A DNA stretch of 64,000 nucleotides, taken from contig CAZBEF010000007.1 of the NCBI GenBank assembly GCA_964490875.1, forward strand, positions 5,241 through 69,240, in the 5' to 3' direction. A program made the translations under genes and the position numbers. Of this stretch, positions 1 through 64,000 are shown one piece after another (position 1 is the first letter of the stretch; the number at the start of each line of letters is the position of its first letter). The notes under the pieces were generated by a model. The model saw only the letters and a list, made by a program, of their open reading frames with translations, ran no database searches and was not told the origin of the DNA. This DNA is from an uncultured Gammaproteobacteria bacterium (GTDB lineage Bacteria; Patescibacteriota; Microgenomatia; UBA1406; GWC2-37-13).

Positions 1-1
1 A

Positions 2-3000
2 TCAAGTGGAACATACAATTTATCCAGTCTTGCTTCAGGATTGGTGAAATCAACTTCGGGAATATTATCAGCAGCCGTGGCAGGAACAGATTATCAATCA
101 GCACTATCATTCTCAAATGGTCTCACCTTATCGTCAAACACTGTTACACTCGGCGGTGCATTAACAGCCAACACCACATTGTCAGATGGAGGATTTAATT
201 TGTACTTTGCCGGATCGACCGGAAAACTCGGAGTAGGAACAACTGCACCGGGAGCAAAACTGCATGTAGAAGGAAACGGAACGTATTCTGCATTATTCAC
301 GTCTGGAAATGTGGGAATTGGGACAACGGCACCATCATCATTATTTGCCGTAGGCAGCACTTCACAATTCCAAGTCAATAGTTCTGGAGCGATTGCCGCC
401 GCGACAGGAATAACCTCAAGTGGAACATATAATCTATCCAGTCTTGCTTCAGGACTCGTGAAGTCGACTTCGGGAATATTATCAGCAGCATCAGCAGGAA
501 CCGATTACATGGCAGCAACGTCGTTCTCCAATGGGTTAACATTATCGTCAAACACAGTAACGTTAGGTGGAGCATTAACAGGAAATACAACATTAACAAT
601 TGGGACCAATACCTTTGCAATCGCAGGGGGAGCAGGGAAGGTTGGGATTGGCACTTCTGCTCCGGGATCGAAGTTGTCAGTTTCGGGTGGAGTTGCTATC
701 GGTACCACATCAGTGAGTTCAACATATCATTCATCGATAGCTCCAGATGGTGGATTAATTGTTGAAGGGAATGTCGGGATCGGAATCTCATCACCTGCAG
801 CCAAGTTACATGTTACCGGCAACGGAACGAATGCTGCAATATTTGCTTCCGGAAATGTGGGTATAGGAACTACAGCTCCATCATCATTGTTAGCTGTAGG
901 TTCCACATCACAGTTTCAAGTGAATTCTACAGGTGCAATCGCAGCCGCAACAGGCATTACGTCATCGGGAACATATAACTTATCAAGCTTAGGAACAGGT
1001 CTGGTAAAATCAACGTCCGGAATTCTTTCTGTAGCATCGGCGGGGACAGATTATCAGGCAGCATTATCATTCAGTAATGGATTAACAGCATCAGGAAATA
1101 CGGTTACACTCGGTGGAGCATTAACAGCCAACACTACATTGTCCGATGGAGGATTTAACTTAAATTTTGCCGGATCAACGGGGAAGATGGGAGTTGGAAC
1201 CACTGCACCGGGCGCCAAGCTCCATGTAGCGGGAAATAATACAACCTCCGCAGTATTTATGGCGGGTAATGTTGGAATTGGCACCACCGCGCCCGGATCA
1301 TTATTAGAACTGGTAGATACCGGGACAACCACGAATTCATTCAACTTAACATCAAATAGTATCACGACCGGTATAGCGTTGAATATGAATTTGAACAGCT
1401 TAACTTCAGGGAAAGGATTGTACATTGGATCAACATCAACAGCACTCACCACCGGGAACTTAATTAATGTAGATTGGAGTCCGACTGCAACAACCAATGC
1501 AACAGGAGACTTGATGGTGATTGGAATTGGATCATCAGGAAATATTGGGAATATATTCAACATTAAAGACTCAGGGAGTTCATTGTTCTCCGTATCCGAG
1601 AGCCAGGTAACATCCAACCTTCCGGCATCATTTAATGCACCAGGGGACACTTCATTTGCCTATGATATAAACTTAACAAATAGTACATCGTCAAATATTA
1701 AATCAAACGGTCCATTATATATTAAAGCAGGCGATACATTTGAGAGTAATGACTTAACACTGCGGACCTACAATGCAGGAAACCTGGCAATAGATCTAAC
1801 AGGAACCGGGAGTGCGGTACAGATAACGGGGACCGACACATCATTGGTATTTGATACCCGGACAGCCGGAGATACCGATTACTGGATGGGGATACAAGAC
1901 AATGCGAATAGTACTGATGATGATTTGTTTGTCATTGGTAAAACAACTACACCTGGTTCAAATGCTTTCATAAGCTTAAACACAAATGGGAATGTCGGTA
2001 TTGGAACTACAGCTGCAGGTGCAAAGTTGCAAGTTACTGGTAATGGAACCAATTCAGCAGTATTTATGAGCGGGAATGTCGGGATCAATACCACCTCACC
2101 GTCGTACATGCTGGCTGTTGGATCAGCATCACAGTTTGGGGTTAATTCGTCGGGAGCAATCGCAGCAGCAACAGGAATCACATCCAGTGGAACGATAACA
2201 TTCTCAGGACTGGGGAGCGGACTGGTGAAGTCAACAGCCGGAGTATTGAGTAATGCAGTAGCCGGGACAGATTATCTTGCTGCTATGTCGTTTACGAATG
2301 GACTGACGCTTTCATCCAATACGGTAACGTTAGGTGGAGCATTAACAGCAAATACTACGATTTCAGACGGAGGATTTAATTTGTACTTTGCGGGATCAAC
2401 CGGAAAACTCGGAGTAGGAACAACTGCACCGGGAGCAAAACTGCATGTAGAAGGAAACGGAACGTATTCTGCATTATTCACGTCTGGAAATGTGGGAATT
2501 GGGACAACGGCACCATCATCATTATTTGCCGTAGGCAGCACTTCACAATTCCAAGTCAATAGTTCTGGAGCGATTGCCGCCGCGACAGGAATAACCTCAA
2601 GTGGAACATATAATCTATCCAGTCTTGCTTCAGGACTCGTGAAGTCGACTTCGGGAATATTATCAGCAGCATCAGCAGGAACCGATTACATGGCAGCAAC
2701 GTCGTTCTCCAATGGGTTAACATTATCGTCAAACACAGTAACGTTAGGTGGAGCATTAACAGGAAATACAACATTAACAATTGGGACCAATACCTTTGCA
2801 ATCGCAGGGGGAGCAGGGAAGGTTGGGATTGGCACTTCTGCTCCGGGATCGAAGTTGTCAGTTTCGGGTGGAGTTGCTATCGGTACCACATCAGTGAGTT
2901 CAACATATCATTCATCGATAGCTCCAGATGGTGGATTAATTGTTGAAGGGAATGTCGGGATCGGAATCTCATCACCTGCAGCCAAGTTACATGTTACCGG

Positions 3001-6000
3001 CAACGGAACGAATGCTGCAATATTTGCTTCCGGAAATGTTGGAATTGGCACAACGGCACCAGGGGCGGCACTAGATGTTGTAGGTGATCAGTTGATAAGC
3101 GGAGGACTTGCAGTAGGATTTGCCGGCGATGGCCAGGATGATCGGTTATATGTAGGAGATGCTGCTTTCTATATGGACTTAGGAAATGCAGTTGCAGGGA
3201 GTGCATTAATAGGATTTGACACAACCGATTATTTGGAATATAACAGAGCAGGAAATAGATATTCCTTCTTTGTTGGTGGAACTGAAATGACACGAATTGA
3301 TGGTACTGCATTAAATGCAAATGTTATTCATGATATTTCTGGAGGAAATATTGCATTACAGGATGATGCAGGAAATGTTGGTATTGGAACCACTGCACCT
3401 GGGGCGAAATTACATGTATTAGGCGATGGTACAAAATCTGCTGTATTTATGAGCGGCAATGTTGGAATAAATACCACCTCACCGTCGTACATGTTAGCCG
3501 TTGGATCAGCATCACAATTTGGTGTTAATTCATCAGGAGCAGTGGCAGCGGCAACGGGTATTACTTCTTCCGGAACAATCACCTTTTCAAGTTTGGGATC
3601 AGGTCTGGTGAAGTCAACAGGTGGAGTACTGGGAGTTGCTTCAGCCGGTACCGATTATCAGGCAGCATTATCGTTCAGTAATGGATTAACAGCATCAGGA
3701 AATACGGTTACACTCGGTGGAGCGTTAACAGGAAACACTACATTGTCAGATGGAGGATTTAACTTAAATTTTGCTGGATCAACGGGGAAGATGGGAATAG
3801 GTACAACATCACCGGCAGCGAAACTGCATGTACTGGGAAATGGAACAACAGCAGCAGTATTTACATCAGGGAATGTCGGGATCGGTACGACACTTCCTGG
3901 ATCGTTGTTTGAGCTGGTAGATACCGGGACGACAACGAATTCATTTAACTTAACTTCAAATAGTATCACGACCGGTATTGCCTTAAACATGAATCTCAAT
4001 AGTTTGACGAGTGGGAAAGGATTGTACATTGGATCAACTTCAACCGCACTCACCACCGGGAACTTAATCAATGTAGACTGGAGTCCGACTGCAACAACCA
4101 ATGCAACAGGAGACCTGATGGTGATTGGAATTGGATCATCAGGAAATATTGGGAACATCTTCAACATTAAAGATTCAGGAAGTTCATTGTTCTCGGTATC
4201 CGAGAGCCAGGTAACGTCAAACTTACCGGCATCATTTAATGCCGCAGGGGACACATCGTTTGCCTATGACATCAGCCTCACCAATGAAGTAGCAAGCTAC
4301 ATAAAGTCGAATGGGCCGATGTATATACAGGCAGGGGACAGTTATGAGAGTAATGACTTAACACTGCGGACCTACAATGCAGGAAACCTGGCAATAGATC
4401 TAACAGGAACCGGGAGTGCGGTACAGATAACGGGGACCGACACATCATTGGTATTTGATACCCGGACAGCCGGAGATACCGATTACTGGATGGGGATACA
4501 AGACAATGCGAATAGTACTGATGATGATTTGTTTATGATCGGGAAGTCTCTCACCAGTGGATCGAGTCCATTTGTGGTGATTAATACCAATGGGAATGTA
4601 GGGATAGGCACAACTGCTCCTGGTGCGAAGTTCCATGTTTTGGGAAATGGAACCAATTCAGCAGTATTTATGAGCGGGAATGTCGGGATCAATACCACTT
4701 CACCGTCGTACATGCTGGCCGTTGGATCCGCATCACAGTTTGGGGTTAATTCATCGGGAGCAATCGCAGCGGCAACAGGAATCACATCCAGTGGAACGAT
4801 AACATTCTCAGGACTCGGGAGCGGACTGGTGAAATCAACAGCCGGAGTTTTATCAGTCGGTGCTGCAGGAACAGATTATCAAGCGCCATTATCATTCTCC
4901 AATGGTCTTACCCTTTCATCAAATACGGTAACACTGGGTGGAGCATTAACAGCGAACACGACATTATCAGACGGAGGATTTAATCTGTTATTTGCCGGAT
5001 CAACCGGAAGAATGGGAATTGGAACGACATCGCCGGGAGCAAAACTTCACGTATTGGGTAATGGTACGTATGCAGCATTATTCACGTCTGGAAATGTTGG
5101 AATTGGCACCACCGCACCAGCTGCAGCTTTGAATATTCTTTCAACCGGTGATCAGCTGCGACTTGATTACGATTCAACAATTGGAACCACACTTGGGACA
5201 GGGAGTGATTCGGTTTTTGATATTAAAGGTGTTGCACATGCAGCTTTCCGAGTAAGTTCAGCTACCGGCAATACAGAAAAGAATTTCTATTTCCAGGATT
5301 ATGCAGGAGTCAACGGAAATAATTATTTCTTCCGAGTAGCGAATAATGATTCATTTGGAATGAATATGAATAGAAACAATGCCGGCGATGATCCAGATTT
5401 AGGGGTCAGTTCGTATGGTGCTGTGAAATTAAGTTATGATGCGAACAATGATGGTAACGAAGGTTTGGGTATTTACAACAATGGTGGATTGACTCCTGTA
5501 CTCTATGCCGATCAGAATGGAAATATCGGATTAGGAACAAACGCTCCTTCCCAGGCATTGGATTTTGCGGGAGCGTCGGCTAACCTTACATTCTCAAGTG
5601 CTACGGGACCTCATAGAATAATGACGGGCGGCTCAACACACTTAGCATTAATGCCAGGCGGCAATGTCGGAATTAATACCACGGCGCCTTCATATTTACT
5701 CTCAGTTGGATCAACATCACAGTTTGGAGTTAATTCATCGGGAGCAGTGGCAGCGGCAACAGGAATTACTTCTTCAGGAACTATCACCTTCTCCGGACTT
5801 GGGACTGGACTGGTGAAATCAACATCTGGAGTATTGAGTAATGCAGTAGCAGGTACCGATTATCAAGCAGCATTATCATTCAGTAATGGATTAACAGCAT
5901 CAGGAAATACTGTCACACTCGGTGGAGCATTAACAGCCAACACTACATTGTCCGATGGAGGATTTAACTTAAATTTTGCCGGCTCAACGGGGAAGATGGG

Positions 6001-8509
6001 AATAGGTACAACATCACCGGCAGCGAAACTGCATGTACTGGGAAATGGAACAACAGCAGCAGTATTTACATCAGGGAATGTCGGGATCGGTACGACACTT
6101 CCTGGATCGTTGTTTGAGCTGGTAGATACCGGAACAACCACCAACTCATTTAACTTAACATCAAACTCAATAACCACCGGTATAGCGTTGAATATGAATT
6201 TGAACAGCTTGACGAGTGGGAAAGGATTGTACATTGGCTCAACTTCAACCGCATTAACAACGGGGAACTTAATCAATGTAGACTGGAGTCCGACAGCTAC
6301 AACAACAGCAACGGGAGACTTAGTAGTTATCGGTATTGGATCATCCGGAAACTTGGGTAATATCTTCAATATCAAAGATTCAGGAAATTCACTCTTTAGT
6401 GTCTCAGAAACACAGATTACTTCGGCATTGCCGCATGCATTTACTGCAGCAGGCGATGTTTCGGTTGCATATGACATGCTCTTTACCAACCAGACATCAA
6501 GTTATATCAAGTCGAATGGTCCGTTATATATAGAATCGGGTGAAGCATTTGAAAACAATAATTTAACGTTGAAAACATATGGCAGTGGAAATCTGCTGGT
6601 TGACTTAACAGGAACGGGCAGTTCAGTACAGATTACCGGGACAGATACCACCCTAAAGTTTGATACCCGGACAGCGGGAGATACCGATTTCTGGATGGGA
6701 GTACAGGATGACGCCGGAGCAGATGATGACGACAAACTACAGATTGGCAAAAGCTTAACCGGCGGATCAATACCTTTTATGACATTTAATGTCAATGGAA
6801 ATGTAGGTATAGCAACAACATCACCTGCTTCAAAACTCACCGTCTCTGGAGGTCTTTCTGTAGGAACATCATCTGTATCCTCTGCATATCTTACGAAGTT
6901 AGCTCCAGACGGCGGCGCGTTATTTGAAGGAAACGTTGGAGTAGGTACCACTAATCCAAACTTTAAAGTCTCGTTTGTCGGAACAGCAGCTTCACCAATT
7001 CTTGCAGTAACCAATCTTGCCAGTACAAATGCAAGTACCACAACATTAGTACGCTTAAATATTGGTACTGCAACTGGTGCAGCAAGTACCAATGCTCGCT
7101 TTATCCAATTCTATGCAGGAGCTACGGCAGATAATAATGGTACAGGAGTAGGTTATATAAACCTCAACAACACTGGTGTGCAATATCAGACGGGCGGCGC
7201 AGATTTTGCTGAATACTTTAATGTTGAAGGCACAACACAAGACGGTGATATTATAGCCAACATCGTAGATGTAAATAAGAAAGCCGTGGAATCCCAGCCT
7301 ATATTAGGTGTAGTCTCTGATACTTCTGGATTTGTCGGAAATTCAAGAAATGATAATAAGACTGAAACAATTGTCGGCTTGCTTGGACAAATCAGTGTGA
7401 AAGTTTCGACAATTAACGGTATTATCAAGAAAGGTGATCATATAACTTCAAGTACAATTGCCGGAGTTGGACGGAAAATGACATCTGCAGGATTCACTGT
7501 AGGTAAAGCTTTGGAAGACTTTGATCCGGCCAATGGAAAAGGCACGCAGATTGCCTGCCCAGATGGTTCTCCAAATGGTGTTATCTGTGGAAAAATAAAT
7601 GTCTTGGTAAGTCCGTCTTGGTATGATCCGGGAGTATTCTTAACATCAAGCGGTACAATATCCACGGGCTCAACTTCGCCGGCTCCAACTGTCCAGAGTC
7701 TTTCAGCAGAAATTTCAGCATTGGATGAAAAAGTATCGAGTATGGCCGCCAAACTTGACGAAGTTATAAACAGCACATCGGTTACCAATGTTGCTTCATT
7801 ATCCGGCCGAATCGACAATTTGGAACAGCGCGCCAACCAGACAGATTCTGCCGTAGCTTCTATGTCGGCCCGTTTATCATTCCTGGAACAGCAATTGTTA
7901 GGAAGTAATTCCGCAGTCCTTGGTACGGCTACGGGCAGTGCATTATTTACCGAAGATCAGGTGGCAACCATTGCAGCTCTCACAGTCAGCGGCAAAACAA
8001 ACCTGTATGATCTGGGTGTAACCGGAACAATCAACAATGGTCTTCTTAATATCAACGGATTCGACGATACCTTAGCAACACCGGCTGCGACAATAAACAC
8101 GTTTGGCGGCGCGCTTAAGATTCAGTCTTCGGCGCTTGCGAATGTTGATTTCATGGACGGCAAAGTAATCATCGATACCGATGGCAATATCAAAACAACC
8201 GGTACTATTACCGCTAAGAAAGTCCAGACAGAGAAGCTTGAGATTCTTGATCCAGACGCCAACAACGTGGCAACCACGAGTGCCGTAGTTACCAAGAGTA
8301 TTGGTGAAGGAGTTCTGAAGGCGGGAACAACCAAAATTGTAATCGATACAACTGCAATCACGGCTAACTCCATAGTATTTGTGACAGCCAAGACCAAAAC
8401 CAATGTGCCTCTGGCGGTAACCAGTCAGATAATCGGCGATTCATTCACCGTAGAAGTACCCACAGCACCAGCAACGGATGTGAAGTTTAACTGGTGGGTA
8501 GTGAATTAA
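2..8509 (+). CDS. giant repetitive tail-fibre-like surface protein, 5'-partial (more than 2,835 aa)
   Basis: The frame stays open from the window edge (SSGTYNLSSLASGLVKS precedes the track start at 41) to TAA at 8507-8509. The protein is G/T/S/N-rich. It has a recurring unit GNVGIGTTAPxAKLHVxGNGT..SQFxVNSSGAIAAATGITSSGT..GLVKSTxGxLS..AGTDY, as in phage tail-fibre-like proteins. The C-terminus carries a GGADFAEYF motif and a coiled-coil-like stretch. Confidence 0.85.
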   Translation, partial: SSGTYNLSSLASGLVKSTSGILSAAVAGTDYQSALSFSNGLTLSSNTVTLGGALTANTTLSDGGFNLYFAGSTGKLGVGTTAPGAKLHVEGNGTYSALFTSGNVGIGTTAPSSLFAVGSTSQFQVNSSGAIAAATGITSSGTYNLSSLASGLVKSTSGILSAASAGTDYMAATSFSNGLTLSSNTVTLGGALTGNTTLTIGTNTFAIAGGAGKVGIGTSAPGSKLSVSGGVAIGTTSVSSTYHSSIAPDGGLIVEGNVGIGISSPAAKLHVTGNGTNAAIFASGNVGIGTTAPSSLLAVGSTSQFQVNSTGAIAAATGITSSGTYNLSSLGTGLVKSTSGILSVASAGTDYQAALSFSNGLTASGNTVTLGGALTANTTLSDGGFNLNFAGSTGKMGVGTTAPGAKLHVAGNNTTSAVFMAGNVGIGTTAPGSLLELVDTGTTTNSFNLTSNSITTGIALNMNLNSLTSGKGLYIGSTSTALTTGNLINVDWSPTATTNATGDLMVIGIGSSGNIGNIFNIKDSGSSLFSVSESQVTSNLPASFNAPGDTSFAYDINLTNSTSSNIKSNGPLYIKAGDTFESNDLTLRTYNAGNLAIDLTGTGSAVQITGTDTSLVFDTRTAGDTDYWMGIQDNANSTDDDLFVIGKTTTPGSNAFISLNTNGNVGIGTTAAGAKLQVTGNGTNSAVFMSGNVGINTTSPSYMLAVGSASQFGVNSSGAIAAATGITSSGTITFSGLGSGLVKSTAGVLSNAVAGTDYLAAMSFTNGLTLSSNTVTLGGALTANTTISDGGFNLYFAGSTGKLGVGTTAPGAKLHVEGNGTYSALFTSGNVGIGTTAPSSLFAVGSTSQFQVNSSGAIAAATGITSSGTYNLSSLASGLVKSTSGILSAASAGTDYMAATSFSNGLTLSSNTVTLGGALTGNTTLTIGTNTFAIAGGAGKVGIGTSAPGSKLSVSGGVAIGTTSVSSTYHSSIAPDGGLIVEGNVGIGISSPAAKLHVTGNGTNAAIFASGNVGIGTTAPGAALDVVGDQLISGGLAVGFAGDGQDDRLYVGDAAFYMDLGNAVAGSALIGFDTTDYLEYNRAGNRYSFFVGGTEMTRIDGTALNANVIHDISGGNIALQDDAGNVGIGTTAPGAKLHVLGDGTKSAVFMSGNVGINTTSPSYMLAVGSASQFGVNSSGAVAAATGITSSGTITFSSLGSGLVKSTGGVLGVASAGTDYQAALSFSNGLTASGNTVTLGGALTGNTTLSDGGFNLNFAGSTGKMGIGTTSPAAKLHVLGNGTTAAVFTSGNVGIGTTLPGSLFELVDTGTTTNSFNLTSNSITTGIALNMNLNSLTSGKGLYIGSTSTALTTGNLINVDWSPTATTNATGDLMVIGIGSSGNIGNIFNIKDSGSSLFSVSESQVTSNLPASFNAAGDTSFAYDISLTNEVASYIKSNGPMYIQAGDSYESNDLTLRTYNAGNLAIDLTGTGSAVQITGTDTSLVFDTRTAGDTDYWMGIQDNANSTDDDLFMIGKSLTSGSSPFVVINTNGNVGIGTTAPGAKFHVLGNGTNSAVFMSGNVGINTTSPSYMLAVGSASQFGVNSSGAIAAATGITSSGTITFSGLGSGLVKSTAGVLSVGAAGTDYQAPLSFSNGLTLSSNTVTLGGALTANTTLSDGGFNLLFAGSTGRMGIGTTSPGAKLHVLGNGTYAALFTSGNVGIGTTAPAAALNILSTGDQLRLDYDSTIGTTLGTGSDSVFDIKGVAHAAFRVSSATGNTEKNFYFQDYAGVNGNNYFFRVANNDSFGMNMNRNNAGDDPDLGVSSYGAVKLSYDANNDGNEGLGIYNNGGLTPVLYADQNGNIGLGTNAPSQALDFAGASANLTFSSATGPHRIMTGGSTHLALMPGGNVGINTTAPSYLLSVGSTSQFGVNSSGAVAAATGITSSGTITFSGLGTGLVKSTSGVLSNAVAGTDYQAALSFSNGLTASGNTVTLGGALTANTTLSDGGFNLNFAGSTGKMGIGTTSPAAKLHVLGNGTTAAVFTSGNVGIGTTLPGSLFELVDTGTTTNSFNLTSNSITTGIALNMNLNSLTSGKGLYIGSTSTALTTGNLINVDWSPTATTTATGDLVVIGIGSSGNLGNIFNIKDSGNSLFSVSETQITSALPHAFTAAGDVSVAYDMLFTNQTSSYIKSNGPLYIESGEAFENNNLTLKTYGSGNLLVDLTGTGSSVQITGTDTTLKFDTRTAGDTDFWMGVQDDAGADDDDKLQIGKSLTGGSIPFMTFNVNGNVGIATTSPASKLTVSGGLSVGTSSVSSAYLTKLAPDGGALFEGNVGVGTTNPNFKVSFVGTAASPILAVTNLASTNASTTTLVRLNIGTATGAASTNARFIQFYAGATADNNGTGVGYINLNNTGVQYQTGGADFAEYFNVEGTTQDGDIIANIVDVNKKAVESQPILGVVSDTSGFVGNSRNDNKTETIVGLLGQISVKVSTINGIIKKGDHITSSTIAGVGRKMTSAGFTVGKALEDFDPANGKGTQIACPDGSPNGVICGKINVLVSPSWYDPGVFLTSSGTISTGSTSPAPTVQSLSAEISALDEKVSSMAAKLDEVINSTSVTNVASLSGRIDNLEQRANQTDSAVASMSARLSFLEQQLLGSNSAVLGTATGSALFTEDQVATIAALTVSGKTNLYDLGVTGTINNGLLNINGFDDTLATPAATINTFGGALKIQSSALANVDFMDGKVIIDTDGNIKTTGTITAKKVQTEKLEILDPDANNVATTSAVVTKSIGEGVLKAGTTKIVIDTTAITANSIVFVTAKTKTNVPLAVTSQIIGDSFTVEVPTAPATDVKFNWWVVN
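189..858 (+). repeat. intragenic direct repeat R1, copy a (670 bp)
   Basis: Matches 2370-3039 at an offset of 2181 with about 2 mismatches near the 5' end. The antisense track ORFs 375-620 and 2556-2801 are identical. Confidence 0.9.
1049..2250 (+). repeat. intragenic direct repeat R2, copy a (~1.2 kb module)
   Basis: Offset 2604 to copy b and 4809 to copy c. About 90% aa identity across LSFSNGLTASGNTVTLGG...TAGDTDYWMGIQDNA...NGNVGIGTT. Confidence 0.85.
2370..3039 (+). repeat. intragenic direct repeat R1, copy b
   Basis: See copy a. Identity ends at 858/3039. Confidence 0.9.
3653..4854 (+). repeat. intragenic direct repeat R2, copy b
   Basis: See copy a. Shares stretches identical with copy c that copy a lacks (for example GKMGIGTTSPAAKLHVLGNGTTAAVFTSGNVGIGTTLPGSLFELVD). 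Confidence 0.85.
5858..6700 (+). repeat. intragenic direct repeat R2, copy c (partial, more diverged 3' half)
   Basis: See copies a and b. Confidence 0.75.
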
Positions 8510-8643
8510 AAGGATCACGAAATGGTATTGGAATAACCTCGAAGACTATTATCGTTAAAATAATTTCTGCGTTTAGGAAGAATATACACCGCAATAAATA
8601 ATGCGAATAGATATATTAAGTGATTACTTTGATATATATATTT

Positions 8644-10065
8644 TTACTGTTTTGCGCATGGCCATGAAGGCTTGACCGAAGAATTGGTGCAGTATTCGTC
8701 GGGCGAGCAGTAGCGTGAATCGCCGTCGGTGCAGGTGAACCCATTATTAGGCATCTGTCCTCCCGGTGTTGTGCAGGTGCATGTTACTTGTGAACCTGTC
8801 GGCCCTGGAGTGCTTGTTGGTTGAATACCGCCGGTCGTTGTCGGTGAAGGAACTTGTGCCGTAGTTGTTGGTGTGGGGGAAGGGAGTACCGAAGTTGGCG
8901 TCGGCGAAGGAAGCGGAACAAACGGATCACGGTTTTCTTTTAAAGTAGCTTTCGATAAATTACTTTCTTTTGTGAAAAATATCAGAGGACCGCCTTCTCC
9001 TGGCGCCGCTCCTTCTGAAAAAATATAATAGCTGACAAATAATCCGTTTGTACCATCTGGAAGACTGATGTTGGAAACGCTTGGATTTGCAAACGCAATG
9101 CTCCGGTTGTGAGTATAGGGATCGAGTTGAACAATCTTGCCGTTTTTAACATCGTACAAGAAGCTTCTCCATGATTCCCACGCATCTTTGGTAATTTGAG
9201 CTTCGTACACATTGTAATCTAATGTTCCATACTTACTGTTGGTGAACTTAAATTTAAAATCATCACGATCGCCGTAATTTCCGGTATAACCAATGCTTTT
9301 AAAGTAGTTGTTAATCATGGTATTGGTGGCAGATTTCCAGGTTTTCCAGCTTGTAAGCGAGCCTGTGGCATTTTTATCTGAAACAGAGTCGTAATAATGA
9401 AAACCTAGTTTGATTGTTGAGTTGGTCCAGTCCTGAGTATTATGAATTTTGTCGAAGGCCTTTTTATTTACCGAAAGAAAGTTTGGAGTACCTTCGTTGG
9501 TTCGGGATAATGTGCGGGGAAGATCTTTTTCAGAAAGATACTGGCCGAGAAGAAGGCTTTCATAATTTTTATAATGGCGGATACGAATACCGCTTGATGT
9601 GGACGTGAATTTTTCATATGTTACGAGGTAGTCGCCTTCGGGAAATACCATTATGTCGGCGTGTGTTGCATTGGTGTCTATATCGCCTTTATATGTCCAG
9701 TTCAGTAAGTCGGTAGATTCAGCGATTTTCACCGTAAACACACCATTCACGTTTGTATGATAAATGCCGACATACTTTCGGAAAGCGAAAGGCTGAATAA
9801 CTTTGATAGCGTCCAGTGAATTACCGTTTGAATCTTTTGCCGTATATTTAAAGCCGCTTGAAGCGCGAACATCTTCTATAAGCAAAGCAAGTTTCTGAAA
9901 TTCTGTCATGGTAGCCAAAATTGTCTGCAATGTTCGGATAGGTGTGGGTGAAGGCGACATGGTGGCAGCTCGTGAGAATGAGACGGCACGGTAAATAAGG
10001 ATGGACATGGTAAGGAGGGAAACCAAGAAAAGAGCAACGCCTATGATGATAATTTTTTTATGCAT
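8644..10065 (-). CDS. secreted protein, possible beta-propeller glycoside-hydrolase-like domain, with PT-rich linker and Cys-rich C-terminal module
   Basis: The start was chosen at MHKKIIIIGVALFLVSLL (signal anchor). An extended -10 (TGgTACAAT, 10084-10092) lies downstream of the longer track starts. The motif STDLLNW resembles 5-bladed propeller GH families. The C-terminus has SPTPT-rich repeats followed by 8 Cys. Confidence 0.6.
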   Translation of the reverse strand: MHKKIIIIGVALFLVSLLTMSILIYRAVSFSRAATMSPSPTPIRTLQTILATMTEFQKLALLIEDVRASSGFKYTAKDSNGNSLDAIKVIQPFAFRKYVGIYHTNVNGVFTVKIAESTDLLNWTYKGDIDTNATHADIMVFPEGDYLVTYEKFTSTSSGIRIRHYKNYESLLLGQYLSEKDLPRTLSRTNEGTPNFLSVNKKAFDKIHNTQDWTNSTIKLGFHYYDSVSDKNATGSLTSWKTWKSATNTMINNYFKSIGYTGNYGDRDDFKFKFTNSKYGTLDYNVYEAQITKDAWESWRSFLYDVKNGKIVQLDPYTHNRSIAFANPSVSNISLPDGTNGLFVSYYIFSEGAAPGEGGPLIFFTKESNLSKATLKENRDPFVPLPSPTPTSVLPSPTPTTTAQVPSPTTTGGIQPTSTPGPTGSQVTCTCTTPGGQMPNNGFTCTDGDSRYCSPDEYCTNSSVKPSWPCAKQ

Positions 10066-10237
10066 AGGTAAAGAAATTACCTCATTGTACCACATGAAAA
10101 AGTGTGTGGTATATGTCAAATTTATGAAAGATACCCATTTGTAATTTCCAGTAGCTATAATGAATAGTGTTTAATATAATATAGGACATAAATTGAGGGT
10201 AATTTAAATATATTTTACGTTCGTTTAGATTCTATAT

Positions 10238-12784
10238 ATGAGAGCGGAAAGAATACGTAATTGGATAAATTCTACGGTGTCAGGTGCAGCGGTTTTTGGA
10301 ATGCTGGGTGTACCAGGTATGGCCGAAGCTACACAACAGAGAAGATTCGACATTAATTCGGTTAATACTCCTGCTCCCATTTATCAGAAAGTTGAATATG
10401 GTCCTAAAACGCCTCCGATTTTTGTTGATGCAGCTAAAACTAAAAAGACGCCGGCTCAACAGGAACCAAATGTAAGTGAGCCTGAAGAATTTTTTAAAAC
10501 AGATCCAACTCCATTACGAATAAAATTAATTGCTGAAAAAACTAATATACCAGTAGAAGTGTTAAATGGCTATACTGATGCTCAAATTGCAGATATCTTT
10601 AAGGATCCAAAAAGCAATTTAGGAGCAATGTTAGTTGAAGAAAATCCTAAATGGGATGTCCCAACAATAACAACTCAGGAAGAAGGAATTATCGCGGATG
10701 CAAAGGAAAAGATAGACCAAACTTTTGCTCCCTATCAAGTAACTAAAGGCGGATTACCTGTTGCATCCAACTATTTATATTTGCCAAAAGTAACTTCAGC
10801 AGAAGTAAATAAACCATGGGAACCTCCGCAATTGCCTTTTACACGAGCCGAACTCTCAGGATTAATTGCAAAAGTTCAAACAGCTGAAAACAACCTTATT
10901 CCTAAACAACTGCCTGTAGAAGGGGAAAGCGGATGCCCGGGAGAAGGAATTGGTACTCCGGGTTATATACAACTTCCTGATGGGACTTTAAATATTATCG
11001 GTGAAAGTGCAGAGGCTGGTGAATTTATAAATAGTATTGTAGGTCCTGATTATTATTTATCATCTTATAAATATAAATTTCCGAACGGGAAATATGCTAC
11101 TGTATGGATGGATAAATTAGACCAAAAAGATGGATCTACTTCTTATAGTCTGAGCATACGGGAGTCAAACTTAGCTCCCGGAGCTGCATTTGGATTTGGA
11201 GAATTTACGATTGCGTCGGATATTAGTAAACTCAATTTACCGTATAGTGTGCTCGGTACACTTGCCAAGGGAAAATTTTTTCCAACAGCCCGGTTTGCTT
11301 TACGACATGCATGCCCAATTCTTGTGGATTATGCTCCAGAACAGCCGCTCAATAGCTCGGAGGTTAATTATTACCAATCTTATAATGCAGGTTTAATTGC
11401 AAAAGAAGGAGGATACCAACAAAGCAGCGATGTCTGGGGGCCAATGTTTGGAAGGGTATACTCAGATCCAAATTTCCCGTTTACAACTGCAGCTGCTCCT
11501 GAATGTTTCGAAGATCTGGGTCCACTTAAAAAAAAGAATAAAGCCGGTGTGCCGAGAATTCCATATGAAAGTAAAGTATGTAAATTAGGGGTTGATGCTT
11601 TTCTGGATGCTGCAGCGCTTGATCCACACTATCCAACACTTTATGCAATCAATGCATTATTACAAAAAGGCAATCCTGATGCAGTAATTGAAGCACCTGG
11701 CATACTACCTGGAGATACTACACCACGTAAATTATTTACCTACGTTATTGATAAATTTTCAGTAAAGGATGAGAATAAAAATGTAATTGGAATTAACAAG
11801 TTAGGAAGCGATCCTGAAATAGCAAGTCAGATTAGAGGAGCTGCTGCAGTTAGATTAGCTGCAGATTTGTGCTATAAATATCATGATCCTTTAGCATGTG
11901 CTGTTCTTCCTTCTTTATTAAATGGTATACAAGGTGCTATTGTTGGAGACGATGGTAAATTTGAAACAGAAGAATTGGGAACAATTCAGAGAAATGATAG
12001 CGTTGGAGCAGTACTGCCGGGATGGAGAAAAGTATCCCCTGCTAGTGGAGTGGTGTCAGCTGCACAAGACAAAGTAGTTCTTGAATTAGCAAGAAAATCT
12101 ATGTTGCAAGAGTTAATCGATTCTACCGGTATGACTCCTGAATCTTTAGATGTTTCTCGTATTACGGGAGAATCACAGATTGGTACAATAAAAGCTCTTG
12201 AGGCGGTACAGCAGTATGTTGATCCTTTATCTGCGACTAATGTATGTGATGTGCCTTCAACCTACAGAGTTATCCAACTTGATAAATCTTCGTCTTTAAT
12301 AGCTGTTCCTACTCATAATAGTGATACTCTTGACAGTCTCAGAATTGCTACCGGGGCGAGTAAGGTATGTGAGATGGAAAAAGGCATTGAAAACTGCAGA
12401 AATGGTCAGGGTATTGGTGAAAATAAACCATTATCACCAAATAAAGGATATAGGATATATGATGCTACGTACGATTTTGTAATGGCAGGCGATAGAGTAG
12501 CACATAATGAACAATCGGCATGTAACCTTGGGCCGAGCGGACCTAGTGATTGTGCTTTTCCTTCTCGTCCTTATCCGTTTGGATTGTGTAGTGTGAAGGC
12601 TTCAACTTTAGTAGACATGGGGACTAGAAATAATGGGTGTGAAAACGTTACCGTTTCTAAGTCTTTAGATGATGGTACAACTATAACGTTTCCGGGAGAA
12701 GATTTTATAATTTCACCTAATACAGAGGCGTATCGGCTGACAAGTACAAAAGATTGTACACTTACAATTGGCACTACTCCTTAA
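10238..12784 (+). CDS. secreted hypothetical protein (848 aa)
   Basis: Long ORF with a signal-peptide-like N-terminus (GAAVFGMLGVPGMAEA/TQQ). No domain recognised. Confidence 0.7.
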   Translation: MRAERIRNWINSTVSGAAVFGMLGVPGMAEATQQRRFDINSVNTPAPIYQKVEYGPKTPPIFVDAAKTKKTPAQQEPNVSEPEEFFKTDPTPLRIKLIAEKTNIPVEVLNGYTDAQIADIFKDPKSNLGAMLVEENPKWDVPTITTQEEGIIADAKEKIDQTFAPYQVTKGGLPVASNYLYLPKVTSAEVNKPWEPPQLPFTRAELSGLIAKVQTAENNLIPKQLPVEGESGCPGEGIGTPGYIQLPDGTLNIIGESAEAGEFINSIVGPDYYLSSYKYKFPNGKYATVWMDKLDQKDGSTSYSLSIRESNLAPGAAFGFGEFTIASDISKLNLPYSVLGTLAKGKFFPTARFALRHACPILVDYAPEQPLNSSEVNYYQSYNAGLIAKEGGYQQSSDVWGPMFGRVYSDPNFPFTTAAAPECFEDLGPLKKKNKAGVPRIPYESKVCKLGVDAFLDAAALDPHYPTLYAINALLQKGNPDAVIEAPGILPGDTTPRKLFTYVIDKFSVKDENKNVIGINKLGSDPEIASQIRGAAAVRLAADLCYKYHDPLACAVLPSLLNGIQGAIVGDDGKFETEELGTIQRNDSVGAVLPGWRKVSPASGVVSAAQDKVVLELARKSMLQELIDSTGMTPESLDVSRITGESQIGTIKALEAVQQYVDPLSATNVCDVPSTYRVIQLDKSSSLIAVPTHNSDTLDSLRIATGASKVCEMEKGIENCRNGQGIGENKPLSPNKGYRIYDATYDFVMAGDRVAHNEQSACNLGPSGPSDCAFPSRPYPFGLCSVKASTLVDMGTRNNGCENVTVSKSLDDGTTITFPGEDFIISPNTEAYRLTSTKDCTLTIGTTP

Positions 12785-13213
12785 AAATTACTTGCTAAAC
12801 GAAATAAAACTGGCAGGGGAGTAAGAAGAAGAACTCAGATGCAGTGGCTTACTCACAAAAACAACGAATAACACAATAAGTGCTAGTATAATCCAGTCAT
12901 TATTCTCCTTGTTTGATGTTAACGATAAACTCATATTTCAAATAAACTAATATATTCAGCAACGAAAAGTGTCTTATATTCCCGCTGCAAAAACAGTCCA
13001 GAAGTCGCTCATCAGTGATCCTTCAAAAAACCGTTTAGTTTTTGCGGAAATCATTTCAACAAATCCGCTTATATCCACTGACGGCAGTGTAATATCCTGA
13101 GTCCACGGATACGACACGCGAGTTGTGTTAATTAGTAAATGTGACATATAAATTTAGAATAAACAGAGCGGATAAAAAATAATGTAAGATACCGTAAGAA
13201 AAAGGGAAGAATG

Positions 13214-16200
13214 CTACGGCGATCCGGTTATAGGAGTGAAGTTTACCGAAGATCCGTTGTTCATGATAGTTTTTATTTGAAGTGGGGTTAATGCATAATT
13301 AAATATCCTAACATCATCTATCTGACCATTAAAATTATATTCTGTATTAGGAGTAGCATCATCTCCTGCACCGATAATAGTATGAGTTGAAGTATCAGAA
13401 ATGGCACAAGAATCGGTTTTTGTTTTATCGAGAATTCCATTTTTATAAATTAAAAGGTCGCTGCCATTATATACTCCTACAACATGCGTCCATGAATTCA
13501 AAGGAACAGAGCTAACGCTAGTTGTCCCATATGAACCGCATTCACGAAGAAAATCAATTTGTGAAAGACCATTGATATCTAGATACCATTGTCCTGAAGT
13601 ACCAAAATTATATTTGGAAACGATGCGGCCTGCAGCAGACGGTACACTGGCTGGTTTTATCCATGCAGAGATACTGAACGGAACATTCCCTGTGAAATCA
13701 TAATTATCGCCCAGATCGACAGAGTCATTAGTACCATCAAAGCTTAATGAAGAATTAAATTTTCCATTCGCGCCGTTTTTCCATGCTGCGGTTGCTGCAC
13801 CGGTACATGTTCCGGCTGAAGTATTCGAACCAGTGGCGCCGATTGTAATTGTTCCATTATTTCCCGTTGTATTTTCGGTAAGATTAGGGGAGCTGTCATA
13901 TGCTGTAGTACCCTGGCATTCATCAAATTGGTACCATGCCACCGGCCCGCCATTGTTATAATCCCAGGCAATTTGCGCAGGAGTCCGTACATAATTATAT
14001 ATTTTTACATCATCTATAGTCCCGTTAAAGTTACTAGTGTTTGTTTTATGAGCACCGATTATAAAATCATTATTACCATCATAAGTAGTATCAGTTCCGT
14101 ATACACCTGAAAATGCGCTTTGAGTTGTATACGTAACTTCTGCTCCGTTAATATACATATGTATTTTCCTATCAGTAGAATTATTATAAGTAATATAAAA
14201 GTGATACCAGACACCTGTTGTTACACCCGTGGCTCTGGATATTGCATTATTTTTCAAAGATGAATCAAAATAAACAGTTCCGCTGATATTCACTACACCA
14301 AAATGCCAAATATGATCATCATTTCTACTTTTACCGGCAATAATTTCACCATTATTAACACCAGGTAGAGATTTCAATTTTATCCAGGCTGAAGCGCTAA
14401 AATTATTCGGCGGTAAATTACTTAGTGAAGAAGGGTTTGTTACTAATATATAATCATTGGTTCCATCAAAATCAAGTCCTTTACCAATTTTGCCTGCTAC
14501 CCAATCCGCCTGAGTCATACTTCCATTCATTGAACCAATATTGTTATTTCCGGAGGAATCAATAACGGTGGTTGTACCGTTGCCTTCATCCATTTTGAAC
14601 CATCCGACTGGAGCATTACATGTTGAAGTATCTCCTGGGACACAAAATGCACGGGCGGAAGAATTATCGGCTGTTATACCATTTGAAGCAGTTGAAACCA
14701 CACCCATGACAGTAGACTGCCCTTGGTTATAATCTAATTTAATCTGATCATCGGTAAGCGCTCCTCTATATATTTTTACTTCATCTATATCGCCGTTGAA
14801 TTCATCACCATTATCGGTGCCATCACGATCACCGATGTACAGTGAAACAGCATTGGAGAGGGAACTGGTAGCACCGAGTGATGTATTAGATCCCTCGAGT
14901 CTGCCATCAACAAAAATATCAATTTTTGAAGTACCCGTCTTTCGTGCTGCGATATAATGCCATGCCTGGTCAAACACATTGGTGGTAGACTGCGCCTGAT
15001 CATCTGGTGTCCAGCTGGTATCATCATCTATCGCAAATACTACTTTACCACTTGATGATCCATAGATTCCATATCCTTGAGATGTTGCTGAAGATTTATT
15101 GAGAATGTACTGTGTTCCTGATGCGGTACCATCAGATTTGATCCATGCAGTAAGGGTAAAATCATCTGCTGCTGCGAAATCAAAGTCATCATCATCGGCA
15201 CGTGATGCCCATTGGGCAGCATTGCCATCAAATGCTGCTCCATATTTTCCAGATAATGTAATTCCTCCTGAAGTACCCGAAAATACTAAATCATTGGCAT
15301 TGATTGAAACATCACAGAAATCATTTGTTCCACCGGAGCAAGTATTTAAAGCTCCTTCATCAAACTGCCAGTAGCCAACTTGGGAGCCAATAGGGGAACC
15401 ACCGATGGGGTGTCCGCCGTTCATATCTTCAATTACTTGTGCAGGAGAGCGAGTGTAGTTGTAGATACTAACGTCATCGATTTTTCCGGTGAAATCAAAA
15501 CCACCTAAACCATCTTCACCGATTGTTACATCATAACTAGAGTTAGATATGGTGGTAGATAAAGCAATTGTTTTTACTAGAATGCCATCTATATAAAATC
15601 GAATATTCGAACTGTCGTAGGTACAAGCAATGTAATGCCAATTCTTATCCAGAGTAAGCGCATTAGCTGAGTTAGTATTGTTACCGTTTACGTCGCAATA
15701 GAATGCTACTCGAGATAATCTGATCGAGTATTCTCCTGTGCCATGACTCCCTTTCGCAATAATTTCTCCAGAATCACTATCTCCTGCAGCTAGAAGTTGA
15801 ACCCATGCGCCTAATGTAAAGTTTTGTGAAGTTAGTTTATCATTATCTGCAATATATGCACTATTATTACTGCCATTAAAGGATAAACCTTTACCAAATT
15901 TTCCACTATCCCAACTTGGTGCAACTGTAAAAGCCCCATTGTTTTGATTACCACTACTATCAATAATACTTGACCCAGTACCCTCATCCATATTCCATTT
16001 CGCCACAGGTCCAGGAGCATAATTGTATAAAGCAGAAATTTCAGAAGGAGAAAGGGCACGATTATACAGTCTTGCTTCATCCAAGTCACCTTGAAATTCA
16101 TATTGGTTTAGATAAGCTGTTGACCACTGACCAAAAAGAACTTTATCAGAGGTGAATTTAACTGCTTTTGTAAGATCCCAGCCTTTATCAAAAGTACCGT

Positions 16201-17848
16201 TTATATAAAATTCAACTCTATTTCCTTTGCTTTTATATACTAAAACTACATGCACCCATTCACCAACTGTTGCATTAAAATTAGTAGCTTTATCTGCGTA
16301 TTCTCTTGTTTCATCTTGGTAACCTATAGAAACCCTAAAATTGTTATATAAGTTGATTCCTAGATTCGCATTAACGCTATGGTTATGCTTTGCGAATACC
16401 CCTTTCAAATTACCAGTTACTAAACTAGGTTTCACCCAAATACTATAAGTTTGATCACCACTTAAGTCAAAAGTGTCGCTACTTAAAGTATAATCATCAT
16501 TACCGTCAAAATGAGCACCGTTACCGAATTTTCCCACGCCATATGTTGTATCTCCTGACCAAGAGGCAGAGTGAGAATTACCAGAAAAGTCATTATTTGG
16601 AGTAGAAGTTTCATCCATTTTCCAATATCCAACCAGACCCGTAGAGAGATTTTTATTCATGTCGGAATTACCCATCGAAACACCAGCACCTTTCACACTT
16701 CCGCGAGAATTAAAATCTATTTTTACTTGGTCTGCAGAACGGGCATATGGGTATACTTTCACTGAATCAATAAATCCATCCCACGGATTAGCAAATCCAT
16801 TCTCAATTCCTAGCCGGAAAGCGGGGGAAGAGCCAGACAAAGATCCGGCTGTATAGGCTGTTTCCGTTATCTGTTTTCCATCAATATACAAATATATTTT
16901 AGTAGTCGCTGTGTCCTTCACACCACTCACATAATGCCATTGCGAATCGGCGTAACTGGTGGTGGTACAAGCAGAATTGGCAGGAAACGATCCTGCAGAT
17001 TGATCTATACCAAAGCATATATATCCGGAAGAATCCATATAGATTTTGTATCCAACTCCATTGGCATCGGCTCCATCAACACGGGAAATAATAACATCAG
17101 TCCCAGCTTGAATCGATGTGTGTTTAAACCAGGCGCTGACAGAAAAGCCTGCCGTTCCCGGATCAAGTTCTGTGTCTGAAGAGTAGGATTTTGAAACATA
17201 ATCATTTGAGCCGTCAAACTTCAGACACGATCCATTAACACACAAATCAGAAGCAGTCCAAGTTGGCGCACTGGTTGTAGTTCCAAGAGTTCCTGAATTT
17301 GCATTTAACGTATCATCATTTAAAGTAGAACCATTATTTTCATTCATGCTCCAGGAAAGAACAGGACCAACTGTTTGTTCTTCTGAAGCGGCAGTTGGAC
17401 CGGAGTTAGGACTGAAGGTAGATTGAGAAAATTGAGCAGCTTCGGTACCATTTGCTGCAGTTGAGTTTCCATAATAATGATAAATAATACTTCCACCCGC
17501 CGGAATTGACGGCATCAAAACATAATAATCGGTTGAATTCGTATTACACGCACCTCCTGCAGTATCAATATAATATTTCAGCAATTTACCGGCTGCATCG
17601 GTGAATCGAGAGTCTCCGCAGTCACTTTGCATTTTATTGGCAGTAATGAGAGTTGATGTGTCAATATCCAGTTTTACTTTTTTATTACCATCTGCAGAAC
17701 CGGTGTTGCCAATTGAAATGGCAACTCTATAGATCCAGTTGTCATCGAACCATCCGGCGTCCGGTTTTGCATGAGGCCATAACAGCCATGCACCTAAAAT
17801 CGTTATGATAAGAGGGAAAACAAGGAGCCGGTTCCATTTCAATCTCAT
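13214..17848 (-). CDS. DUF2341-like + 6x LamG (Laminin_G_3-type) surface protein, paralogue 1
   Basis: 1544-aa ORF with anchor MRLKWNRLLVFPLIITILGAWLLWPH. DUF2341-like motifs: WFDD..YR, DCGDSRFTD..GKLLKYY, YHYYGN. Six modules each end in a motif like IDxVKIYNxAxoxxQI, preceded by FDGxNDY and W.HV motifs. The C-terminus is NFTPITGSP. TATAAT lies 6 nt upstream of the ATG. Confidence 0.85.
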   Translation of the reverse strand: MRLKWNRLLVFPLIITILGAWLLWPHAKPDAGWFDDNWIYRVAISIGNTGSADGNKKVKLDIDTSTLITANKMQSDCGDSRFTDAAGKLLKYYIDTAGGACNTNSTDYYVLMPSIPAGGSIIYHYYGNSTAANGTEAAQFSQSTFSPNSGPTAASEEQTVGPVLSWSMNENNGSTLNDDTLNANSGTLGTTTSAPTWTASDLCVNGSCLKFDGSNDYVSKSYSSDTELDPGTAGFSVSAWFKHTSIQAGTDVIISRVDGADANGVGYKIYMDSSGYICFGIDQSAGSFPANSACTTTSYADSQWHYVSGVKDTATTKIYLYIDGKQITETAYTAGSLSGSSPAFRLGIENGFANPWDGFIDSVKVYPYARSADQVKIDFNSRGSVKGAGVSMGNSDMNKNLSTGLVGYWKMDETSTPNNDFSGNSHSASWSGDTTYGVGKFGNGAHFDGNDDYTLSSDTFDLSGDQTYSIWVKPSLVTGNLKGVFAKHNHSVNANLGINLYNNFRVSIGYQDETREYADKATNFNATVGEWVHVVLVYKSKGNRVEFYINGTFDKGWDLTKAVKFTSDKVLFGQWSTAYLNQYEFQGDLDEARLYNRALSPSEISALYNYAPGPVAKWNMDEGTGSSIIDSSGNQNNGAFTVAPSWDSGKFGKGLSFNGSNNSAYIADNDKLTSQNFTLGAWVQLLAAGDSDSGEIIAKGSHGTGEYSIRLSRVAFYCDVNGNNTNSANALTLDKNWHYIACTYDSSNIRFYIDGILVKTIALSTTISNSSYDVTIGEDGLGGFDFTGKIDDVSIYNYTRSPAQVIEDMNGGHPIGGSPIGSQVGYWQFDEGALNTCSGGTNDFCDVSINANDLVFSGTSGGITLSGKYGAAFDGNAAQWASRADDDDFDFAAADDFTLTAWIKSDGTASGTQYILNKSSATSQGYGIYGSSSGKVVFAIDDDTSWTPDDQAQSTTNVFDQAWHYIAARKTGTSKIDIFVDGRLEGSNTSLGATSSLSNAVSLYIGDRDGTDNGDEFNGDIDEVKIYRGALTDDQIKLDYNQGQSTVMGVVSTASNGITADNSSARAFCVPGDTSTCNAPVGWFKMDEGNGTTTVIDSSGNNNIGSMNGSMTQADWVAGKIGKGLDFDGTNDYILVTNPSSLSNLPPNNFSASAWIKLKSLPGVNNGEIIAGKSRNDDHIWHFGVVNISGTVYFDSSLKNNAISRATGVTTGVWYHFYITYNNSTDRKIHMYINGAEVTYTTQSAFSGVYGTDTTYDGNNDFIIGAHKTNTSNFNGTIDDVKIYNYVRTPAQIAWDYNNGGPVAWYQFDECQGTTAYDSSPNLTENTTGNNGTITIGATGSNTSAGTCTGAATAAWKNGANGKFNSSLSFDGTNDSVDLGDNYDFTGNVPFSISAWIKPASVPSAAGRIVSKYNFGTSGQWYLDINGLSQIDFLRECGSYGTTSVSSVPLNSWTHVVGVYNGSDLLIYKNGILDKTKTDSCAISDTSTHTIIGAGDDATPNTEYNFNGQIDDVRIFNYALTPLQIKTIMNNGSSVNFTPITGSP
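14714..15436 (-). repeat. conserved LamG module 4 cassette, copy in paralogue 1
   Basis: IEDMNGGHPIGGSPIGSQVGYW.FDEG ... FTLTAWIKSDGTASGTQYILNKSSATSQGYGIYGSSSGKVVFAIDDDTSWTPDDQAQSTTN.FDQ.WHYIAARKTGTSKID.F.DGRLEGS.TSLGA..SLSNAV..Y.GDRDGTDNGDEFNGD.DEVKIYRGALTD.QIK is shared by all four genes. Confidence 0.85.
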
Positions 17849-17854
17849 GGATTC

Positions 17855-17860
17855 ATTATA
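17855..17860 (-). promoter_or_regulatory. -10 box TATAAT, 6 nt upstream of the LamG paralogue 1 ATG (leaderless-type)
   Basis: Minus strand: ctacTATAATgaatccATG. Confidence 0.5.
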
Positions 17861-17929
17861 GTAGTAATATATATAGAAAAAAAGGAAGTATTTATGGATC
17901 CCACATCAGGTACGGGTTGACGCTTAATT

Positions 17930-20900
17930 TTATGGTGATCCGGTAATCGGGGCAAAATTTACTGCAGAGTTATTATTCATAACCGTTTTAATTTGAGCAT
18001 CGGTAAGTGCATATCGATATATTCGAACATCATCTATCTGTCCAATAAAAAATTCGCCTGTTGTATCGGTTGCACCGATATAAACAGTAGCGTTATCTGC
18101 ATCCGGAACTATACTGCCATTATCTACCCAGTTTCCCGTATATCGCTTACCATTGTAATACATCTTTATGGTACTTGAATCTCCTACGGTCATTGAATAT
18201 ACAACATGCTGCCACGTTCCAGTTGTTACCGGTGTTTGGGTTGTGGTATAGCAACCACCATCGACTGTACTGAAAATACAAAATTCTAATTGTCCAGCGT
18301 AACTTATTTGTGCATAATAACCATTCCCGGAAGCTCCTGGTTTGGCTAATATTGAGGAATATGTATTACCACCGATCGGCAAACTAGAAGGTTTTATCCA
18401 TGCAGAAATAGTCATTGTTTCTCCGCTGGCAAAATCGAAAGCGCTTTTAGTTGAATCGGTGATACTCACATAGTCATTGGTTCCATCCAAACTCAATGAG
18501 GATTTTATTTTTCCATTCACACCATTTTTCCATGCTTCGGTTGCTGCTCCGGTACACGTTCCTGCAGAAGTATTAGAACCGGTTGCTCCAATCGTAATAG
18601 CTCCGTTCATCCCTGTGGCACTAAAATTATTATTCGGCGAACTGTCATAGGAAGTGGTTCCCTGGCATTCATCGAACCGGTACCAGGCCGCCGGTCCGCC
18701 ATTGTTGTAATCCCAGGCAATCTGAGCGGGAGTACGGGCATAGTCATAATAACGAACATCGTCGATGATGCCATTGAATACTCCTGAACCATTTACACCG
18801 CCGATAAAAATCGCAAGCCGTGACTGATATGATAAAGTGCCTGTAGTGGCTTCTTGCGCAGCTACTTTTCCATCAATGTATATGTATTTATTAGTGCCAT
18901 CGTAAACAATACTTACATGTGTCCATTTGTTTGCCGTAAGAACATTACCGGTATCTAATGAATTATCAGATAAACCATAGCCTTGATGGCGTATTGCGCC
19001 ACCATCGAGCATTGACATCCGCCAGAAATTGTTAGCTGTTCTTGCGATAATGTACGGGTTAGATGGCTGGTTTAGTGTTGCAGGATTAATCCAAGCTGAC
19101 ACGGTATAACTGCCGGTTCCATCTAACACTGCAGAATACGTATTGGTAAAACTATTATCGTCGGATCCGTCAAATTTTAATCCAGATCCGTGTCTCCCGC
19201 GGGTCCACTCTGGATCAGAACTTTCAACACCGCTGCCACTTCCTAGGTATAAAAATAAACCATTGTTCATTATATCAGCGACTGTCTGACCGGCATGCTC
19301 CTCAAAGCGGAAATCAAGTATTGGCGGATTGCATGTTGCCGTATCTCCGGGTACACAATATTCTCTTGATGCGGAATTATCGGCGGTGCCATTTGAAGCA
19401 GTTGACTTAGCGCCCATCACCGTAGACTGCCCCTGGTTATAGTCCATTTTAATCTGTTCATCAGTTAAAGCGCCGCGGTATATTTTCACTTCATCAACAT
19501 CGCCGTTGAATTCATCGCCATTGTCTGTACCGTCACGGTCACCGACATAGAAGGAGACAGCATTGGAGAGAGAACCGGTTGCACCTAAGGATGTGTCTGA
19601 TCCTTCGAGTCTACCATCAACAAAGATATCAATCTTTGAAGTACCTGTTTTTCTTGCTGCGATGTGATGCCATGCCTGGTCAAAGATATTGGTTGTCGAC
19701 TGCGCCTGATCATCGGGAGTCCAGGAAGTATCATCATCTATCGCAAACACTACTTTACCCGAAGAAGATCCATAGATACCATATCCTTGTGAAGTTGCTG
19801 AGGATTTATTGAGGATATATTGAGTCCCCGACGCAGTGCCGTCTGTTTTTATCCATGTTGTTAGGGTGAAATCTTCTGCTGCTGCAAAATCAAAGTCGGC
19901 ATCATCGGCACGGGACACATACCGGCTGGCGTTCCCATCCCACGCCCGTCCATGCATTCCTGAAAGAGTCCATGCGGAGGTAGCCGTTGATAACGTGAGA
20001 TCGTTGGCATTTGGTGATGTGTCGTATGCAGTGGTACTATTTCCTTCATCAAACTTCCAGTATCCGACCTGAGAGCCAATGGGGGAACCGCCAACCGGAT
20101 GCCCGCCATTCATATCTTCTATAATTTGCGCCGTAGTACGTGCATAGTTGTAGATTTTAATATCGTCAAAGGTTGCGGGAGTATCGGTATCCGTACCGTT
20201 GTCAGCTCCGATATAAAAATTATTAATCTGAGTATCTATGAGAGAATAACTGGAAGTGGTCCCAACACTTACTCCATTAACAAATAATTCCGTAGTACCA
20301 TCACTGCGCCATACCGCTGCAACATGATACCAAGTACCCACCGTGGGAGCAGAAGTAGTTATTCTATTGATACTTCCACTATTGCTATACTCAAATCTTA
20401 AATTTGATGTTGAAGACTGAAGATAGAGTTCCATCGCATCATTGTCATCGCTTCTTCGAAGTTGTAGTAATTCTCTATATACGCCGCCTAAACCGCCATT
20501 CATCTTGTACCAAAACGAAATAGTCCCCTGATATTCATTTATATTGGCATTTGTAGCAGAATTGCTTAAATTTAAATAATCGTTTGCACCATCTAATTCT
20601 ATGGCAGAGCCAAATTTACCGGGCACCCAGGCGCTTGCTATAATTCCGCCACTCATAGAACCTGAAAGTCCATTTCCAGATTTGTCATAGACAGTAGAAG
20701 TCCCTGCTTTTTCATTGAGATCATAATAAACTGAAGTACCTGGTGTCCAATTATACAGAGACTTCAGTTCAGCAGTAGAAAGCGCGCGGTTATAAGCGCG
20801 TACTTCATCTATTGTTCCTTTAAACGTATCACTATTTCCATCCCACGAACCGATATAGGCAGCAGCAGCGCCATTGGATGCGAGGGTGTAATTACATGGG

Positions 20901-22576
20901 GAGCTCACTGCAACTCCATTCACATAAAATGTTGCAACATTGCTGCTTACTACAACTGCAACGTACTGCCATTGATTCAATGAAACAGCGGCGGTATTTG
21001 CTGAACAGCTTTGAAATCCGTTATACATTGTTAATGTTTGTTCTCCGGCATTATTTGAAATTTCAAACTGATACCCAACAGTACTTCCGCTTTGTCGGGA
21101 GAGAATTGTGCCGTAGTTTGCTTCACCCCAGCCAGTAGGATAAATCCAAGCAGCGAGTGTCATATTCTGAGTGAAATCTAAATTCGTACTTGTTCCTAAA
21201 CTTATATCGTCATCCGTTCCATCAAACTGAAGTCCTGATCCGTATTTGCCGGTAGCCCATGCGGTACCAGAGTTCAGGGTTCCACTCGCATATGAACCAA
21301 TAGTATTTGTAGTTGAAGATCCGGAGCTTTCATCATGTTTCCAGTAGCTGACAAGACCGTTAGATAACGATTTATTCACGTCTGAATTACCCATTTGTAC
21401 ACCTACGCCTTTCACACTTCCACGTGAATTAAAATCAGTTTTTACCTGGTCTGCGGAACGGGCATAGGGGTATACTTTCACCGAATCGATAATCCCGTCC
21501 CATGGATTGGCCGCTCCGTTATCAATTCCTACACGGAAAGCAGGGGATGATCCGCTGATAGAAGAGGCAGTTATTGAAGTATCTGCAGCAATCTGCTGAC
21601 CATCGATATACAGAATTACAGAGGTAGTTCCATTCTTCACTCCTGTTACCTGATGCCATTTTGAGTCGGCATAACTACCTTGTGTCGAAGTCGAGCAGGC
21701 AGAATCTACAGGGAATGAACCGGCAGTCTGGTCTATTCCAAAACAGATATATCCGGAGGAGTCCATATAGATTTTGTATCCGACTCCATTGGCATCCGCG
21801 CCATCTACTCGTGAAATAATCACGTCCGTACCTGCTTGGATAGAAGTATGTTTAACCCACGCACTTACCGAGAAACTACCTGTTCCCGGATTCAGTTCGG
21901 TGTCGGAAGAATAGGTCCGCGACACATAATCGTTTGTACCATCAAACTTAAGACAGGAGCCGTTTACACATAAGTCAGAGGATATCCACGTAGGAGCGCT
22001 CGATGTAGTGCCTAATGTTCCGGTGTTGGCATTTAATGTATCATCATTCAATGTTGAACCACTTGCTTCATTCATACTCCAGGAAAGAACTGGTCCGGTG
22101 CCAGTTTCCTGATTGGTGACATCAGTTATTGCCGGGTCACCACCGCTTGGGGTAAGTGCGGTAACCGCGGATACATCTTGGCTCGCAGAAGTTGCGGAAG
22201 GATTTCCATAGTACACATATCCAATATTCGATCCATTGATAACACTGGGAAAAACAACTTCAAATGTTGTTGCTGCGTTGTTGCATGTACCAGTTAATTG
22301 GTATTTCAAAAGTTTTCCATTAATATCGGTGAATCGTACATCGTCACAATCGGTCTGCATAGCACCATTGCCGATAATTTCTGCGGTATCAAGACTGAAG
22401 GTTACTGCCCGTTCTGTAGAAATAGCTGCATTATGAGAAAATGAGATTTTCTGCCGATAGCCGTACCCATCATCGAACCAGCCTGCTTCGGGTTTTCCAT
22501 GCGGCCATAAGAGCCATACACCAATAATTGCGATTAACAGGGGAATAACCAGGAGCCGATTCCATTTCAATCTCAT
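17930..22576 (-). CDS. DUF2341-like + 6x LamG surface protein, paralogue 2
   Basis: 1548-aa ORF with the same architecture and anchor (MRLKWNRLLVIPLLIAIIGVWLLWPH). Module 1 and module 4 are nearly identical to paralogue 1. The C-terminus is NFAPITGSP. TATAAT-N6-ATG. Confidence 0.85.
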   Translation of the reverse strand: MRLKWNRLLVIPLLIAIIGVWLLWPHGKPEAGWFDDGYGYRQKISFSHNAAISTERAVTFSLDTAEIIGNGAMQTDCDDVRFTDINGKLLKYQLTGTCNNAATTFEVVFPSVINGSNIGYVYYGNPSATSASQDVSAVTALTPSGGDPAITDVTNQETGTGPVLSWSMNEASGSTLNDDTLNANTGTLGTTSSAPTWISSDLCVNGSCLKFDGTNDYVSRTYSSDTELNPGTGSFSVSAWVKHTSIQAGTDVIISRVDGADANGVGYKIYMDSSGYICFGIDQTAGSFPVDSACSTSTQGSYADSKWHQVTGVKNGTTSVILYIDGQQIAADTSITASSISGSSPAFRVGIDNGAANPWDGIIDSVKVYPYARSADQVKTDFNSRGSVKGVGVQMGNSDVNKSLSNGLVSYWKHDESSGSSTTNTIGSYASGTLNSGTAWATGKYGSGLQFDGTDDDISLGTSTNLDFTQNMTLAAWIYPTGWGEANYGTILSRQSGSTVGYQFEISNNAGEQTLTMYNGFQSCSANTAAVSLNQWQYVAVVVSSNVATFYVNGVAVSSPCNYTLASNGAAAAYIGSWDGNSDTFKGTIDEVRAYNRALSTAELKSLYNWTPGTSVYYDLNEKAGTSTVYDKSGNGLSGSMSGGIIASAWVPGKFGSAIELDGANDYLNLSNSATNANINEYQGTISFWYKMNGGLGGVYRELLQLRRSDDNDAMELYLQSSTSNLRFEYSNSGSINRITTSAPTVGTWYHVAAVWRSDGTTELFVNGVSVGTTSSYSLIDTQINNFYIGADNGTDTDTPATFDDIKIYNYARTTAQIIEDMNGGHPVGGSPIGSQVGYWKFDEGNSTTAYDTSPNANDLTLSTATSAWTLSGMHGRAWDGNASRYVSRADDADFDFAAAEDFTLTTWIKTDGTASGTQYILNKSSATSQGYGIYGSSSGKVVFAIDDDTSWTPDDQAQSTTNIFDQAWHHIAARKTGTSKIDIFVDGRLEGSDTSLGATGSLSNAVSFYVGDRDGTDNGDEFNGDVDEVKIYRGALTDEQIKMDYNQGQSTVMGAKSTASNGTADNSASREYCVPGDTATCNPPILDFRFEEHAGQTVADIMNNGLFLYLGSGSGVESSDPEWTRGRHGSGLKFDGSDDNSFTNTYSAVLDGTGSYTVSAWINPATLNQPSNPYIIARTANNFWRMSMLDGGAIRHQGYGLSDNSLDTGNVLTANKWTHVSIVYDGTNKYIYIDGKVAAQEATTGTLSYQSRLAIFIGGVNGSGVFNGIIDDVRYYDYARTPAQIAWDYNNGGPAAWYRFDECQGTTSYDSSPNNNFSATGMNGAITIGATGSNTSAGTCTGAATEAWKNGVNGKIKSSLSLDGTNDYVSITDSTKSAFDFASGETMTISAWIKPSSLPIGGNTYSSILAKPGASGNGYYAQISYAGQLEFCIFSTVDGGCYTTTQTPVTTGTWQHVVYSMTVGDSSTIKMYYNGKRYTGNWVDNGSIVPDADNATVYIGATDTTGEFFIGQIDDVRIYRYALTDAQIKTVMNNNSAVNFAPITGSP
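19412..20125 (-). repeat. conserved LamG module 4 cassette, copy in paralogue 2
   Basis: Same cassette. Approximate bounds from hand alignment. Confidence 0.8.
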
Positions 22577-22582
22577 GATTTC

Positions 22583-22588
22583 ATTATA
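22583..22588 (-). promoter_or_regulatory. -10 box TATAAT, 6 nt upstream of the LamG paralogue 2 ATG
   Basis: Minus strand: ctacTATAATgaaatcATG. Confidence 0.5.
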
Positions 22589-22628
22589 GTAGGATTCAGA
22601 CAGGAAATGAATATTAATAGATGATTTT

Positions 22629-25600
22629 TTACGGAGAACCGGTAATAGGAGCGAAGTTTACTGATGAAGAGTTGTTCATAATAGTTTTAACTTGAGCAGG
22701 TGAAAGCGCATAACTGAATATGCGGACATCATCTATTTGACCATTAAAGTAATAACCATACACATCCCGCTCGCGGCCAATTCTTAATTCGCCATTATTG
22801 ACTGCAGAAGAAAAATCGGATGTTGCATCCGTTTTTGAAGACATAAGTTTTCCATCGAGAAATAAATTTATAGTATTATTTGGATCGTCATACGTACATG
22901 CAATGTGATACCACCGGCCTAAGGTAGGAGTAAACAGATAAGTTAATTCATCGCCAGATACACCATTGTATACTCCGCAAATTAGTGAATTCGGCGTGCC
23001 GCAGCTTGCAGTAGTACATAATGCAGAGTAATAATTGTTTTTAGAGGCATCTCCTTTAGTAACAAAGAAAGCTTCATCAATTGGCAAACTATTAAACTTA
23101 ACCCAAAATGAATGTGAACCAACTGAGGATAAGTCAAGAATACTATTTGTACCTGGATCGGCGACAGAAATATAATCATCTGTTCCATCAAAACTTAAGG
23201 ATGAATTAATTTTCCCGTTGGCGCCGTTTTTCCATGCTTCGGTTGCCGCGCCCGTGCAGGTACCGGGAGCTGTATTCGAACCGGTTGCACCGATTGATAT
23301 GGTGCCATTTAAACCAGCAGCCAGGCCGTTTCCATTCAATACACTGTTGTATGCTGTGGTGCCCGAACATTCATCTAATTTATAATGGGCTATAGGTCCG
23401 CCATGATTATAATCCCAGGCTATTTGTGCCGCAGAACGGGCATAGTCATATATCATTACATTATCAATATCTCCTAAAAGAGCAGATCCGCCCGTACAAT
23501 CCGAAGAAGCAGACTCAGCACCAAAACACAGTGGTTGAGTACCTTGTTGAATAGTTCCCGTCATCGGTACTGTAGAAACGAGGACCCCATTAACATACAG
23601 TTTCATATTCGCCCCGTCATACGTTCCTGCTGCGTGATACCAAGTATTATTTGAAAGATTTGTACGGCTATATACAACAGACTGATCAACTCCAGCTATG
23701 CGAAGCAGAAAACATAAGGCGCTGCTTGATGTGCAGGTTGAAGTACTTAAAGCGAGCCGAAATCCGGTGGTATTTTTTTTAGAAATTATCCGCTGGCTGG
23801 TGGTTATGTCGGTACTGCGGAACCATGTTTCGACTGTGATGGCGCTTGTTGGTTTTATCAAACTATTATCTGATACAGTGACATATTTTCCAGTTCCTAC
23901 CGCCAACGCATTGCCTTTTACACCAGGAATCCATCCGGCTGAAGTGATGGTTCCATTTAATAAATTCGAAGAATTATCATAGGTGGTGCTACCGGTTCCT
24001 TCGTCTAACCTCCACCAGCCAACCGGCGGATTACATGTTGCAGTATCGCCAGGCACACAGAATTCTCGCGATTGTGAATTGTCGACAGTAACACCATCAC
24101 TTGCAGTGGATGTTGATCCCAGTATTATCGAAGAACCTCGATTATAATCTAGTTTAATTTGATCATCGGTGAGTGCTCCGCGATAGATTTTTACTTCATC
24201 CACGTCGCCGTTGAATTCATCACCATTGTCTGTTCCGTCACGATCTCCAACATAGAATGCCACTGCATTGGATAAAGATCCGGTGGCACCGAGTGAAGTA
24301 TCAGATCCTTCCAGTCTTCCATCAATAAATAAATCTATCTTGGATGTTCCCGTTTTTCGAGCTGCAATATAGTGCCATGTCTGGTCAAACACATTGGTTG
24401 TCGATTGCGCCTGATCGTCTGGAGTCCAGCTGGTATCATCATCTATCGCAAATACTACTTTTCCACTTGATGATCCATAGATTCCATATCCTTGAGATGT
24501 CGCACTTGATTTATTGAGAATGTACTGTGTTCCTGATGCGGTACCATCAGATTTGATCCATGCAGTAAGGGTAAAATCATCTGCTGCTGCAAAATCAAAA
24601 TCATCATCATCGGCACGTGATGCCCAGCGGGCAGCATTGCCGTCGAATGCTTTATTAAACTTTCCCGACAATGTTATTCCTCCAGCAGTTCCTGAAAATG
24701 CCAAATCATTGGCATTAATCGAACTATCACAGAAATCATCAGTTCCATTCGCACAGGTATTTAATGCTCCTTCATCAAACTTCCAATACCCAACTTGTGA
24801 ACCAACCGGAGAGCCGCCGATTGGGTGACTGGCGTTCATGTCCTCGATTATTTGTGCTTGAGTACGGGCATAATTGTATATTCGTACATCATCGATTGCA
24901 CCATCTACTCTGCTTGCAGAACTGGAATGAGCCCCAAGTAGCAGAGCACTTGTGTCGACTTGAATGGCGCCGGACGCAGCGCCACTTTGAAAAGCAGTTT
25001 GATCAACACCATTTATGTAAATTTTTATATTACTGGTTGCAGAGTCATATACAGCAGTTAGATAGTACCAAGTATTGGGAACTATTGAATTATCAGCAGT
25101 TTTGACATAAATTAAACTGCCCCCAAGGTGGACAGAAAAACGAATATTATTGGTGGTGTTATGATATTCTAAAATATAACTAGAATTATTAGCACAGACT
25201 GCTCCCGCACAAACTTTCCGTACAATACGTTGGGATTCTCCTTTTGTCGAAGAAAGCTGATTGAATTTAACCCATGTAGAAATTGAAAGTGCGGATGTTG
25301 GAGAAAGTTTTCCATTATCGGTTATATCAATATAATCATCACTTCCGTCAAACATTAGTGCGCTGCCAAATTTTCCTTGTGTCCAGCTGCTTTGACTCAT
25401 ATTTCCATTTATTGTTCCGGTTAGATTATTCCCTGATGCATCATAAATTGTTGTGGCTCCTGTATTTTCATCCAATTTCCAATAGCCTACCGGACCAGGC
25501 GCCCATTTGTATAATGCAGTAACCTCGGATGGGGATAGAGCGCGGTTATAAAAGCGGGTATCATCCATCTGACCATCCAATCGACTTCCACCATTTTGAG

Positions 25601-28580
25601 ATCCAAATCGTAATGGACCAGCACCGCTGCCGTCATACATGGTGCCTGTAAGATTGGTTATCCCTTCAGCAATTCCATTACAGTAGACTCGCAAAATTGA
25701 TCCCTCTTTTACACCCACCACATGATACCAGGTGCCGGTAGTCAAAGCTGAATTGCATGAAGCAAAAAAGTGAGTCTGGTCTGTATTTGTCCAACGCATA
25801 ATCGGTTTATTTGACGAAGAACTAACATACAGAAGATATGATAAATTGCTTAGGCCTGGTTTACTAATTAAGCTTCCATCTTGTGCCATAACCGTTGGCA
25901 GAGTATCAAGCTTAACCCATGTGGCAACCGAAAAGTCACCGGAAGAATAAAAATCTGCTGAATTTGTTACAGTAACCTCATCATCGGTTCCATCGAAGTT
26001 TCCAGCATAGCTGAATTTACTGGTAGAAGTTGTAGTAGCACCATTCACAGATATACCGTGATGGGAATTACCGCTTGAGTCTACAACTTCATTTGTTGTA
26101 CCATTCCAGCTAGCTTCATCCATTTTCCAATAGCCGACAAGGCCTTCGGTAAGGAAATCATTCGAACCTTGCCCAAGTATTGCAGCATTGCCTTTTGGCG
26201 CCGCCAGGGGAGGGCGTGCAGAATCTGCCAGAATCTGTGCATCGCTTCTGGCGTAGCGGTATACTTTTACGGTATCGAGGAATCCGCCGTATGGATTGCT
26301 GCTTCTGTCGCTGTCTATGCCAAGGTAAAAGTCATTACTGTTTGACAGTGTACCGGTTGCGGCGATGGAGGTATCTGAGGCAACCTGTTTTCCGTCAATA
26401 TACAGTTTAAGACTGGTAGTTCCATTTTTGACTGCGTCAAAATGATGCCATTCATTATCATCATATGTTGCCTCAGTTGTTGTTGCAGAGTCGGAGTTTG
26501 AGCCGTCACTTACAGAAAAGGTGAGATCGCCATCAGATTCCATTTGGAGTTTGTATCCGGTATTTGCAGAAGTAGTACAGCTTCCGGTGTTTATGATTTT
26601 GGTATCTACATTTACCGTGCCGAAGCTTCCAATCCATGCATGCATCAAGTCGCAGTTTTGATAATTGAACGCAGACGAGAAATATTTAACTTCGTTCGCA
26701 TCGAAGCTGTTTACCCATAATGTAGCTGATCCGTTCCATGTGGTGCCGCCGTCGGAGGAGTAATTGTAGTAGATATCAGTATTGTCAGAGTTATTCATAC
26801 CGAACACATACACCTTATCTGCGCCTGCATCGACGGTATCAACTGCGGCAGAAACATATCCATCATACTGTGCTGCTTGTGCTGCAACATTGACTATTGT
26901 ATCAACCTGTGTAGATAGTGATCCGTTCAATGTATTCACCACATATGCATCTAGATCATTGGTTCCTTCGTCAGCCGCAAAAGAAATGTTTCGTGTATTG
27001 AAAACCACTGAATTGTATCCTTCGTTATTTGCTGCATATTCTACAGCAGTTTCCAGCTCTTGCTCGGTTCCCAAGCGGTTAGTTTCGCCATAAAAAAAAT
27101 TTGTTTCCAAATCAGAGCTTGCCGTACCGCCGTCGGTATCTATCCAGAAGAGTTGGAAGTCTAGGTTGCCAAACGATTTTATGCCGACACCCATATCGGC
27201 ATTAAAACCGCCGGCTGTTGCGATATCTTCCATGGGGAAACCAGTCTGTGAAGTCCAGGTACCGTCACCGCATGGCGCAGCTTCTTTCCACAGCCATACT
27301 TCGTGCTGATCTCCGGCTGCTTCGGTTGAATCCTGATAATCTGCAATTATCATCGAGCAGCCGTACATATCGGTTGCGATGCGCGGAAACTGGATGTCAT
27401 CGTTGTTGCTTTTTCCGACATCCGAGCTTTCGTATACTTCCTGTTGGGCGTCACAGGTAATATATGGAGCAGAACCGGTTAAGCTGCACCGTGTATAGAA
27501 CAGTTGATCGGTCGAGACGGTAGAATATGTACAGTGGAGATACGTTGAGGGTCCATCGGTATCGACAGAACAGCCATAATCTTCATACTCATATGTTCCG
27601 GCCGCAATTGCGCCGGAGCCATCAAATGTTACTCCAGAAGTTGCAGCGGTTGATCTGTCAAAAATATCGGCGTTCGAATCTATGTATATCACATGCCAGC
27701 GTTTGTTATTGGGGTCATAGACAACACGGTTGAGCCACGAAGCATCATATCCACCGATACCTTCGACTGTTGAAGTGGTGATAGTTGTTGTTGCCGTTGA
27801 ACCGGTTCCTAAGGTTGTTTGTTGTTTACTCAGCAGCACATCGGTTCCCGAAGTTTTAGGAGCATGGCGGAACCAGCCGGAAACGGTAAACGAATCAGAA
27901 GCGGCGAAGTTAAGATCAGATTTAGTGTTTACCATTGCAAAATCGTTGGTACCATCAAATGAGAGACAATTTCCGTCCAGACATTGATCAGCAGATTGTC
28001 TGGTTACACCCGAGGCAGCAAGATCTGTTCGCTCCTGCATTGTATCGCAGAGGTCATTTCTTCCGCCAAAGCAGGTATTGTCTGATCCCTCATCAAATTT
28101 CCAGTAAGCGATCGGTGCGGTAGAGCCTTCTTCTGTAGCGGGTGTACCAACAGAGACATTGGTAGCAGCAGAAGAGAAATCTACAGTTTGGAAACCGTTT
28201 GAAGCCCAGGCGTTGCCATAATAAATGTATATATCTTGAGCGCCGGCGGCTAAGGTATCAAAGTTAATATGAAAAGATGTTGAAGCAGATCCACATCCCG
28301 AAACAATATAGTAGGGGAGAATTTCACCGTTAGCTTTTACAAAGCGAATATCACCGCAGTCAGTTTGGAAACGGGAAAGATTAGAGGTGTCAAAACTGGA
28401 AAGGGTGACATACTTGTTGGTTTCCGTAGAAGTATTATTGGTTACAGTAATTTTCTTCCGGTACTGAAAATTATCATCATACCATCCTGCGGTTGGTTTA
28501 CCATGCGGCCATAACAACCAAAACCCAATTAGAACAATTAGAAGTGGTAATGCAAGAATAGGCTTCCACCGAAATTTCAT
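22629..28580 (-). CDS. DUF2341-like + 6x LamG surface protein, paralogue 3, with a nested ~420-aa Asp-box-containing insert
   Basis: 1983-aa ORF. The N-terminal 215 aa are very close to paralogue 4. The insert splits module 1 between ..GTDVLLSKQQTT and NTGYKLQMESDG and contains SSDGGTTW (Asp-box/BNR). The C-terminus is NFAPITGSP. Confidence 0.85.
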   Translation of the reverse strand: MKFRWKPILALPLLIVLIGFWLLWPHGKPTAGWYDDNFQYRKKITVTNNTSTETNKYVTLSSFDTSNLSRFQTDCGDIRFVKANGEILPYYIVSGCGSASTSFHINFDTLAAGAQDIYIYYGNAWASNGFQTVDFSSAATNVSVGTPATEEGSTAPIAYWKFDEGSDNTCFGGRNDLCDTMQERTDLAASGVTRQSADQCLDGNCLSFDGTNDFAMVNTKSDLNFAASDSFTVSGWFRHAPKTSGTDVLLSKQQTTLGTGSTATTTITTSTVEGIGGYDASWLNRVVYDPNNKRWHVIYIDSNADIFDRSTAATSGVTFDGSGAIAAGTYEYEDYGCSVDTDGPSTYLHCTYSTVSTDQLFYTRCSLTGSAPYITCDAQQEVYESSDVGKSNNDDIQFPRIATDMYGCSMIIADYQDSTEAAGDQHEVWLWKEAAPCGDGTWTSQTGFPMEDIATAGGFNADMGVGIKSFGNLDFQLFWIDTDGGTASSDLETNFFYGETNRLGTEQELETAVEYAANNEGYNSVVFNTRNISFAADEGTNDLDAYVVNTLNGSLSTQVDTIVNVAAQAAQYDGYVSAAVDTVDAGADKVYVFGMNNSDNTDIYYNYSSDGGTTWNGSATLWVNSFDANEVKYFSSAFNYQNCDLMHAWIGSFGTVNVDTKIINTGSCTTSANTGYKLQMESDGDLTFSVSDGSNSDSATTTEATYDDNEWHHFDAVKNGTTSLKLYIDGKQVASDTSIAATGTLSNSNDFYLGIDSDRSSNPYGGFLDTVKVYRYARSDAQILADSARPPLAAPKGNAAILGQGSNDFLTEGLVGYWKMDEASWNGTTNEVVDSSGNSHHGISVNGATTTSTSKFSYAGNFDGTDDEVTVTNSADFYSSGDFSVATWVKLDTLPTVMAQDGSLISKPGLSNLSYLLYVSSSSNKPIMRWTNTDQTHFFASCNSALTTGTWYHVVGVKEGSILRVYCNGIAEGITNLTGTMYDGSGAGPLRFGSQNGGSRLDGQMDDTRFYNRALSPSEVTALYKWAPGPVGYWKLDENTGATTIYDASGNNLTGTINGNMSQSSWTQGKFGSALMFDGSDDYIDITDNGKLSPTSALSISTWVKFNQLSSTKGESQRIVRKVCAGAVCANNSSYILEYHNTTNNIRFSVHLGGSLIYVKTADNSIVPNTWYYLTAVYDSATSNIKIYINGVDQTAFQSGAASGAIQVDTSALLLGAHSSSASRVDGAIDDVRIYNYARTQAQIIEDMNASHPIGGSPVGSQVGYWKFDEGALNTCANGTDDFCDSSINANDLAFSGTAGGITLSGKFNKAFDGNAARWASRADDDDFDFAAADDFTLTAWIKSDGTASGTQYILNKSSATSQGYGIYGSSSGKVVFAIDDDTSWTPDDQAQSTTNVFDQTWHYIAARKTGTSKIDLFIDGRLEGSDTSLGATGSLSNAVAFYVGDRDGTDNGDEFNGDVDEVKIYRGALTDDQIKLDYNRGSSIILGSTSTASDGVTVDNSQSREFCVPGDTATCNPPVGWWRLDEGTGSTTYDNSSNLLNGTITSAGWIPGVKGNALAVGTGKYVTVSDNSLIKPTSAITVETWFRSTDITTSQRIISKKNTTGFRLALSTSTCTSSSALCFLLRIAGVDQSVVYSRTNLSNNTWYHAAGTYDGANMKLYVNGVLVSTVPMTGTIQQGTQPLCFGAESASSDCTGGSALLGDIDNVMIYDYARSAAQIAWDYNHGGPIAHYKLDECSGTTAYNSVLNGNGLAAGLNGTISIGATGSNTAPGTCTGAATEAWKNGANGKINSSLSFDGTDDYISVADPGTNSILDLSSVGSHSFWVKFNSLPIDEAFFVTKGDASKNNYYSALCTTASCGTPNSLICGVYNGVSGDELTYLFTPTLGRWYHIACTYDDPNNTINLFLDGKLMSSKTDATSDFSSAVNNGELRIGRERDVYGYYFNGQIDDVRIFSYALSPAQVKTIMNNSSSVNFAPITGSP
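24121..24851 (-). repeat. conserved LamG module 4 cassette, copy in paralogue 3
   Basis: Same cassette. Long runs are nucleotide-identical to the paralogue 1 copy (for example ccatagattccatatccttgagatgt...gtactgtgttcctgatgcggtaccatcagatttgatccatgcagtaagggtaaaatcatctgctgctgc). Confidence 0.8.
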
Positions 28581-28646
28581 TTAAGTACTGTAGTTTCCAT
28601 GCTGATTTTATTGTAGCGAAATTTTTCTCTGATGTACAGATCATAA

Positions 28647-31600
28647 TCATGGAGAACCAGTTATGGGTGCATATAAAACAGAAGCATTATTGTTATACAG
28701 AGTTTTTACTTGTGCAGAAGTTAGAGGAAAGTTGTAATAACGAAGTTCGTCAATTTGTCCATCAAAGAATGCATCGGCAGCACTATTTCTCGTTCCAATA
28801 TAATCACCTTGAACTGCTGTAGAAAATGCAGTCAACGAATCATTTTGCTCCGTTGAAGTATTGAGCTGGCCGTTTATATATATCAGCAAAGGATCGGCAG
28901 CCACACCCGACCACGTTACTACAATATGTGTCCATGTGTTGTCGGTAAGGGTAGTTGAAGAGTTGGAGATTTTAGTACCTCCTGTTCCAACTAAGATAGC
29001 CCGCGCTTTATTTTGATATATTCCGAGAAAATATTCTCCATTTAATCCTGATGTGTATTTTGCCAGAAGCATTTGAAGTGCCGAAGGCCAAGCGGTTGCT
29101 TTTGCCCAGGTCGAAATAGAAAAGCCGTTCGTTGTCGGGTTTAGTGCTGTTACTGCGCCGATATTTACATAGTCATTTGATCCGTCAAAATCAAGACTTG
29201 ATCCAAATTTTCCGTTGGCGCCATTTTTCCACGCTTCAGTAGCTGCTCCGGTACAGGTTCCTGCTGAAGTATTCGATCCTGTCGCACCTATTGTAATTGT
29301 TCCATTATTTCCGGCTGCTTGGCCATCACCCGTGAGCATACTATTGTAAATAGTAGTACCGGAACATTCATCAAATTTGTACTGTACAACCGGATTACTC
29401 CGATTATATTCCCAAGCAATTTGTGAAGGAGTTCGGATGTAGTCATATAATCGGATAGAATCGATAAGTCCGTTGAAGAAAGAACTGTTACCTCCAATGC
29501 GGATTCCTGATTCATCAAGATTCACGTTCGTATTTATTCCACTGCTTACTACAGTGGTCGATTCTTTTAGTCCATCAATGTAGATTACAATATCGCTTGT
29601 CGTACAGGAAGCATTCCGGTTGAATTGCGCCGCAAAGTAATGCCATTTCCCATCATCTACTGTTGCAGATGTGTTGCGTAAGGTGCAGAAGTTCGAGCTT
29701 CCAGTGTCAACAAGCTGAGCTCTGAGAAAACCGCCATTTAACTGGATACGATAGAAGTTGCTAGTGTTATTTATCGCCATAAATATATTTTGAGTAGTAC
29801 CAGCAGAATTCGATTTAAACCAGCCGGAAATAGTGAAAGCGGTGGAGGTTCCCATATCATAGAGAGTTGTATTATCTGCCTGAACATAATCATTATTACC
29901 ATCAAACGAAATGGCATTGCCGGATTTACCGGGGCTCCACTGGCTTGCGGTTATGGAACCATTCATTGCAGCGTTATTATTATTTCCCGATGTATCGGCC
30001 GTAGAGGTTGTACCGGTATTTTCATCCATTTTCCATTCGCCGATTGGGGGATTACATGTTGCAGTATCACCCGGAATACAATATTCTCGGGAGGCAGAAT
30101 TGTCGGCAGTAATACCATCAGAAGTTGTGGAGGTATATCCGAGTACGGTAGAAGACCCGCGAACGTAGTCCATTTTAATCTGATCATCGGTGAGTGCTCC
30201 GCGATAGATTTTTACTTCATCCACGTCGCCGTTGAATTCATCACCATTGTCAGTACCATCCCGGTCACCGACATAGAATGCCACTGCATTGGATAAAGAT
30301 CCGGTAGCACCGAGTGATGTGTTAGATCCCTCAAGTCTTCCATCAACAAAGATATCAATTTTTGATGTTCCAGTTTTCCGTGCTGCTATGTAATGCCATG
30401 CCTGGTCAAATATATTGGTAGTAGATTGTACCTGGTCATCCGGAGTCCAGCTGGTATCGTCATCTATGGCAAATACTACTTTTCCACTTGATGATCCATA
30501 GATTCCATATCCTTGTGATGTGGCGCTTGATTTGTTGAGAATATATTGTGTACCCGATGCGGTTCCGTCTGTCTTAATCCATGCCGATACAGTAAAATCA
30601 TCGGCTGCTGCAAAATCAAAATCATTATCATCGGCACGTGAAGCCCAGCGTGCAGCATTGCCGTCGAATGCTTTATTAAACTTTCCCGACAATGTTATTC
30701 CTCCAGCAGTTCCCGAGAAGGCAAGGTCATTGGCATTAATGGAAGAATCACAGAAGTCATTTGTTCCACCGGAGCAGGTGTTTAGCGCACCTTCATCAAA
30801 TTTCCAGTACCCAACCTGTGACCCGACAGGGGAGCCTCCCATCGGATGCCCGCCATTCATGTCCTCTATAATCTGGGCAGGAGTGCGTACATAATTGTAG
30901 ATTTTTACGTCATCGATATTACCTAGGAAGTCCCATTGATTATATGAATTTCCTCCATTCCCGATGGCTATATCATAATCGTTTTTCATGCTCCCGGTAG
31001 TCGAATCTGTCGCTGAACCCTGTAGAATTCCATCAACATAAATATAGATTTTGTCAGTAGCTACATCCCGTACTCCGGTTAAATAATGCCAAACATTTGC
31101 ACTGAGTGAATTGTTTGGAGTGCAAGCAGCTGGATTGCTACCACTATCTATGTTAAAACAAACAAAATTAGTGTTATCTATAATAAGGTAAAAAGGTGCT
31201 AACGATGAATCGTTGTAGTCCATTTTGCCTACAACAACACGGTCTCCTGTTGTTCCAATTGTTTTTACCCAAGCAGAAACGGTATAAGATTCTGAAGCAG
31301 CACCTAAATCGGTAGAGGTTGTTTCAGGTATTCTGATAACGCTATTATTGCCAGTAAAGTAAACTGAAGAATTGAATTTTCCTGGTTGCCAACTGGTAGT
31401 GCCAGAAAAGGCGCTGCTGGTATTATTATTTCCACTGGAATCTTTTGTAGTAGTTCCAGTATTTTCATCTAATTTCCAGTAAGCCACCGGTCCGGGAGCC
31501 CAGTTAAATAGCGCGGCAATTTCACGAGGTTCAAGTCCACGGTTATACAATCGGACATCGTCAATTTGTCCATAGAAATTAGTAGTTCCATTATCGCTTC

Positions 31601-34010
31601 CTATACGCAATGGTCCGGATGAATTGTAGGTCAGGGTATCAAAATCATTCGCAGAAGCATCTTCAACACCGTTAATAAACATTTTTGCCGAAAGTAAATT
31701 CTTGGAAAATGCGACATGATACCATGTACCGGCAGTAAGGGCAGTTGATCCAGTTAATACATCATTTCCGCCGGATGAATTGTACCATTCGAATCGGAGC
31801 TTGTTATCGGACGATTGTACATACCACTGATAAGCATTAAACGGACTAACGCTATGACTTTTTCGAATAATAAATGCGTTTTGTCCGGTAGATGAAGGAA
31901 GTGCAGTCATTTTAATCCAGGCGCTTGCGGTAATATCAGACGGAGACAGGTTATCGCTGTCTGCGATTTGAATATAATCGTTGGTTCCATCAAACGCAGC
32001 CGCATTGCCGAATTTAGCAACTGTTGTAGAAGTGGCACCATTTGTCCAAGCACCGTCATTCAGATTTCCCGCTGAATCACACGAATCGTTGCTGCCTCCT
32101 GCACAGGTGTTGGCTGCTGATTCATCAAGTTTCCAATATCCAATCAATCCTTTATTTAAATAATCGTTAGAACCCGCGCCTAACATAACACTGTTTCCTT
32201 TTCCTGTCTGTCCGTTTGGACGGATTGCATCATTTTTTATTTGTGCGGCTGTCCTGGCATAGCCATAGTATTTTACTTCATCGATAAATCCGTCCCATGG
32301 GTTGCTGGAACCATCTGCATCTATACCGATTTTCATGGGAGACGCAGTCCCAGTAATTGAAGAAGAGGTAATAGATACATCCTGTGCAACCTGTTGTCCA
32401 TCGATGTATAATGTTATGCTCGAAGTTCCTGATTTAACTCCTGCAATATGGTGCCATTGATTATCGGCATACGAGGTAGTTGTGCACGCAGAATCTGATG
32501 GGAATGAACCTGCGGCATCATCAATACCAAAACATACGCCATTAGTTGCATCATAATAGAGTTTATATCCAATACCATTAACCCCGTCAGCACGGGAAAT
32601 TATTGTATCCGTTCCTGTTATTGTTGTGGGATGTTTAAACCAGCCAGAAATGGTAAAACTTCCAGTTCCCGGATCAAGCTCCGGATCACCTCCTGAGCCC
32701 GAGTTGGCTTTAAAAGTAGCAAGTGCAGAAGTCCAACGCTGATTGGTACCTGCAGTACCGCCGATTTCCATAGATTGTGAAGAAGTCAAGATCTGATAAC
32801 CCGATTTAATTGAAGTCGCGGAACCTGTTTGTGTGGCATTATATGTCCATCCTGGAATTAAACCACTCAGGGTAGTAGAGGCGGTAATTCCCATATATCC
32901 GACAGCGACTTCATTGGCATAGGTTGTAACGTCCTGTGTGGTTCCTGAATCCGGATTATTAGTGTTATTATTGTCGTTATAATCCATAGCCCATTGATCG
33001 AATGGGCTGGCTGAAATACCGGATAATTCTACAACGGATACACTCAACGAAGAAGATGCACTTCCGCTTACTCCTATCGAAGTCGCTCCGCTTGAAGTTA
33101 GTGAATACCACAGTTCACCGGTGTTTTGTATAGCCGTTGTTTGATGCCGGCAGTTGGTACATTCTGTATAAGTATTTCCACCATTATCTTGGACACTGTA
33201 TGTCCGGGTGGGGCCCTGGTTTGTCTGTAACATAACAACAACCAGATTTCCTGCAGTTGTACTACATGAAACGTTTAAATTAACACCTCCGCTGATATTT
33301 GTACCAGAATTACTACATTCCTTGACAAACTGTGCAAGGTTGCCACTTGTCCCTCCAGCTTTACTTATTGAATCGTTTGTTCCATCAAATTGAAGGCATT
33401 TACCCGAGACACAATTGTCTTCTGATTTCCAGCTGGCGCCAGAAAGTACCAGATCGTTTTGTTGAGGAGTGGAATCACATGCGTCATTCGTACCGTCTGA
33501 ACAAGTATTATCTATTCCTTCATCAAATTTCCAGTATGAGACAGGACCTGGTGAATTTTCTTCAGATCCAGGAGTACCGACCGAAGCATTGGTAGCTGCA
33601 GAGGAGAAATCAGAAGAAACGCCACCATTGGAAACAGTGGAATTTCCATAATAAATATAAATATCCTGAGCACCGGCGACTAAGGTATCGAAATTAATGT
33701 GGAATGAAGTAGAGGCAGTGCCACAGCCGGAGACAATATAATAAGGGAGGATTTCACCATTTTGTTTTACAAAGCGTACATCACCGCAGTCAGATTGAAA
33801 ACGGTTTGTATCTGATGTGTCAAAACTGGAGAGCGTTACATATTTATTCGATTCGGTTGAAGTATTATTAGTAACTGTAATTTTTTTCCGGTAGAGCCAT
33901 CCCTCGTTGTACCATTCTGCAGAAGGATTACTGTGCGGCCATAAGAGCCATAATCCGATGAGTCCTATTAGTAAGGGAATAATAAGCAGTCGATTCCATC
34001 TCAGCTTCAT
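28647..34010 (-). CDS. DUF2341-like + 6x LamG surface protein, paralogue 4, with a nested ~220-aa insert of unknown type
   Basis: 1787-aa ORF. The insert lies between FDGTNDSISKAGG and DPELDPGTGSFTISGWFKH of module 1. The C-terminus is LYAPITGSP. TATAAT-N6-ATG. Confidence 0.85.
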   Translation of the reverse strand: MKLRWNRLLIIPLLIGLIGLWLLWPHSNPSAEWYNEGWLYRKKITVTNNTSTESNKYVTLSSFDTSDTNRFQSDCGDVRFVKQNGEILPYYIVSGCGTASTSFHINFDTLVAGAQDIYIYYGNSTVSNGGVSSDFSSAATNASVGTPGSEENSPGPVSYWKFDEGIDNTCSDGTNDACDSTPQQNDLVLSGASWKSEDNCVSGKCLQFDGTNDSISKAGGTSGNLAQFVKECSNSGTNISGGVNLNVSCSTTAGNLVVVMLQTNQGPTRTYSVQDNGGNTYTECTNCRHQTTAIQNTGELWYSLTSSGATSIGVSGSASSSLSVSVVELSGISASPFDQWAMDYNDNNNTNNPDSGTTQDVTTYANEVAVGYMGITASTTLSGLIPGWTYNATQTGSATSIKSGYQILTSSQSMEIGGTAGTNQRWTSALATFKANSGSGGDPELDPGTGSFTISGWFKHPTTITGTDTIISRADGVNGIGYKLYYDATNGVCFGIDDAAGSFPSDSACTTTSYADNQWHHIAGVKSGTSSITLYIDGQQVAQDVSITSSSITGTASPMKIGIDADGSSNPWDGFIDEVKYYGYARTAAQIKNDAIRPNGQTGKGNSVMLGAGSNDYLNKGLIGYWKLDESAANTCAGGSNDSCDSAGNLNDGAWTNGATSTTVAKFGNAAAFDGTNDYIQIADSDNLSPSDITASAWIKMTALPSSTGQNAFIIRKSHSVSPFNAYQWYVQSSDNKLRFEWYNSSGGNDVLTGSTALTAGTWYHVAFSKNLLSAKMFINGVEDASANDFDTLTYNSSGPLRIGSDNGTTNFYGQIDDVRLYNRGLEPREIAALFNWAPGPVAYWKLDENTGTTTKDSSGNNNTSSAFSGTTSWQPGKFNSSVYFTGNNSVIRIPETTSTDLGAASESYTVSAWVKTIGTTGDRVVVGKMDYNDSSLAPFYLIIDNTNFVCFNIDSGSNPAACTPNNSLSANVWHYLTGVRDVATDKIYIYVDGILQGSATDSTTGSMKNDYDIAIGNGGNSYNQWDFLGNIDDVKIYNYVRTPAQIIEDMNGGHPMGGSPVGSQVGYWKFDEGALNTCSGGTNDFCDSSINANDLAFSGTAGGITLSGKFNKAFDGNAARWASRADDNDFDFAAADDFTVSAWIKTDGTASGTQYILNKSSATSQGYGIYGSSSGKVVFAIDDDTSWTPDDQVQSTTNIFDQAWHYIAARKTGTSKIDIFVDGRLEGSNTSLGATGSLSNAVAFYVGDRDGTDNGDEFNGDVDEVKIYRGALTDDQIKMDYVRGSSTVLGYTSTTSDGITADNSASREYCIPGDTATCNPPIGEWKMDENTGTTSTADTSGNNNNAAMNGSITASQWSPGKSGNAISFDGNNDYVQADNTTLYDMGTSTAFTISGWFKSNSAGTTQNIFMAINNTSNFYRIQLNGGFLRAQLVDTGSSNFCTLRNTSATVDDGKWHYFAAQFNRNASCTTSDIVIYIDGLKESTTVVSSGINTNVNLDESGIRIGGNSSFFNGLIDSIRLYDYIRTPSQIAWEYNRSNPVVQYKFDECSGTTIYNSMLTGDGQAAGNNGTITIGATGSNTSAGTCTGAATEAWKNGANGKFGSSLDFDGSNDYVNIGAVTALNPTTNGFSISTWAKATAWPSALQMLLAKYTSGLNGEYFLGIYQNKARAILVGTGGTKISNSSTTLTDNTWTHIVVTWSGVAADPLLIYINGQLNTSTEQNDSLTAFSTAVQGDYIGTRNSAADAFFDGQIDELRYYNFPLTSAQVKTLYNNNASVLYAPITGSP
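30135..30870 (-). repeat. conserved LamG module 4 cassette, copy in paralogue 4
   Basis: Same cassette. Approximate bounds. Confidence 0.8.
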
Positions 34011-34016
34011 TATTTC

Positions 34017-34022
34017 ATTATA
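34017..34022 (-). promoter_or_regulatory. -10 box TATAAT, 6 nt upstream of the LamG paralogue 4 ATG
   Basis: Minus strand: cacaTATAATgaaataATG. Confidence 0.5.
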
Positions 34023-34062
34023 TGTGATTATTGTTACAATGTGAGCGTAATTTTACCAGATA

Positions 34063-34467
34063 TCACAAGTGATGGGGCTCTAATTTCATCTGAAAATGAG
34101 GATCGTCAAGAAAAATTTTTATTGTGGCGCATACTTCTTCCGGATCAAATCGGACTTTGAGTATATATCCTTGGGCGCCTAATTGGAATGTATGTTCAAT
34201 GATTTCTTTGTCTGCAAGATTGGTAATCATCACAACCGGAATATCTTTGGTTTTTTTGTCGGATTTTAGTTTTTTCAGAACATCTATACCATGAATTTTA
34301 GGAAGCATTATGTCCAGCAGAATAAGATCCGGTTTCGTTTGTGCCTGTTCAAGAGCTTGTGTTCCATCTAGCGCAGTTACTACGGTGTACTGTTTTTTTT
34401 TAAGAACGTATTCGTACATTTCCCGGATAAAAATATCATCTTCAATAAGCAGAATTTTTTTAGACAT
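34063..34467 (-). CDS. single-domain response regulator (CheY-like receiver only)
   Basis: KILLIEDD, LILLDIMLP (acceptor Asp), VVMITN and GYILK motifs; no output domain. The start at MSKK is supported by TATACT-N6-ATG. The track start at 34482 is an alternative. Confidence 0.85.
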   Translation of the reverse strand: MSKKILLIEDDIFIREMYEYVLKKKQYTVVTALDGTQALEQAQTKPDLILLDIMLPKIHGIDVLKKLKSDKKTKDIPVVMITNLADKEIIEHTFQLGAQGYILKVRFDPEEVCATIKIFLDDPHFQMKLEPHHL

Positions 34468-34473
34468 GCTGTA

Positions 34474-34479
34474 AGTATA
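34474..34479 (-). promoter_or_regulatory. -10 box TATACT, 6 nt upstream of the response regulator ATG (34467)
   Basis: Minus strand: TATACTtacagcATG. Confidence 0.4.
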
Positions 34480-34492
34480 CATAGTATTCTGT

Positions 34493-34584
34493 CGTCATTC
34501 CCGCGGACGCGGAAATCAATAAAATTAGATCATCTGATTTTTATTGATTGTATTGTATGGATTCCTGCTTTCGCAGGAATGACG
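34493..34584. mobile_element. MITE-like hairpin-armed inverted-repeat element (family B), intergenic copy
   Basis: Left arm cgtcaTTCCCgcggacgcGGAAAtc, right arm ggATTCCtgctttcgcaGGAATgacg. The termini cgtcattcc/ggaatgacg are inverted repeats, separated by an AT-rich spacer of about 42 bp. It lies between the divergent response regulator and GT-C genes. Confidence 0.75.
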
Positions 34585-34596
34585 TATACACTCCTG

Positions 34597-34602
34597 TATA
34601 AT
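34597..34602 (+). promoter_or_regulatory. -10 box TATAAT, 6 nt upstream of in-frame GTG 34609 (GT-C gene)
   Basis: ctgTATAATcatggtGTG. Confidence 0.4.
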
Positions 34603-34608
34603 CATGGT

Positions 34609-36288
34609 GTGAAAATTTCAAATAGAGTGATATTTATTTCGATTATTATTTTTGTCTCTCTTCTTCATAGTGTATATCTACCCAATGGTTTTAACTGGCT
34701 TGATCATGGCGATATCGAACGGGGCAGAACAATTTTGCCGACTGCCTCATGGCCGATTCTTTTTGTCAGCCGCTTTGGACAAACCGGATTCTTTCGTCCA
34801 ATAGTCGCACTACTAAATAACATCGACTTTATTTCTTACGGACGTGTGGCAATGGGATATCATCTTACTAATGTTTTACTGCACATGGCAGTAGTACTGA
34901 TGACGCCGGTATTCCTTTCTGTTTTTTTCAAACTTACATACACAGAACAATTTTTAAGTATGGTAATCGTCGGTGTTGCTCCTATTCAGTGGCTGCCTGT
35001 TGGGGCCGTGGCATACCGCCCTGAGATTTTGTATACCTTTTTTGCTATGATTTCTATCTGGTGGTATCACAAGGGGAAGAATCTGACAGCGCTTTTCTTC
35101 TTTATTATGTATGCGCTTTTTTCTAAAGAAACTGCAGTGTATATGATTCCTGTTTTATTGCTTATGGTTGAATTGATGAAGAAGCATCACATAATTCCTG
35201 AAAAAAATATATCTAAACAGAAAATAACGCCCGTCATTCAAAGACTAAGTATTATCGTAGTATCGTTTGTTATTTATTGTGTGCTTCGTGCAATTGCGGT
35301 GCCTCAGATATGGACAGTTCGAAATATACCGCTTAGTTTTTCCGAAGCCTTAGGGACTCGGCTTGTCGCAATAGGAAAACTTGCTGCTCAAATTTTTTCA
35401 CCATTTCTTCCTGGTCTTTCGGACTCGACATACATCTACCAGATAAGTAGTATATTTGCCTTAATGAGCGCCATTGCTATATTAGGAAGTATTTACTACA
35501 TAGTTAGATGCGGTTTAAAATCTAATCTAGCTCGAGTTTTACTATTATTTTGGATTAGTCTTCTGCCGGCATTTAATATTCTTCCCGTCCCACGATTCAG
35601 CTCGCCCCATTATGGATATTTTGCCATGGTTATACTGCCGATGTTTTTTATTTTGTTGATGAGAACTGTCATCCCGATGAAGATCGGGATTCCATTAAAA
35701 AAAAGAAGTGTTTATCTACCGCTATCTGGTGCTAATGGGATTCCGGCCTATGCTGGAATGACATTGATTGGAGCATGGATCATAATCGCGGCCTATTCCA
35801 CATTTATCGGCGGTTTTAGATTCAAAAATGACTACACACTCTTTCAGCCGGCAGTGAAACAGGATGATAATTTTTTGGAAGGCCATCAATATCTGGGTGA
35901 TTACTATTTTTACCGTAACGAATTAAAGCCGGCCTCTGCACATTACGAACGGGCGCTAAAAAAAGAAAAAAACATAATCGCCTTTGTCGATACACCTTCG
36001 GTGCTAAATAATTTGGCCGGAGTCCGAATGATGCAGAATCGTTTTACAGAAGCGGACGCGATTCTCGTTTCACTTCAGAAATTACAAGGTGGAAAAGGAA
36101 ATCTTTCCGTCCGATATAACAGAGCTCTTATTGCATATAAACAGAAAAAATATCAGAAGGTAGTCGATCTTCTGTATGATTCATATAAAAAGTGGAACAG
36201 GCCGGAGCCAATTATTTTGCTCGGCGATAGTCTCAAGAAATTAGGAAAAGAAAAAGAAGCTAAAGTAGTATTAAAACTACTTCAGTAA
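34609..36288 (+). CDS. GT-C fold glycosyltransferase (PMT_2/TMTC-like) with C-terminal TPR
   Basis: Multi-pass membrane protein with FFRPIVALLN..GYHLTNVLLH, as in PMT/TMTC-type mannosyltransferases, and a TPR-like C-terminal region. A GTG start at 34609 is proposed because TATAAT (34597-34602) lies 6 nt upstream. The track ATG at 34579 lies inside a repeat arm. Confidence 0.7.
   Translation: MKISNRVIFISIIIFVSLLHSVYLPNGFNWLDHGDIERGRTILPTASWPILFVSRFGQTGFFRPIVALLNNIDFISYGRVAMGYHLTNVLLHMAVVLMTPVFLSVFFKLTYTEQFLSMVIVGVAPIQWLPVGAVAYRPEILYTFFAMISIWWYHKGKNLTALFFFIMYALFSKETAVYMIPVLLLMVELMKKHHIIPEKNISKQKITPVIQRLSIIVVSFVIYCVLRAIAVPQIWTVRNIPLSFSEALGTRLVAIGKLAAQIFSPFLPGLSDSTYIYQISSIFALMSAIAILGSIYYIVRCGLKSNLARVLLLFWISLLPAFNILPVPRFSSPHYGYFAMVILPMFFILLMRTVIPMKIGIPLKKRSVYLPLSGANGIPAYAGMTLIGAWIIIAAYSTFIGGFRFKNDYTLFQPAVKQDDNFLEGHQYLGDYYFYRNELKPASAHYERALKKEKNIIAFVDTPSVLNNLAGVRMMQNRFTEADAILVSLQKLQGGKGNLSVRYNRALIAYKQKKYQKVVDLLYDSYKKWNRPEPIILLGDSLKKLGKEKEAKVVLKLLQ
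35667..35763. mobile_element. family B MITE-like element inserted in-frame in the GT-C glycosyltransferase CDS
   Basis: Left arm tgtcATCCCgatgaagatcGGGATtcc, right arm gGGATTCCggcctatgctGGAATgaca. Translated in frame as VIPMKIGIPLKKRSVYLPLSGANGIPAYAGMT. Confidence 0.75.
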
Positions 36289-36293
36289 TAGTA

Positions 36294-36947
36294 TTACAGC
36301 TTAAATCTCCGTTTTGCAAGCTGTACTATGGTCGCTGCGGCGTCCTCGAGCTTAATCCGTTCGCTGGTGCGGAGGATGATATCGTAATGATGAGGAATTT
36401 TTGGATCGTTGCCGAATAAACCCTGAATAAAATTTTCGCGCTGGCTATCTGAATTTTGTATCAGCTGATTCGCTTCATTGTACGAAACATGTTCATACTT
36501 CATCAACCATTCAATCCGTTGTTCTATCTGGCAGATAAGCCGAACTTTCAAAGCTTCGGGGAATAAATACTGCGCTCCGCGGCCTACAATAATTGCATGT
36601 CCTTTGGCGCCTATTGCAGTGAGTAAAAGCAGCAAATCTTTGTGATATTTACTAAGACTCTGATACACTTCACCAACACGGCTTTCAATCTGTGCTTCTA
36701 CCATCGACTGGGTAATAGTATCAATCTGAGATTTAAACCAGTTGCTTAATTCTTCCTGATGGGCAACAATCTGTTCGAGAGTATCTTGATGGTAGACTTT
36801 CCATGGGTGGCCTAATCGTTCAGCCGCAAGGTACGCAATGGGTTTTCCGCCAGACCCTTTTTCACGCGAGATAGTAATAAGCGGTTTTTCTAACGAAGAT
36901 TTATTCTTAATTACTTTATTGTGGAATATATGCAAAAGTTTTTTCAT
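36294..36947 (-). CDS. cytidylate kinase-like family protein
   Basis: 217-aa ORF with a P-loop-like REKGSGGKPIA motif. Length and layout resemble the Cytidylate_kin2 family. AAGGA lies 7 nt upstream of the ATG. Confidence 0.55.
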   Translation of the reverse strand: MKKLLHIFHNKVIKNKSSLEKPLITISREKGSGGKPIAYLAAERLGHPWKVYHQDTLEQIVAHQEELSNWFKSQIDTITQSMVEAQIESRVGEVYQSLSKYHKDLLLLLTAIGAKGHAIIVGRGAQYLFPEALKVRLICQIEQRIEWLMKYEHVSYNEANQLIQNSDSQRENFIQGLFGNDPKIPHHYDIILRTSERIKLEDAAATIVQLAKRRFKL

Positions 36948-36967
36948 AAGTATTCCTTGATCTTTAG

Positions 36968-36973
36968 TATAAT
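36968..36973 (+). promoter_or_regulatory. -10 box TATAAT, 6 nt upstream of ATG 36980
   Basis: tagTATAATcattttATG. Confidence 0.5.
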
Positions 36974-36979
36974 CATTTT

Positions 36980-37495
36980 ATGGACAAAAATGTCAAGATA
37001 GTAGATGATGAATATGGAAAGTTCTGGGAATATCTTTCTCAGAACCAGAAAGATCTGATTTTAGAAGGTAATTTCCTGATGAATGACATCATCCGGCACA
37101 CGGAATATTCATTTAAAGATTATTCGTTTATTATTTTCCCGTACGCAAAGGCATACGAAGGATTCTTAAAAAAATTATTTCTTGATTTGGATTATATTTC
37201 ACACTTAGATTATATATCAGATCATTTACGACTGGGAAAACTGATGGCGCCGCAGCTTATTGACCATTTAGGCGAAAAGTCCCTCTACAAAAAAATTAAA
37301 GAACATTCAACAAAAGAGACTGCCGATATGATCTGGGAAACATGGAAAGTAGGGCGCAACCAGGTTTTTCATTATTTTCCGCATAATACTCGCTATGTAA
37401 CATTTGGTGAAGCGCAGCTTACCGTGAATCGAATTATCTTGACAATGAAAGAGGCGTTTGAAAAATTATACAGTCCCGCCTCCGTTCCGACTTAA
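36980..37495 (+). CDS. hypothetical protein with an Rx4H (HEPN-like) motif
   Basis: 171-aa ORF with TATAAT-N6-ATG and the motif GRNQVFH near the C-terminus. The last 7 codons and the stop lie inside a repeat hairpin. Confidence 0.6.
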   Translation: MDKNVKIVDDEYGKFWEYLSQNQKDLILEGNFLMNDIIRHTEYSFKDYSFIIFPYAKAYEGFLKKLFLDLDYISHLDYISDHLRLGKLMAPQLIDHLGEKSLYKKIKEHSTKETADMIWETWKVGRNQVFHYFPHNTRYVTFGEAQLTVNRIILTMKEAFEKLYSPASVPT

Positions 37496-37524
37496 CCGAG
37501 AACTACGGCGGGCAAGCCGAAGTC
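37472..37524 (+). repeat. heptamer-flanked GC hairpin element (AGTCCCGCC..N..GGCGGGCAAGCCGAAGTC)
   Basis: agtCCCGCCtccgttccgacttaaccgagaactacGGCGGGcaagccgaagtc. It spans the stop codon of the upstream gene and precedes the ATPase start. Homologous to 38964-39025. Confidence 0.7.
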
Positions 37525-37538
37525 TTACTCAACATTAT

Positions 37539-40175
37539 ATGAAAGGCTTAACAACTCAGGAAGCAGAAAATCTGCTGAAACAATTTGGCCATAATCTGTT
37601 GGAACCGCCGAAAAAACCCGGTTTTATCGCGGTATTTTTTGGTCAGTTCAATAATTTTTTGTCGATTCTGCTTCTTATTGCGGCAGTGCTGGCAATCGGC
37701 ATCGGCGAAGCAGTTGATGGCAGCCTTATTCTGGCGATCGTTTTTTTAAATGCGTTATTTGGCGTATATCAGGAAAAAAAGGCCGAAGCGGCGATCGAAG
37801 CACTTTCTCAAATGAGTGTCACCAAAGTACGGGTACTTCGGGATGGTGAAGAACACGAAATTGACAGCCGTGATATTGTACCCGGCGATATTATTTATCT
37901 AGAAGAGGGGAGCAAAGTGGCGGCCGATGCGAAACTGATCCATGCCGTGCAGCTTGAAATGAACGAATCCGCTTTAACCGGAGAATCGTTGCCGGTTAGT
38001 AAAAAAAACGGCGATGAGATTTACATGGGAACGGTGGTTACACGAGGCCGCACCCACGCACAGGTTATCAATACCGGCGCCAATACCAAGTTTGGAGAAA
38101 TCGCTAAAAATTTATCGACAATCAAAGAACCCAAAACCCCGCTTCAGAAAAAATTGGAGTCTCTTACGAAAGCGATCGGATTAATCGGTATTGCCGCATC
38201 AGTGATTGTTTTCTTTTTGTCACGCGGCGACGGCACCAACCTTTTTGAAGCCTTTCTTCTGGCAGTCTCACTTGCGGTGGCTGTTGTTCCCGAAGGTTTG
38301 CCGGCTGTCCTTACTCTCACTCTCGCGATTGGGGTAAAGGAAATGGCCAAACGAAAAGCAATCGTCCGTAAATTATCGGCCGTAGAAACATTCGGAAGCG
38401 TTACCTTAATCTGTACCGACAAAACCGGAACGCTTACTACAAATAAAATGCAGGTCAAGGAATTATTTGTGAATAATCAGTTAAAATCGGTTGAAATCGG
38501 TCAAAGTCAGTTGGATTCAGCAACTAAAGAATTATTACACTGCAGCATTCTCTGTTCGACAGCTTCATTGGTTCCGGTGCAGGCTTCTTCAAAAAATATA
38601 GAGAAATCATTTGATGTACTAGGCGATCCCACCGAAGGTGCGCCGCTTATTCTCGCTGAAAAAATGGATATGCATGTAGAAGCCGTACGATCACAGTGGG
38701 AAACTACCGATGAAATGCCCTTTGATTCGGTAACGAAACGGATGTGGGTAGCGGTTAGTCCGAAGTCCGAAGTCGAAAGTCCCAAGCAGATGGTCTATGC
38801 AAAGGGGGCGCCGGAAAGTATTCTTTCAATATCAAGTCAAATCATGATTCATAACAAAGTTGAACCATTAACGGACGAGCGAAAAAAAGAAATTGAAAAA
38901 ACTTTAGAAGAGTGGGGAAGAAAAGGGCTCCGTGTTTTGGCATTTGCATATAAACCAGAAAATAGTCCGAAGTCCCGCCTTCGTCAAGACTTCGGCGGGC
39001 AAGCCGAAGTCCGAAGTCGGAAGTCTATAGATGATTTAATTTTTCTAGGAATGGTTGCGATTCATGATGCGCCCCGCCCCGAGGTAAACGAGGCTATTCG
39101 CAAAGCTCATATGGCTGGTATTAGTGTAGTAATGATTACCGGAGATAATGAGATAACCGCTCAGGCAATCGGTTCCTATGTAGGATTGTTAAAAGAAGGC
39201 GATGAAATTCTCAATGGTTCACAAGTTGAAAAATATACGGACGAAGAACTTATGGAAAAACTTCCTAAAGTCCGGATATTCGCCAGAACTACACCGTTTC
39301 ATAAACAACGGATTGTAGCGCTGTATCAAAAACTCGGAGAAGTTGTCGCAGTAACAGGTGACGGCGTGAATGACTCGATTGCGCTTAAACAGGCGGATGT
39401 CGGACTCGCGATGGGCGTTATTGGTACCGATGTTGCCCGTGAAGCGGCAGACATCGTAATCGCCGACGATAATTTTGCGACAATCGTAAATGCCATAGAA
39501 GAAGGCCGCAATATTATTAAAAATGTCAAGAATTCTATTATCTATCTCTTATCATGTAATATTGCCGAAGCGATGTCTTTAATCGGCGGCCTTATGCTTG
39601 GCCTGCCGCCATTATTTCTGCCCATTCAGCTTTTATATATCAATCTGGTAACCGATGGTGTACCGGCGCTTGCTTTAGCTTACAGCCCTCATGAAGAACG
39701 CCTCATGAAACAAGGACCTAAAAAATCCATGACTCTTCTTGAAAAGCCCGATTTTATCCGCATATTTCTCCAGGGTTTTTTTGCAACGGTGTTTGTGTTT
39801 ATAGCTTATTATTTCTACCGATATCAGATGCATCTAGCCGATCAACCGCCGGACACATGGCATAATGTGGGGGCGACAGCCGCGTTTACCGTTCTTGCAC
39901 TAATACAGTCATTTATTTTTCTTGATACCTGGCTTGAACACCGCTGGTTTTTTAAACATATACCAAGGTTGAAGTCTAAAATTTTCTGGATTGCGTTTGT
40001 TATTCCATTTATCGCCCAAGCGGCTATTTTGTATATTCCATCGGCCGAATTGTTGTTTAAAGTTGTTCACCTGAATCCATTTGATTTTGTTATGCTTACC
40101 GGTTTTTCATCCTTCATTTTGGTATTTTTATCGTTCGTTCGGCTGAAACATTCCCATTTATCTTCAAAAGAATAA
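37539..40175 (+). CDS. P-type ATPase, type II (Ca2+-ATPase-like)
   Basis: ICTDKTGTLT, PEGLPAV (TM4), TGDN and GDGVNDS motifs. The N-terminus LTTQEAENLLKQFGHN is typical of Cation_ATPase_N. The start was moved to MKGL; the track start at 37458 overlaps the upstream gene and a repeat. Confidence 0.9.
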   Translation: MKGLTTQEAENLLKQFGHNLLEPPKKPGFIAVFFGQFNNFLSILLLIAAVLAIGIGEAVDGSLILAIVFLNALFGVYQEKKAEAAIEALSQMSVTKVRVLRDGEEHEIDSRDIVPGDIIYLEEGSKVAADAKLIHAVQLEMNESALTGESLPVSKKNGDEIYMGTVVTRGRTHAQVINTGANTKFGEIAKNLSTIKEPKTPLQKKLESLTKAIGLIGIAASVIVFFLSRGDGTNLFEAFLLAVSLAVAVVPEGLPAVLTLTLAIGVKEMAKRKAIVRKLSAVETFGSVTLICTDKTGTLTTNKMQVKELFVNNQLKSVEIGQSQLDSATKELLHCSILCSTASLVPVQASSKNIEKSFDVLGDPTEGAPLILAEKMDMHVEAVRSQWETTDEMPFDSVTKRMWVAVSPKSEVESPKQMVYAKGAPESILSISSQIMIHNKVEPLTDERKKEIEKTLEEWGRKGLRVLAFAYKPENSPKSRLRQDFGGQAEVRSRKSIDDLIFLGMVAIHDAPRPEVNEAIRKAHMAGISVVMITGDNEITAQAIGSYVGLLKEGDEILNGSQVEKYTDEELMEKLPKVRIFARTTPFHKQRIVALYQKLGEVVAVTGDGVNDSIALKQADVGLAMGVIGTDVAREAADIVIADDNFATIVNAIEEGRNIIKNVKNSIIYLLSCNIAEAMSLIGGLMLGLPPLFLPIQLLYINLVTDGVPALALAYSPHEERLMKQGPKKSMTLLEKPDFIRIFLQGFFATVFVFIAYYFYRYQMHLADQPPDTWHNVGATAAFTVLALIQSFIFLDTWLEHRWFFKHIPRLKSKIFWIAFVIPFIAQAAILYIPSAELLFKVVHLNPFDFVMLTGFSSFILVFLSFVRLKHSHLSSKE
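38757..38783 (+). repeat. (AGTCCGA)n heptamer array in-frame in the P-type ATPase
   Basis: agtccga agtccga agtcgaa agtccc encodes SPKSEVESPK. Confidence 0.85.
38964..39025 (+). repeat. heptamer array plus GC hairpin element in-frame in the P-type ATPase
   Basis: agtccga agtCCCGCCttcgtcaagacttcGGCGGGcaagccga agtccga agtcgga agtc encodes SPKSRLRQDFGGQAEVRSRKS, just before the HDAPRPE (DPPR-type) motif. Confidence 0.85.
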
Positions 40176-40382
40176 TTTTTTCAGTCCGGTAGATTCTGTC
40201 AATCGCTCTATTATATATTACATCGCTTGATACCCGTTTTTCGGGGCACCGACACCCTAGTCAGGAGGGGCACCCTCGGTGACACCCTCAAAACGGATAT
40301 CTGCGCTCCTGTTTGCCCCGCGAAGTTTCAACGAAGTGGGGCCACCTGCCAGACTAGAATTAAAAGATGCTTATAGATCTGA

Positions 40383-40388
40383 TATAAT
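40383..40388 (+). promoter_or_regulatory. -10 box TATAAT, 6 nt upstream of ATG 40395
   Basis: gaTATAATcataaaATG, with TTAAAA 17 nt upstream. Confidence 0.5.
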
Positions 40389-40394
40389 CATAAA

Positions 40395-41234
40395 ATGAAA
40401 CAGAAGGAATCGATTTTTTTAAGGCAGTATCTTCCCCTTATTCTTACGTTCGTGATTTTTATACTCTTGTCAATAGTTTTATACCTAGAAATTATCGCGC
40501 TGAATAAATTCTCCCGCGAAGACATTCTCACACAAATACACTGGGGCGATATTATTGTGGGAACTACCATCTATTTAAAAACATCAGTAGATTTTGCAAT
40601 TTTCATCGGCAATCTCATGTCTGTCTACCCAGGATGGAAGAACAGGGTTGCAATTGAGATCGGCACCGCGGTGGGGAATGCGGTCGGCACCATGGCTGTT
40701 TTGGCAATCTGGAGCTTTTTTAAAGAGGTAGAATGGCTTTTGGCAATCATGATCTTTATTGCCGCGCTGGTTCTTCTCCGTTTAGCGCAGGACGGTGTAG
40801 AACATGCCAAAGAAGATCTGCATCATGCTGGCGGAATACTGGGTAAAGCCGTCGATATTCTTGAGAGAATATTGGTTGCTATAAATAAACTAGTAAATCC
40901 GATCTTAAAGTACATTATTCCGCATACTTCGATGAAAGCTTCCGGCAAAAAAACTTTGTTTGGAGTGTTTTTAATGTCATTTACGATACCTTTTATTCTC
41001 GGTCTCGATGATTTCGCCGGATATGTGCCGCTGTTTAACATAGTTAATGTGTTCGGTTTCTCCATCGGAGTTTTGGCCGGGCATATGATTTTAAATGCAT
41101 TTTTGTTTGTTTCTCCAAACAAAACTATTGCGATCGTTAAGAATTCGATAGTTTCATTTTTGGGAAGTCTGGCGTTTATTGCGCTTGCGATCTGGGGATT
41201 CTGGGAAGTTTATAAGCTGCTTTTTCTTCATTAA
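40395..41234 (+). CDS. multi-pass membrane protein, possible CadD/LysE-like transporter
   Basis: 279 aa with about 7 hydrophobic segments. The paired motifs TSVDFAIFIGN and GLDDFAGYVPLF resemble the two half-motifs of the CadD family. TATAAT-N6-ATG. Confidence 0.55.
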   Translation: MKQKESIFLRQYLPLILTFVIFILLSIVLYLEIIALNKFSREDILTQIHWGDIIVGTTIYLKTSVDFAIFIGNLMSVYPGWKNRVAIEIGTAVGNAVGTMAVLAIWSFFKEVEWLLAIMIFIAALVLLRLAQDGVEHAKEDLHHAGGILGKAVDILERILVAINKLVNPILKYIIPHTSMKASGKKTLFGVFLMSFTIPFILGLDDFAGYVPLFNIVNVFGFSIGVLAGHMILNAFLFVSPNKTIAIVKNSIVSFLGSLAFIALAIWGFWEVYKLLFLH

Positions 41235-41304
41235 TAATCGACCTTAGTCATAAAATATCAGATGGTGTATAATAACTATAGGATTTTAATGGTTATCTTC
41301 TACT

Positions 41305-42654
41305 ATGGAAAGGGAACAGCCAAATAAAAAAATTGAAAGTGGCAATGAAGAAGGATATCAATTATTAGGTGTCATAAATCAGACTGCTCATGAATTTCAA
41401 GAAATTCTTTATAACAGGGGGATTTTTAGCAGACGCGAGGCATTATTAGCATTACATAATCAAACTATTGGTGGCCGGCGATCTTTACAATTTCTGACTC
41501 CACATCCTGAACAGTTATTTCCTTTTGATGAAGCCGTACATGTTACTGCTGGAAGAGCAGTTGTGCGACTGTTTGGTTGCGGTTCTCTTATTCCTGGCCA
41601 ATACCTTCAATCCTATGATACTGAATTAAGTGTGCGGTATGAACTACGGCGACAGTTCTGGGAAATGATTCCGGATCCTGGATATAGATCTACTCTTCAG
41701 GCAGTGTGGTTCAACTCTACAGATACCAATTATAATGCCGATGTAGTGCGAGTTCTTGGTGCGCTGCATACTCCTGAAAGAGTTAAAAAAGCAAGATTTG
41801 AATGTATGGATTGTGTAAATTATATCGCAGAACTAGCTCAACAAGGAGGAGTAACAGAAGCAAATTTAGACTTACTAAAGCAAAAAATATTTGATGCTAC
41901 CGGTTTTATGTTTTCGTTTCTTTCGACAACCATTGATACATTAGGTTCGATGGAGCCGAAACAACTTCAACGTATAGCCGGGATACTTAAGACACGTTTG
42001 GAACAGGCAAAGGATCCGATATATGCGCCGTGGATGGAGTACTCTCCAGATCAGGATTTCGGTATTGCAAAAGTGTCGGTGAACTTACAAAAATTATTTA
42101 AGTCATATCAGCAGCAGTCAGCTGGAAATATAAAGAGAGGGCAGGGTAAGGGTACACATCATCCGGGATTCTTTCCGACTATTCCTTCAGACCGGCCGCC
42201 CTTTATCATTCCTGTTCCAGGGGTTCCCCTTGATTGTATCAACAGTATTGTCTGTAATGAAGCATTGTATAGATTTTTTCATACGAGCAAAACGTTCAAA
42301 GATAATCCACTTATTGACATCATACAAGAAGGAATTACTGGTAGTGAAAACCCGGAAGATCTCACCGGACTTAATAAAGAGCATCCAAGCTGTGCTAAAT
42401 ACTACGATGATCCGGCAGCAATACAATTATTTTGGAGAGAACAGATGTTAGCCGGTAATCTGGCGCCTTTAGTCTATCAGGATCCAGAACGTGATCTACG
42501 GTTATTGAAGTATTATTCTGATATTTTTGGATTAACACTTCCTGCTGGTCTGATGAATGGAGTGCTGTTTCCAAAGGGAAACAATAAAATTCGTAATGAA
42601 CTCCGAAGAGCTCTTGATGTCAGACCAGTTCCTATACCAGGTTACAACCAGTGA
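41305..42654 (+). CDS. hypothetical protein (449 aa)
   Basis: Long ORF with a TATAAT about 32 nt upstream. No domain recognised. Confidence 0.65.
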   Translation: MEREQPNKKIESGNEEGYQLLGVINQTAHEFQEILYNRGIFSRREALLALHNQTIGGRRSLQFLTPHPEQLFPFDEAVHVTAGRAVVRLFGCGSLIPGQYLQSYDTELSVRYELRRQFWEMIPDPGYRSTLQAVWFNSTDTNYNADVVRVLGALHTPERVKKARFECMDCVNYIAELAQQGGVTEANLDLLKQKIFDATGFMFSFLSTTIDTLGSMEPKQLQRIAGILKTRLEQAKDPIYAPWMEYSPDQDFGIAKVSVNLQKLFKSYQQQSAGNIKRGQGKGTHHPGFFPTIPSDRPPFIIPVPGVPLDCINSIVCNEALYRFFHTSKTFKDNPLIDIIQEGITGSENPEDLTGLNKEHPSCAKYYDDPAAIQLFWREQMLAGNLAPLVYQDPERDLRLLKYYSDIFGLTLPAGLMNGVLFPKGNNKIRNELRRALDVRPVPIPGYNQ

Positions 42655-42695
42655 TAATTGAATTAATATAACTCCAAGGTTGATGAATGAAACCA

Positions 42696-44621
42696 TTACA
42701 AACGTGACTTTACTGCTTTTACGATTGCGGCAGAATCAATTCCTTCATACTCCATAAGCTCTGCTGGTGAACCGGAATGCGGAATAGCCTGGGCACATAA
42801 ATGGCTGACAGCAACCGGCTTTGATATTTCTTTCGCGAAGGTAGACAAAACATTCTTTACTGCTTCACCAATTCCGCCGGCCGGATAATGATCTTCGACA
42901 ATAATCACGTGTCCGGATTTTTTAGCCTGAGCAATAATAGTTTTTTCATCAATTGGTTTTACGGAGTACAGATCTACAACCGCAACCTTAATATTTTTCT
43001 GTGATAGTTCGTTATATGCTTTTAAGGCTTCATGAACTGTTATTCCAGCTGCAAAAATCACTGCGGAGTCTGTCGAACTTTCATACAGAACTTTGGATCC
43101 GCCAATCTGAAATGTATATTCCGGTTTATATAATGACTGTGTTTTTTCACGCGTAAGGCGAAGATAGACAATTCCTTCATGATTAAATGCTTGTTCTGTT
43201 AATTTTAATGTTGAAATTGGATCGGACGGATATAATACAACTGATTCCAGAATACTCCGCATCATTGAAATATCTTCCAATGCCATCTGCGAAGATCCAT
43301 CATAGCCGATCGAAACTCCGGCATGAGAACCGACAACTTTAATATTTGATTCGCTGTACTGTGCCATGCGGATTTGGTCAAACGCTCGTGTCAAAAATGC
43401 CGCAAAGCTTGACAAATAGGGAATGAAGCCTACCCGGGCCAGGCCGCAAGCAACACCAACCATATTCTGTTCGGCGATAAACATTTCAAAATAACGGTCG
43501 TGAAATTTCTTCGCGAATTTATCAGCATATGTAGAGTTAGAAGTCTCAGCATCGAGCACAACCAGGTTCGGATATTTTTCGCCCATCATAACTAATGCAT
43601 CGCCATACGCTTCGCGAGTAGCCGCTGGTTTGTCATAACTTATAGCTGATGGCTGATCGCTCATAGCTTGCAGATTTCGGACTTCGGACTTGCGACTTTC
43701 AACTAATTTCTCTGGTTTTTGAATTTCTGGTTTAATAGTTTTATTGACCTCGCCTAGTTCCCGAAGAGCCTGGTCCAGCATGTCTTTTGGCACCGGCTTG
43801 CCATGCCAGTCATCTTTGTTTTCAAGAAATGAAATTCCTTTTCCTTTCATGGTTTTGGCAATAATCATGGTCGGCTTTGTTCTATCAAGAGCCATATCAT
43901 TTGCTGCGCCGTAGATATTGGCATATGCCTGGCGGATTTTTTCTATCTCATGGCCGTCCCACAGAGTAATAACATTCCATCCAAAAGCTTTCACACGGTT
44001 TTCGTACGTCTGTAAATCCCAGGCGAGCATGGTTTCACCGCGCTGGCCCAAACGGTTCACATCCAAAATTCCCACCAGATTACTTGCTTTGTAATGTCCT
44101 GCAATCTCAAGCGCCTCATAAATTTGGCCTTCGGCAAATTCAGAATCACCAAGAAGAACAAATGTTTTTGGTAGGGATTGCTTCGTCGTTCCTCCTCGCA
44201 ATGACGTATCGTTTAATTTTAAATTCACCCCTAATGCAATTCCCAATCCGATAGAAAGCCCCTGGCCAAGCGAGCCGGTGGCTGCTTCGGTATATTTGAA
44301 TTTTGGCGTTGGATGGCCTTCTAAATTGGAATCAAATTTGCGAAGAGTCATCAGTTCATCATAAGAAATTGCTCCTGCAACTTGATAGAGCGAATAGAAG
44401 AGGGGAGACGCATGGCCTTTTGAGAAAATAATACGGTCGTTGAGAATATTGTCTGGATTCTCAAAATCATATCGGTAATATCCGCCATACATAAGTGTCG
44501 CCATCAGTTCTACTGCAGAAAGGGAAGAAGTCGGGTGCCCCGATCCTGCCGCTGTGGAAGATGTGAGAATGTCATAGCGGAGAAGTTTACTAAATTCCTG
44601 AAGTTCTTTGGTAGTTATCAT
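42696..44621 (-). CDS. tkt: transketolase (fused N- and C-terminal halves)
   Basis: GHPTSSLS, GSLGQGL, LLGDSEFAEGQ and C-terminal pyrimidine-binding/transketolase-C-like regions. The start at MITTKEL is supported by TTGACG-N17-TACCAT-N7-ATG. The track TTG start lies inside the -35 box. Confidence 0.9.
   Translation of the reverse strand: MITTKELQEFSKLLRYDILTSSTAAGSGHPTSSLSAVELMATLMYGGYYRYDFENPDNILNDRIIFSKGHASPLFYSLYQVAGAISYDELMTLRKFDSNLEGHPTPKFKYTEAATGSLGQGLSIGLGIALGVNLKLNDTSLRGGTTKQSLPKTFVLLGDSEFAEGQIYEALEIAGHYKASNLVGILDVNRLGQRGETMLAWDLQTYENRVKAFGWNVITLWDGHEIEKIRQAYANIYGAANDMALDRTKPTMIIAKTMKGKGISFLENKDDWHGKPVPKDMLDQALRELGEVNKTIKPEIQKPEKLVESRKSEVRNLQAMSDQPSAISYDKPAATREAYGDALVMMGEKYPNLVVLDAETSNSTYADKFAKKFHDRYFEMFIAEQNMVGVACGLARVGFIPYLSSFAAFLTRAFDQIRMAQYSESNIKVVGSHAGVSIGYDGSSQMALEDISMMRSILESVVLYPSDPISTLKLTEQAFNHEGIVYLRLTREKTQSLYKPEYTFQIGGSKVLYESSTDSAVIFAAGITVHEALKAYNELSQKNIKVAVVDLYSVKPIDEKTIIAQAKKSGHVIIVEDHYPAGGIGEAVKNVLSTFAKEISKPVAVSHLCAQAIPHSGSPAELMEYEGIDSAAIVKAVKSRL
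43676..43700 (-). repeat. (AGTCCGA)n heptamer array in-frame in tkt
   Basis: The reverse complement agtcgca agtccga agtccga encodes SRKSEVRN in the inter-domain linker. Confidence 0.8.
44175..44206. mobile_element. solo family B-type arm (ggattgcttcgtcgttcctcctcgcaatgacg) in-frame in tkt
   Basis: The reverse complement cgtcattgcgaggaggaacgacgaagcaatcc has the cgtca + hairpin arm layout. It encodes TSLRGGTTKQSL within transketolase. Confidence 0.55.
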
Positions 44622-44628
44622 ACCCTCT

Positions 44629-44657
44629 ATGGTACACCGTTTGATATGAAACGTCAA
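44629..44657 (-). promoter_or_regulatory. tkt promoter TTGACG-N17-TACCAT, 7 nt upstream of ATG 44621
   Basis: Minus strand: TTGACGtttcatatcaaacggtgTACCATagagggtATG. Confidence 0.5.
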
Positions 44658-44726
44658 CCACCTCCAGCTTACATTATATTAACAGATTTTTTATAGTATT
44701 TAAAAAATTAAATAATATAGTTGGGT

Positions 44727-45020
44727 ATGACAGAAATTGAACAAAAAAAATTACAGTTTGAGCCTCCCCCTGCAGATATATGGACGGGAATGCAAGAGAT
44801 TGCAGTTGCCAAACTTCTTATGGCATTCTATACAGCCGATCAACTTCCTCATCATACGTTGCTCTATACAGACTATAATTCAACAATGCTGAATTATTCT
44901 CCCCGAGAATTAGAAGCTGGTACACTCTGTGTACGATCTAAAAAACCAACAGACGTTGAATTATGGGAAGTAACAGATGCCGATGGAGTTCCTGCGTGGA
45001 TTGAGCGGGGGAAAGCATAA
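44727..45020 (+). CDS. hypothetical protein (97 aa)
   Basis: ORF with ATG at 44727 and TAATAT 8 nt upstream. Confidence 0.5.
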   Translation: MTEIEQKKLQFEPPPADIWTGMQEIAVAKLLMAFYTADQLPHHTLLYTDYNSTMLNYSPRELEAGTLCVRSKKPTDVELWEVTDADGVPAWIERGKA

Positions 45021-45059
45021 AGAATATTCATATTTAAGCTGCTCCAAAGGGATATTTGA

Positions 45060-45065
45060 TATAAT
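45060..45065 (+). promoter_or_regulatory. -10 box TATAAT, 5 nt upstream of ATG 45071
   Basis: gaTATAATttcggATG. Confidence 0.5.
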
Positions 45066-45070
45066 TTCGG

Positions 45071-45811
45071 ATGGAAAGAAAAACGGAAGTGGTGATGCCA
45101 GATAAGGCAGGTGCAGCAAAAGATAGTTGGCTTAATGCAGAAATAGTAGGAAATGGCTTATGGCCTCAGCATTTCGAAGCGATAGCTTTTGAAATGGCCC
45201 ATGCGCTTCTTCAAGATAAACCTCCTGAAATACGCAGGTTTAATAACAGTGTCTTATCTCCTAAACAAATGGCAAAATTACTTAAGTCATCGTCGGGAAT
45301 GCATTCTTCACATCATATTGAAGTTTCAAATGAAAACCCTTTAATTTCTTTTGAAGATAGATTGAGATATTTATGGTCTCAAACTACAACACATACGTTA
45401 ATAGTGCTGGCAAATTATGCACTTTTTATTGCGGAAGGAAGGAATCGTTCATTAATCCGTGTTGATATTCCGGATTTTTTAACTGCTTTGTTTGCTGATA
45501 TGGATAGATCTGTAGGCGCATTAGGGGCAAAACCTTTTTTTAATGAAGTTCACCAAGTTTATCATTCGCCTCATGCATTGGAATTATCCGGAAAGTATAA
45601 AGATAATTATAAGAATTTTTCAGAATGTCCTCCTGCAGAAAAAAATAGAATTAGAGAAGAAAATAGAGTGTTGCGCCACCAGATGGCTTTAGTTCTGACA
45701 GATCATTTTGTTCAACGAGGATATAAAGAACATCTGATGCAGAACTTTGTTAGGGCTTCATTTATGGATTTGGATCCTAAACTACTGCAAGAATTAAAAC
45801 CTAAATTATAA
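45071..45811 (+). CDS. hypothetical protein, paralogue A of a tandem pair
   Basis: 246 aa. The N-terminus VVMPDKAGAAKDSWLNAEIVGNGLWPQ..EAIAFEMAH matches the next gene. TATAAT-N5-ATG. Confidence 0.7.
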   Translation: MERKTEVVMPDKAGAAKDSWLNAEIVGNGLWPQHFEAIAFEMAHALLQDKPPEIRRFNNSVLSPKQMAKLLKSSSGMHSSHHIEVSNENPLISFEDRLRYLWSQTTTHTLIVLANYALFIAEGRNRSLIRVDIPDFLTALFADMDRSVGALGAKPFFNEVHQVYHSPHALELSGKYKDNYKNFSECPPAEKNRIREENRVLRHQMALVLTDHFVQRGYKEHLMQNFVRASFMDLDPKLLQELKPKL

Positions 45812-45852
45812 ACCCGTCTATACCTGTGTTTATATTGTTAGCACAGGCTATT

Positions 45853-45861
45853 TGGTATAAT
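45853..45861 (+). promoter_or_regulatory. extended -10 TGgTATAAT, 5 nt upstream of ATG 45867
   Basis: tTGgTATAATtttggATG. Confidence 0.55.
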
Positions 45862-45866
45862 TTTGG

Positions 45867-46640
45867 ATGGAAATAAAAAAGGGAGTTGTGATACCAGATA
45901 ATGGAGGTCTAGTAAAAAATAACTGGCTTAATGCAGAAATAGTAGGAAATGGCTTATGGCCACAAAGTGAAGAAGCAATTGGAATTGAAGTAGCACACAG
46001 TGTGGTAAGCGGAGGTCTTGATGATATTAGAGCATTCCAAGATTCTGTTTTAAACAGCGCGCAACTTGCCCGCTGGAAACAAGCATTAAATACCATGCAT
46101 AAGAGTTATGGAGTAGATATTCAAACAGACTTTGTATACCCTCATTTCACAATTAATGATGACCATTTCCGTGAAATGTGGGCACAACTTCGCAAAGATA
46201 CTTTAAATACGATTGCAATGTATATTCGGCTTTCTGCTCCGCACCTGGTTGAATTTCCTCCTTACAATAAAGATGATATGAAAGTAATTACAAGTTATTT
46301 AGATCCACAAGCAGGTTCTGATAATTTGATTCAGTTACAAAATTTTTTTAAAACTTTACAAAGTGGACTTCATACAGCAGAAGCAAAAAAACTCGCCCGC
46401 AAATTTAAAGAAAATTTCAGAAATTATTCTGGATTAAATGGGATAGAAAAGTATCAACGTGAAGTGCAAAATTCTCGGCTTCGGCATAGCATGGCAAATA
46501 GGTTAATCTACCATGGGGTTGCCGCAGGGTATAGGCAAGAATTTGTAGAAAATTATTTGTTTCAAACTTTCGAGGGAATTGATCCAGATGTAATAAAATT
46601 GGTTGCGACTTTACCGGAAGATGCTATTTTATCTCCTTAA
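45867..46640 (+). CDS. hypothetical protein, paralogue B of a tandem pair
   Basis: 257 aa with VVIPDNGGLVKNNWLNAEIVGNGLWPQ..EAIGIEVAH. Extended -10 TGgTATAAT-N5-ATG. Confidence 0.7.
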   Translation: MEIKKGVVIPDNGGLVKNNWLNAEIVGNGLWPQSEEAIGIEVAHSVVSGGLDDIRAFQDSVLNSAQLARWKQALNTMHKSYGVDIQTDFVYPHFTINDDHFREMWAQLRKDTLNTIAMYIRLSAPHLVEFPPYNKDDMKVITSYLDPQAGSDNLIQLQNFFKTLQSGLHTAEAKKLARKFKENFRNYSGLNGIEKYQREVQNSRLRHSMANRLIYHGVAAGYRQEFVENYLFQTFEGIDPDVIKLVATLPEDAILSP

Positions 46641-46756
46641 TTATTTCGCCACCTGACGCCTTTTTACAGATTCCAGAAATAATTATAGAATATTAAGCCA
46701 CTACTCAGAGAAGATAGGCTATCTCATATAGAGACGTTTTAGGTAATTAAATCAGC

Positions 46757-47077
46757 TTACGTTGCAGTTCCAGATGCACCGCTATTATTACCTTGATTAT
46801 TTTGATTTTGAGATTCTCTAGCTCTTCTTTCAGCTTCTGCTGCTCTTAGTTGTTCCAAGAATTTTCTATCTTCTTCTAATTGTCGAGCTTGTTGAGCTGC
46901 ATAATCATCATCAGCACTAGGTGCCGGTGTTCCAGTTTTAGAAAACATACGATGATTCGCGAATCCTTCTAATTGTTTGGCTGGTCCAGTAAAAGATTTT
47001 AAGTTTTCAGGTTGATTTTGTTCAACTTGAGGAATTATATTTTTTTGTGGAGGTCTCAATGCTTCAATATTTCTCAT
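46757..47077 (-). CDS. hypothetical low-complexity protein (106 aa)
   Basis: ORF with a TATAAT upstream (gtgTATAATac). Charged and Q/N-rich. Weak support. Confidence 0.4.
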   Translation of the reverse strand: MRNIEALRPPQKNIIPQVEQNQPENLKSFTGPAKQLEGFANHRMFSKTGTPAPSADDDYAAQQARQLEEDRKFLEQLRAAEAERRARESQNQNNQGNNSGASGTAT

Positions 47078-47159
47078 AGAGTTAAAATAAATATTTTTAA
47101 ATGTATATCTGTATTATACACTATATATGCTTTTTTTCACTTTCGTCGAAAATGAAGAA

Positions 47160-48311
47160 TCATCTTGTCACCTGGTAGCTTTTTACGGTTTCCAGAAGTT
47201 TTTTGGCTTCGGCATTCTCTTCGAAATGCTTGCGCACCGGCTGAAGAAGTTCATCAAGCAGTTTAATAACAGTCTGTTTCAAATCCATCGGATGAAGCGA
47301 TTTGTCGGCGTACAATTTTTCCAGTTCTTCATACGACTTAATTTCCAGATTTCCACCAAATTTCTCCGGACGTTCGACTTTAAAGTCCGAAGTCGAAAGT
47401 CCGAAGTCCGAAGCGTCTTCAAGTGCAGGGAAGATGATGTATTTACAGTATTCCAGAACCGGATTTTCTTTAATTTCTCCCTCCGGAGCCCAGGCTTTGG
47501 ATATTTTCCGTTTAATATCTTCTCTCGTATCCGTCATAAATATTGCCGAATCCGGGTGGGACTTCGACATTTTAAGAGCAATTGTTCGGGAAATTTTGTC
47601 ATTTCTGGTTGAACTGTTTTCTGGATCCTTCGCTCCGCTCAGGATGACATCTTGTCCAGATGGTTTCTGCAAACCCATAAGCATATGATGGCTCACTACA
47701 ACCGGTTTCCAGTATCCAAGCATTGGCCCAATTTCGCGGGCGAGCATATTCACTTTCCGCTGATCCATCCCAAGCTGGGTAATTTTAGCTCCAAGGAGAA
47801 ATATATCAGCACACTGCATGCATGGGTAAATAATCTGCGCGGCGGTTAAGTCCATGCTTTCTTCGCGGCCCATAATTTCTGCCGTCCGAATAAACCGTTT
47901 CAGCGAATTTGTTTTCGCAATCTGGAGAACCAGTTTCCAGTAGCTGTCTTTTTTTACGTAATCCGAGGCCCAGTGGAATTCTACATTCGTAAGATCCATT
48001 CCGCATGCTTTCCAGACTTCAATAAAATATTTTCCGACAGTCTGAATTTTTTCCAAGTCGCCGCCCATTTTATTGTTGGCCCAGGCATGCCAGTCGGCAA
48101 CCCACATCTTAAAAGTCACGCCTGCCTTTGTCATTTTATTGACATTAATTGCTTTGAGAAGTCCTTGCGCAATATGAATCTGCCCCGAAGGTTCGAAGCC
48201 GTCGTAGGCAATAATTTTTTCGTTGGAAGAAAGAAGGGCGGTAAGGTCTTCTGTTGTAATTATTTCTTCACCGACTTGCTGAATAAGTTTTATTTTTTCC
48301 TGCAGATCCAT
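47160..48311 (-). CDS. tyrS: tyrosyl-tRNA synthetase, archaeal/eukaryotic-type
   Basis: AYDGFEPSGQIHIAQG (HIGH region), KMSKS, and C-terminal RPEKFGGNLEIKSYEELEKLY..LHPMDLK, which closely resembles M. jannaschii-type TyrRS as I recall it. TATAAT-N6-ATG. Confidence 0.9.
   Translation of the reverse strand: MDLQEKIKLIQQVGEEIITTEDLTALLSSNEKIIAYDGFEPSGQIHIAQGLLKAINVNKMTKAGVTFKMWVADWHAWANNKMGGDLEKIQTVGKYFIEVWKACGMDLTNVEFHWASDYVKKDSYWKLVLQIAKTNSLKRFIRTAEIMGREESMDLTAAQIIYPCMQCADIFLLGAKITQLGMDQRKVNMLAREIGPMLGYWKPVVVSHHMLMGLQKPSGQDVILSGAKDPENSSTRNDKISRTIALKMSKSHPDSAIFMTDTREDIKRKISKAWAPEGEIKENPVLEYCKYIIFPALEDASDFGLSTSDFKVERPEKFGGNLEIKSYEELEKLYADKSLHPMDLKQTVIKLLDELLQPVRKHFEENAEAKKLLETVKSYQVTR
47373..47415 (+). 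repeat. (AGTCCGA)n heptamer array in tyrS, antisense to the gene
   Basis: agtccga agtcgaa agtccga agtccga on the + strand. The gene is on the - strand, so it reads SDFGLSTSDFK. Confidence 0.85.
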
Positions 48312-48317
48312 ACAGAG

Positions 48318-48323
48318 ATTATA
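48318..48323 (-). promoter_or_regulatory. -10 box TATAAT, 6 nt upstream of the tyrS ATG
   Basis: Minus strand: gtTATAATctctgtATG. Confidence 0.5.
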
Positions 48324-48399
48324 ACAAACCCGACAATATTCTACTTGTATTTATTTTTTATTGATGATATCGTAAGTACTAACAGGCATTTTGCTCTAA

Positions 48400-49929
48400 A
48401 TGTATCAAATGGATAATTCACAAAATCAACCGGAACCACCTGCATCCAGCAGTCCATCTTTATCAGATATTTCTGCAGGGAATCCTGTATCTTCGCCTGT
48501 CGACACAACTATAGAATCCAAACCGTTAAGCCAGTCCGATATTTTTCCTTCGTCCGAACCTCAAGCGCCAGTACAATCTTCTCCTCCTCCTGTTTCTTCT
48601 GAACCTGCTGGGCCAGCTCCAGAACAACCAAGTATACCGCCCGTTGAATCAACACCGCCTTCCGTTGGTGAACCGCCAGTACCGCCTCCGCCTCCTCCAA
48701 CACCTCCAGCTATACCTTCGAAAGGCCAGAATAACAAACGGATTGCAATAATTGCCATGATGCTCATTTTCATGTCAGCAATTTTTGCACTCACATTGGT
48801 CTTCCGTTCGACAAAGTTCACAACACAAAATGAAGCAACAACTCCTTCAACCTGTACGTTATATAACACGAATATCGTTTTAGTTATTGACCGTTCCAGT
48901 ACAATGACTCAAAAAGAGTCGGACGGCAGGTCGAAACTAGAATGGGCTAAACAGTCGGCAAAAACACTGGTGTCACGAATCGCTTCTATGACCGGCGCTA
49001 CCGCAAAAATCAGCGTTATTTCGTTCGGAGCGCAGGGGAATGACGGAACAGGTACTCTTTCATCTGATAATAATTCTACTGTTCATATTAGTTTGAGTTC
49101 AGACTTAAATGCGGTTCAAACTGCAATTGATGGAGTCAAATATATTAAGTCGGGTACTTGTATTGAATGCGGAATCCGTCTTGCTAATCAACAGCTAGCT
49201 GCAACAGCATTGAATAGAGTAGTTATTTTACTTTCCGATGGAAAGGCCAATCATGATTGGTTGGGAAAAAGCGCCAATAGTACGGGTGCAATCAATTTTG
49301 CAAATACCGGAAGAAGTTCGGGTATTGTGTACTATGTTCTGGGGTACGGAGTAGGTTCGCAGATAGATGAAACAACATTAAAAGCCATAGCAGGCAAAGC
49401 AGAAAATTATAAATATAAACCAGATGCCACCTCATGGCCGGAAGCGTTCTTAAGCATTGTCGACTTAATCTGTGCATTACCAACTGCTACTCCTACGAAA
49501 ACACCCACGCCTACTCCAACAAAAACGCCTACACCGACACCTACAAAAACACCAACACCATTGCCAACCAAGACGCCTACTCCAACACTAACTAAGACAC
49601 CAACGCCAACGCCTACCAAAACACCGACACCATCACCTACAAAAACGCCGACTCCATCTCCAACAAAAACGCCTACACCGACACCTACAAAAACACCAAC
49701 ACCATTGCCAACCAAGACGCCAACACCTTTACCCACAAAAACACCAACACCTACAACGACATCCACACCAGTGCCAACAAAAACACCCACGCCGTCACCC
49801 ACCAAGACACCAACACCAACTCAAACCTTAACCCCATCGCCAACATCAACCATCACACCGACGCCAACCATGTGTACCGTTCCTAAGGCTGTAACGAATG
49901 TTAAAGTAAGTTGTCCGTTATGTAAGTAA
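48400..49929 (+). CDS. membrane-anchored vWA-domain protein with long TKTPTPxP repeat tail
   Basis: Pro-rich N-terminus, one TM segment, MIDAS-like [11 protein letters not shown] and a vWA-like fold pattern, about 14 repeats of an 8-aa PT unit, and a Cys-containing C-terminus. Confidence 0.8.
49480..49870 (+). repeat. coding tandem repeat, 24-nt period (TKTPTPxP), ~14 units with a 144-nt higher-order duplication
   Basis: Lies in frame in the vWA gene. aaaacgcctacaccgacacctacaaaaacaccaacaccattgccaaccaagacgcc occurs twice, 144 nt apart. Confidence 0.85.
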
Positions 49930-49933
49930 TCGT

Positions 49934-50869
49934 ATGAAAAAGAAACAGAGAATATTAATACTATCCATATTCACAGTAGTCATACTTATTGGCTTAGTCG
50001 TGGCTCTGTATTTACTGCGGGCTCCGCAAACGACGGTAAATCGAGCTACAACAGAACCAATGTGTCCTGCCAACGGCGCCTCATGTTCTTGGGACAGTGA
50101 CGGTAGTGCAACCTCATTCAAAGTAGAAGTTGTTGACGAAAATACCGGCAATACCATCTTAACCACGACAACATCAAATAAAGCTGTACAATTTACGCCG
50201 ATTCCGAATCATAAATATACGTGTAATGTTACGCCGATAAATTCATGCGGAGAAGGACCTGCGGCAACCGCTTCGAATATATGTATTCCAGAAGCTACAC
50301 CGACAAATACACCGTCGCCTTCACCAACCTTAACCCCGACGCCAACCGTTATTGCGTGCCAGCAGCCGAGCACCTGCATGACAGAAGAAGCATGTACATC
50401 ATCCGGAGGAAAAACAAATGGGGAGCGCTGCGAAACCGAAGGTACAATTTGTTGTGTGCCTGCAGAAAGTACACCGACACCAACTCCAACCGAGACGCCT
50501 GTACCTACGGCAACCTACACCCCAACACCAACTGCTACCCCAACACCGATCCCAACCTATACTCCTGTGCCAACATACACGCCGATTCCAACCTATACGC
50601 CATATCCTACCTACACGCCGTTCCCGTCTGCAACACCGACAGTGCTGCCAACCGCAACCCCATACCCAACCTATACACCGCAGCCAACATTTACATCAGC
50701 GCCAACACCCACACCAACAGAAATTGTGATTGCGGTAAATAATACAAACACGCCAACACCAACTCGTGAAGGTACAGCAGTGCCTACAATTCCATCAGCA
50801 GGTATTCCGGTGGCATGGTACGTAATCTTTATTCCTCTGGCGCTTCTTGCTCTAGGGATGGTATTTTAG
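49934..50869 (+). CDS. membrane-anchored Fn3-like/Cys-rich/PT-rich surface protein
   Basis: Starts 4 nt after the previous stop. N-terminal TM segment, Fn3-like segment ([26 protein letters not shown]), PT-rich linkers, and a C-terminal IPSAG followed by a hydrophobic tail. Confidence 0.75.
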
Positions 50870-52313
50870 AAGAATTTTTACCAATCAGGCCTTTTTTCAT
50901 CCATTTTTGCAAGTCTTTTTCCATTCTTCTTCGTAGATGATAAGTCTGACCGATATATAATTGAAGCATCGTGAAAGCGGATGCTATAGCATGTTCTTCC
51001 ACTCCTTCAATGAGTGCTTTTGCCATGGGGTTATTCATCTGTCCACCAAAACCAAGCACACCAACAGCAGTAGGGAATGTGAGAGTCGCACCGGTATCTA
51101 TTCCAAGGTGAACTGGATTATTGGCAAACATCATCCTTGCAGTTTGTAAATATGATTTACCTGTCTGTTTCTGTAAAGCCCGTATAGTATCATGAGTTGT
51201 AATAGCAGCAACCAAAAATGGTACACCTCCATAAACTATTGATCCAGGAACCGAACCGTATGTATCATTTACCATTTCTGCTCCAGCACTTCCGAGAGCA
51301 GTAGTAAGAACACTTGTACTAAATGATCTTCGATGCGATCCAGTTAGTAGACGTTTTCCAAACTCGATTGCTTTCTTAGAAAGTGTTTCATCTTCGAGCC
51401 ATGGAGCCAGTTGCCCCCAGAATGTTACCAAATCGGCTACAAAAGGAGGAATAAAATTGATTAGCGACTGAACAACTGGATTATCTCGGTTATGTTCATT
51501 TAGCACATGTAAAAGCGGCATACAGGCCACAATGCTTGTCATACCATATAATGCTCCTTTCATTTCCTTCGTTAACATTGTTTTCATCAGTATTGCTTCG
51601 GCATAATCGCCTTCAAAATTTTCATCAACTCGTGTGTTTAAAAGCTTTGTTTGTTGGTGAAGTTTGTTTGAATGATCTTTTCCATTATGTATGGGAATTA
51701 GCGCTACATTGACAAATTCGTGGCTTACCTGTTTGATTTTTTCATCTCTGTTTTCTAAAGCAATCGTAACTTTTTCAACAGTACTTTCACCTTCTGTATC
51801 TTCTATGGCTTTTAAATAATGAGGGCTTGGTTTTTTGAATCGTGAAATAACAATCACGGTTTTATCTTCTAGTTCTTCTTTTGCGTTATCAAAAAAATCC
51901 TGTTTCATCTGACTGATTACAAAACGAGTGTGTAAGGATAGTTGTTCAAAAGAAGCGATATCTGAAAGATGTGCTGCAGTAACAACTTCGACATCAATAA
52001 ATTTGCGAATTTTTTTCAATACTTTTTTCAATTCAGGATCTTCAGTATTGGCCATAAGATCCTTCAGAATATCGGCACTGAAGGTATGAGTTGAGTCTAC
52101 TTTGCGTAGGGATGAAAAAGCAGCTCTTAGTTGGCCTATTTCGGTAATAGTTAAGATTCCACCCAAGCCAGCATAGGCAATAGTTCTTTTATCTTTAGTA
52201 GAATATCCAGGAAATTCCATAATTGAAGATAGTTGATAATCCGAAAGAATGATGGTTTTTCTTTCTACGTTTTGTGGAGTTTCTGGTGGGGGAGTATGAG
52301 CTTCTAATGACAT
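50829..52313 (-). CDS. hypothetical protein with hydrophobic C-terminal half (494 aa)
   Basis: Long ORF. Its 3' end overlaps the convergent gene by 41 nt. No domain recognised. Confidence 0.65.
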
Positions 52314-52394
52314 ATATAATATGTATATTATATAATATTATAGGTCAAAATTCAATCTGGTTAAGATCGGTTATATTGAAAAAATTAATGAAGA

Positions 52395-54650
52395 TTAATT
52401 CTGAATGGAATCCTGATTTACCGGCAGTTTAGATGTGGGGAGCGAGAAGCTAAATGTAGAGCCTTTTCCCAGCTCAGACTCCACCCATATCTTGCCTCCA
52501 TGCATTTCTACAATAGCTTTGGAAATATACAATCCAAGCCCGGTTCCTTTCGAGCCTTGGGCCAGCCTTCCCGCCACACGGAAGAACTTGGTAAACAGCT
52601 TCGACAAGGCTTCCTTTGGAATCCCTTCACCGGTATCTTTAATGTGGGTAATAACTTCTTTATCAGTGTAATCAACAAACACTTCAACAGTTCCACCAGG
52701 ATATGTGTAGGACAAAGCATTGGAGAGAAGATTGTTTATAACTTCTGTTATACGAAGCTTGTCGGCCAGAACAGTAAGCGAAGGTAAGCTCGGCGGAGTA
52801 TATACAAGATTTATTTTTTTGTCTTTTGCCCGGCCGTTGAATTCATCTACCGTCTGAGCTACAATCGGCAGCCAGTCGGTGGGCTGCAGAGCAGTTGAAA
52901 AGACGCCGCGTTCTATCTTGGTCACACTGAGAAGATTTTCAACAAGAGCCAGCAGCTGCTGGCTTGCTATCTGAATCCGATCCAGGAACGTTTTTTGTTC
53001 CTCACTATATCGTCCTGTTGTTTCCTGAATAAATATTGAAAGATATCCGCGGATTGCGGTAAGCGGTGTGCGCAGTTCGTGGGCCGCCATGGAAACAAAG
53101 TCAAGCTTCATATCCTCAAGTTCCTGTTGTTTGGTAACATCGTATGTTGTAAGCAGGTACTTAATAGACGACGATTCAGAATTCTGAAGAGGCGAAAGAA
53201 CTGCCCGGACGTATTTTTTTTCATCATTAACCATCACTTTATAGAGTAAAACTTCGGCAGAATCGGCTCCTTGAAGCAACAGTTTTATAGAAATTTTTTC
53301 GTCATCACGGTAGAGCTGGATTGCATCATCGAATGTTTCATTGAGAAGTTTGTTGAAAGATAACGGCGATAATCGGGACAGTGCATTGTTGGCGAAGATT
53401 ATTTTAAAGTCTGCGTTAAGGCCGGCAATTCCATTATCGGTATTTTTAAGTACCGTTGATAATGTATTCTTTTCCTCGACCAGAGAAGTGCGGTCATGTT
53501 TAATATTTTCTGCCATTCTTTTGTATGCATCGGCGAGTGCGTCAAGTTCATCTCCGGTATGAATGTTGATGGGATAATCAAAATCTCCCTTGCCAATCCG
53601 ATCGGCGGCATCGGCAAGAAGTTGAACAGGATGAGTAATCTGTCGGGAAATAAATATGCTGAATAAAATAACAATGATAACGGGAACCAGAAATAACGGC
53701 ATTGCCTGCGTTTGGATCCGGCCCACATCGGATGTAATATCGGCAAGCGGTTCTTCGGCAATTACGGCCCAGCCGGTGCGTTCAATCCGCTGATGTGCAG
53801 CAATTACCGGGACATCCACCAAACTTGCTGTTGTGCGGGCTACCGGTTCGGCTTTTGGATCTGGTACCGCATTCATCCTAACAAAATTTTGCGGTTCTGA
53901 TTGCGGATAAAGTTCGGTATTCATCCCCACCAACCGATTATTCCGGTGAGAAATTACTGCACCATTGTAATCAACCAGATATATATATCCATTTTTTCCG
54001 ATTTTAAATTCTGCAATTTCCGAAGATAACTGCCGCAGCGATACAGTTCCGATTAAGACCCCAAATACTTCTTCCGCGTAGCGGGCCACTACTTGTCCGC
54101 TTGAAAATGTTTTTAGAGACTGGGCATTTTTTGGAAATACGATGGGCACGGCGATAGACATATAGGGCCCTTGCTGAGGATCAAACATCACAGGGCCGAT
54201 ATATTCTTTTCCATATTTAAACAGTGCAACTCTAAATGCTTCACTATCAGCAATATTTTTCAGCTCATTTTTATTAAAGAGTTTGTTTCGCGTTACCTTC
54301 ACCAGTTCCTGTCCGTTTTTATCGGCATACGCTAACGACATAACGTCGGGGTCCTGCAGAAGAAAGTTCGAAAGATCATCCTGAACTAACGCCACGTTGC
54401 CGCTTAAGAGCGAAGCTCCCTGAGAATGGGAAAGAAATCCGAGCAATTTTGTTTTTAAGAAATCATCTATTTTACTGGAAGCGGTTTTTGTTATATCTGT
54501 CAATGTATGTTCAGCAGTACTGCGTGTTGTTATCTGTGTGTTCTGATACCAGTACCAGTTGGTGATGGTGAAGGGGATGATGGCGGTTAGGATAAGGAGG
54601 AAAAAAATCTTAACTCCCATTGAAATGAATATAGATCTGCCGGATTTCAT
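52395..54650 (-). CDS. sensor histidine kinase (extracellular sensor domain, HAMP, PAS-like, HisKA, HATPase_c)
   Basis: Two TM segments flank a domain of about 280 aa. H-box [15 protein letters not shown]-box [10 protein letters not shown]-boxes DTGEGIP and GTGLGLYIS. Confidence 0.9.
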
Positions 54651-54689
54651 ATACAGGTATTATTATCTGAAAAAGTTTACTGCCAGGAG

Positions 54690-55310
54690 TTATGGTTTTG
54701 GCGCCTCTGGGAAAGGAATGTTATTTTCCTGAATATTCTTGATAACTTCCGGTGAGTATACTTCTTCCAATTTTGCATCAGGACAAATCATTTCGAGTTC
54801 ATGATGATCAGCTAAAAATATGTGAAGATCGATATGTGGTACCGGAAATCCAGAATGGGGTGGGCTCCAGTGAATACTAAAGTTTTTATATTCGGCCGGG
54901 GTGAGTTCGAAATGTTTATCGTTGTGAACTACAAAGTCATTTAAATCATAATTATTCTGTTTCATGTAGGCTTCCATCTGAGGAAGAGACATTTTGGCAG
55001 TTTTTTCACCTGGCAGGTCTTCAAGCTTCAGCATGTATTCAAGAGAAACCACTTTTCCGTTATACGCTGTGTAATATGGTCCACCCGGAAGGTCGGCTGG
55101 GCGCACCCAATGTTCGCCTTCAGTTGGGATACATTCAGAAATTTTTACAGCGCCGGGAGGAAGTTTTACAATTTTTTCTGCCGGCTGGTGGGTAATTTTT
55201 GCAGCAGAAGCAGCAACAAGAGCCTGCTGATTTGATCGATACAGGTAATACACAGCCGAAACAAGAATTAGGTAGGTAATTGTTATAAAGACAAAGAAAG
55301 GAATTTTCAT
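54690..55310 (-). CDS. membrane-anchored hypothetical protein (206 aa)
   Basis: N-terminal TM segment. No domain recognised. Confidence 0.6.
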   Translation of the reverse strand: MKIPFFVFITITYLILVSAVYYLYRSNQQALVAASAAKITHQPAEKIVKLPPGAVKISECIPTEGEHWVRPADLPGGPYYTAYNGKVVSLEYMLKLEDLPGEKTAKMSLPQMEAYMKQNNYDLNDFVVHNDKHFELTPAEYKNFSIHWSPPHSGFPVPHIDLHIFLADHHELEMICPDAKLEEVYSPEVIKNIQENNIPFPEAPKP

Positions 55311-55385
55311 TATTAATTACATAATGGAGTATTCTTTGGTGAATGTCAAGATCTTTTTGTGCCTTAGGTCACACACGAAGGAGAA

Positions 55386-55667
55386 TTAATTTGTACCAGG
55401 GCAGGGAGCAAACTGGCAGTTTGGCCCCACTCGGCCAACATACGAACCATCAGGGCACTGCATAGCGTCTGCAGTGCAAAATGTTTCTTCTGTTTCATCA
55501 TTCTCCATTTCTTCAACTGGAGATGGTACAACTTTATTCATGCGGGAAGATTTTCCGCCATTTCCCAATAAAAATCCCAAAATAAACGCAAGAGCAATAA
55601 TGCAGGCTAAAGCAATAAGTATATGATTAGTATCTTTATATTGAAACGGAGGCGTCTTAGATGCCAT
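55386..55667 (-). CDS. small membrane-anchored protein with Cys-rich C-terminus
   Basis: 93 aa with one TM segment and the C-terminus FCTADAMQCPDGSYVGRVGPNCQFAPCPG. Confidence 0.55.
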   Translation of the reverse strand: MASKTPPFQYKDTNHILIALACIIALAFILGFLLGNGGKSSRMNKVVPSPVEEMENDETEETFCTADAMQCPDGSYVGRVGPNCQFAPCPGTN

Positions 55668-55740
55668 ATGAAATCATATTTACATATTGAGAAGTATTTG
55701 TCAATACTATGCAAATAGTATTGTTAAATGTGAGAAGTTT

Positions 55741-56079
55741 TTAGGATAATTTGAAGATTATTTTTAAAATGAAATTTCCTATAAAAAAGGAAAAGGTATT
55801 CATGCATACCGATACCAGAAAAAGTTTTTTTAAACCTTTCCGTAAAGCATAGGCAAGCAATAACCACTCGATAAATATAACTATAATTTCCAAAAATATA
55901 AGGTTGAAAATGTTAGCTTCAAAGAAGCTGTATGAAAGATTTAATTGAAGAATGTAATTTAGTAGCGGATTCGTACACAAATTAACAAGAAATACAGCCG
56001 CAAGGTTTTTTTTATTACGAAATCCGAAGACAAAGACTATAATCAACTCTATAATTTCTGTGATAAACAGAGTGATCAT
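55741..56079 (-). CDS. small integral membrane protein
   Basis: 112 aa with 3-4 hydrophobic segments. AT-rich. Confidence 0.45.
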   Translation of the reverse strand: MITLFITEIIELIIVFVFGFRNKKNLAAVFLVNLCTNPLLNYILQLNLSYSFFEANIFNLIFLEIIVIFIEWLLLAYALRKGLKKLFLVSVCMNTFSFFIGNFILKIIFKLS

Positions 56080-56085
56080 AAAATA

Positions 56086-56487
56086 TTACTTGGTTTTTCT
56101 TTTTCTGATTATTGTTAAAGCTACAAGAGATACTAATGTAATTATTAAGATAACAATTCCCAAGTATATATTTTTTTTCAGTAAAACTTCCGTTCCATTA
56201 TCTTCCGCATTAAGTTTTAAACAATATTTTGATTCCCCGCCAAAGGAAGATCTGTGTCCCGTAAGCGCATAATAATTGGGATTATTGCTGAATTTTATAC
56301 ATTCGTCGTAGGTCAGAGGGCCGAACGGTTTTTCACTCTTATAACTGCATGTAATCTCTTTTTCTCCCGGTTTGCAATGTTTCGTAAAATATGTCGGATC
56401 GATTAAATCAGCACTTACTTGAAATACTGAAAGAAGGAATACAAAGATCGTAATGCCAGTAGAAATTAAGTTGATAGATTTATTCAT
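56086..56487 (-). CDS. secreted/membrane protein with C-terminal TM segment
   Basis: 133 aa with a signal-like N-terminus, 4 Cys and a C-terminal hydrophobic segment followed by RKRKTK. Confidence 0.5.
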   Translation of the reverse strand: MNKSINLISTGITIFVFLLSVFQVSADLIDPTYFTKHCKPGEKEITCSYKSEKPFGPLTYDECIKFSNNPNYYALTGHRSSFGGESKYCLKLNAEDNGTEVLLKKNIYLGIVILIITLVSLVALTIIRKRKTK

Positions 56488-56541
56488 ATCTGTATGTTAT
56501 TAAGTATTCCAGATTAAAATGAAGTTTGCAAGTGATAGCAT

Positions 56542-57516
56542 TTATCCCAAGCCCATTTTTTTCTTGACTTCGGCAACGGTTTCGGCGGCAAGCGTGCGGG
56601 CTTTTTGTGAACCTTCGGCAATTACGCGGTCTACATAGGCAGAATCGGCTTCAAGCTGTGATCGTTTTTCCTGAAGCGGTTTTAATTCGGCAGAAATTCC
56701 TTCGGCAACAGCATCCTTAATCTGTACAAACTGCAATGTGCCTTCTTCATACTGCTTTTTGAATTCAGAAGCTTTTTCGGGAATAAATAAGTCGGCGAAT
56801 GTAAACAGCGCTTTGGTGCCTGGTGTCATTTCGCCTCCGGCTGCAGTAGCCGTGGGGATGGAACGAATTTTTTTGCGAATTTCATCAAGCGAATCCGTTA
56901 AATTAATATAACTACCTTCCACAGACTTGCCCATTTTTCCTTCGCCTTTTAAAGAAGGTACATATTCACCCTTTGTGGCAAAACGGGTTGGTTCGGGGAA
57001 GTCGGTGCCAAAATCGGCGTTCATGCGCCGGGCGATTTCACGGGAAACCTCAAGATGCGGTTCCTGGTCTATCCCAACCGGCACAAGCGATGCTTTATAA
57101 ACCAGAATATCGGCGGTCATCAAAATTGGATAATTTAAAAGAGCCATAGTGGCATGCTGAGGATATTGTTTAACTTTATCTTTAAATGTCGGCAGATGCT
57201 GCATTTTGGCAATGGTTACAACGGAAGAAAAATAAAAGGCGAGTTCAAAGTGCTGCGGCACGTCGGCCTGCTGAAAAATAATGCTTTTTTCCGGATCGAG
57301 TCCGGCGGCTAAATAGTCGATAATTACTTCACGCCGGTTTTTCCGCAGTTCTTCAATATTGAAGGGAGTGGTGATTGAATGTGCATCGGCCACCATGTAC
57401 AGAGTTTCGTATTCTGGATCATTCTGAAGGGCGAGCATGCCTTTTACGGCGCCCAAATAGTTGCCGATATGCAACCGGCCGCTTGCCCGGATTCCCGAAA
57501 GTACTCGTTTTTTCAT
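56542..57516 (-). CDS. trpS: tryptophanyl-tRNA synthetase
   Basis: GRLHIGNYLGA (HIGH), KMGKS (KMSKS), length 324 aa. Extended -10 TGgTATGAT-N6-ATG. Confidence 0.9.
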   Translation of the reverse strand: MKKRVLSGIRASGRLHIGNYLGAVKGMLALQNDPEYETLYMVADAHSITTPFNIEELRKNRREVIIDYLAAGLDPEKSIIFQQADVPQHFELAFYFSSVVTIAKMQHLPTFKDKVKQYPQHATMALLNYPILMTADILVYKASLVPVGIDQEPHLEVSREIARRMNADFGTDFPEPTRFATKGEYVPSLKGEGKMGKSVEGSYINLTDSLDEIRKKIRSIPTATAAGGEMTPGTKALFTFADLFIPEKASEFKKQYEEGTLQFVQIKDAVAEGISAELKPLQEKRSQLEADSAYVDRVIAEGSQKARTLAAETVAEVKKKMGLG

Positions 57517-57522
57517 GAAATA

Positions 57523-57531
57523 ATCATACCA
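57523..57531 (-). promoter_or_regulatory. extended -10 TGgTATGAT, 6 nt upstream of the trpS ATG
   Basis: Minus strand: TGgTATGATtatttcATG. Confidence 0.5.
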
Positions 57532-57699
57532 TACACCATTTGCAGTTTGTTCGGTTATGTGGTATATATAAAATTAAAGACGTCTTAATAATGTAAGTGT
57601 ATTTAATAGTTCAATTTTATTGAACAAATACTTTTAATTTAAAACTAAAATTTCAGTACATTTTGATCATAATTGATAGTTATTGACATAGTGTTTCTT

Positions 57700-58056
57700 A
57701 TGGCAGCGGAATCAAAGGGAAATTCGACTGAGGATTTGATAGCATATCTTAAAGGAATTGATATAACTAGTACTAAAAAAGATCATTCTAAAAAAACACT
57801 CGGGGAATCCATTAAGCAACATGAAATTGAAATTTTCCTTTGTTTGGCAGTTGCTTTAGGTGTAGCAAATAAATATTTTCCTTCTTTAATTAATCAAGTA
57901 CCAGTTCCACAAGAAAGCCAGGGTGACAATCATGTGTTAAATTTACCCAGAACTTTAAGTGAAGTAACCGGGGTTAATTTTGATATTTACAAACCAGCAC
58001 CGACAAATGCTCCTAAGATTACTCCTACATCGACCATAACCCCTACTGTAAAGTAG
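57700..58056 (+). CDS. hypothetical protein
   Basis: ORF with ATG at 57700 (the track start at 57673 is TTG). One hydrophobic segment and a PT-rich end. Weak support. Confidence 0.35.
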   Translation: MAAESKGNSTEDLIAYLKGIDITSTKKDHSKKTLGESIKQHEIEIFLCLAVALGVANKYFPSLINQVPVPQESQGDNHVLNLPRTLSEVTGVNFDIYKPAPTNAPKITPTSTITPTVK

Positions 58057-58229
58057 GCCGCAAGCTAAATCGATTAATAACTTATCAAATTATTAAGTGA
58101 GTAGTTTATACTTTGCGAATTAAATGTTATAAGTCTAATTAGCATGATAATTATAGGATTAAATCGAAAATTATATCTGATTTTTCTACTTTATTTTTTC
58201 TTCAAAAATTTGTGTATACTAAAATTCCT

Positions 58230-59024
58230 ATGAAACGGATTCTTATGTGCCCGCCCGACTATTACGACATTGAGTACGAAATAAACCCGTGGATGCATGT
58301 TTCTAATAAAGTGGATCATGTTAAAGTCCGGGAGTCGTACAAAACAATAAAATCCTTGTATCAATCCTTCGGCGTAGAAGTGTACGAGATTCAAGCTGTG
58401 AAAGGCTTGCCCGACATGGTGTATTCTGCGAATTTTGGTCAAGTAGTAGAGAAGAGCTTCATAAAAGCCAATTTTAAATATCCCCAACGCCGTGCAGAGG
58501 CAGATTTTGCCGCCAAATATTTTGTAGAAACATTCGGTTTTAAAACATTGTCATTGCCCAGTGACATTTTTTTTGAAGGCCAGGGCGATTTGTTGAATGA
58601 CGGCAAACGGTATTTTTTCGGATGGGGGAAACGATCGCAAAAAGAAGCCAAACCATATCTTGAAAAATTTTTGGAAGCAGAAGTTATCGACTTTGAACTA
58701 ATTAATCCCTATTATTATCATCTCGACACATGTTTTGCTCCTCTGCGTCCGGATCTGGTGATGATTAATCCGAAATCGTTCAAGCCGGAAGGCATCAAAA
58801 AAGTCTATGAAAGTTTCGCGAATGTGATTGAGACAAATGATGAAGATAACAAATTTTTAGCGTGTAATTTAATACGTGCGGGAAAAAATATCGTTTTTGC
58901 GAAAGGACAATCTAAACCTTTGCGGGAAAAATTGGAAGGACTTGGATATGTTCTTCATGAAGTTGAAATGGACGAATATATAAAAGGCGGGGGGAGTGTG
59001 AAGTGTGTGAGTTTTGAATTCTAA
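58230..59024 (+). CDS. amidinotransferase/DDAH-family (guanidino-group-modifying enzyme superfamily) protein
   Basis: N-terminus ILMCPPDYYDIEYEINPWM and C-terminus GGGSVKCVSFEF (catalytic-Cys context) are typical of this superfamily. The ATG at 58230 is preferred over the GTG track start. Confidence 0.65.
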   Translation: MKRILMCPPDYYDIEYEINPWMHVSNKVDHVKVRESYKTIKSLYQSFGVEVYEIQAVKGLPDMVYSANFGQVVEKSFIKANFKYPQRRAEADFAAKYFVETFGFKTLSLPSDIFFEGQGDLLNDGKRYFFGWGKRSQKEAKPYLEKFLEAEVIDFELINPYYYHLDTCFAPLRPDLVMINPKSFKPEGIKKVYESFANVIETNDEDNKFLACNLIRAGKNIVFAKGQSKPLREKLEGLGYVLHEVEMDEYIKGGGSVKCVSFEF

Positions 59025-59025
59025 T

Positions 59026-59511
59026 TTATCTTCTTGAGTTGCCGCTTCTTCTTCGGGCAGCTTCTAGATCGGCTTGTACTTGTTGTTCATACATATCAAT
59101 TGCTGGAGTTGTTAATATCTGTTGGGTTTCTTTATCTTTTCTTGTTGGTGTACTTTTTAGAAACGCTATAAATTCTGCCTGATCTGGATGCACTAGTGCA
59201 AGCTCCTGTATTATTTCATCCGCATTTGGCTGGCCGGTAATTAATCTAACCTTCTTAATTATTGCAAGTCTTGCTTCATGAATATTTTTAGGACCATTTT
59301 GTCTTAATTTTTCTGCATCTATTTGAGTTAAGCTTGCTGATAAAGTTGCAATAGAATCTGTTGCGGGTAAATCAAATCCATGATTTTGAAATGACTGCAT
59401 ACGCATATCTATACCGGTAGCAAGAAATGCTAATTCTGACCGGCTAATTTGCGGGAGTTGTTCTTTTTGTGACACTCCCTCTTGACTTTGTGTTTCTGCG
59501 CCTGTTGACAT
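59026..59511 (-). CDS. hypothetical protein (161 aa)
   Basis: ORF convergent with the previous gene. No domain recognised. Confidence 0.5.
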   Translation of the reverse strand: MSTGAETQSQEGVSQKEQLPQISRSELAFLATGIDMRMQSFQNHGFDLPATDSIATLSASLTQIDAEKLRQNGPKNIHEARLAIIKKVRLITGQPNADEIIQELALVHPDQAEFIAFLKSTPTRKDKETQQILTTPAIDMYEQQVQADLEAARRRSGNSRR

Positions 59512-59617
59512 ACATGTTTATAAATTGATATATGAATATAAAATACGCATACAGTGTGATAATTGAGAGATAGCTGCGAAAGAGTTGTGCAAGAAGGACG
59601 CGCTGTTTCATTTCGCA

Positions 59618-59645
59618 TTGCAATCCATGTATTTCCTGATATACT
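59618..59645 (+). promoter_or_regulatory. candidate promoter TTGCAA-N16-TATACT giving a ~185-nt leader for the RRM gene
   Basis: caTTGCAAtccatgtatttcctgaTATACTtattc. Confidence 0.4.
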
Positions 59646-59836
59646 TATTCAGTATTATCGTGTTTCGTATTGTCGTTAGACATCGGAGCGGAAATTTTTG
59701 ATTTTTGTGAAAGATTTTTTTTCAAGCGTTTCATTGCAAGTCGCATACAATTTATCTTCTTATAAAGCTTCAGGTATCCGTACTTATTTTTCTGCTATTA
59801 ATCGTTTATCAATTCGCTCGAAGGGGGTGAGTGTAC

Positions 59837-60205
59837 ATGAATAAAAAGTTATATGTTGGTAATTTGCTATACGAAGTTACCGACGATGAATTATCTCAGT
59901 TATTTTCCCAAGCAGGTACTGTTACTTCTGCTCAGGTAATCCGATATCAAGACACCGGACGCTCAAAAGGCTTCGGTTTCGTTGAGATGTCAACTGAAGA
60001 AGAAGCTCAGAAAGCAATCGATATGTTTAACGGCCAGGACAATAAAGGCCGCAAACTCGTTGTTTCTGAAGCACGACCTATGCAGCCAAGAACTCCAGGT
60101 GGCGGCGGTGGATACCGACGCGGTGGAGACCGAGGTGGTCGCGGTGGTTATGGTGACCGTGGCGGCCGAGGCGGCGATATGGGTGGAGATATGGGAAATA
60201 TGTAA
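59837..60205 (+). CDS. RRM-type glycine-rich RNA-binding protein
   Basis: RNP2 LYVGNL, RNP1 KGFGFVEM and a RGG/GGY-rich tail. SD GGGGGTGA lies upstream of the ATG at 59837. A terminator follows. Confidence 0.9.
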   Translation: MNKKLYVGNLLYEVTDDELSQLFSQAGTVTSAQVIRYQDTGRSKGFGFVEMSTEEEAQKAIDMFNGQDNKGRKLVVSEARPMQPRTPGGGGGYRRGGDRGGRGGYGDRGGRGGDMGGDMGNM

Positions 60206-60230
60206 AAACTATTTCGCATTAGAAATAAAA

Positions 60231-60272
60231 AACGGCAGGTATGTTTCGCAAGAAACCCCCTGTCGTTTTTTT
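60231..60272 (+). terminator. intrinsic terminator after the RRM gene
   Basis: ACGGCAGG-N17-CCTGTCGT stem (one G-U pair) followed by TTTTTTT. Confidence 0.7.
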
Positions 60273-60275
60273 ATA

Positions 60276-60671
60276 TGTCATCCTGATCCGCCTTTGGCGG
60301 AGAAGGATCCAGTAAAATAAAGTATGCCTTCAAAGAACTACTTTGTATATATCCTTGCAAGTAAAAGAAATGGAACTCTATATATTGGAGTAACATCAGA
60401 TCTTATTAAACGTGCATGGGAACACAAGAATTCTATAGTAGAAGGATTTACTAAGAAGTACAAAATAGATCTCCTGGTATATTATGAACAATTTATAGAC
60501 GTAAATCAGGCAATAGCTCGAGAGAAGTATCTTAAAGGAAAAAATAGAAAATTTAAGTTAGGTCTTGTTGAAGAAAAAAATTCTCAATGGGAAGATTTAT
60601 ATGATAAGTTAATTTAATAATTCTGGATTCTTTGCTTCGCCAAGTCAGACTTGGCTTCGCTCAGAATGACA
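60276..60671 (+). mobile_element. family B arms bracketing the GIY-YIG gene (candidate full-length/autonomous element, 396 bp)
   Basis: Left arm 60276-60312 is tgtcatcctgatccgcctttggcggagaaggatccag. Right arm 60623-60671 is ctggattctttgcttcgccaagtcagacttggcttcgctcagaatgaca. The arm termini are the same as in the 85-bp copy in tgt. The CDS fills the interior, with spacers of 11 nt and 5 nt. Confidence 0.65.
60324..60617 (+). CDS. small GIY-YIG nuclease superfamily protein (97 aa)
   Basis: YFVYILASKRNGTLYIGVTSDLIKRAWEHK..GFTKKY..LVYYE..AIAREKYLK matches the short GIY-YIG (COG2827-like) pattern. It is bracketed by inverted repeat arms. Confidence 0.85.
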   Translation: MPSKNYFVYILASKRNGTLYIGVTSDLIKRAWEHKNSIVEGFTKKYKIDLLVYYEQFIDVNQAIAREKYLKGKNRKFKLGLVEEKNSQWEDLYDKLI

Positions 60672-60676
60672 AAGCA

Positions 60677-60713
60677 TGTCATCCTGAGGGAACGAAGTGA
60701 CTGAAGGATCCAG
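60677..60713. mobile_element. additional solo left arm of family B abutting the tgt stop codon
   Basis: tgtcatcctgagggaacgaagtgactgaaggatccag. It ends 2 nt before the tgt stop (60716-60718). Confidence 0.6.
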
Positions 60714-60715
60714 AA

Positions 60716-62068
60716 TCAATAATACCGCAGATATTCGGCCTTTAATTCTCCGAACCGGTTTACGGGAATTGCCTGCCGGATTTCTTCCATTAAATCGGCG
60801 AAGAATTGAATGTTGTGAACTGTTGCATAGAAAAATGAGCGCGGATCTTTCTGCAGAAATAATTCGTACAATTGCTGCCCCGTGATTTTTTGACTGCATG
60901 CGATACACTTACAATCTATTGCGATCGGTTCATTTTGCGTCTTTATTTTCTTGACGGCAATTCTTCCCCGTTTGGTATACAGCATTTTATGCCGAGCTTC
61001 GCGGGTAGGAATAACGCAGTCAAACAGGTCGACGCCGCGTTCAACACCTTCAAAAATGTCGTCTACTTGTCCGATTCCCAGCAAATGTCTTGGTTTCTCG
61101 TTAGGCAGATGGGGCATAATCCATTCCAGAACCTGATGCATATTTTTTTTGCTGTCGCCAAAGCTGTTGCCGAAACTGCCGCCGATTCCAAAACCGGGAA
61201 CGTCGTGTTTGGCACACAGTTTGGCGGATTTTATTCGCAAGTCCTGCCATTCACTGCCTTGGACGATGGCAAATAATGCTTGGGGATTTTTCGTCATTGG
61301 TATTTGTTTGTCATCCTGATCCCGATAGCCATCGGGAGAAGGATCCAGGGCATTAACGTTTATTCTGGATTCTTCGCTTCGCTCAGAATGACAAGAGAGA
61401 AGTTTATGTTTTGTGATACACCTTTCCAGCCAGCGGTCCGTTAATTCAACCGATTTAGAAACGTATTCTTTCGAATTGAACGGCGAAGTGCATTCATCGA
61501 AGGCAAACATTATATCGGCGCCAATCTGGTGCTGCAGTTCCATAGAAAGTTCCGGTGTCAGCGTTCTTTCTTCATCACTTGCCCCGTCGAAGTCCCGACC
61601 GGAGGTAGGGGACGAAGAGGGGTTCCAGCGAAAAGTAACTCCTTCTTCGGTAATAATCAGTGGATTATCGTCATCGTGACTTGTTACAGTAGAAGAATCG
61701 GGCTTAGCAAGTTTGCCAACCTTATGTGTTTTTCCAAATCCTAAAGAAAATACTTGGAATCCTCCTGAATCGGAAGCGACTATACCTGGGAAACCACCAT
61801 ATTCATGAACAGTCTTCGGACTTCGGACTTGTTTCTTCGGACTATCATGAATTTTTTCAATAATATTTTTCGTCCAAATGTGGAAGGTGTTTACTATGCT
61901 GTAGTTTAAGGGGAGTGTATGCGTTACACCAGGGGGAATGCCTTTTATTTGGCCTTCGGTGCCGACAATGGCAAGGGAAGGTGTGTGGAGTGTTCCGTGC
62001 GGTGTTTTGAATTCTCCAGTGCGCGCTTTAGTTTTGGCGTCCTGTGCAGTTAGTTTATATTCGAACAT
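60716..62068 (-). CDS. tgt: queuine tRNA-ribosyltransferase (tRNA-guanine transglycosylase) carrying in-frame repeat insertions
   Basis: TPHGTLHTPSLAIVGT, SDSGGFQVFSL, FDECTS, FAIVQGS, GFGIGG, LFDCVIPTR, zinc site CKCIAC..H and VHNIQFF. At 450 aa it is longer than the roughly 375 aa typical of bacterial Tgt. Confidence 0.9.
   Translation of the reverse strand: MFEYKLTAQDAKTKARTGEFKTPHGTLHTPSLAIVGTEGQIKGIPPGVTHTLPLNYSIVNTFHIWTKNIIEKIHDSPKKQVRSPKTVHEYGGFPGIVASDSGGFQVFSLGFGKTHKVGKLAKPDSSTVTSHDDDNPLIITEEGVTFRWNPSSSPTSGRDFDGASDEERTLTPELSMELQHQIGADIMFAFDECTSPFNSKEYVSKSVELTDRWLERCITKHKLLSCHSERSEESRINVNALDPSPDGYRDQDDKQIPMTKNPQALFAIVQGSEWQDLRIKSAKLCAKHDVPGFGIGGSFGNSFGDSKKNMHQVLEWIMPHLPNEKPRHLLGIGQVDDIFEGVERGVDLFDCVIPTREARHKMLYTKRGRIAVKKIKTQNEPIAIDCKCIACSQKITGQQLYELFLQKDPRSFFYATVHNIQFFADLMEEIRQAIPVNRFGELKAEYLRYY
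61309..61393. mobile_element. family B MITE (85 bp) inserted in-frame in tgt
   Basis: tgtcatcctgatcccgatagccatcgggagaaggatccag + ggcattaacgtttatt + ctggattcttcgcttcgctcagaatgaca. On the coding strand it reads SCHSERSEESRINVNALDPSPDGYRDQDDK. Compared with the arm at 60276, the inner hairpin shows compensatory changes (CCGCC/GGCGG versus CCCGAT/ATCGGG). Confidence 0.8.
61813..61843 (-). repeat. (AGTCCGA)n heptamer array in-frame in tgt
   Basis: The reverse complement agtccga agaaaca agtccga agtccga encodes SPKKQVRSPKT. Confidence 0.8.
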
Positions 62069-62076
62069 ACAGGTAG

Positions 62077-62082
62077 ATTATA
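62077..62082 (-). promoter_or_regulatory. -10 box TATAAT, 8 nt upstream of the tgt ATG
   Basis: Minus strand: gcTATAATctacctgtATG. Confidence 0.45.
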
Positions 62083-62124
62083 GCATTGGACAACGGACTA
62101 TTGATTCATCTGTTTAGTTACTAT

Positions 62125-62463
62125 TTAAAAGTTACATCCTTGTGGACATTTATGATCTGTGTGATCTGGTCTGTCAGTTACTGTGCAATATTCAAGATGT
62201 GGTTTACAAATTGCTCCACATACTACAGACGCAGCGTCCACATTGCGATGCGAATAGTTCATGAATAAACCATTCTTTATGGTTGGCGTTGGTACTTGAT
62301 TTTTTGAAATAGTTGTAACTAGTGCTACCAATAATTTCCCTATGTCAATAGCTCCAACAGGGATTCTTCTTTCATTCGTGATTACTGCTCCACCGGCCTG
62401 ATTAACTGGTTTTTCTTGAGTAGTAGCTGACTGTGTTATTTGTAATAATTCGCATGGAGGCAT
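62125..62463 (-). CDS. hypothetical small protein with Cys-rich C-terminus
   Basis: 112-aa ORF with the C-terminus CGAICKPHLEYC..HKCPQGC. It lies between a duplicated tgt promoter/5' fragment and the intact tgt gene. Confidence 0.4.
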   Translation of the reverse strand: MPPCELLQITQSATTQEKPVNQAGGAVITNERRIPVGAIDIGKLLVALVTTISKNQVPTPTIKNGLFMNYSHRNVDAASVVCGAICKPHLEYCTVTDRPDHTDHKCPQGCNF

Positions 62464-62520
62464 GGAATTTAAAAAAATTAGTAATTAATAAATCAGATCA
62501 TATTTTACTATAAGGTGTAA

Positions 62521-62548
62521 TTGAATTCAATTAGTGCTGAGAATGACT
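62521..62548. mobile_element. degenerate solo right arm of family B next to the duplicated tgt 5' fragment
   Basis: ttGAATTCaattagtgctgaGAATgact resembles ctGGATTC...gctcaGAATgaca. Confidence 0.4.
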
Positions 62549-62561
62549 AGGAAAGGATTAT

Positions 62562-62607
62562 GGAGTTCTGTGCAGTTAGTTTGTATTCAAACATTCCGTC
62601 CATTATA
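62562..62607 (-). repeat. duplicated tgt promoter plus first 9-10 codons (remnant)
   Basis: 62562-62594 matches 62036-62068 at 29/33 positions. It reads ATG TTT GAA TAC AAA CTA ACT GCA CAG (MFEYKLTAQ, the tgt N-terminus), then NSIILS-stop. It keeps TGgTATAAT (62602-62610) 7 nt upstream of the ATG. Confidence 0.75.
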
Positions 62608-62621
62608 CCAGGGAGGAAAAG

Positions 62622-62966
62622 TTACCAAGAGTGTGTTCCACAATAATGCATTACACCTTTATGTTCAAAACCAGGCACTCTACACTTTTCATGGCAAATA
62701 TCACAACGAATTGGACATTCGCCATCCGTCTCCATTGTTGTATCTTTACTGTTTTTTGAATGACTTGTAACAGAAATAAGATCCCGACTTTTTTTTATCT
62801 CAGGGGATTTTCTAGTTCCTTCTATCACTACTTTTGGATTCATGAGACTTAATAAAAATAGATGTACGATCATTCGGCCTTTATCTAAAGCAGGATCCTT
62901 TTTTTGTTCTGCAAGCGCAGTTATTTCTTTTGCAGGAAGTTGAGATTGGTTTGATTCAGCTGGCAT
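62622..62966 (-). CDS. hypothetical small protein with Cys/His-rich C-terminus
   Basis: 114-aa ORF with the C-terminus ECPIRCDICHEKC..HYCGTH. A TTGCCA-N16-TGgTACAAT promoter lies 24 nt upstream. Confidence 0.45.
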   Translation of the reverse strand: MPAESNQSQLPAKEITALAEQKKDPALDKGRMIVHLFLLSLMNPKVVIEGTRKSPEIKKSRDLISVTSHSKNSKDTTMETDGECPIRCDICHEKCRVPGFEHKGVMHYCGTHSW

Positions 62967-62990
62967 ATGTTGAAAATGAAATAGATTTAT

Positions 62991-63018
62991 ATTGTACCAA
63001 AGATCCTTGAAATGGCAA
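62991..63018 (-). promoter_or_regulatory. promoter TTGCCA-N16-TGgTACAAT upstream of ORF 62622-62966
   Basis: Minus strand: aaTTGCCAtttcaaggatctttggTACAAT, 24 nt upstream of the ATG. Confidence 0.5.
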
Positions 63019-63042
63019 TTAGAATGTTCTAGTAAGTCAACT

Positions 63043-63088
63043 AATAGAAAAGAATAGAGACCCTCCCGATAGGCGCATCGGGAGGGCC
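63043..63088 (-). terminator. intrinsic terminator after the Cys-rich peptide gene
   Basis: Minus strand: CCCTCCCGAT-gcgcct-ATCGGGAGGG (10-bp perfect stem), then tctctattcttttctatt. Confidence 0.7.
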
Positions 63089-63119
63089 AGTTGCTGCATG
63101 ATTCAGCTAATATCGATGC

Positions 63120-63239
63120 TTAGCACCGACACCAACTGCAAATCACGCAGTATCCGCAGCCAGGGCACGGTTTACAGCCATTAGTACAACGGCCAAGACT
63201 TACCCTTAAGAAGCGGATGCGCTCTTTGCGCTTGTCCAT
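63120..63239 (-). CDS. 39-aa cysteine-rich peptide MDKRKERIRFLRVSLGRCTNGCKPCPGCGYCVICSWCRC
   Basis: Not in the ORF track (shorter than 60 aa). Translated by hand from the minus strand. A strong SD (AAAGGAGGTG) lies 6 nt upstream of the ATG. An intrinsic terminator begins 31 nt after the TAA. Confidence 0.6.
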   Translation of the reverse strand: MDKRKERIRFLRVSLGRCTNGCKPCPGCGYCVICSWCRC

Positions 63240-63420
63240 GGAATTCACCTCCTTTCATAGAGGTGTGATCCCAGGTGACCCTGGAAATGACAAGCGATTT
63301 GTCATTTTGAGCCTCCTGTGCCTCTTCGGCTTCATAATTTTACTCCATAAAGACATTTATAACATACATAACGTTTATGTATAAATTCTTTCTTTCGTGA
63401 TAAATACTGCTGTGTTACAA

Positions 63421-63426
63421 TACAAT
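63421..63426 (+). promoter_or_regulatory. -10 box TACAAT, 7 nt upstream of the leuS ATG
   Basis: gtgttacaaTACAATtactcatATG. A second overlapping TACAAT lies at 63416-63421. Confidence 0.4.
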
Positions 63427-63433
63427 TACTCAT

Positions 63434-64000
63434 ATGAAAAAATATATTCCCTCCGAATTTGAACAGAAATGGGTGGATACATGGTTGAAAGAGAAGGTGT
63501 ATAGTCCGAAGTCCGAAGTCCGAAGTCTAAAGTCTGAAGTCGAAACTGTAAAGTCGGAGATGCAATATGTGTTGGTAATGTTTCCGTATCCTTCGGGTGC
63601 CGGGCTGCATGTGGGGCACGTCCGTGTATATACCGGCTCAGATGTGGTTGCCCGCTACTTCCGCATGATGGGGAAGCAGCTGCTGTTCCCGATGGGATGG
63701 GATGCATTCGGCCTGCCTGCCGAAAATGCAGCTATAAAAGCTAAAACAAATCCAAAAGAATTGGTGCCTCAATATATTGCCACCTTTAAGCGCCAGATTC
63801 AGATGCTGGGGTATTCGTACGACTGGGACCGCGAAATCGCCACTACAGACCCAAATTACTACAAATGGACTCAGTATCTGTTCATTGAATTCTTCAAAAT
63901 GGGTTTGTTGTACAAAAAAATGACGTCCGTATATTTCTGCGAATTCTGCAAAACCGGTTTGGCCGAAGAAGAAGTGTTACCAGATGGTAAACATGAACGC
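63434..64000 (+). CDS. leuS: leucyl-tRNA synthetase, 3'-partial
   Basis: Hand translation gives MKKYIPSEFEQKWVDTW..MFPYPSGAGLHVGHVRVYTGSDVVARY..PMGWDAFGLPAENAAIK..YDWDREIAT. The ORF is open to the window end. TACAAT-N7-ATG. Confidence 0.9.
   Translation, partial: MKKYIPSEFEQKWVDTWLKEKVYSPKSEVRSLKSEVETVKSEMQYVLVMFPYPSGAGLHVGHVRVYTGSDVVARYFRMMGKQLLFPMGWDAFGLPAENAAIKAKTNPKELVPQYIATFKRQIQMLGYSYDWDREIATTDPNYYKWTQYLFIEFFKMGLLYKKMTSVYFCEFCKTGLAEEEVLPDGKHER
63503..63558 (+). repeat. (AGTCCGA)n heptamer array (8 units) in-frame in leuS
   Basis: agtccga agtccga agtccga agtctaa agtctga agtcgaa actgtaa agtcgga encodes SPKSEVRSLKSEVETVKSE, just upstream of the PYPSG..HVGH region. Confidence 0.9.

Follow-up and report, generated by a model that had tools for sequence, protein, structure and literature searches.

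The 64,000-nucleotide stretch of contig CAZBEF010000007.1 analyzed here (the window) carries four co-oriented neighboring genes on its minus strand, designated P1–P4, which encode proteins of 1544, 1548, 1983 and 1787 aa, respectively. These lengths agree exactly with the open reading frame calls, as an earlier sequence-only reading of the window had claimed. The genes and features at the locus, in window coordinates, are as follows.

2..8509, plus strand: giant repetitive fiber protein of >2,835 aa with internal repeats, a conserved family-level neighbor
7172..7345, plus strand: Peptidase_G2 (phi29 gp12-type) region of the fiber, a predicted intramolecular-chaperone autocleavage region; the motif DFAEYF starts at 7202
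8644..12784: two unannotated genes between fiber and array, 491 aa (minus strand) and 848 aa (plus strand)
13214..17848, minus strand: P1, 1544 aa; signal/anchor segment, DUF2341 type A, six LamG modules, C-terminus ...NFTPITGSP
17930..22576, minus strand: P2, 1548 aa; DUF2341 type B, six LamG modules
22629..28580, minus strand: P3, 1983 aa; DUF2341 type C, six LamG modules, nested ~417-aa domain
28647..34010, minus strand: P4, 1787 aa; DUF2341 type C, six LamG modules, nested ~231-aa domain
17435..17758 (P1), 22163..22486 (P2), 28176..28496 (P3) and 33606..33926 (P4), minus strand: DUF2341 domain (Pfam PF10102)
14609..15421 (P1), 19322..20110 (P2), 24024..24836 (P3) and 30045..30857 (P4), minus strand: LamG module 4, near-invariant
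26565..27815, minus strand: nested domain of P3, ~417 aa, unannotated, with one Asp-box-like SSDGGTTW motif
32676..33368, minus strand: nested domain of P4, ~231 aa, unannotated
17855..17860 (P1), 22583..22588 (P2) and 34017..34022 (P4), minus strand: -10-like element TATAAT, 6 nt before the ATG
28587..28592 (P3), minus strand: -10-like element TACAGT, 6 nt before the ATG
34063..34482, minus strand: receiver-only response regulator, 139 aa, 52 nt upstream of P4; PF00072 is its sole Pfam match
34579..36288, plus strand: 569-aa polytopic membrane protein ending in TPR repeats (its sole Pfam match), divergently oriented to the response regulator

The four paralogs are only 44–50% identical overall, and their synonymous sites are strongly diverged, the most conserved module included. 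The alternative that the array is an assembly duplication fails on these grounds, and the array is genuine. Surface proteins were said to take up more than half of the window, an estimate that holds at ~33 of 64 kb. The 491-aa and 848-aa genes gave no significant Pfam match and no PHROG match, have no homologs in 79 related loci and are missing from the syntenic locus of the closest relative (L080); they are probably a lineage-specific insertion and not core parts of the system.

Domain architecture, termini and expression

The blueprint proposed for P1–P4, a signal segment followed by DUF2341 and six LamG modules, is correct, with the Pfam profiles scoring above their cutoffs. Laminin_G_3 (PF13385) matches six separate stretches in each paralog at 469–497 bits against a cutoff of 27.6 (E-values of 6e-143, 3e-147, 1e-150 and 5e-142 for P1 to P4), and the module-end motif G.IDDV+IY can be read six times in P1 and in P3. 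DUF2341 (PF10102) scores 27.8, 31.0, 35.3 and 36.2 bits in P1 to P4 against a cutoff of 23.4, in each case at residues ~74–138, and the DUF2341 type of P2 is also found in homologs from other genomes. An AlphaFold2 model of the P1 DUF2341 region (residues 27–165) is a beta-sandwich with a pLDDT of 85 and a pTM of 0.80; the domain has no PDB match by sequence, and a fold search with the model returned nothing significant (best E 0.08, TM <=0.39). In an alignment of 30 homologs, W33, R41, C77 and C101 of DUF2341 are invariant, and the cysteines of DUF2341 and the linkers are invariant or nearly so. P1, P2, P3 and P4 contain 16, 14, 32 and 24 cysteines, all even numbers, and these lie mostly in close pairs. 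Enzymes and proteins with a purely structural role also contain LamG folds, a point that counts against a binding reading.

A four-way alignment reveals that the additional domains of P3 and P4, which the earlier reading had overlooked, are nested within LamG module 1. The ~417-aa domain of P3 has no Pfam match and no PDB match by sequence, and its single-sequence AlphaFold2 model reaches a pLDDT of only 35. Among 1.84 billion representative sequences it has ~55 near-full-length matches (>=~340 aa) at 25–50% identity, located in proteins of about 550–2800 aa. The ~231-aa domain of P4 has no Pfam match and no significant PDB match, and is unmatched among 120 homologs and the open reading frames of the related loci.

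Could these proteins scavenge nutrients? One explanation is that P1–P4 are secreted polysaccharide-binding or -degrading proteins that serve nutrition and not cell-to-cell contact. The ConA-like fold is common to glucanases, weak Pfam matches to 3-keto-disaccharide hydrolase and sialidase lectin domains occur in P1–P4, and the P3 insert carries its Asp-box-like motif, all of which would suit such a role. However, no catalytic family exceeds its Pfam cutoff in P1–P4 except for cross-matches to the LamG fold, the inserts match no enzyme family, and the conserved partnership with a fiber gene described below would be unexpected for soluble enzymes. We therefore consider a scavenging role very unlikely. 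No ligand-binding residues were identified in P1–P4.

All four proteins begin with the segment (K/R)W(N/K)(R/P)(L/I)L..PL.I..IG.WLLWPH, which is specific to this lineage and not family-wide, a restriction that the earlier reading had missed. The N-termini are of Sec type and not class III signal peptides, and in 77 of 120 homologs a basic-hydrophobic N-terminus is followed by an AxA-like site immediately before the invariant tryptophan of DUF2341. We infer from these sequences that P1–P4 are exported. The residue at position -3 of their putative signal-peptidase site is proline, so P1–P4 may remain membrane-anchored instead of being released. At the opposite end, the four proteins had been said to share one C-terminal nonapeptide; PITGSP does end all four, but the full nonapeptides are similar and not identical, being NFTPITGSP in P1, NFAPITGSP in two paralogs and LYAPITGSP in one. 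Homologs ending in P..G.[PQ] number 73 of 120, with a family tail of ...(R/N)F(G/A)PxTGxP at the exact C-terminus, and the tail is probably not essential because it is absent in about a third of homologs. The PxTG-like motif in ...APITGSP-stop was considered as an LPXTG-type sortase signal and rejected, as it has no trailing hydrophobic segment or basic tail.

The TATAAT elements of P1, P2 and P4 and the TACAGT element of P3 are read directly from the sequence, and with its own -10-like element each gene could be expressed separately, as proposed. However, TATAAT also lies 5–8 nt ahead of the ATG of many unrelated genes in the window, so that the spacing is uninformative as a hint that one paralog is expressed at a time. 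The TATAAT-N6-ATG arrangement reflects a general, probably leaderless expression style of this genome. The response regulator, which the earlier reading had noted upstream of the array, is not a partner at family level. Its ortholog in L080 is 60% identical and occupies the same position, but a receiver protein occurs near family genes in only 2 of 78 distinct related loci, where it is not upstream of them; the synteny comparison places it beside the array only in the window and its closest relative, and the reading as a two-component-regulated operon was rejected. The 569-aa TPR membrane protein also has an ortholog at the same position in L080 (64% identical), and is possibly an accessory factor.

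Mosaic variation and family distribution

The six modules do not vary alike. Module 4 is 85–95% identical at the amino acid level among P1–P4 (93–97% in its core), whereas modules 2, 3, 5 and 6 are only 21–35% identical. With dN/dS values of 0.06–0.09 at dS values of 0.64–2.15, module 4 is under purifying selection. The longest exact nucleotide runs between paralogs, of 83, 71 and 62 nt, also fall in this module. Comparable mosaics, in which module 1 and/or module 4 are near-identical and the remainder is divergent, are seen in several, but not all, tandem pairs elsewhere, and the shared tracts in such pairs of other genomes reach 100% identity. Module 4 is not always alike within a genome; that of P0003 in the closest relative has diverged.

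The closest relative also provides a direct view of module exchange. Its locus holds two copies where the window holds four, and one of its proteins, P0001, is a chimera of P1-, P2- and P4-like parts: the DUF2341 domain is 91% identical to that of P1, modules 2 and 5 are P4-like (66–67% and 84%), and modules 4 and 6 are P2-like (94% and 70–72%). In other genomes the best matches of the variable modules are weak (33–55%) and often at other module positions, whereas those of module 4 are at position 4 in nearly all cases. The suggestion of interchangeable lectin specificities fits this picture, with four hypervariable modules in each protein and exchange of modules relative to the closest relative.

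Clustered paralogs with conserved, recombining blocks and variable surface blocks are familiar from the sapA homologs of Campylobacter fetus and the tpr genes of Treponema. The present array resembles them in its clustering and in the chimeric genes that set close relatives apart. It differs in that P1–P4 are full-length genes, each with its own -10 element, with no single invertible promoter and no silent cassettes, and in that the variable units are whole LamG modules. The resemblance to the recombining sap S-layer family raises the explanation that P1–P4 have a structural role in the envelope or an S-layer-type coat, perhaps in glycosylated form, and that their variation evades phages or predators and does not serve host binding. 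Large, exported, Cys-paired tandem paralogs with conserved and variable blocks and evidence of recombination between copies would be expected of such proteins, and other loci often have as a neighbor a putative membrane enzyme of the O-glycosylation type (Wzy_C+TPR). Against this, P1–P4 contain no known S-layer anchoring domain in Pfam, LamG/ConA modules typically bind, the separate -10 elements contrast with the single invertible sap promoter, and a conserved tail-fiber-like partner suits an appendage better than a lattice. A purely structural role is accordingly regarded as unlikely.

The earlier reading named no characterized counterpart of the architecture. The architecture is not unique: it belongs to a large and widespread family across many genomes of the Candidate Phyla Radiation (CPR). 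A search for homologs of the same size gave 582 matches at E<=1e-10, and loci in species-representative genomes number at least 479, mostly in Microgenomates, WWE3 and CPR3. Dozens of matches of 1,450–1,650 aa cover 98–100% of the query at 35–56% identity, and an alignment of 30 family members has a mean column identity of 39%. Of the 78 distinct related loci (L002–L079; L001 duplicates L002), 25 hold arrays of two to four copies. The family is already labeled as 'DUF2341 domain-containing protein' or 'LamG-like jellyroll fold domain-containing protein', and is uncharacterized and, by its sequence matches, found mostly in CPR genomes.

LamG/concanavalin-type proteins have already been proposed as attachment factors of CPR and DPANN organisms (PMC11310336, PMC13059738), and host contact has been proposed for the giant ConA/LamG proteins of episymbiotic Patescibacteria and the SPEARE proteins of Nanohaloarchaeota (PMC11310336, PMC13059738, PMC9563170, PMC11809585). 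P1–P4 are like the episymbiont giants in being very large, exported, lectin-like proteins of reduced genomes. However, those giants form heterogeneous collections of domains, whereas the DUF2341-6xLamG family has a fixed blueprint with a PxTGxP tail, a fixed fiber neighbor and constant and variable modules at specific positions.

The fiber gene and other neighbors

The fiber gene had been treated merely as background in the sequence-only reading, yet it is the dominant conserved neighbor. Of 78 related loci, 48 contain a fiber homolog, and the fiber is directly upstream of the family genes and co-oriented with them in 38 of 53 informative loci; about 30 of the 78 have no fiber within 10 kb, many of these being ended by contig ends. 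In L080 a 65%-identical fiber ortholog abuts the array, while in the window the fiber lies 4.7 kb from P1 with two unrelated genes between; in both it is convergent with the array and not co-oriented. The open reading frame is open from base 2 of the window, and its 5' end is therefore cut off.

What kind of protein is the fiber? It matches a PHROG tail-fiber family (E 7e-6), and Peptidase_G2 (PF11962) is detected at 30.8 bits against a Pfam cutoff of 25 (E 2.5e-7) in a scan restricted to the last 722 aa, a scan of the whole protein having reported nothing. In a weak match to PDB entry 3gqh (E 0.06), DFAEYF is aligned from residue 1 of the released C-terminal fragment of gp12. The fiber homologs carry PF11962 or PF13884. 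Autocleavage of the fiber is predicted, and the gp12-type chaperone domain points to a trimeric tail-fiber-like rod. Like phi29 gp12 and the tailspikes and fibers with PF11962 or PF13884, it is a long, repetitive, rod-like protein with a Peptidase_G2 domain; unlike gp12, it is encoded in the chromosome, is kept across CPR lineages, is much longer at more than 2,800 aa and is paired with DUF2341–LamG genes. No other phage genes lie near it.

These matches bear on the explanation that the fiber and LamG genes derive from the tail-fiber and receptor-binding module of a phage (a prophage or tailocin), left as a remnant or domesticated. Peptidase_G2 chaperones are typical of phage tailspikes and fibers, the LamG proteins match PHROG 'virion structural protein' families (E 4e-70) in addition to the tail-fiber match of the fiber, and CPR phages encode ConA/LamG proteins (PMC11310336). 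The PHROG matches of the LamG proteins are, however, due to the generic LamG fold, no capsid, terminase, portal, baseplate or integrase gene is found in the window or in the recurrent neighbor clusters, and the same gene order is kept across several phylum-level groups of CPR. A phage module at this locus is thus highly improbable.

Type IV pili are common in CPR bacteria, which counts for another explanation, namely that P1–P4 are pilus tip adhesins or accessories docked through DUF2341. DUF2341 is present in every paralog, and proteins with this domain (PF10102; COG 'MJ1470') are found in Methanococcus pilus (epd) loci, where they likewise are large exported proteins with an N-terminal DUF2341 beta-sandwich; they have been proposed as PilY1-like tip adhesins (PMC4858521), and a screen for transformation defects yielded transposon insertions in the DUF2341 gene of the epd locus (PMC10133366). 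The two are also alike in the role proposed for them, that of an adhesin or accessory of a surface filament (PMC4858521, PMC10133366). However, the window contains no prepilin-type motif, which is found in only 2 of 79 related loci, and no PilB-, PilC- or PilT-like domain among the open reading frames scanned with Pfam, and membership in an epd-type pilus locus was rejected on this basis. The recurrent neighbors are the fiber and a Wzy_C+TPR membrane protein and not pilus genes, the N-termini are of Sec type, and the six-LamG body and tail-fiber-like partner are specific to the CPR family. Docking on a type IV pilus is consequently quite improbable. DUF2341 alone does not define function, because it also occurs on MotA/ExbB-like channel subunits (PMC12505986).

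A further filament-displayed, presumed adhesin with a LamG/ConA-like domain is TafC, whose LamG domain is the proposed tip adhesin of Haloarcula hispanica tat-fimbriae (PMC11821415). The TafC LamG region aligns to the modules of P1–P4, but assignment to the TafC family (NCBIfam NF052521) was rejected at 170–192 bits against a cutoff of 410, only the LamG part (~positions 148–362) being matched. TafC is a protein of 373 aa with Tat export and an N-terminal donor-strand pilin-like domain, features that are missing from P1–P4.

In 17 of 67 loci the gene immediately downstream encodes the Wzy_C+TPR membrane protein; this protein has no homolog in the window, and the 569-aa TPR membrane protein of the window is not homologous to it. 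The other recurrent neighbor clusters have housekeeping functions (Rho, ArgRS, NDK and ComEC, for example).

Proposed function and significance

Our preferred reading, to which we give a probability of about 0.5, is that P1–P4 are secreted multi-lectin binding proteins that work with the fiber and are diversified by recombination between copies. Each would be a disulfide-stabilized protein with a Sec-type signal/anchor, DUF2341 and six modules joined by conserved Cys-containing linkers. The fiber would form a surface appendage, and the DUF2341–LamG proteins would be its ligand-binding partners or be co-displayed with it. The unvarying parts, DUF2341 with modules 1 and 4, would provide scaffolding or docking, while glycan or host-surface specificities would differ through the hypervariable modules 2, 3, 5 and 6 and the domains nested in module 1. 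Homologous recombination between tandem paralogs would create and reshuffle this diversity, with crossovers at the conserved linkers and above all in module 4, and each paralog would be transcribed separately from its own -10 element. We infer that P1–P4 bind ligands, associate physically with the fiber and serve in attachment, and the DUF2341-6xLamG family makes a good, though unproven, candidate for a variable attachment device.

A bolder, rather doubtful hypothesis is that Microgenomates, WWE3 and related CPR lineages possess a dedicated attachment organelle built from phage tail-fiber parts and equipped with exchangeable six-LamG receptor-binding proteins. A self-cleaving trimeric fiber would carry the LamG proteins, docked through DUF2341, module 1 and/or module 4, and recombination of the paralogs at module 4 and the linkers would yield new combinations of lectin modules. 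If true, this would give organisms that rely on other cells a built-in combinatorial means of changing their host or substrate range.

Host and substrate recognition is largely unknown in CPR bacteria (Patescibacteria), notably in Microgenomates with their very few cultured members. The present analysis turns a generic 'DUF2341/LamG hypothetical protein' annotation into a defined, widespread gene module, recognized by its fixed blueprint, its predicted self-cleaving fiber partner, its constant and variable parts and the exchange of modules between copies. Copy number and chimerism may serve as markers of host adaptation in metagenomes. Even if the function proves mundane, for example that of a structural envelope, the mosaic evolution of these genes would remain a clear example of surface variation driven by recombination in a bacterium with a reduced genome.

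Architecture of the four-gene array

The sequence-only reading described four tandem giant genes, each encoding a DUF2341-like domain and six LamG lectin modules. Analysis of open reading frames and Pfam searches bore out this blueprint and the positions assigned to the four paralogues, referred to here as P1 to P4 with modules numbered 1 to 6 in each protein.

13214-17848, minus strand: P1, ORF of 1544 aa
17930-22576, minus strand: P2, ORF of 1548 aa
22629-28580, minus strand: P3, ORF of 1983 aa
28647-34010, minus strand: P4, ORF of 1787 aa

Laminin_G_3 is recognized by Pfam in six stretches of each protein (E 1e-142 to 1e-150), and DUF2341 is detected in each at residues ~74-138 with 27.8-36.2 bits versus a gathering cutoff of 23.4. 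The remaining Pfam matches (Toxin_R_bind_N, Pentaxin, Laminin_G_1/2, the sialidase N-terminal lectin domain and TS_C) are cross-hits within the ConA-like fold. The same reading had named an assembly duplication of a single gene as one result that would overturn it. This explanation is rejected by the overall identity of P1-P4, which is just 44-50%, and by the divergence of synonymous sites even within module 4; in the most similar segment of the four genes, synonymous differences occur in 31-49% of the codons for identical residues.

The N-termini of all four proteins consist of a basic-hydrophobic segment that ends in WLLWPH. In most homologues an AxA-like site directly precedes the invariant Trp, and the window paralogues carry Pro at position -3. 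All four proteins end in PITGSP, which was rejected as a sortase signal given that no hydrophobic tail accompanies it. The number of Cys residues is even in each protein (16, 14, 32 and 24), most of them fall in close pairs, and C77, C101, C1069, C1311 and C1348 are invariant or nearly so in an alignment of 30 homologues. An even number of mostly paired Cys in P1-P4, several of them conserved in homologues, is as expected for disulfide-bonded extracytoplasmic proteins. P1-P4 would be exported, and may either be released by cleavage or remain anchored.

AlphaFold2 modeling of the DUF2341 region (residues 27-165, with a 23-sequence alignment) resulted in a confident beta-sandwich with a pLDDT of 85 and a pTM of 0.80. 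Comparison of this model with the PDB by fold gave no significant neighbor (best E 0.08, TM ≤0.39) and a sequence-profile search of the PDB gave no match, and for this reason no function can be transferred to the domain. The four-way alignment also reveals an extra domain nested within module 1, of ~231 aa in P4 and ~417 aa in P3.

26565-27815, minus strand: P3 insert, about 400 aa, unannotated

The P3 insert has no match in Pfam or in a PDB sequence search; the P4 insert has none in Pfam, and its best PDB match reaches only E 0.6. Among 1.84 billion representatives, ~55 near-full-length relatives of the P3 insert were found at 25-50% identity, borne in public data by proteins of about 550-2800 aa, and the Pfam labels of ten proteins with this domain are uninformative. 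The insert contains one Asp-box-like motif, SSDGGTTW, with weak repeat-type matches around it, and its AlphaFold2 single-sequence model has no usable fold (pLDDT 35). Judged at the sequence level, the P3 insert is a real domain, though a rare one. A role of P1-P4 as secreted enzymes finds no support from any catalytic family, either in Pfam or in the insert searches.

Family distribution and genomic neighborhood

A search with P1 retrieved 582 homologous proteins at E≤1e-10, mostly of 1,450-2,400 aa and with the same Pfam content. Where named, they are a 'DUF2341 domain-containing protein', a 'LamG-like jellyroll fold domain-containing protein' or a 'hypothetical protein', and their named sources are Roizman-, Davies- and Amesbacteria, Microgenomates and Patescibacteria. 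Species-representative genomes, when scanned, contained at least 479 family loci, and the neighborhood statistics are based on the 78 distinct loci retrieved, L002-L079, with L001 set aside as a duplicate of L002. Hosts of these 78 loci are Davies-, Ames-, Woese-, Roizman-, Shapiro- and Levybacteria, WWE3, CPR3 and a few Parcubacteria. When proteins of at least 900 aa were counted within 10 kb on either side, 53 loci had one copy, 19 had two, five had three and one had four, a distribution that puts a four-gene array near the maximum of a widely seen pattern. Many metagenome-assembled genome records with the family (L002, L007, L008, L015 and others) are titled 'uncultured Gammaproteobacteria', 'Pseudomonadales' or 'Anaerolineae'; such third-party titles are probably placeholder or wrong taxonomic labels.

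Which neighboring genes belong to the system? The window genes that bear on this question are the following.

2-8509, plus strand: fibre gene, encoding a giant repetitive tail-fibre-like protein
8644-10119, minus strand: unannotated gene, 491 aa, between fibre and array
10238-12784, plus strand: unannotated gene, 848 aa, between fibre and array
34063-34482, minus strand: receiver-only response regulator, 139 aa, 52 nt upstream of P4
34579-36288, plus strand: polytopic membrane protein whose C-terminus carries TPR repeats; orientation divergent to the response regulator

Homologues of the fibre occur in 48 of the 78 loci, and in 38 of the 53 loci having a large upstream ORF the fibre lies directly upstream of the family genes and co-oriented with them. 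In both the window and L080, an ENA metagenome contig that is the closest relative found, the fibre gene and the array run convergently. The window ORF is open from the window edge, such that its 5' end is cut off and its product exceeds 2,835 aa. Within this ORF are a ~300-nt unit in seven copies and a ~2.6-kb super-repeat whose copies are 92% identical. The C-terminal part of the protein matches Pfam Peptidase_G2 (30.8 bits versus a cutoff of 25), the intramolecular-chaperone autocleavage domain of phi29 gp12. The DFAEYF motif encoded at window position 7202 aligns, weakly (E 0.06), with residue 1 of PDB 3gqh, the C-terminal fragment released from gp12, and about 430 more residues, including a coiled-coil-like stretch, lie beyond the Peptidase_G2 site. 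Homologues of the fibre C-terminal region carry PF11962 or PF13884. In evolutionary terms, a prophage or tailocin origin of the parts of the system is plausible, but the loci lack other phage genes and are set among housekeeping genes. Searches of Pfam and PHROG with the products of the 491-aa and 848-aa genes found no match, the 79 related loci contain no homologue, and the syntenic L080 locus lacks both genes; this absence makes them look like a lineage-specific insertion.

The receiver-only response regulator was correctly recognized in the earlier reading; its sole Pfam match is PF00072. As a conserved partner it did not hold up, being near family genes in just 2 of the 78 loci, and its link to the array is a feature of the lineage and not of the system. 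A dCache-HAMP-PAS histidine kinase is encoded at 52395-54650 (minus strand), 18 kb from this orphan receiver, with no evidence linking the two. In 17 of 67 loci, the first gene downstream encodes a ~695-aa polytopic membrane protein that ends in TPR repeats, one member of which matches the O-antigen-ligase-like Pfam family Wzy_C (37.7 bits versus 31.7). No homologue of this Wzy_C and TPR protein was found in the window. The TPR protein at 34579-36288 was considered and rejected as one, since the architecture is alike and sequence homology is absent; family searches with it return nothing beyond TPR, and it has a 64% identical counterpart in L080.

The remaining recurrent neighbors are housekeeping or mobile genes (Rho, ArgRS, NDK, ComEC, M23 peptidase and 23S-rRNA-IVP four-helix proteins). 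Genes for ~123-aa four-helix bundles (Pfam 23S_rRNA_IVP) adjoin DUF2341-LamG genes in 18 related loci, lying between the fibre and the first LamG gene (L016 9531-9911) or between or after LamG genes (L046 6515-6886, L013 13909-14280). In the window, the small protein encoded at 36980-37495 (plus strand), beside a P-type ATPase gene, has weak RnlA/RNase LS toxin-domain matches (E ~2e-4, below Pfam cutoffs) and may be a toxin-antitoxin remnant.

TATAAT lies 6 nt before the ATG of P1, P2 and P4, and TACAGT occupies the same place before P3, from which it had been proposed that each gene could be expressed independently. A -10-like hexamer at this distance, unaccompanied by a Shine-Dalgarno sequence, would by standard promoter geometry start transcription at or next to the ATG and yield a leaderless mRNA. 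Many unrelated window genes, such as those with starts at 36980, 40395, 45071, 45867, 47160 and 60716, likewise have TATAAT 5-8 nt before the ATG and lack a Shine-Dalgarno sequence, which suggests that this genome normally produces leaderless or near-leaderless mRNAs. The arrangement thus supports separate transcription of the paralogues, but the TATAAT spacing is genome-wide and not specific to the array, and nothing points to expression of one paralogue at a time. Scans for full -35/-10 consensus promoters and for terminators gave nothing over shuffled controls at gene boundaries.

Module mosaic and selection on module 4

In the four-way alignment, conservation across P1-P4 extends to the signal segment, the linkers between modules, the C-terminal tail and parts of DUF2341. 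Module 4 (P1 residues ~810-1080) is 85-95% identical among the four proteins, with a core at 93-97%, and the cores of modules 2, 3, 5 and 6 are just 21-35% identical. In module 1, P1 and P2 share 82% identity and the other pairs about 45-55%. Several tandem pairs elsewhere repeat this pattern, with module 1 and/or module 4 at 80-100% identity and modules 2, 3, 5 and 6 at 15-35%; pairs without a conserved module 4 include P0015/P0023, P0084/P0102 and P0100/P0109, among others. Across genomes, module 4 is moderately conserved and its best matches come nearly always from position 4 (57-59% identity), and the variable modules have weak best matches (33-55%), often from other module positions. At least three types of DUF2341 are common to several genomes, namely A (P1), B (P2) and C (P3 and P4), and this distribution argues that the paralogues are old lineages whose parts have been re-assorted.

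What accounts for the near-identity of module 4? Nei-Gojobori comparison of P1-P4 gave dS of 0.64-2.15, dN of 0.04-0.13 and dN/dS of 0.06-0.09. The low ratio indicates strong purifying selection, and recent gene conversion as the sole cause is ruled out by these values. Because dS in module 4 is below that of the saturated flanks, an older homogenization event is likely, and the better fit is an early conversion preserved since then by purifying selection. Module 4 holds all of the longest exact nucleotide matches between paralogues (83 nt for P1/P3; 71, 62 and 47 nt for P3/P4; 32 nt for P1/P4), and exact matches of 32-83 nt suffice for homologous recombination. In other genomes, tracts of 100% identity between paralogues are present.

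Direct evidence for exchange comes from L080, which is about 70-77% identical to the window at the nucleotide level and has two paralogues versus four. L080 carries, in this order, the TPR membrane protein, the response regulator, paralogue P0003, HicB/HicA, paralogue P0001 and the fibre; the HicB/HicA toxin-antitoxin pair occupies L080 8165-8644, between the two paralogues. P0001 is chimeric relative to the window genes. It shares 91% identity with P1 in DUF2341, 80-86% with P1 and P2 in module 1, 66-67% with P4 in module 2, 94% with P2 in module 4, 84% with P4 in module 5 and 70-72% with P2 in module 6. The same patchwork emerged from nucleotide BLAST, and it indicates that whole modules moved between paralogues after the L080 and window lineages split. 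Beyond paralogy, no template/variable repeat pair of a diversity-generating retroelement was found, the window ORFs scanned, which include part of the small ones, contain no reverse transcriptase, and the array contains no short tandem repeats as phase-variation switches.

A proposed model for lectin variation on a fibre-like appendage

The best-supported reading is that P1-P4 are exported multi-lectin proteins of a family specific to the Candidate Phyla Radiation (CPR; Patescibacteria) and work with a tail-fibre-like appendage. We hypothesize that DUF2341, module 1 and module 4 are constant parts that would serve as scaffold or docking elements, and that modules 2, 3, 5 and 6, together with the domains nested in module 1, would be variable ligand-binding parts that recombination between tandem copies could reshuffle. 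The proteins would bind ligands, associate physically with the fibre and take part in host attachment. An alternative would cast P1-P4 as S-layer or antigenic-variation proteins. Another hypothesis is that they are type IV pilus tip adhesins, as would follow from the COG annotation of DUF2341 and from archaeal epd loci (PMC4858521, PMC10133366); prepilin motifs are lacking in the neighborhoods, which do not support such a role. Membership of P1-P4 in TafC was rejected (170-192 bits versus the 410 needed), and the likeness to TafC is confined to the display of a LamG domain on a filament (PMC11821415).

Attachment through LamG/ConA proteins in CPR and DPANN organisms is an already published idea (PMC11310336, PMC13059738, PMC9563170), and large DUF2341 proteins of Patescibacteria have been noted (PMC11809585). 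A full-text literature search found no account of the DUF2341-6xLamG blueprint, the fibre partner or the module shuffling, which is not proof of absence. The array is a member, of unusually high copy number, of a large uncharacterized CPR surface-protein family, and the family belongs to an already known kind, that of variable, lectin-bearing surface adhesins. Its conserved fibre partner and recombination-driven module mosaic are more informative than the regulator and promoter features, and the interest of the family would rise if the combinatorial fibre-docking model is true.

Follow-up and report, generated by a model that had tools for sequence, protein, structure and literature searches.

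A heptanucleotide repeat inserted in frame in housekeeping genes of a Roizmanbacteria-like bacterium is probably tolerated selfish DNA

Introduction

How does one tandem heptanucleotide come to lie, in frame, in unrelated housekeeping genes of a single bacterium? We addressed this question in a 64,000-nt stretch of DNA (the window) in which AGTCCGA arrays had been noticed from the sequence alone. Over-representation of heptamer SSRs is known, and unexplained (PMC4692102). The "heptameric SSRs," or LSSR5-11, of Mrazek et al. 2007 include, among the examples quoted in PMC4692102, GGGAATC in Xanthomonas and GGGGAYT in Nostoc. In Geobacter metallireducens, a four-unit GGACCGG element occupies 49 intergenic and intragenic sites (PMC2700814). 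The window arrays are of the same class as cyanobacterial STRR or "heptameric SSRs," here in a Roizmanbacteria-like CPR genome in which nearly all DNA is coding. We consider it probable that they are a dispersed heptanucleotide tandem repeat, a tolerated selfish DNA that spread within the lineage by copying or conversion.

Results

With up to two mismatches allowed, the two-unit AGTCCGA pattern matched the window 15 times against 0.26 expected, and none of 100 shuffles reached 15 matches; the heptamer is enriched over composition, a check that the sequence-only reading had proposed. Six matches or groups of matches are genuine (AGTCCGA)n arrays, all in frame and all (6/6) within intact ORFs of confirmed conserved genes: two in a P-type ATPase and one each in tkt, tyrS, tgt, and leuS. 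Their coordinates agree with that reading exactly or to within a few bases. Arrays typically span about four units (27 to 33 nt), the exception being leuS with eight. Three AGTCCGA units translate as SPKSEVR and the reverse strand as SDFGLRT, and stops are absent from all frames of both strands. The arrays had been called frame-proof on this ground; the property holds but is not special, as 8260 of 16380 heptamers (about half) are stop-free in six frames, and an intragenic array requires only a stop-free sense strand. Both orientations occur in the window and among (AGTCCGA)n arrays in long ORFs across phyla. Five of the six window arrays use the hydrophilic, basic SPKSEVR reading and tyrS the opposite one, SDFGLST. 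Every peptide quoted earlier was found in the translated ORFs.

The P-type cation ATPase gene (37539..40175, + strand; identified by Pfam) carries two arrays. Array 1 (38757..38786, +) consists of four sense units (AGTCCGA AGTCCGA AGTCGAA AGTCCCA AG; peptide SPKSEVESPK) within the nucleotide-binding (PF13246) region and adds a net 6 aa relative to the orthologues in genomes L121 and L126. Array 2 (38964..39025, +) is split by a 30-nt hairpin (38974-39003) into a left part, AGTCCGA AGT (38964..38973, +), and a right part, CCGA AGTCCGA AGTCGGA AGTC (39004..39025, +). The transketolase gene, tkt (42696..44621, - strand; PDB homologues), has an array of ~3.7 sense units (43672..43698, -; peptide SRKSEVRN) in the variable linker joining the PP and Pyr domains.

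The remaining three hosts bind tRNA. In tyrS (47160..48311, -; PDB homologues), which encodes a tyrosyl-tRNA synthetase of the archaeal/eukaryotic type, the array (47382..47415, +) is antisense to the gene, whose sense strand reads GC TTCGGAC TTCGGAC TTTCGAC TTCGGAC TTT and encodes ASDFGLSTSDF. It forms a 30-nt, 10-aa insertion that precedes KVERPEKFGG, and an independent JGI assembly (P0002) encodes the same peptide. The model is confident here (pLDDT about 93), so the segment is more than just a floppy loop. The array in tgt (tRNA-guanine transglycosylase; 60716..62068, -; PDB homologues) has four sense units, the second degenerate (61812..61843, -; peptide SPKKQVRSPK), and gives a net +9 aa over the closest relative and +8 aa over the best-matching solved bacterial Tgt (10fb); its loop has low predicted confidence. 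A TTCATGA repeat flanks the tgt array, a single case, and tgt also contains a separate palindrome (61307-61394). The 5' part of leuS (leucyl-tRNA synthetase; 63434..64000, +; Pfam), which continues past the window end, holds eight sense units, three perfect and five decayed (63503..63558, +; peptide SPKSEVRSLKSEVETVKSE), directly before the PYPSG...HVGH motif and with up to +17 aa net versus orthologues. The placements in variable loops that had been proposed, before PYPSG/HIGH, SDSGGFQ, and RPEKFGG, proved correct by orthologue and PDB comparison.

A further array had been claimed at the ATPase 5' junction (37472-37524). This sequence is instead a hairpin mini-element (copy 1; 37472..37524, +) bracketed by a single split AGTCCGA unit; it reads AGTCC-CGCC...(26-nt loop)...GGCGGG-CAAGC-CGAAGTC, with CCCGCC...GGCGGGCAAGCC. 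It lies just ahead of the ATPase start codon (ATG, 37539) and overlaps the 3' end of the upstream ORF 36980-37495, covering its final residues and stop codon. Copy 2 (38974..39003, +), nested in ATPase array 2, is exactly 30 nt long (CCCGCC TTCGTCAAGACTTC GGCGGG CAAG) and translates as RLRQDFGGQA; its excision in silico restores a perfect in-register array. The two copies have AGTCCCGCC...GGCGGGCAAGCCGAAGTC in common. In a 67-69% GC organism (L171, L173, and L190), AGTCCGA arrays contain the hairpin at the identical position of the unit, and in two other Roizmanbacteria it stands by itself in Tgt, as an in-frame insert of 30 nt. Its outer stem is preserved, including through a compensatory GC-to-AU change, and its inner stem covaries.

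These features raise the alternative that the hairpin seeds the arrays or lands in them. In this view it would be mobilized in trans, for example by a hairpin-recognizing enzyme of the HUH/IS200-605 or RAYT kind, with AGTCC/CGAAGTC ends that it either carries or targets; when lost, it would leave behind seed units, which then expand. There is a precedent, in that Elhai and colleagues reportedly described in 2008 small hairpin repeats (SDR) nested in heptamer arrays of Nostoc punctiforme. By that description, the likeness is one of architecture (very small hairpins, compensatory changes, frequent nesting in tandem heptamer arrays), but SDR measure 21-27 nt versus 30-42 nt here, and our hairpin is found in CPR bacteria and a GC-rich soil/sediment organism, not in Nostocales, and is translated inside genes. 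Hairpin seeding nevertheless seems unlikely to us. The hairpin was absent near four of the six window arrays and at all 120 cross-phylum loci fetched, none was found in relatives' arrays of other units, and array-free copies have flanks unrelated to AGTCCGA. No transposase gene for it was identified, nor was any candidate enzyme for array spread within the 64 kb. We favor spread of the arrays themselves by copying or conversion, with the 30-nt hairpin as a separate mini-element that would ride within or beside them.

Comparison with orthologues, also proposed with the sequence-only reading, showed proteins without the array segments or with different heptamers in the equivalent position. Judged by net length differences, the arrays add sequence to variable loops. 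The sizes (+6, +6, +9, +10, and up to +17 aa) fit neither three units added by slippage nor four units pasted cleanly, and we found no empty/filled site pair close enough to define an insertion event or target duplication. In the closest relative, the empty tgt site reads ATAGAA and then, past the junction, CCAAAAACA; the site is partly unit-like (CCAAAAAC). This relative's contigs L249 and L124 (15 kb) contained no period-7 arrays.

Across 168 kb of related Roizmanbacteria DNA, we counted 27 period-7 arrays against 0.4 expected; the other periods between 4 and 15 together yielded only three. Long ORFs held 24 of the 27. Each array measured roughly 17-42 nt, with clustering at 24-33 nt. At the tyrS site, five genomes carry four units plus 2 nt, or 30 nt, all in a single codon register; the units are ACTTCGG, AATTCGA, and GCTACAA. 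An FPAL flank common to array-bearing TyrRS proteins hints at common descent at this site; the TyrRS tree is poorly resolved and does not separate one old insertion with unit turnover from repeated insertions. Units were closer within genomes than between them (distance, 1.61 versus 2.98; permutation p < 0.0002), also with the window excluded (2.39 versus 2.85; p = 0.02). Genome-wide unit homogeneity is not general, because relatives such as L126 and L121 carry several unrelated units each; in this respect the window may be extreme.

Exact (AGTCCGA)3 was present in more than 120 stretches from many phyla, many of them in frame (UvrA, AlaRS, an AddB-like helicase, a protein kinase, and FtsX). 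With these arrays, and with arrays of many different heptamer units in the same genes of relatives, the phenomenon is not confined to one element in one genome. Beyond these arrays, the loci bearing (AGTCCGA)3 (844 kb) contained another 81 of period 7, against none in 482 kb of unrelated control DNA. Four units were the commonest (AGTCCGA)n size in long ORFs (34/58), and outside ORFs sizes ranged broadly from 3 to 17 units. Viral contigs gave 11 matches to AGTCCGA arrays and 30 to AATCCGA arrays, versus 1-3 for four composition-matched stop-free heptamers; NNTCCGA arrays were 6-17 times commoner there than these controls.

That period 7 is the sole inflated period points to an intrinsic 7-nt step. 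The arrays might then have arisen by independent replication slippage at each site, with a polymerase footprint that favors heptamers (a hypothesis of Mrazek, as quoted in PMC4692102), with NNTCCGA units favored by mutation or selection, and without copying between sites. The viral excess implies that some units are intrinsically favored, the modal four units in ORFs would equal one preexisting unit plus three frame-preserving ones, and the partly unit-like tgt site of the closest relative would suit such an origin. We nonetheless regard slippage alone as improbable. With 1170 unit classes to choose from, an approximately 10-fold preference cannot account for the same unit in all six arrays, other units occupy the same sites in relatives, and the net insertions observed do not equal 7 aa. 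Genomes have many heptamer arrays or none, which suggests a lineage-specific factor and not universal slippage.

Discussion

Could the arrays be functional? They might act as nucleic acids, either as regulator binding sites of four heptamers each or as structured or slow-translating mRNA. The four-heptamer elements of G. metallireducens were proposed by their authors as global regulatory sites (PMC2700814); four units are the most frequent array length both here and across phyla, and array sizes cluster at 24-33 nt. We find such a function very unlikely: close relatives differ in unit at the same site, the leuS and tgt arrays are decaying by point mutation, both orientations are present, the folding of either array strand is no better than that of shuffled sequence, and Rfam gave no match. 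An adaptive role of the inserted peptides, for example as charged, flexible SPKSEVR loops aiding tRNA binding in LeuRS, TyrRS, and Tgt, would suit the three tRNA-binding hosts among five and the prevalence of the hydrophilic, basic reading (5/6 in the window and 33/50 scorable cross-phylum ORF cases), but is hardly credible, since the ATPase and transketolase bind no tRNA, TyrRS reads the opposite way, the closest relatives lack the segments, others have unrelated peptides at the same site, and nucleotide-level identity across unrelated genes argues for a DNA-level origin.

Under the selfish-repeat explanation that we prefer, the AGTCCGA family would spread between sites by copying or conversion and not by per-site slippage. 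Copies would persist where they are harmless, that is, with a stop-free sense unit and a net length divisible by 3 in a variable loop, and the survivors would be translated as low-complexity loops. Point mutation would then degrade them, and unit-number slippage would be restrained because only three-unit changes keep the reading frame. The arrays themselves are presumably without function. One unit shared by six sites across five unrelated genes cannot be the product of independent protein evolution. This part of the earlier proposal of a propagating element stands, on the shared unit, its absence from orthologues, and the likeness of units within genomes, whereas spread by copying is what we infer. 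Both the AGTCCGA unit and the hairpin-in-array composite recur in distant taxa.

The arrays resemble heptamer SSRs and STRR in their tandem 7-nt units, the many dispersed arrays of one family per genome, the period-7-specific excess, the modal four units, and occasional inverted pairs. The Geobacter element likewise has sites within genes, in addition to those between genes. They differ in that the window arrays are essentially all intragenic and in frame, with a CPR bacterium's core housekeeping genes as hosts, in that AGTCCGA is common to many phyla, and in that orthologous sites differ in unit by genome. Because AGTCCGA is not G-rich, a G-quadruplex rationale does not apply. Rickettsia palindromic elements (RPE) are palindromes of about 100-150 bp; Ogata and colleagues reportedly described them in 2000 as selfish repeats lying in frame in conserved protein genes, aminoacyl-tRNA synthetases included. 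RPE and MITEs are like our arrays in lying in frame in surface or variable regions of conserved genes, with the ORF kept, in a reduced genome with scant intergenic space. The window arrays, unlike RPE, are ~30-nt nonpalindromic tandem heptamers with no stable fold, and only the nested hairpin and the tgt palindrome (61307-61394) resemble RPE/MITE architecture. Phase-variable contingency SSRs are likewise short tandem repeats in coding sequence with a unit that is not a multiple of three, but they occur in surface or restriction-modification genes of pathogens, whereas the hosts here are essential housekeeping genes and the arrays are short and partly decayed. On/off switching is implausible because gain or loss of a single unit would abolish the activity of an essential enzyme.

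Heptamer repeats are a poorly understood class that spans many phyla, and the six arrays in this window look tolerated rather than adaptive.

Heptamer arrays in intact housekeeping genes

Two-unit matches to AGTCCGA (two or fewer mismatches) occurred 15 times in the window, against 0.26 expected from 100 dinucleotide-preserving shuffles, none of which reached 15. Such an excess over composition is what the sequence-only reading requires. Single units outside the arrays were not in excess (eight observed, about eight expected). Using Tandem Repeats Finder and direct reading, we placed six arrays within 26 kb, each of 3.7 to 8 head-to-tail 7-nt units. Two are in the P-type cation ATPase gene (38757-38786 and 38964-39025, both + strand, the second split by a hairpin), and the others are in tkt (43672-43698, - strand), tyrS (47382-47415, + strand), tgt (61812-61843, - strand), and leuS (63503-63558, + strand). 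The arrays claimed for these five genes are thus real, and all six lie within intact long ORFs. The ATPase and LeuRS hosts were assigned by Pfam, and Tgt, the archaeal/eukaryotic-type TyrRS, and transketolase by PDB homologues. AGTCCGA is on the sense strand in five arrays (encoding SPKSEVR) and antisense in tyrS (SDFGLRT), and every array peptide quoted earlier is present in the translated ORFs. By direct reading, the arrays are short and partly decayed. The ATPase 5' junction (37472-37524), also claimed as an array, proved to be a hairpin (AGTCC-CGCC...GGCGGG-CAAGC-CGAAGTC).

Because 7 and 3 are coprime, a heptamer array in any frame reads all seven cyclic codons. The "frame-proof" property attributed to AGTCCGA holds but is no distinguishing mark: neither strand has a stop in 8260 of 16380 heptamers, and a property shared by 50% of heptamers is not rare. 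Some intragenic arrays of relatives, such as TTGAAAA, are free of stops on the sense strand only. An assembly artefact is ruled out by the intact ORFs, by same-site arrays in relatives' assemblies, and by the TyrRS of one near-identical, independent JGI assembly (P0002), whose array peptide is identical to the window's. From the named best matches, we judge the source organism to be a CPR bacterium close to Candidatus Roizmanbacteria.

All arrays fall within the final 27 kb of the window, in a setting of conserved housekeeping genes. The first 36 kb (1-36000) has no AGTCCGA array and is taken up by an internally repetitive ORF of 2822 aa (41-8509) and, in tandem, four giant paralogous genes that encode 1544-1983 aa each (13214-34010). 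Proline/threonine-rich repeats with a 24-nt period (TPTPTKTP...) at 49477-49880 and 50285-50712 make up the C-terminal portion of a VWA-domain protein (48400-49929) and extend into the next ORF. An inverted pair, CGTCATTCCCGCGGACGCGGAAATC / ...GGAGCGCAGGGGAATGACG, at 34493-34522 and 49016-49045 (14.5 kb apart) probably belongs to a further family of small GTCATTCC-type palindromic repeats.

Net insertions at variable sites of the host proteins

Alignment of the host proteins with orthologues and structures showed net insertions for Tgt, TyrRS, ATPase array 1, and leuS, probably in variable loops, as had been proposed for LeuRS, Tgt, and TyrRS. All array sites are variable among orthologues. 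The Tgt and TyrRS arrays align with gaps of 8 and 10 residues, respectively, in solved structures, and for the tkt array, which is in a variable linker between domains, solved structures show no clear gap. Relative to two syntenic Roizmanbacteria contigs (L121 and L126; leuS-tyrS-tkt-ATPase), ATPase array 1 adds 6 aa and the leuS array up to 17 aa; the ATPase array-plus-hairpin adds about 18 aa relative to L126. The tgt array adds 9 aa relative to the closest available Tgt relative (P0121, from locus L249; 69% identity), which reads EKIE-PKTVHEYGG where the window Tgt reads EKIH-DSPKKQVRS-PKTVHEYGG. The net insertion sizes match neither three nor four added units cleanly. No period-7 array was found in 11.6 kb of this closest relative (L249) or in 3 kb around its tyrS (L124). 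In structure predictions, the TyrRS array segment is modelled confidently, and the Tgt segment is coil with a stretch of pLDDT < 50 at 79-81 (AlphaFold model). A TTCATGA repeat stands on both sides of the tgt array; nothing like this candidate target-site duplication was seen at the other arrays, and the boundaries cannot be fixed against the closest relative because of its divergence.

Period-7 arrays in relatives and at the tyrS site

Across 168 kb from nine Roizmanbacteria loci, we found 27 period-7 arrays (0.4 in shuffles), compared with 3 arrays for all other periods from 4 to 15 combined. Most are 24-33 nt long, 24 of the 27 lie in long ORFs, and their host genes include several shared with the window (leuS, tyrS, tkt, and others). 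The clearest case is the tyrS site, where the arrays of five genomes share their codon position and their length of 30 nt (four units plus two bases) and are built from ACTTCGG in the window, AATTCGA in L123, and GCTACAA in L121, L126, and L128; in other relatives the array is decayed or missing. Units resemble each other more within genomes than between them (mean distance, 1.61 versus 2.98; P < 0.0002), also when the window is left out (2.39 versus 2.85; P = 0.02). The TyrRS neighbour-joining tree is star-like and leaves undecided whether one old insertion underwent unit turnover or insertions were repeated; an FPAL flank common to the array-bearing TyrRS sequences hints at common descent of the arrays at this one site. 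In L121 and L126, a Y-family polymerase gene (IMS) and an S24 peptidase (LexA/UmuD-like) gene adjoin the ATPase-tkt-tyrS cluster downstream of the ATPase gene; neither was found at the equivalent place in the window.

A hairpin mini-element nested in the arrays

The second hairpin copy of the window lies inside ATPase array 2, and with 38974-39003 (exactly 30 nt) taken out, the array is again perfect and in register. Both hairpin patterns occur twice in the window against 0.01-0.02 expected, and the first copy provides the final residues and stop codon of the upstream ORF. Altogether, seven copies (30-42 nt) come from at least four organisms and follow the pattern CCCRCC-TYC-stem-TWC-GGYGGG-CAAG: a 3x3 internal loop separates an outer stem of 6 bp from an inner stem that varies, and CAAG forms the tail. 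One GC-to-AU double change in the outer stem is compensatory, and covariation is seen in the inner pairs (UA/CG and GC/AU). The preceding bases are AGTC, TTTA, or TGGG. Protein-coding genes contain four of the seven copies; a fifth overlaps a gene's 3' end. A metagenome scan with a hairpin 19-mer gave 74 matches, of which 71 were chance matches in GC-rich coding DNA; the true copies were only the three loci (L171, L173, and L190) of an organism with 67-69% GC.

The hairpin is nested in AGTCCGA arrays in ATPase copy 2 and in these three loci, in the GC-rich organism at the same unit point as in the window. The hairpin also occurs without arrays, in two other Roizmanbacteria as a 30-nt in-frame Tgt insert encoding RLHQDFGGQA, which marks it as a separate small element, array-associated but array-independent.

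Other small elements occur in the same genes. A palindromic MITE-like element of ~88 nt (TTGTCATTCTGAGCGAAGCGAAGAATCCAG...GGGATCAGGATGACAA) forms an in-frame insert in tgt (61307-61394, - strand), where it encodes CHSERSEESRINVNALDPSPDGYRDQDDK in a loop predicted with low confidence; a second, related copy lies in the spacer just downstream of tgt (about 60620-60700). In tkt, the loop NDTSLRGGTTKQS (about 44170-44200, - strand) holds a further small GC-rich element (ACGTCATTGCGAGGAGGAACGACGAAGCAATCCC) within the coding frame, and the same loop is occupied in L123 by heptamer arrays and in L126 by an ILRHPELGSGS-type segment. Many Roizmanbacteria Tgt proteins (P0131, P0135, P0143, P0156, P0188, and others) carry inserts of ~35 aa, e.g., WKVDLENKNQPSSFQPQNLSSSFY, in two different loops, sometimes both within one protein; these inserts resemble inverted pairs of heptamer arrays (foldback elements).

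AGTCCGA arrays across phyla and in viral contigs

In a species-representative genome collection, exact (AGTCCGA)3 was present in more than 120 stretches among the matches listed, from taxa including Verrucomicrobiota, Bacteroidota, Acidobacteriota, Myxococcota, Planctomycetota, Elusimicrobia, and Chloroflexi, as well as one Kerfeldbacteria genome, Moorena, Brucella, Pedobacter, and Nocardia. These copies are often in frame (UvrA, AlaRS, an AddB-like helicase-nuclease, a protein kinase, adenylate cyclase, and FtsX). Among the matches listed, arrays most often had four units (53 of 119 in all, 34 of 58 within long ORFs), the size range was wider outside ORFs, and orientation within ORFs was sense in 33 and antisense in 17. 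The listed loci (844 kb) held 81 further period-7 arrays of many units, compared with 27 or fewer for other periods, and 482 kb of an unrelated control set held none, which makes heptamer arrays a property of particular genomes. Viral contigs gave 11 matches to (AGTCCGA)3 and 30 to (AATCCGA)3, versus 1, 1, 2, and 3 for four composition-matched, six-frame stop-free control heptamers. A protein search with synthetic (SPKSEVR)6 was uninformative (4 matches among 980 candidates). In several distant genomes (loci L027, L032, L054, and L095), AGTCCGA arrays form inverted pairs with a spacing of 50-150 nt, and arrays that differ in unit frequently adjoin, with AGTCCGA beside GGCCTGA, CTTCCGT, TTACCGA, or TGACGAA.

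Origin of the arrays

The arrays are probably selfish or neutral repeat DNA that the host tolerates, with reading frame and loop tolerance acting as filters. We infer that AGTCCGA spread by some copying or conversion between sites, as six of six arrays have identical units. One of the main rivals is slippage alone, acting independently at each site: a unit preference does exist, but at ~10-fold among 1170 unit classes it is too small to yield six identical arrays. This supports the earlier proposal of a propagating sequence, and independent protein evolution as the array source is excluded. We identified no candidate enzyme for such spread in the 64-kb window. Spread seeded by the hairpin and a cis-acting function of the arrays are the other main rivals, both improbable; against the latter, neither strand folds better than shuffled sequence (z = +1.3 and -0.7), and an Rfam search of the arrays gave no match.

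A bolder and rather improbable scenario is a trans-acting machinery with an intrinsic 7-nt step, present in lineages scattered across phyla, that would write or overwrite chromosomal tracts of ~28-30 nt (four heptamers), with a genome-specific template setting the unit. It might be a templated polymerase, reverse transcriptase, or recombinase, with essential genes among its targets. Such a machinery would explain why genomes have many heptamer arrays or none, the within-genome likeness of units, the equal-length arrays of different units at the tyrS site, and the occurrence of the AGTCCGA/AATCCGA family and nested hairpin from CPR to GC-rich soil bacteria. None of three other candidate sources of a 7-nt step (a tRNA T-loop origin, Chi sites, or 7-bp recombinase overlaps) is supported by the data.

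Comparison with known repeat systems

An excess of heptamer repeats in bacteria has been on record for decades, with its origin unexplained, and a four-unit preference was noted in Xanthomonas (PMC4692102). In G. metallireducens, a four-heptamer element occupies 49 inter- and intragenic sites (PMC2700814). The arrays described here resemble heptameric SSR/STRR in their tandem 7-nt units, many dispersed arrays of one family, and period-7 excess. However, STRR, Xanthomonas, and Nostoc repeats are described as mainly intergenic, whereas 6 of 6 arrays in the window and 24 of 27 in relatives are in long ORFs. Rickettsia RPEs are the classic in-frame selfish insertions. Like RPEs and MITEs, the arrays leave the host ORF intact and are absent from orthologues, but those elements are palindromes or have terminal inverted repeats and measure about 100-150 bp, whereas the arrays are ~30-nt direct repeats with no stable fold; only the nested hairpin and the tgt palindrome are palindromic here. 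Nostoc SDRs are small hairpins nested in heptamer arrays, as are some copies of the hairpin here, with its compensatory changes; SDR1-8 are shorter (21-27 nt versus 30-42 nt). REP/REPIN sequences are extragenic palindromes of 20-40 nt with a GTAG or CGTC tag, mobilised by RAYT; the hairpin has no such tag and four of its seven copies are intragenic, and on these two features it does not fit the class. Phase-variable contingency loci switch non-essential, usually surface-related genes on and off through changes in SSR unit number, whereas the hosts here are LeuRS, TyrRS, Tgt, transketolase, and a P-type ATPase; phase variation is ruled out by these essential hosts.

A literature search with the exact array sequence and peptides found no paper. 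New here are the CPR setting, the near-exclusive intragenic location in core genes, the occurrence at one orthologous site of arrays that match in length and differ in unit, the AGTCCGA/AATCCGA family shared across phyla, and the conservation of a hairpin-in-array composite.

Significance

The window and its relatives form an unusually clean system: period 7 is virtually the sole tandem-repeat class, nearly every array is frame-constrained, and arrays at orthologous sites are equal in length and differ in unit. Copying versus slippage, and the existence of a dedicated 7-nt-step enzyme, thereby become directly testable. In core CPR enzymes, tracts of this kind create lineage-specific loops of low complexity, which make the proteins look more diverged and can mislead alignments, phylogenies, and structure predictions.

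Follow-up and report, generated by a model that had tools for sequence, protein, structure and literature searches.

In the window (the whole stretch of 64 kb of DNA that was analysed), the intergenic region between a gene for an RRM protein and the convergent tgt gene contains a small gene of the ssn type, which is enclosed by two hairpin units in inverted orientation and followed by a third unit. The block spans positions 60276-60713 and, together with the terminator hairpin that precedes it, comprises the following features:

60227-60271, + strand: terminator hairpin (inverted repeat I23) 3' of the RRM-protein gene, the conserved left boundary of the block
60276-60312, + strand: left hairpin unit, TGTCATCCTGA-TCCGCCTTTGGCGGA-GAAGGATCCAG (full + strand TGTCATCCTGATCCGCCTTTGGCGGAGAAGGATCCAG)
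60313-60323, + strand: upstream junction from the left unit to the ATG, 11 nt
60324-60617, + strand: ssn-type gene for a single-domain GIY-YIG nuclease (PF01541) of 97 aa, ATG start
60618-60622, + strand: downstream junction from the stop codon to the right unit, 5 nt
60623-60671, - strand: right hairpin unit, inverted, TGTCATTCTGAGCGAAG-CCAAGTCTGACTTGG-CGAAGCAAAGAATCCAG (+ strand CTGGATTCTTTGCTTCGCCAAGTCAGACTTGGCTTCGCTCAGAATGACA)
60677-60713, + strand: third unit, head-to-head with the right unit across a 5-nt gap, with both termini intact and a degenerate interior

An earlier note on this DNA had described the GIY-YIG ORF as bracketed by hairpin arms with spacers of 11 nt and 5 nt, and all coordinates of this arrangement were confirmed in the sequence. 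The left unit consists of a TGTC tag, a base stem (ATCCT/AGGAT), a tandem GA, an inner hairpin (TCCGCC-TTTG-GCGGA) and the tail CCAG. The right unit represents a simple unit extended by a 13-nt palindrome, CAAGTCTGACTTG, bordered by the direct repeat GCGAAGC, and the third unit ends 2 nt from the stop codon of tgt. The gene at 60324-60617 is the only GIY-YIG gene detected by tblastn in the 64-kb window.

The hairpin units and the nuclease

The pattern GTCATYCTGA-N8-30-GRATCC has 6 matches in the 64-kb window versus 0.01 expected from shuffled sequences. Each of the 6 main units has TGTC at its start, CCAG at its end and a stem that opens with AT...AT. As single-stranded DNA (ssDNA) the units share a predicted fold made up of a 4-nt unpaired TGTC tag, a 5-bp base stem, a 2x2 GA/GA internal loop, a variable inner hairpin with a stem of 2-7 bp, and the CCAG tail. 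The calculated free energy is -9.5 kcal/mol (z = -3.5) for the left unit (60276-60312) and -9.3 kcal/mol (z = -3.0) for the right unit (60623-60671), and z values range from -3.0 to -3.75 across these two units and the left unit of a gene-less dimer inside tgt, which as a whole reaches -19.6 kcal/mol (z = -4.8). Two short simple units fold weakly under nearest-neighbour parameters. The base stem covaries, with a C:G pair in four units (ATCCT/AGGAT) and a T:A pair in two (ATTCT/AGAAT), and the compensatory differences that had been noticed earlier in the inner hairpin of the left arm were recovered, as the two left units differ in sequence while each of them is self-complementary. The third unit (60677-60713) had been taken for a solo left arm; both of its termini are intact, but its interior folds no better than shuffled sequences (z = +0.4). 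Because its termini are kept and its interior does not fold, we consider it a decayed copy.

None of the units carries a T-tract. Simple promoter and terminator scans yielded nothing, the loop of the obvious terminator exceeding the limit of the scan, and no Rfam family was matched in the region 59000-62500 at a permissive threshold. The degenerate SRM motif HGTCWYN(0-2)YYVSBRHN(0-5)WNVSBRGN(0-2)RNCYNB, which serves Chenal et al. (PMC11893778) as a search tool and not as a definition of the protein family, has no match in the whole window and fits none of the six arms. By that criterion the gene at 60324-60617 would score as unflanked, and recognition of this arm variant by its nuclease is therefore an assumption.

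The 97-aa protein contains a Pfam GIY-YIG domain (PF01541, E=7e-14, residues 5-78) and no further domain. It is 53% identical over 90 aa to the 94-aa SsnA orthologue of N. gonorrhoeae (pairwise BLASTP, E=1e-35), and tblastn against N. gonorrhoeae NZ_CP119140.1 gave E=4e-25 at 98% coverage; the SsnA comparator used throughout is this gonococcal orthologue from NZ_CP119140.1 (a chromosome listed as a plasmid in PLSDB) and not the N. meningitidis protein. The gonococcal orthologue is itself flanked by NTS, the Neisseria hairpin CGTCATTCCCGCGMAVGCGGGAATCYRG (PMC11893778). Residues Y9, Y20 and E67 of the 97-aa protein are invariant in 46 homologues and align with Y6, Y17 and E64 of SsnA, which are catalytic according to mutagenesis (PMC11893778). 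Chenal et al. assign to the Ssn family (cd10448 in CDD) those proteins that are homologous to Neisseria SsnA with E < 1e-10 and at least 75% of the length aligned (PMC11893778); the 97-aa protein shows homology at this level, is a single domain of less than 150 aa, has retained the catalytic residues and is accompanied by hairpins 5' and 3', and it is a member of this family. NCBIfam and PHROGs contributed only weak matches to homing endonucleases (TIGR01453 at E=3e-4, which is below its cutoff, and PHROG 314 at E=8e-4), and a PDB sequence search returned only distant UPF0213 structures (E = 0.02-0.09). The only ORF of the block encodes this GIY-YIG hydrolase, with no transposase domain. A reading as a defence system was dropped, as PADLOC offered no matching model.

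Related loci and published systems

The earlier note had set systematic flanking of other short GIY-YIG genes by arm-like repeats as a test beforehand, and such flanking was found in two sets of 80 loci each. The genome set, taken from species-representative genomes with a profile of homologues, includes Patescibacteria, Planctomycetota, Pseudomonadota, Cyanobacteriota, Chloroflexota and other phyla, and its loci are at 54-69% identity, the protein being 54-70% identical across very distant phyla; the metagenome set was obtained with the protein alone as query. A unit is present upstream of the gene at 54/80 loci of the genome set and 64/80 loci of the metagenome set, downstream at 64/80 in either set, and on both sides at 48/80 and 57/80 loci, respectively (105/160 in total). 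In the genome set, the 150-bp flanks contain 7.1 units/kb compared with 0.31/kb elsewhere in the same loci, an enrichment of ~23-fold.

The commonest arrangement is that of the window, a + unit upstream and a - unit downstream, and the median junctions of 11 nt upstream (in 56 canonical related loci) and 4 nt downstream are close to the 11 and 5 nt observed here. The ORF of many homologues runs into the downstream unit and stops at the TGA of that unit. A unit fitting the published NTS consensus, with T or C allowed at the first base, lies beside the gene at 22/80 loci in each set. Arms similar to the variant in the window adjoin homologues at the loci L126/L131 and L127, which are only ~60% identical to the window protein, whereas the closest homologues (66-70% identity) have canonical arms; protein identity and arm type thus show no obvious co-variation.

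The association of nuclease gene and hairpins, which the earlier note believed to be undescribed, is already contained in the work of Chenal et al. (Nat Commun 2025, PMC11893778), who reported that small ssn genes of the GIY-YIG type adjoin CGTC-type hairpins in many bacteria. SsnA (~94 aa) binds the hairpin solely as ssDNA and makes a strand-specific cut a few nt 5' of it, is inactive on dsDNA and RNA, and lowers transformation of N. meningitidis by NTS-containing DNA (PMC11893778). In the words of these authors the NTS-ssnA-NTS layout "is identical to" insertion sequences; mobility was not tested in their study (PMC11893778), and our full-text literature searches found no later paper showing Ssn-dependent transposition. 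Repeats tagged with CGTC or TGTC, including Neisseria dRS3 and Rickettsia RPE-4 and RPE-6, were described by Di Nocera et al. (BMC Genomics 2013, PMC3733652), who concluded that CGTC REPs are without a dedicated enzyme. The central relationship between gene and hairpin was thus published in 2025, and reports of intragenic CGTC REPs and RPEs date back to 2000-2013. New here are the example from Patescibacteria, a variant of the arms that the published motif does not cover and whose apex is modular and variable, and comparative evidence on the question of mobility, namely an empty site, the mirroring of arm types and the arithmetic of spacers.

With the published Ssn/NTS-SRM loci (PMC11893778) the block shares a single-domain GIY-YIG protein of ~95 aa with the identity to the Neisseria orthologue and the conserved catalytic residues described above, inverted flanking units that carry YGTCAT as 5' tag and ATCCAG as 3' tail, and many more copies of the repeat in the genome. 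Its arms are different in that the base stem has only 5 bp and is followed by a tandem GA internal loop and an inner hairpin of variable sequence, and the SRM motif does not match them; the host, a member of the Patescibacteria (CPR), differs as well. Intragenic units are also frequent here, with at least 4 in-frame insertions within 64 kb, compared with 2% of repeats in N. meningitidis (PMC11893778). The CGTC/TGTC REPs (PMC3733652) resemble our units in the unpaired TGTC tag, the stem opening A-T/T-A, the CCA tail, and the occurrence as inverted dimers, often heterodimers, including intragenic dimers that encode 20-30 residues; they have continuous stems of 8-9 bp with loops of 4-5 nt, whereas the apex of the units in the window consists of variable nested hairpins.

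A small gene between inverted hairpin repeats, dispersed gene-less singlets and dimers, and an enzyme acting on folded ssDNA are features also of RAYT-REP/REPIN and IS200/IS605 systems. These depend on HUH Y1 tyrosine transposases with a covalent intermediate, and RAYT repeats are tagged with GTAG, in contrast to the hydrolytic GIY-YIG nuclease and the TGTC tag found here; the resemblance is an analogy of layout only, as both the HUH Y1 enzyme and the GTAG tag are lacking. GIY-YIG homing endonucleases of the I-TevI type have the catalytic domain in common with the 97-aa protein, and spread of the nuclease gene by break repair is conceivable here too. However, the protein from the window has no DNA-binding extension and no intron or phage context, and its target would be an ssDNA hairpin and not a long duplex site.

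Gene-less copies and comparative evidence on mobility

Looser, structure-aware scans identified at least 12 tagged units in the 64 kb, including 3 gene-less dimers. The copies outside the gene-bearing block include:

61309-61393, + unit / - unit: gene-less dimer inside tgt, 85 bp with a 16-nt spacer
61309-61348, + strand: left-type unit of the tgt dimer, antisense to tgt, encodes LDPSPDGYRDQDDK
61349-61364, + strand: spacer of the tgt dimer, 16 nt
61365-61393, - strand: right-type simple unit of the tgt dimer, sense to tgt, encodes CHSERSEESR
47621-47649, - strand: single simple unit, in frame in a class-I aminoacyl-tRNA synthetase-like gene, encodes VILSGAKDP
44174-44206, - strand: single unit CGTCATTGCGAGGAGGAACGACGAAGCAATCCC, in frame in a transketolase gene
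35667-35763, unstranded: dimer of a second, canonical CGTC-like subtype, in frame in the gene for a 569-aa membrane protein (VIPMKIGIP...GIPAYAGMT)
34493-34584, unstranded: dimer of a + unit (34493-34519) and a - unit (34558-34584)

In the second subtype, the unit at 35667-35694 forms an uninterrupted stem of 8 bp with a loop of 4 nt, and the start codon of the 569-aa ORF is the ATG within ATGACG of the - unit at 34558-34584. For dating the insertion in the synthetase gene, the synthetase genes of two related genomes (L002 and L003) were unusable because they represent a different paralogue (25% identity).

The 85-bp element in tgt consists of the same pair of left and right arms as the gene-bearing unit, joined by 16 nt, in agreement with the earlier note, and it gives Tgt an insert of 28 residues. 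Compared side by side, its arms differ from those of the gene-bearing unit by 1 mismatch on the same side and by 9 across sides. Where a locus has a heterodimeric pair around the gene and another dimer apart from it, same-side arms are closer in 8 of 10 comparisons, opposite arms in none, and 2 are ties, which corroborates the similarity between short copies and gene-bearing unit that had been proposed for the window; 7 of the comparisons concern loci outside the window where gene-less dimers also repeat the left and right arm types of the gene unit. The spacers of gene-less + / - dimers have a median length of 15 nt and the two gene junctions taken together a median of 17 nt (in the window, 16 = 11 + 5). 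Between the spacer of the tgt dimer and the concatenated junctions of 11 and 5 nt, 10/16 positions are equal, a weak indication given that the DNA is rich in AT. In one MAG, two arm-gene-arm paralogues in different contexts are 81% identical, and their homology extends from the left arm through the right arm, where the locus (L034) ends.

The convergent pair of RRM-protein gene and tgt is syntenic in three relatives (L002, L003 and L004; Tgt 70-78% identical), and Tgt homologues place the organism among Roizmanbacteria-like Patescibacteria. All three relatives have kept the terminator at 60227-60271. In L004 it directly abuts the stop codon of tgt and the site is empty, L002 carries a different gene-less CGTC dimer at this position, and L003 an unrelated 86-aa ORF. 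The segment 60276-60713 thus behaves as a discrete block of ~438 bp. The earlier note had asked for empty and occupied sites between strains and for target-site duplications; an empty site does exist in the related genome L004, but neither strain-level polymorphism nor a target-site duplication was found. Exact-protein look-ups of the RRM protein of the window (with two starts) and of Tgt retrieved no strain-level empty site on record, and L001, the sole other contig with the exact gene, matches the arrangement in the window over its 1.1 kb. Neither the borders at 60276/60713 nor the surroundings of the tgt dimer show a target-site duplication, although one might be overlooked at the degree to which the flanks have diverged from those of the relatives.

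Among the 160 loci there are no near-identical gene-bearing units in different contexts, near-identical pairs being the same locus from different samples, and the identical homologue P0117 has one genomic context in all 8 places listed from 24 contigs. At the site of the dimer within tgt, L002 has a single antisense unit and L004 a 12-nt remnant; this insertion therefore predates these species. For a dimer of this age, the present near-identity to the arms of the local gene implies gene conversion or replacement rather than a fresh hop. Mobilisation of the repeats by the nuclease is a hypothesis, as is autonomy of the gene-bearing unit.

A proposed role for the nuclease and competing explanations

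The block is very probably an Ssn/SRM locus of Roizmanbacteria-like Patescibacteria in which a gene of the SsnA family occupies the spacer of a YGTC-tagged REP pair. The ssn gene lies within a tail-to-tail pair of the CGTC-REP/NTS superfamily with a third, decayed unit behind it, and the whole block of ~438 bp represents an insertion between the terminator of the RRM-protein gene and the stop codon of tgt relative to the syntenic relative. Given that it is a homologue of SsnA, the protein is most likely to bind the folded single strand of each unit, of which it would read three elements, namely the tag TGTCAT at the 5' end, the stem base and the tail ATCCAG. By analogy with SsnA we infer that the 97-aa protein cleaves ssDNA, hydrolysing the strand a few nt 5' of the tag. 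With the + / - arrangement of the units, the two strands would each be cut close to the pair but not within it, and the 5-nt gap between the head-to-head units (60671/60677) would be cut as well. The copies without a gene, both dimers and singlets, in the genes for Tgt, the synthetase, transketolase and the membrane protein are partner repeats of the same system in this reading; they are tolerated in frame since a unit leaves four of its six reading frames open.

A GIY-YIG nuclease is a hydrolytic enzyme, and we know of no strand-transfer chemistry by which it could rejoin DNA by itself. Any spread of the repeats would thus have to proceed through host repair or replication, and its logic would consequently be closer to RAYT/REPIN systems or to homing than to a classical transposon. 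It is quite possible, if somewhat short of probable, that the nuclease drives the spread or homogenisation of the repeats in trans in such a RAYT/REPIN-like manner and does not act as part of a self-contained transposon.

The IS-like layout, which was also remarked on by Chenal et al. (PMC11893778), would suit an autonomous transposable element, with arm-gene-arm being excised and reinserted by the nuclease and the short dimers representing internally deleted, non-autonomous MITEs. Such an element would account for inverted arms that are common to gene-bearing unit and dimers and occur in the same left/right order, for dimer spacers about as long as the summed gene junctions, for the presence or absence of the block at a conserved intergenic site, and for paralogue homology that spans both arms up to the end of L034; in addition, the degree of protein identity across very distant phyla suggests horizontal spread. 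We nevertheless regard this explanation as unlikely. Strand joining is not known for GIY-YIG enzymes, and on each strand only one of the two arms has the cleavable orientation, so that the peel-and-paste cycle of IS200/IS605 does not follow. The lack of a visible target-site duplication, the single gene copy compared with at least 12 units in the window, the 160 loci without near-identical gene-bearing units in different contexts, the one context of P0117, and the related remnants at the tgt site in two sister genomes, which mark an old insertion, also argue against it.

The stable context of P0117 and the one gene copy in the 64-kb window are also what would be expected of a domesticated host system as proposed for Neisseria, where the nuclease would modulate recombination or transformation by trimming ssDNA, be it incoming or exposed, at the repeats; the repeats would be maintained but currently immobile, and the flanking units would mark or regulate the gene. 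The effect of SsnA on transformation of N. meningitidis by NTS-containing DNA (PMC11893778) is in line with this idea, but nothing in the window bears on competence. Moreover, domestication leaves unexplained why gene-less dimers copy the left and right arm types of the gene unit, why units occur in frame in housekeeping genes and why the block is absent from the syntenic relative, and we consider it somewhat unlikely. Finally, the units might simply be terminators or attenuators of the ordinary kind, placed next to a small nuclease gene by coincidence. They are indeed located in a convergent intergenic region next to a terminator, and REPs are often found downstream of genes (Di Nocera et al., PMC3733652). 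However, 6 motif matches in place of the 0.01 expected by chance, the enrichment of ~23-fold beside homologous genes in unrelated genomes, the absence of T-tracts, the empty terminator scan, the lack of an Rfam family and the copies inside coding sequences make coincidence extremely improbable; it is effectively refuted by the enrichment statistics.

Returning to the Ssn/SRM reading, the window represents a compact natural case for the question of mobility, as it combines one ssn gene, at least 12 partner units and a clean empty site in a relative with mirrored left and right arms in gene-less dimers and in-frame copies in four housekeeping genes. The published search motif under-counts the repeat family, because it overlooks arms whose stems are nested or mismatched. 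Flanking units may therefore exist at Ssn genes that were counted as unflanked, which affects any census of nuclease presence versus repeat load.

For CGTC-type repeats such as Neisseria dRS3 and the protein-inserting Rickettsia palindromic elements, no dedicated enzyme was at hand in 2013, and a candidate emerged from the Ssn paper of 2025. We tentatively propose that Ssn might be the missing enzyme of CGTC-type REPs and RPE-like elements: a single, stable gene in the spacer of a dimer would encode a nuclease that nicks folded ssDNA units, and host repair would then copy, replace or homogenise gene-less dimers in trans, including those located in frame in essential genes of a reduced CPR genome. 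Only the tag, the stem base and the tail would be recognised, so that the apex could carry variable nested modules.

Homologous nuclease genes and their flanking arms

In the alignment, many homologues of the 97-aa GIY-YIG nuclease encoded in the window carry C-terminal extensions, e.g. SGLPDQVGQ or SGFPGQARE. The open reading frame of these extended homologues continues into the downstream hairpin unit (the tagged REP-type repeat) and ends at the TGA of the unit's ATGAC(A/G), as seen at loci L022, L031, L032, L054, L056, L141 and L144. Two arm-gene-arm units were found in a single MAG, bacterium SpSt-1139:

L034, 3951-4313: arm-gene-arm unit
L049, 2839-3201: arm-gene-arm unit

These units share 81% identity, with homology extending from the left arm through the right arm, at which L034 ends, and the gene is less conserved than the arms. 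The orthologue of the published Neisseria relative SsnA used for comparison was taken from an N. gonorrhoeae chromosome filed in PLSDB, NZ_CP119140.1; this record and the N. gonorrhoeae chromosome NZ_CP119142.1, both 2.17 Mb in size, are catalogued there as plasmids.

Repeats within and next to protein-coding genes

Among sister genomes, one and the same loop of Tgt is found in three states:

Window, 61309-61393: dimer (inverted pair of units without gene)
L002, 3843-3873: one unit, antisense, with a different apex
L004, about 1060-1075: 12-nt remnant CGTCATTGCGAG

The Tgt homologue P0127 contains a further REP-like insert, RDPDLHRDDK, in another loop. Repeats also lie in or directly before three other genes of the window:

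34493-34584: tail-to-tail dimer directly upstream of the ORF of a 569-aa membrane protein
35667-35763: TGTCATCCCGATGAAGATCGGGATTCCA and TGTCATTCCAGCATAGGCCGGAATCCCA, units of a second REP subtype paired as a dimer, in frame within the 569-aa membrane protein
44174-44206: unit CGTCATTGCGAGGAGGAACGACGAAGCAATCCC within the transketolase gene, in frame, as TSLRGGTTKQSLP
47621-47649: simple single unit that reads in frame as VILSGAKDP, inside a class-I aminoacyl-tRNA synthetase-like gene

The dimer inside the membrane protein gives rise to the peptide VIPMKIGIP...GIPAYAGMT. Because the predicted ATG of this ORF (34579) falls within the ATGACG of a unit in the upstream dimer, the start codon may have been either supplied or falsely extended by the repeat. 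The synthetases of relatives represent another paralogue than the synthetase-like gene of the window and are thus of no use for dating its insert. A 509-aa ORF at 48400-49929 carries a long (PTPTKT)n-type repeat run towards its C-terminus.

Right-arm palindrome and nested hairpins

The right arm of the nuclease gene in the window (60623-60671) is composed of a simple 29-nt unit and a perfect 13-nt palindrome, CAAGTCTGACTTG, which is flanked by the 7-nt direct repeat GCGAAGC, a sequence known to form a very stable DNA mini-hairpin. This arrangement resembles a tiny insertion with duplication; alternatively, the hairpin apex may have undergone templated expansion. Some units flanking homologous genes (L010, L011, L033, L139, L151) contain a second hairpin nested in their loop, e.g. 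TGTCATTCCCGACACGTCCCCGCAAAGCGGGGACTGATCGGGAATCCAG, which suggests that one unit-like hairpin has inserted into another.
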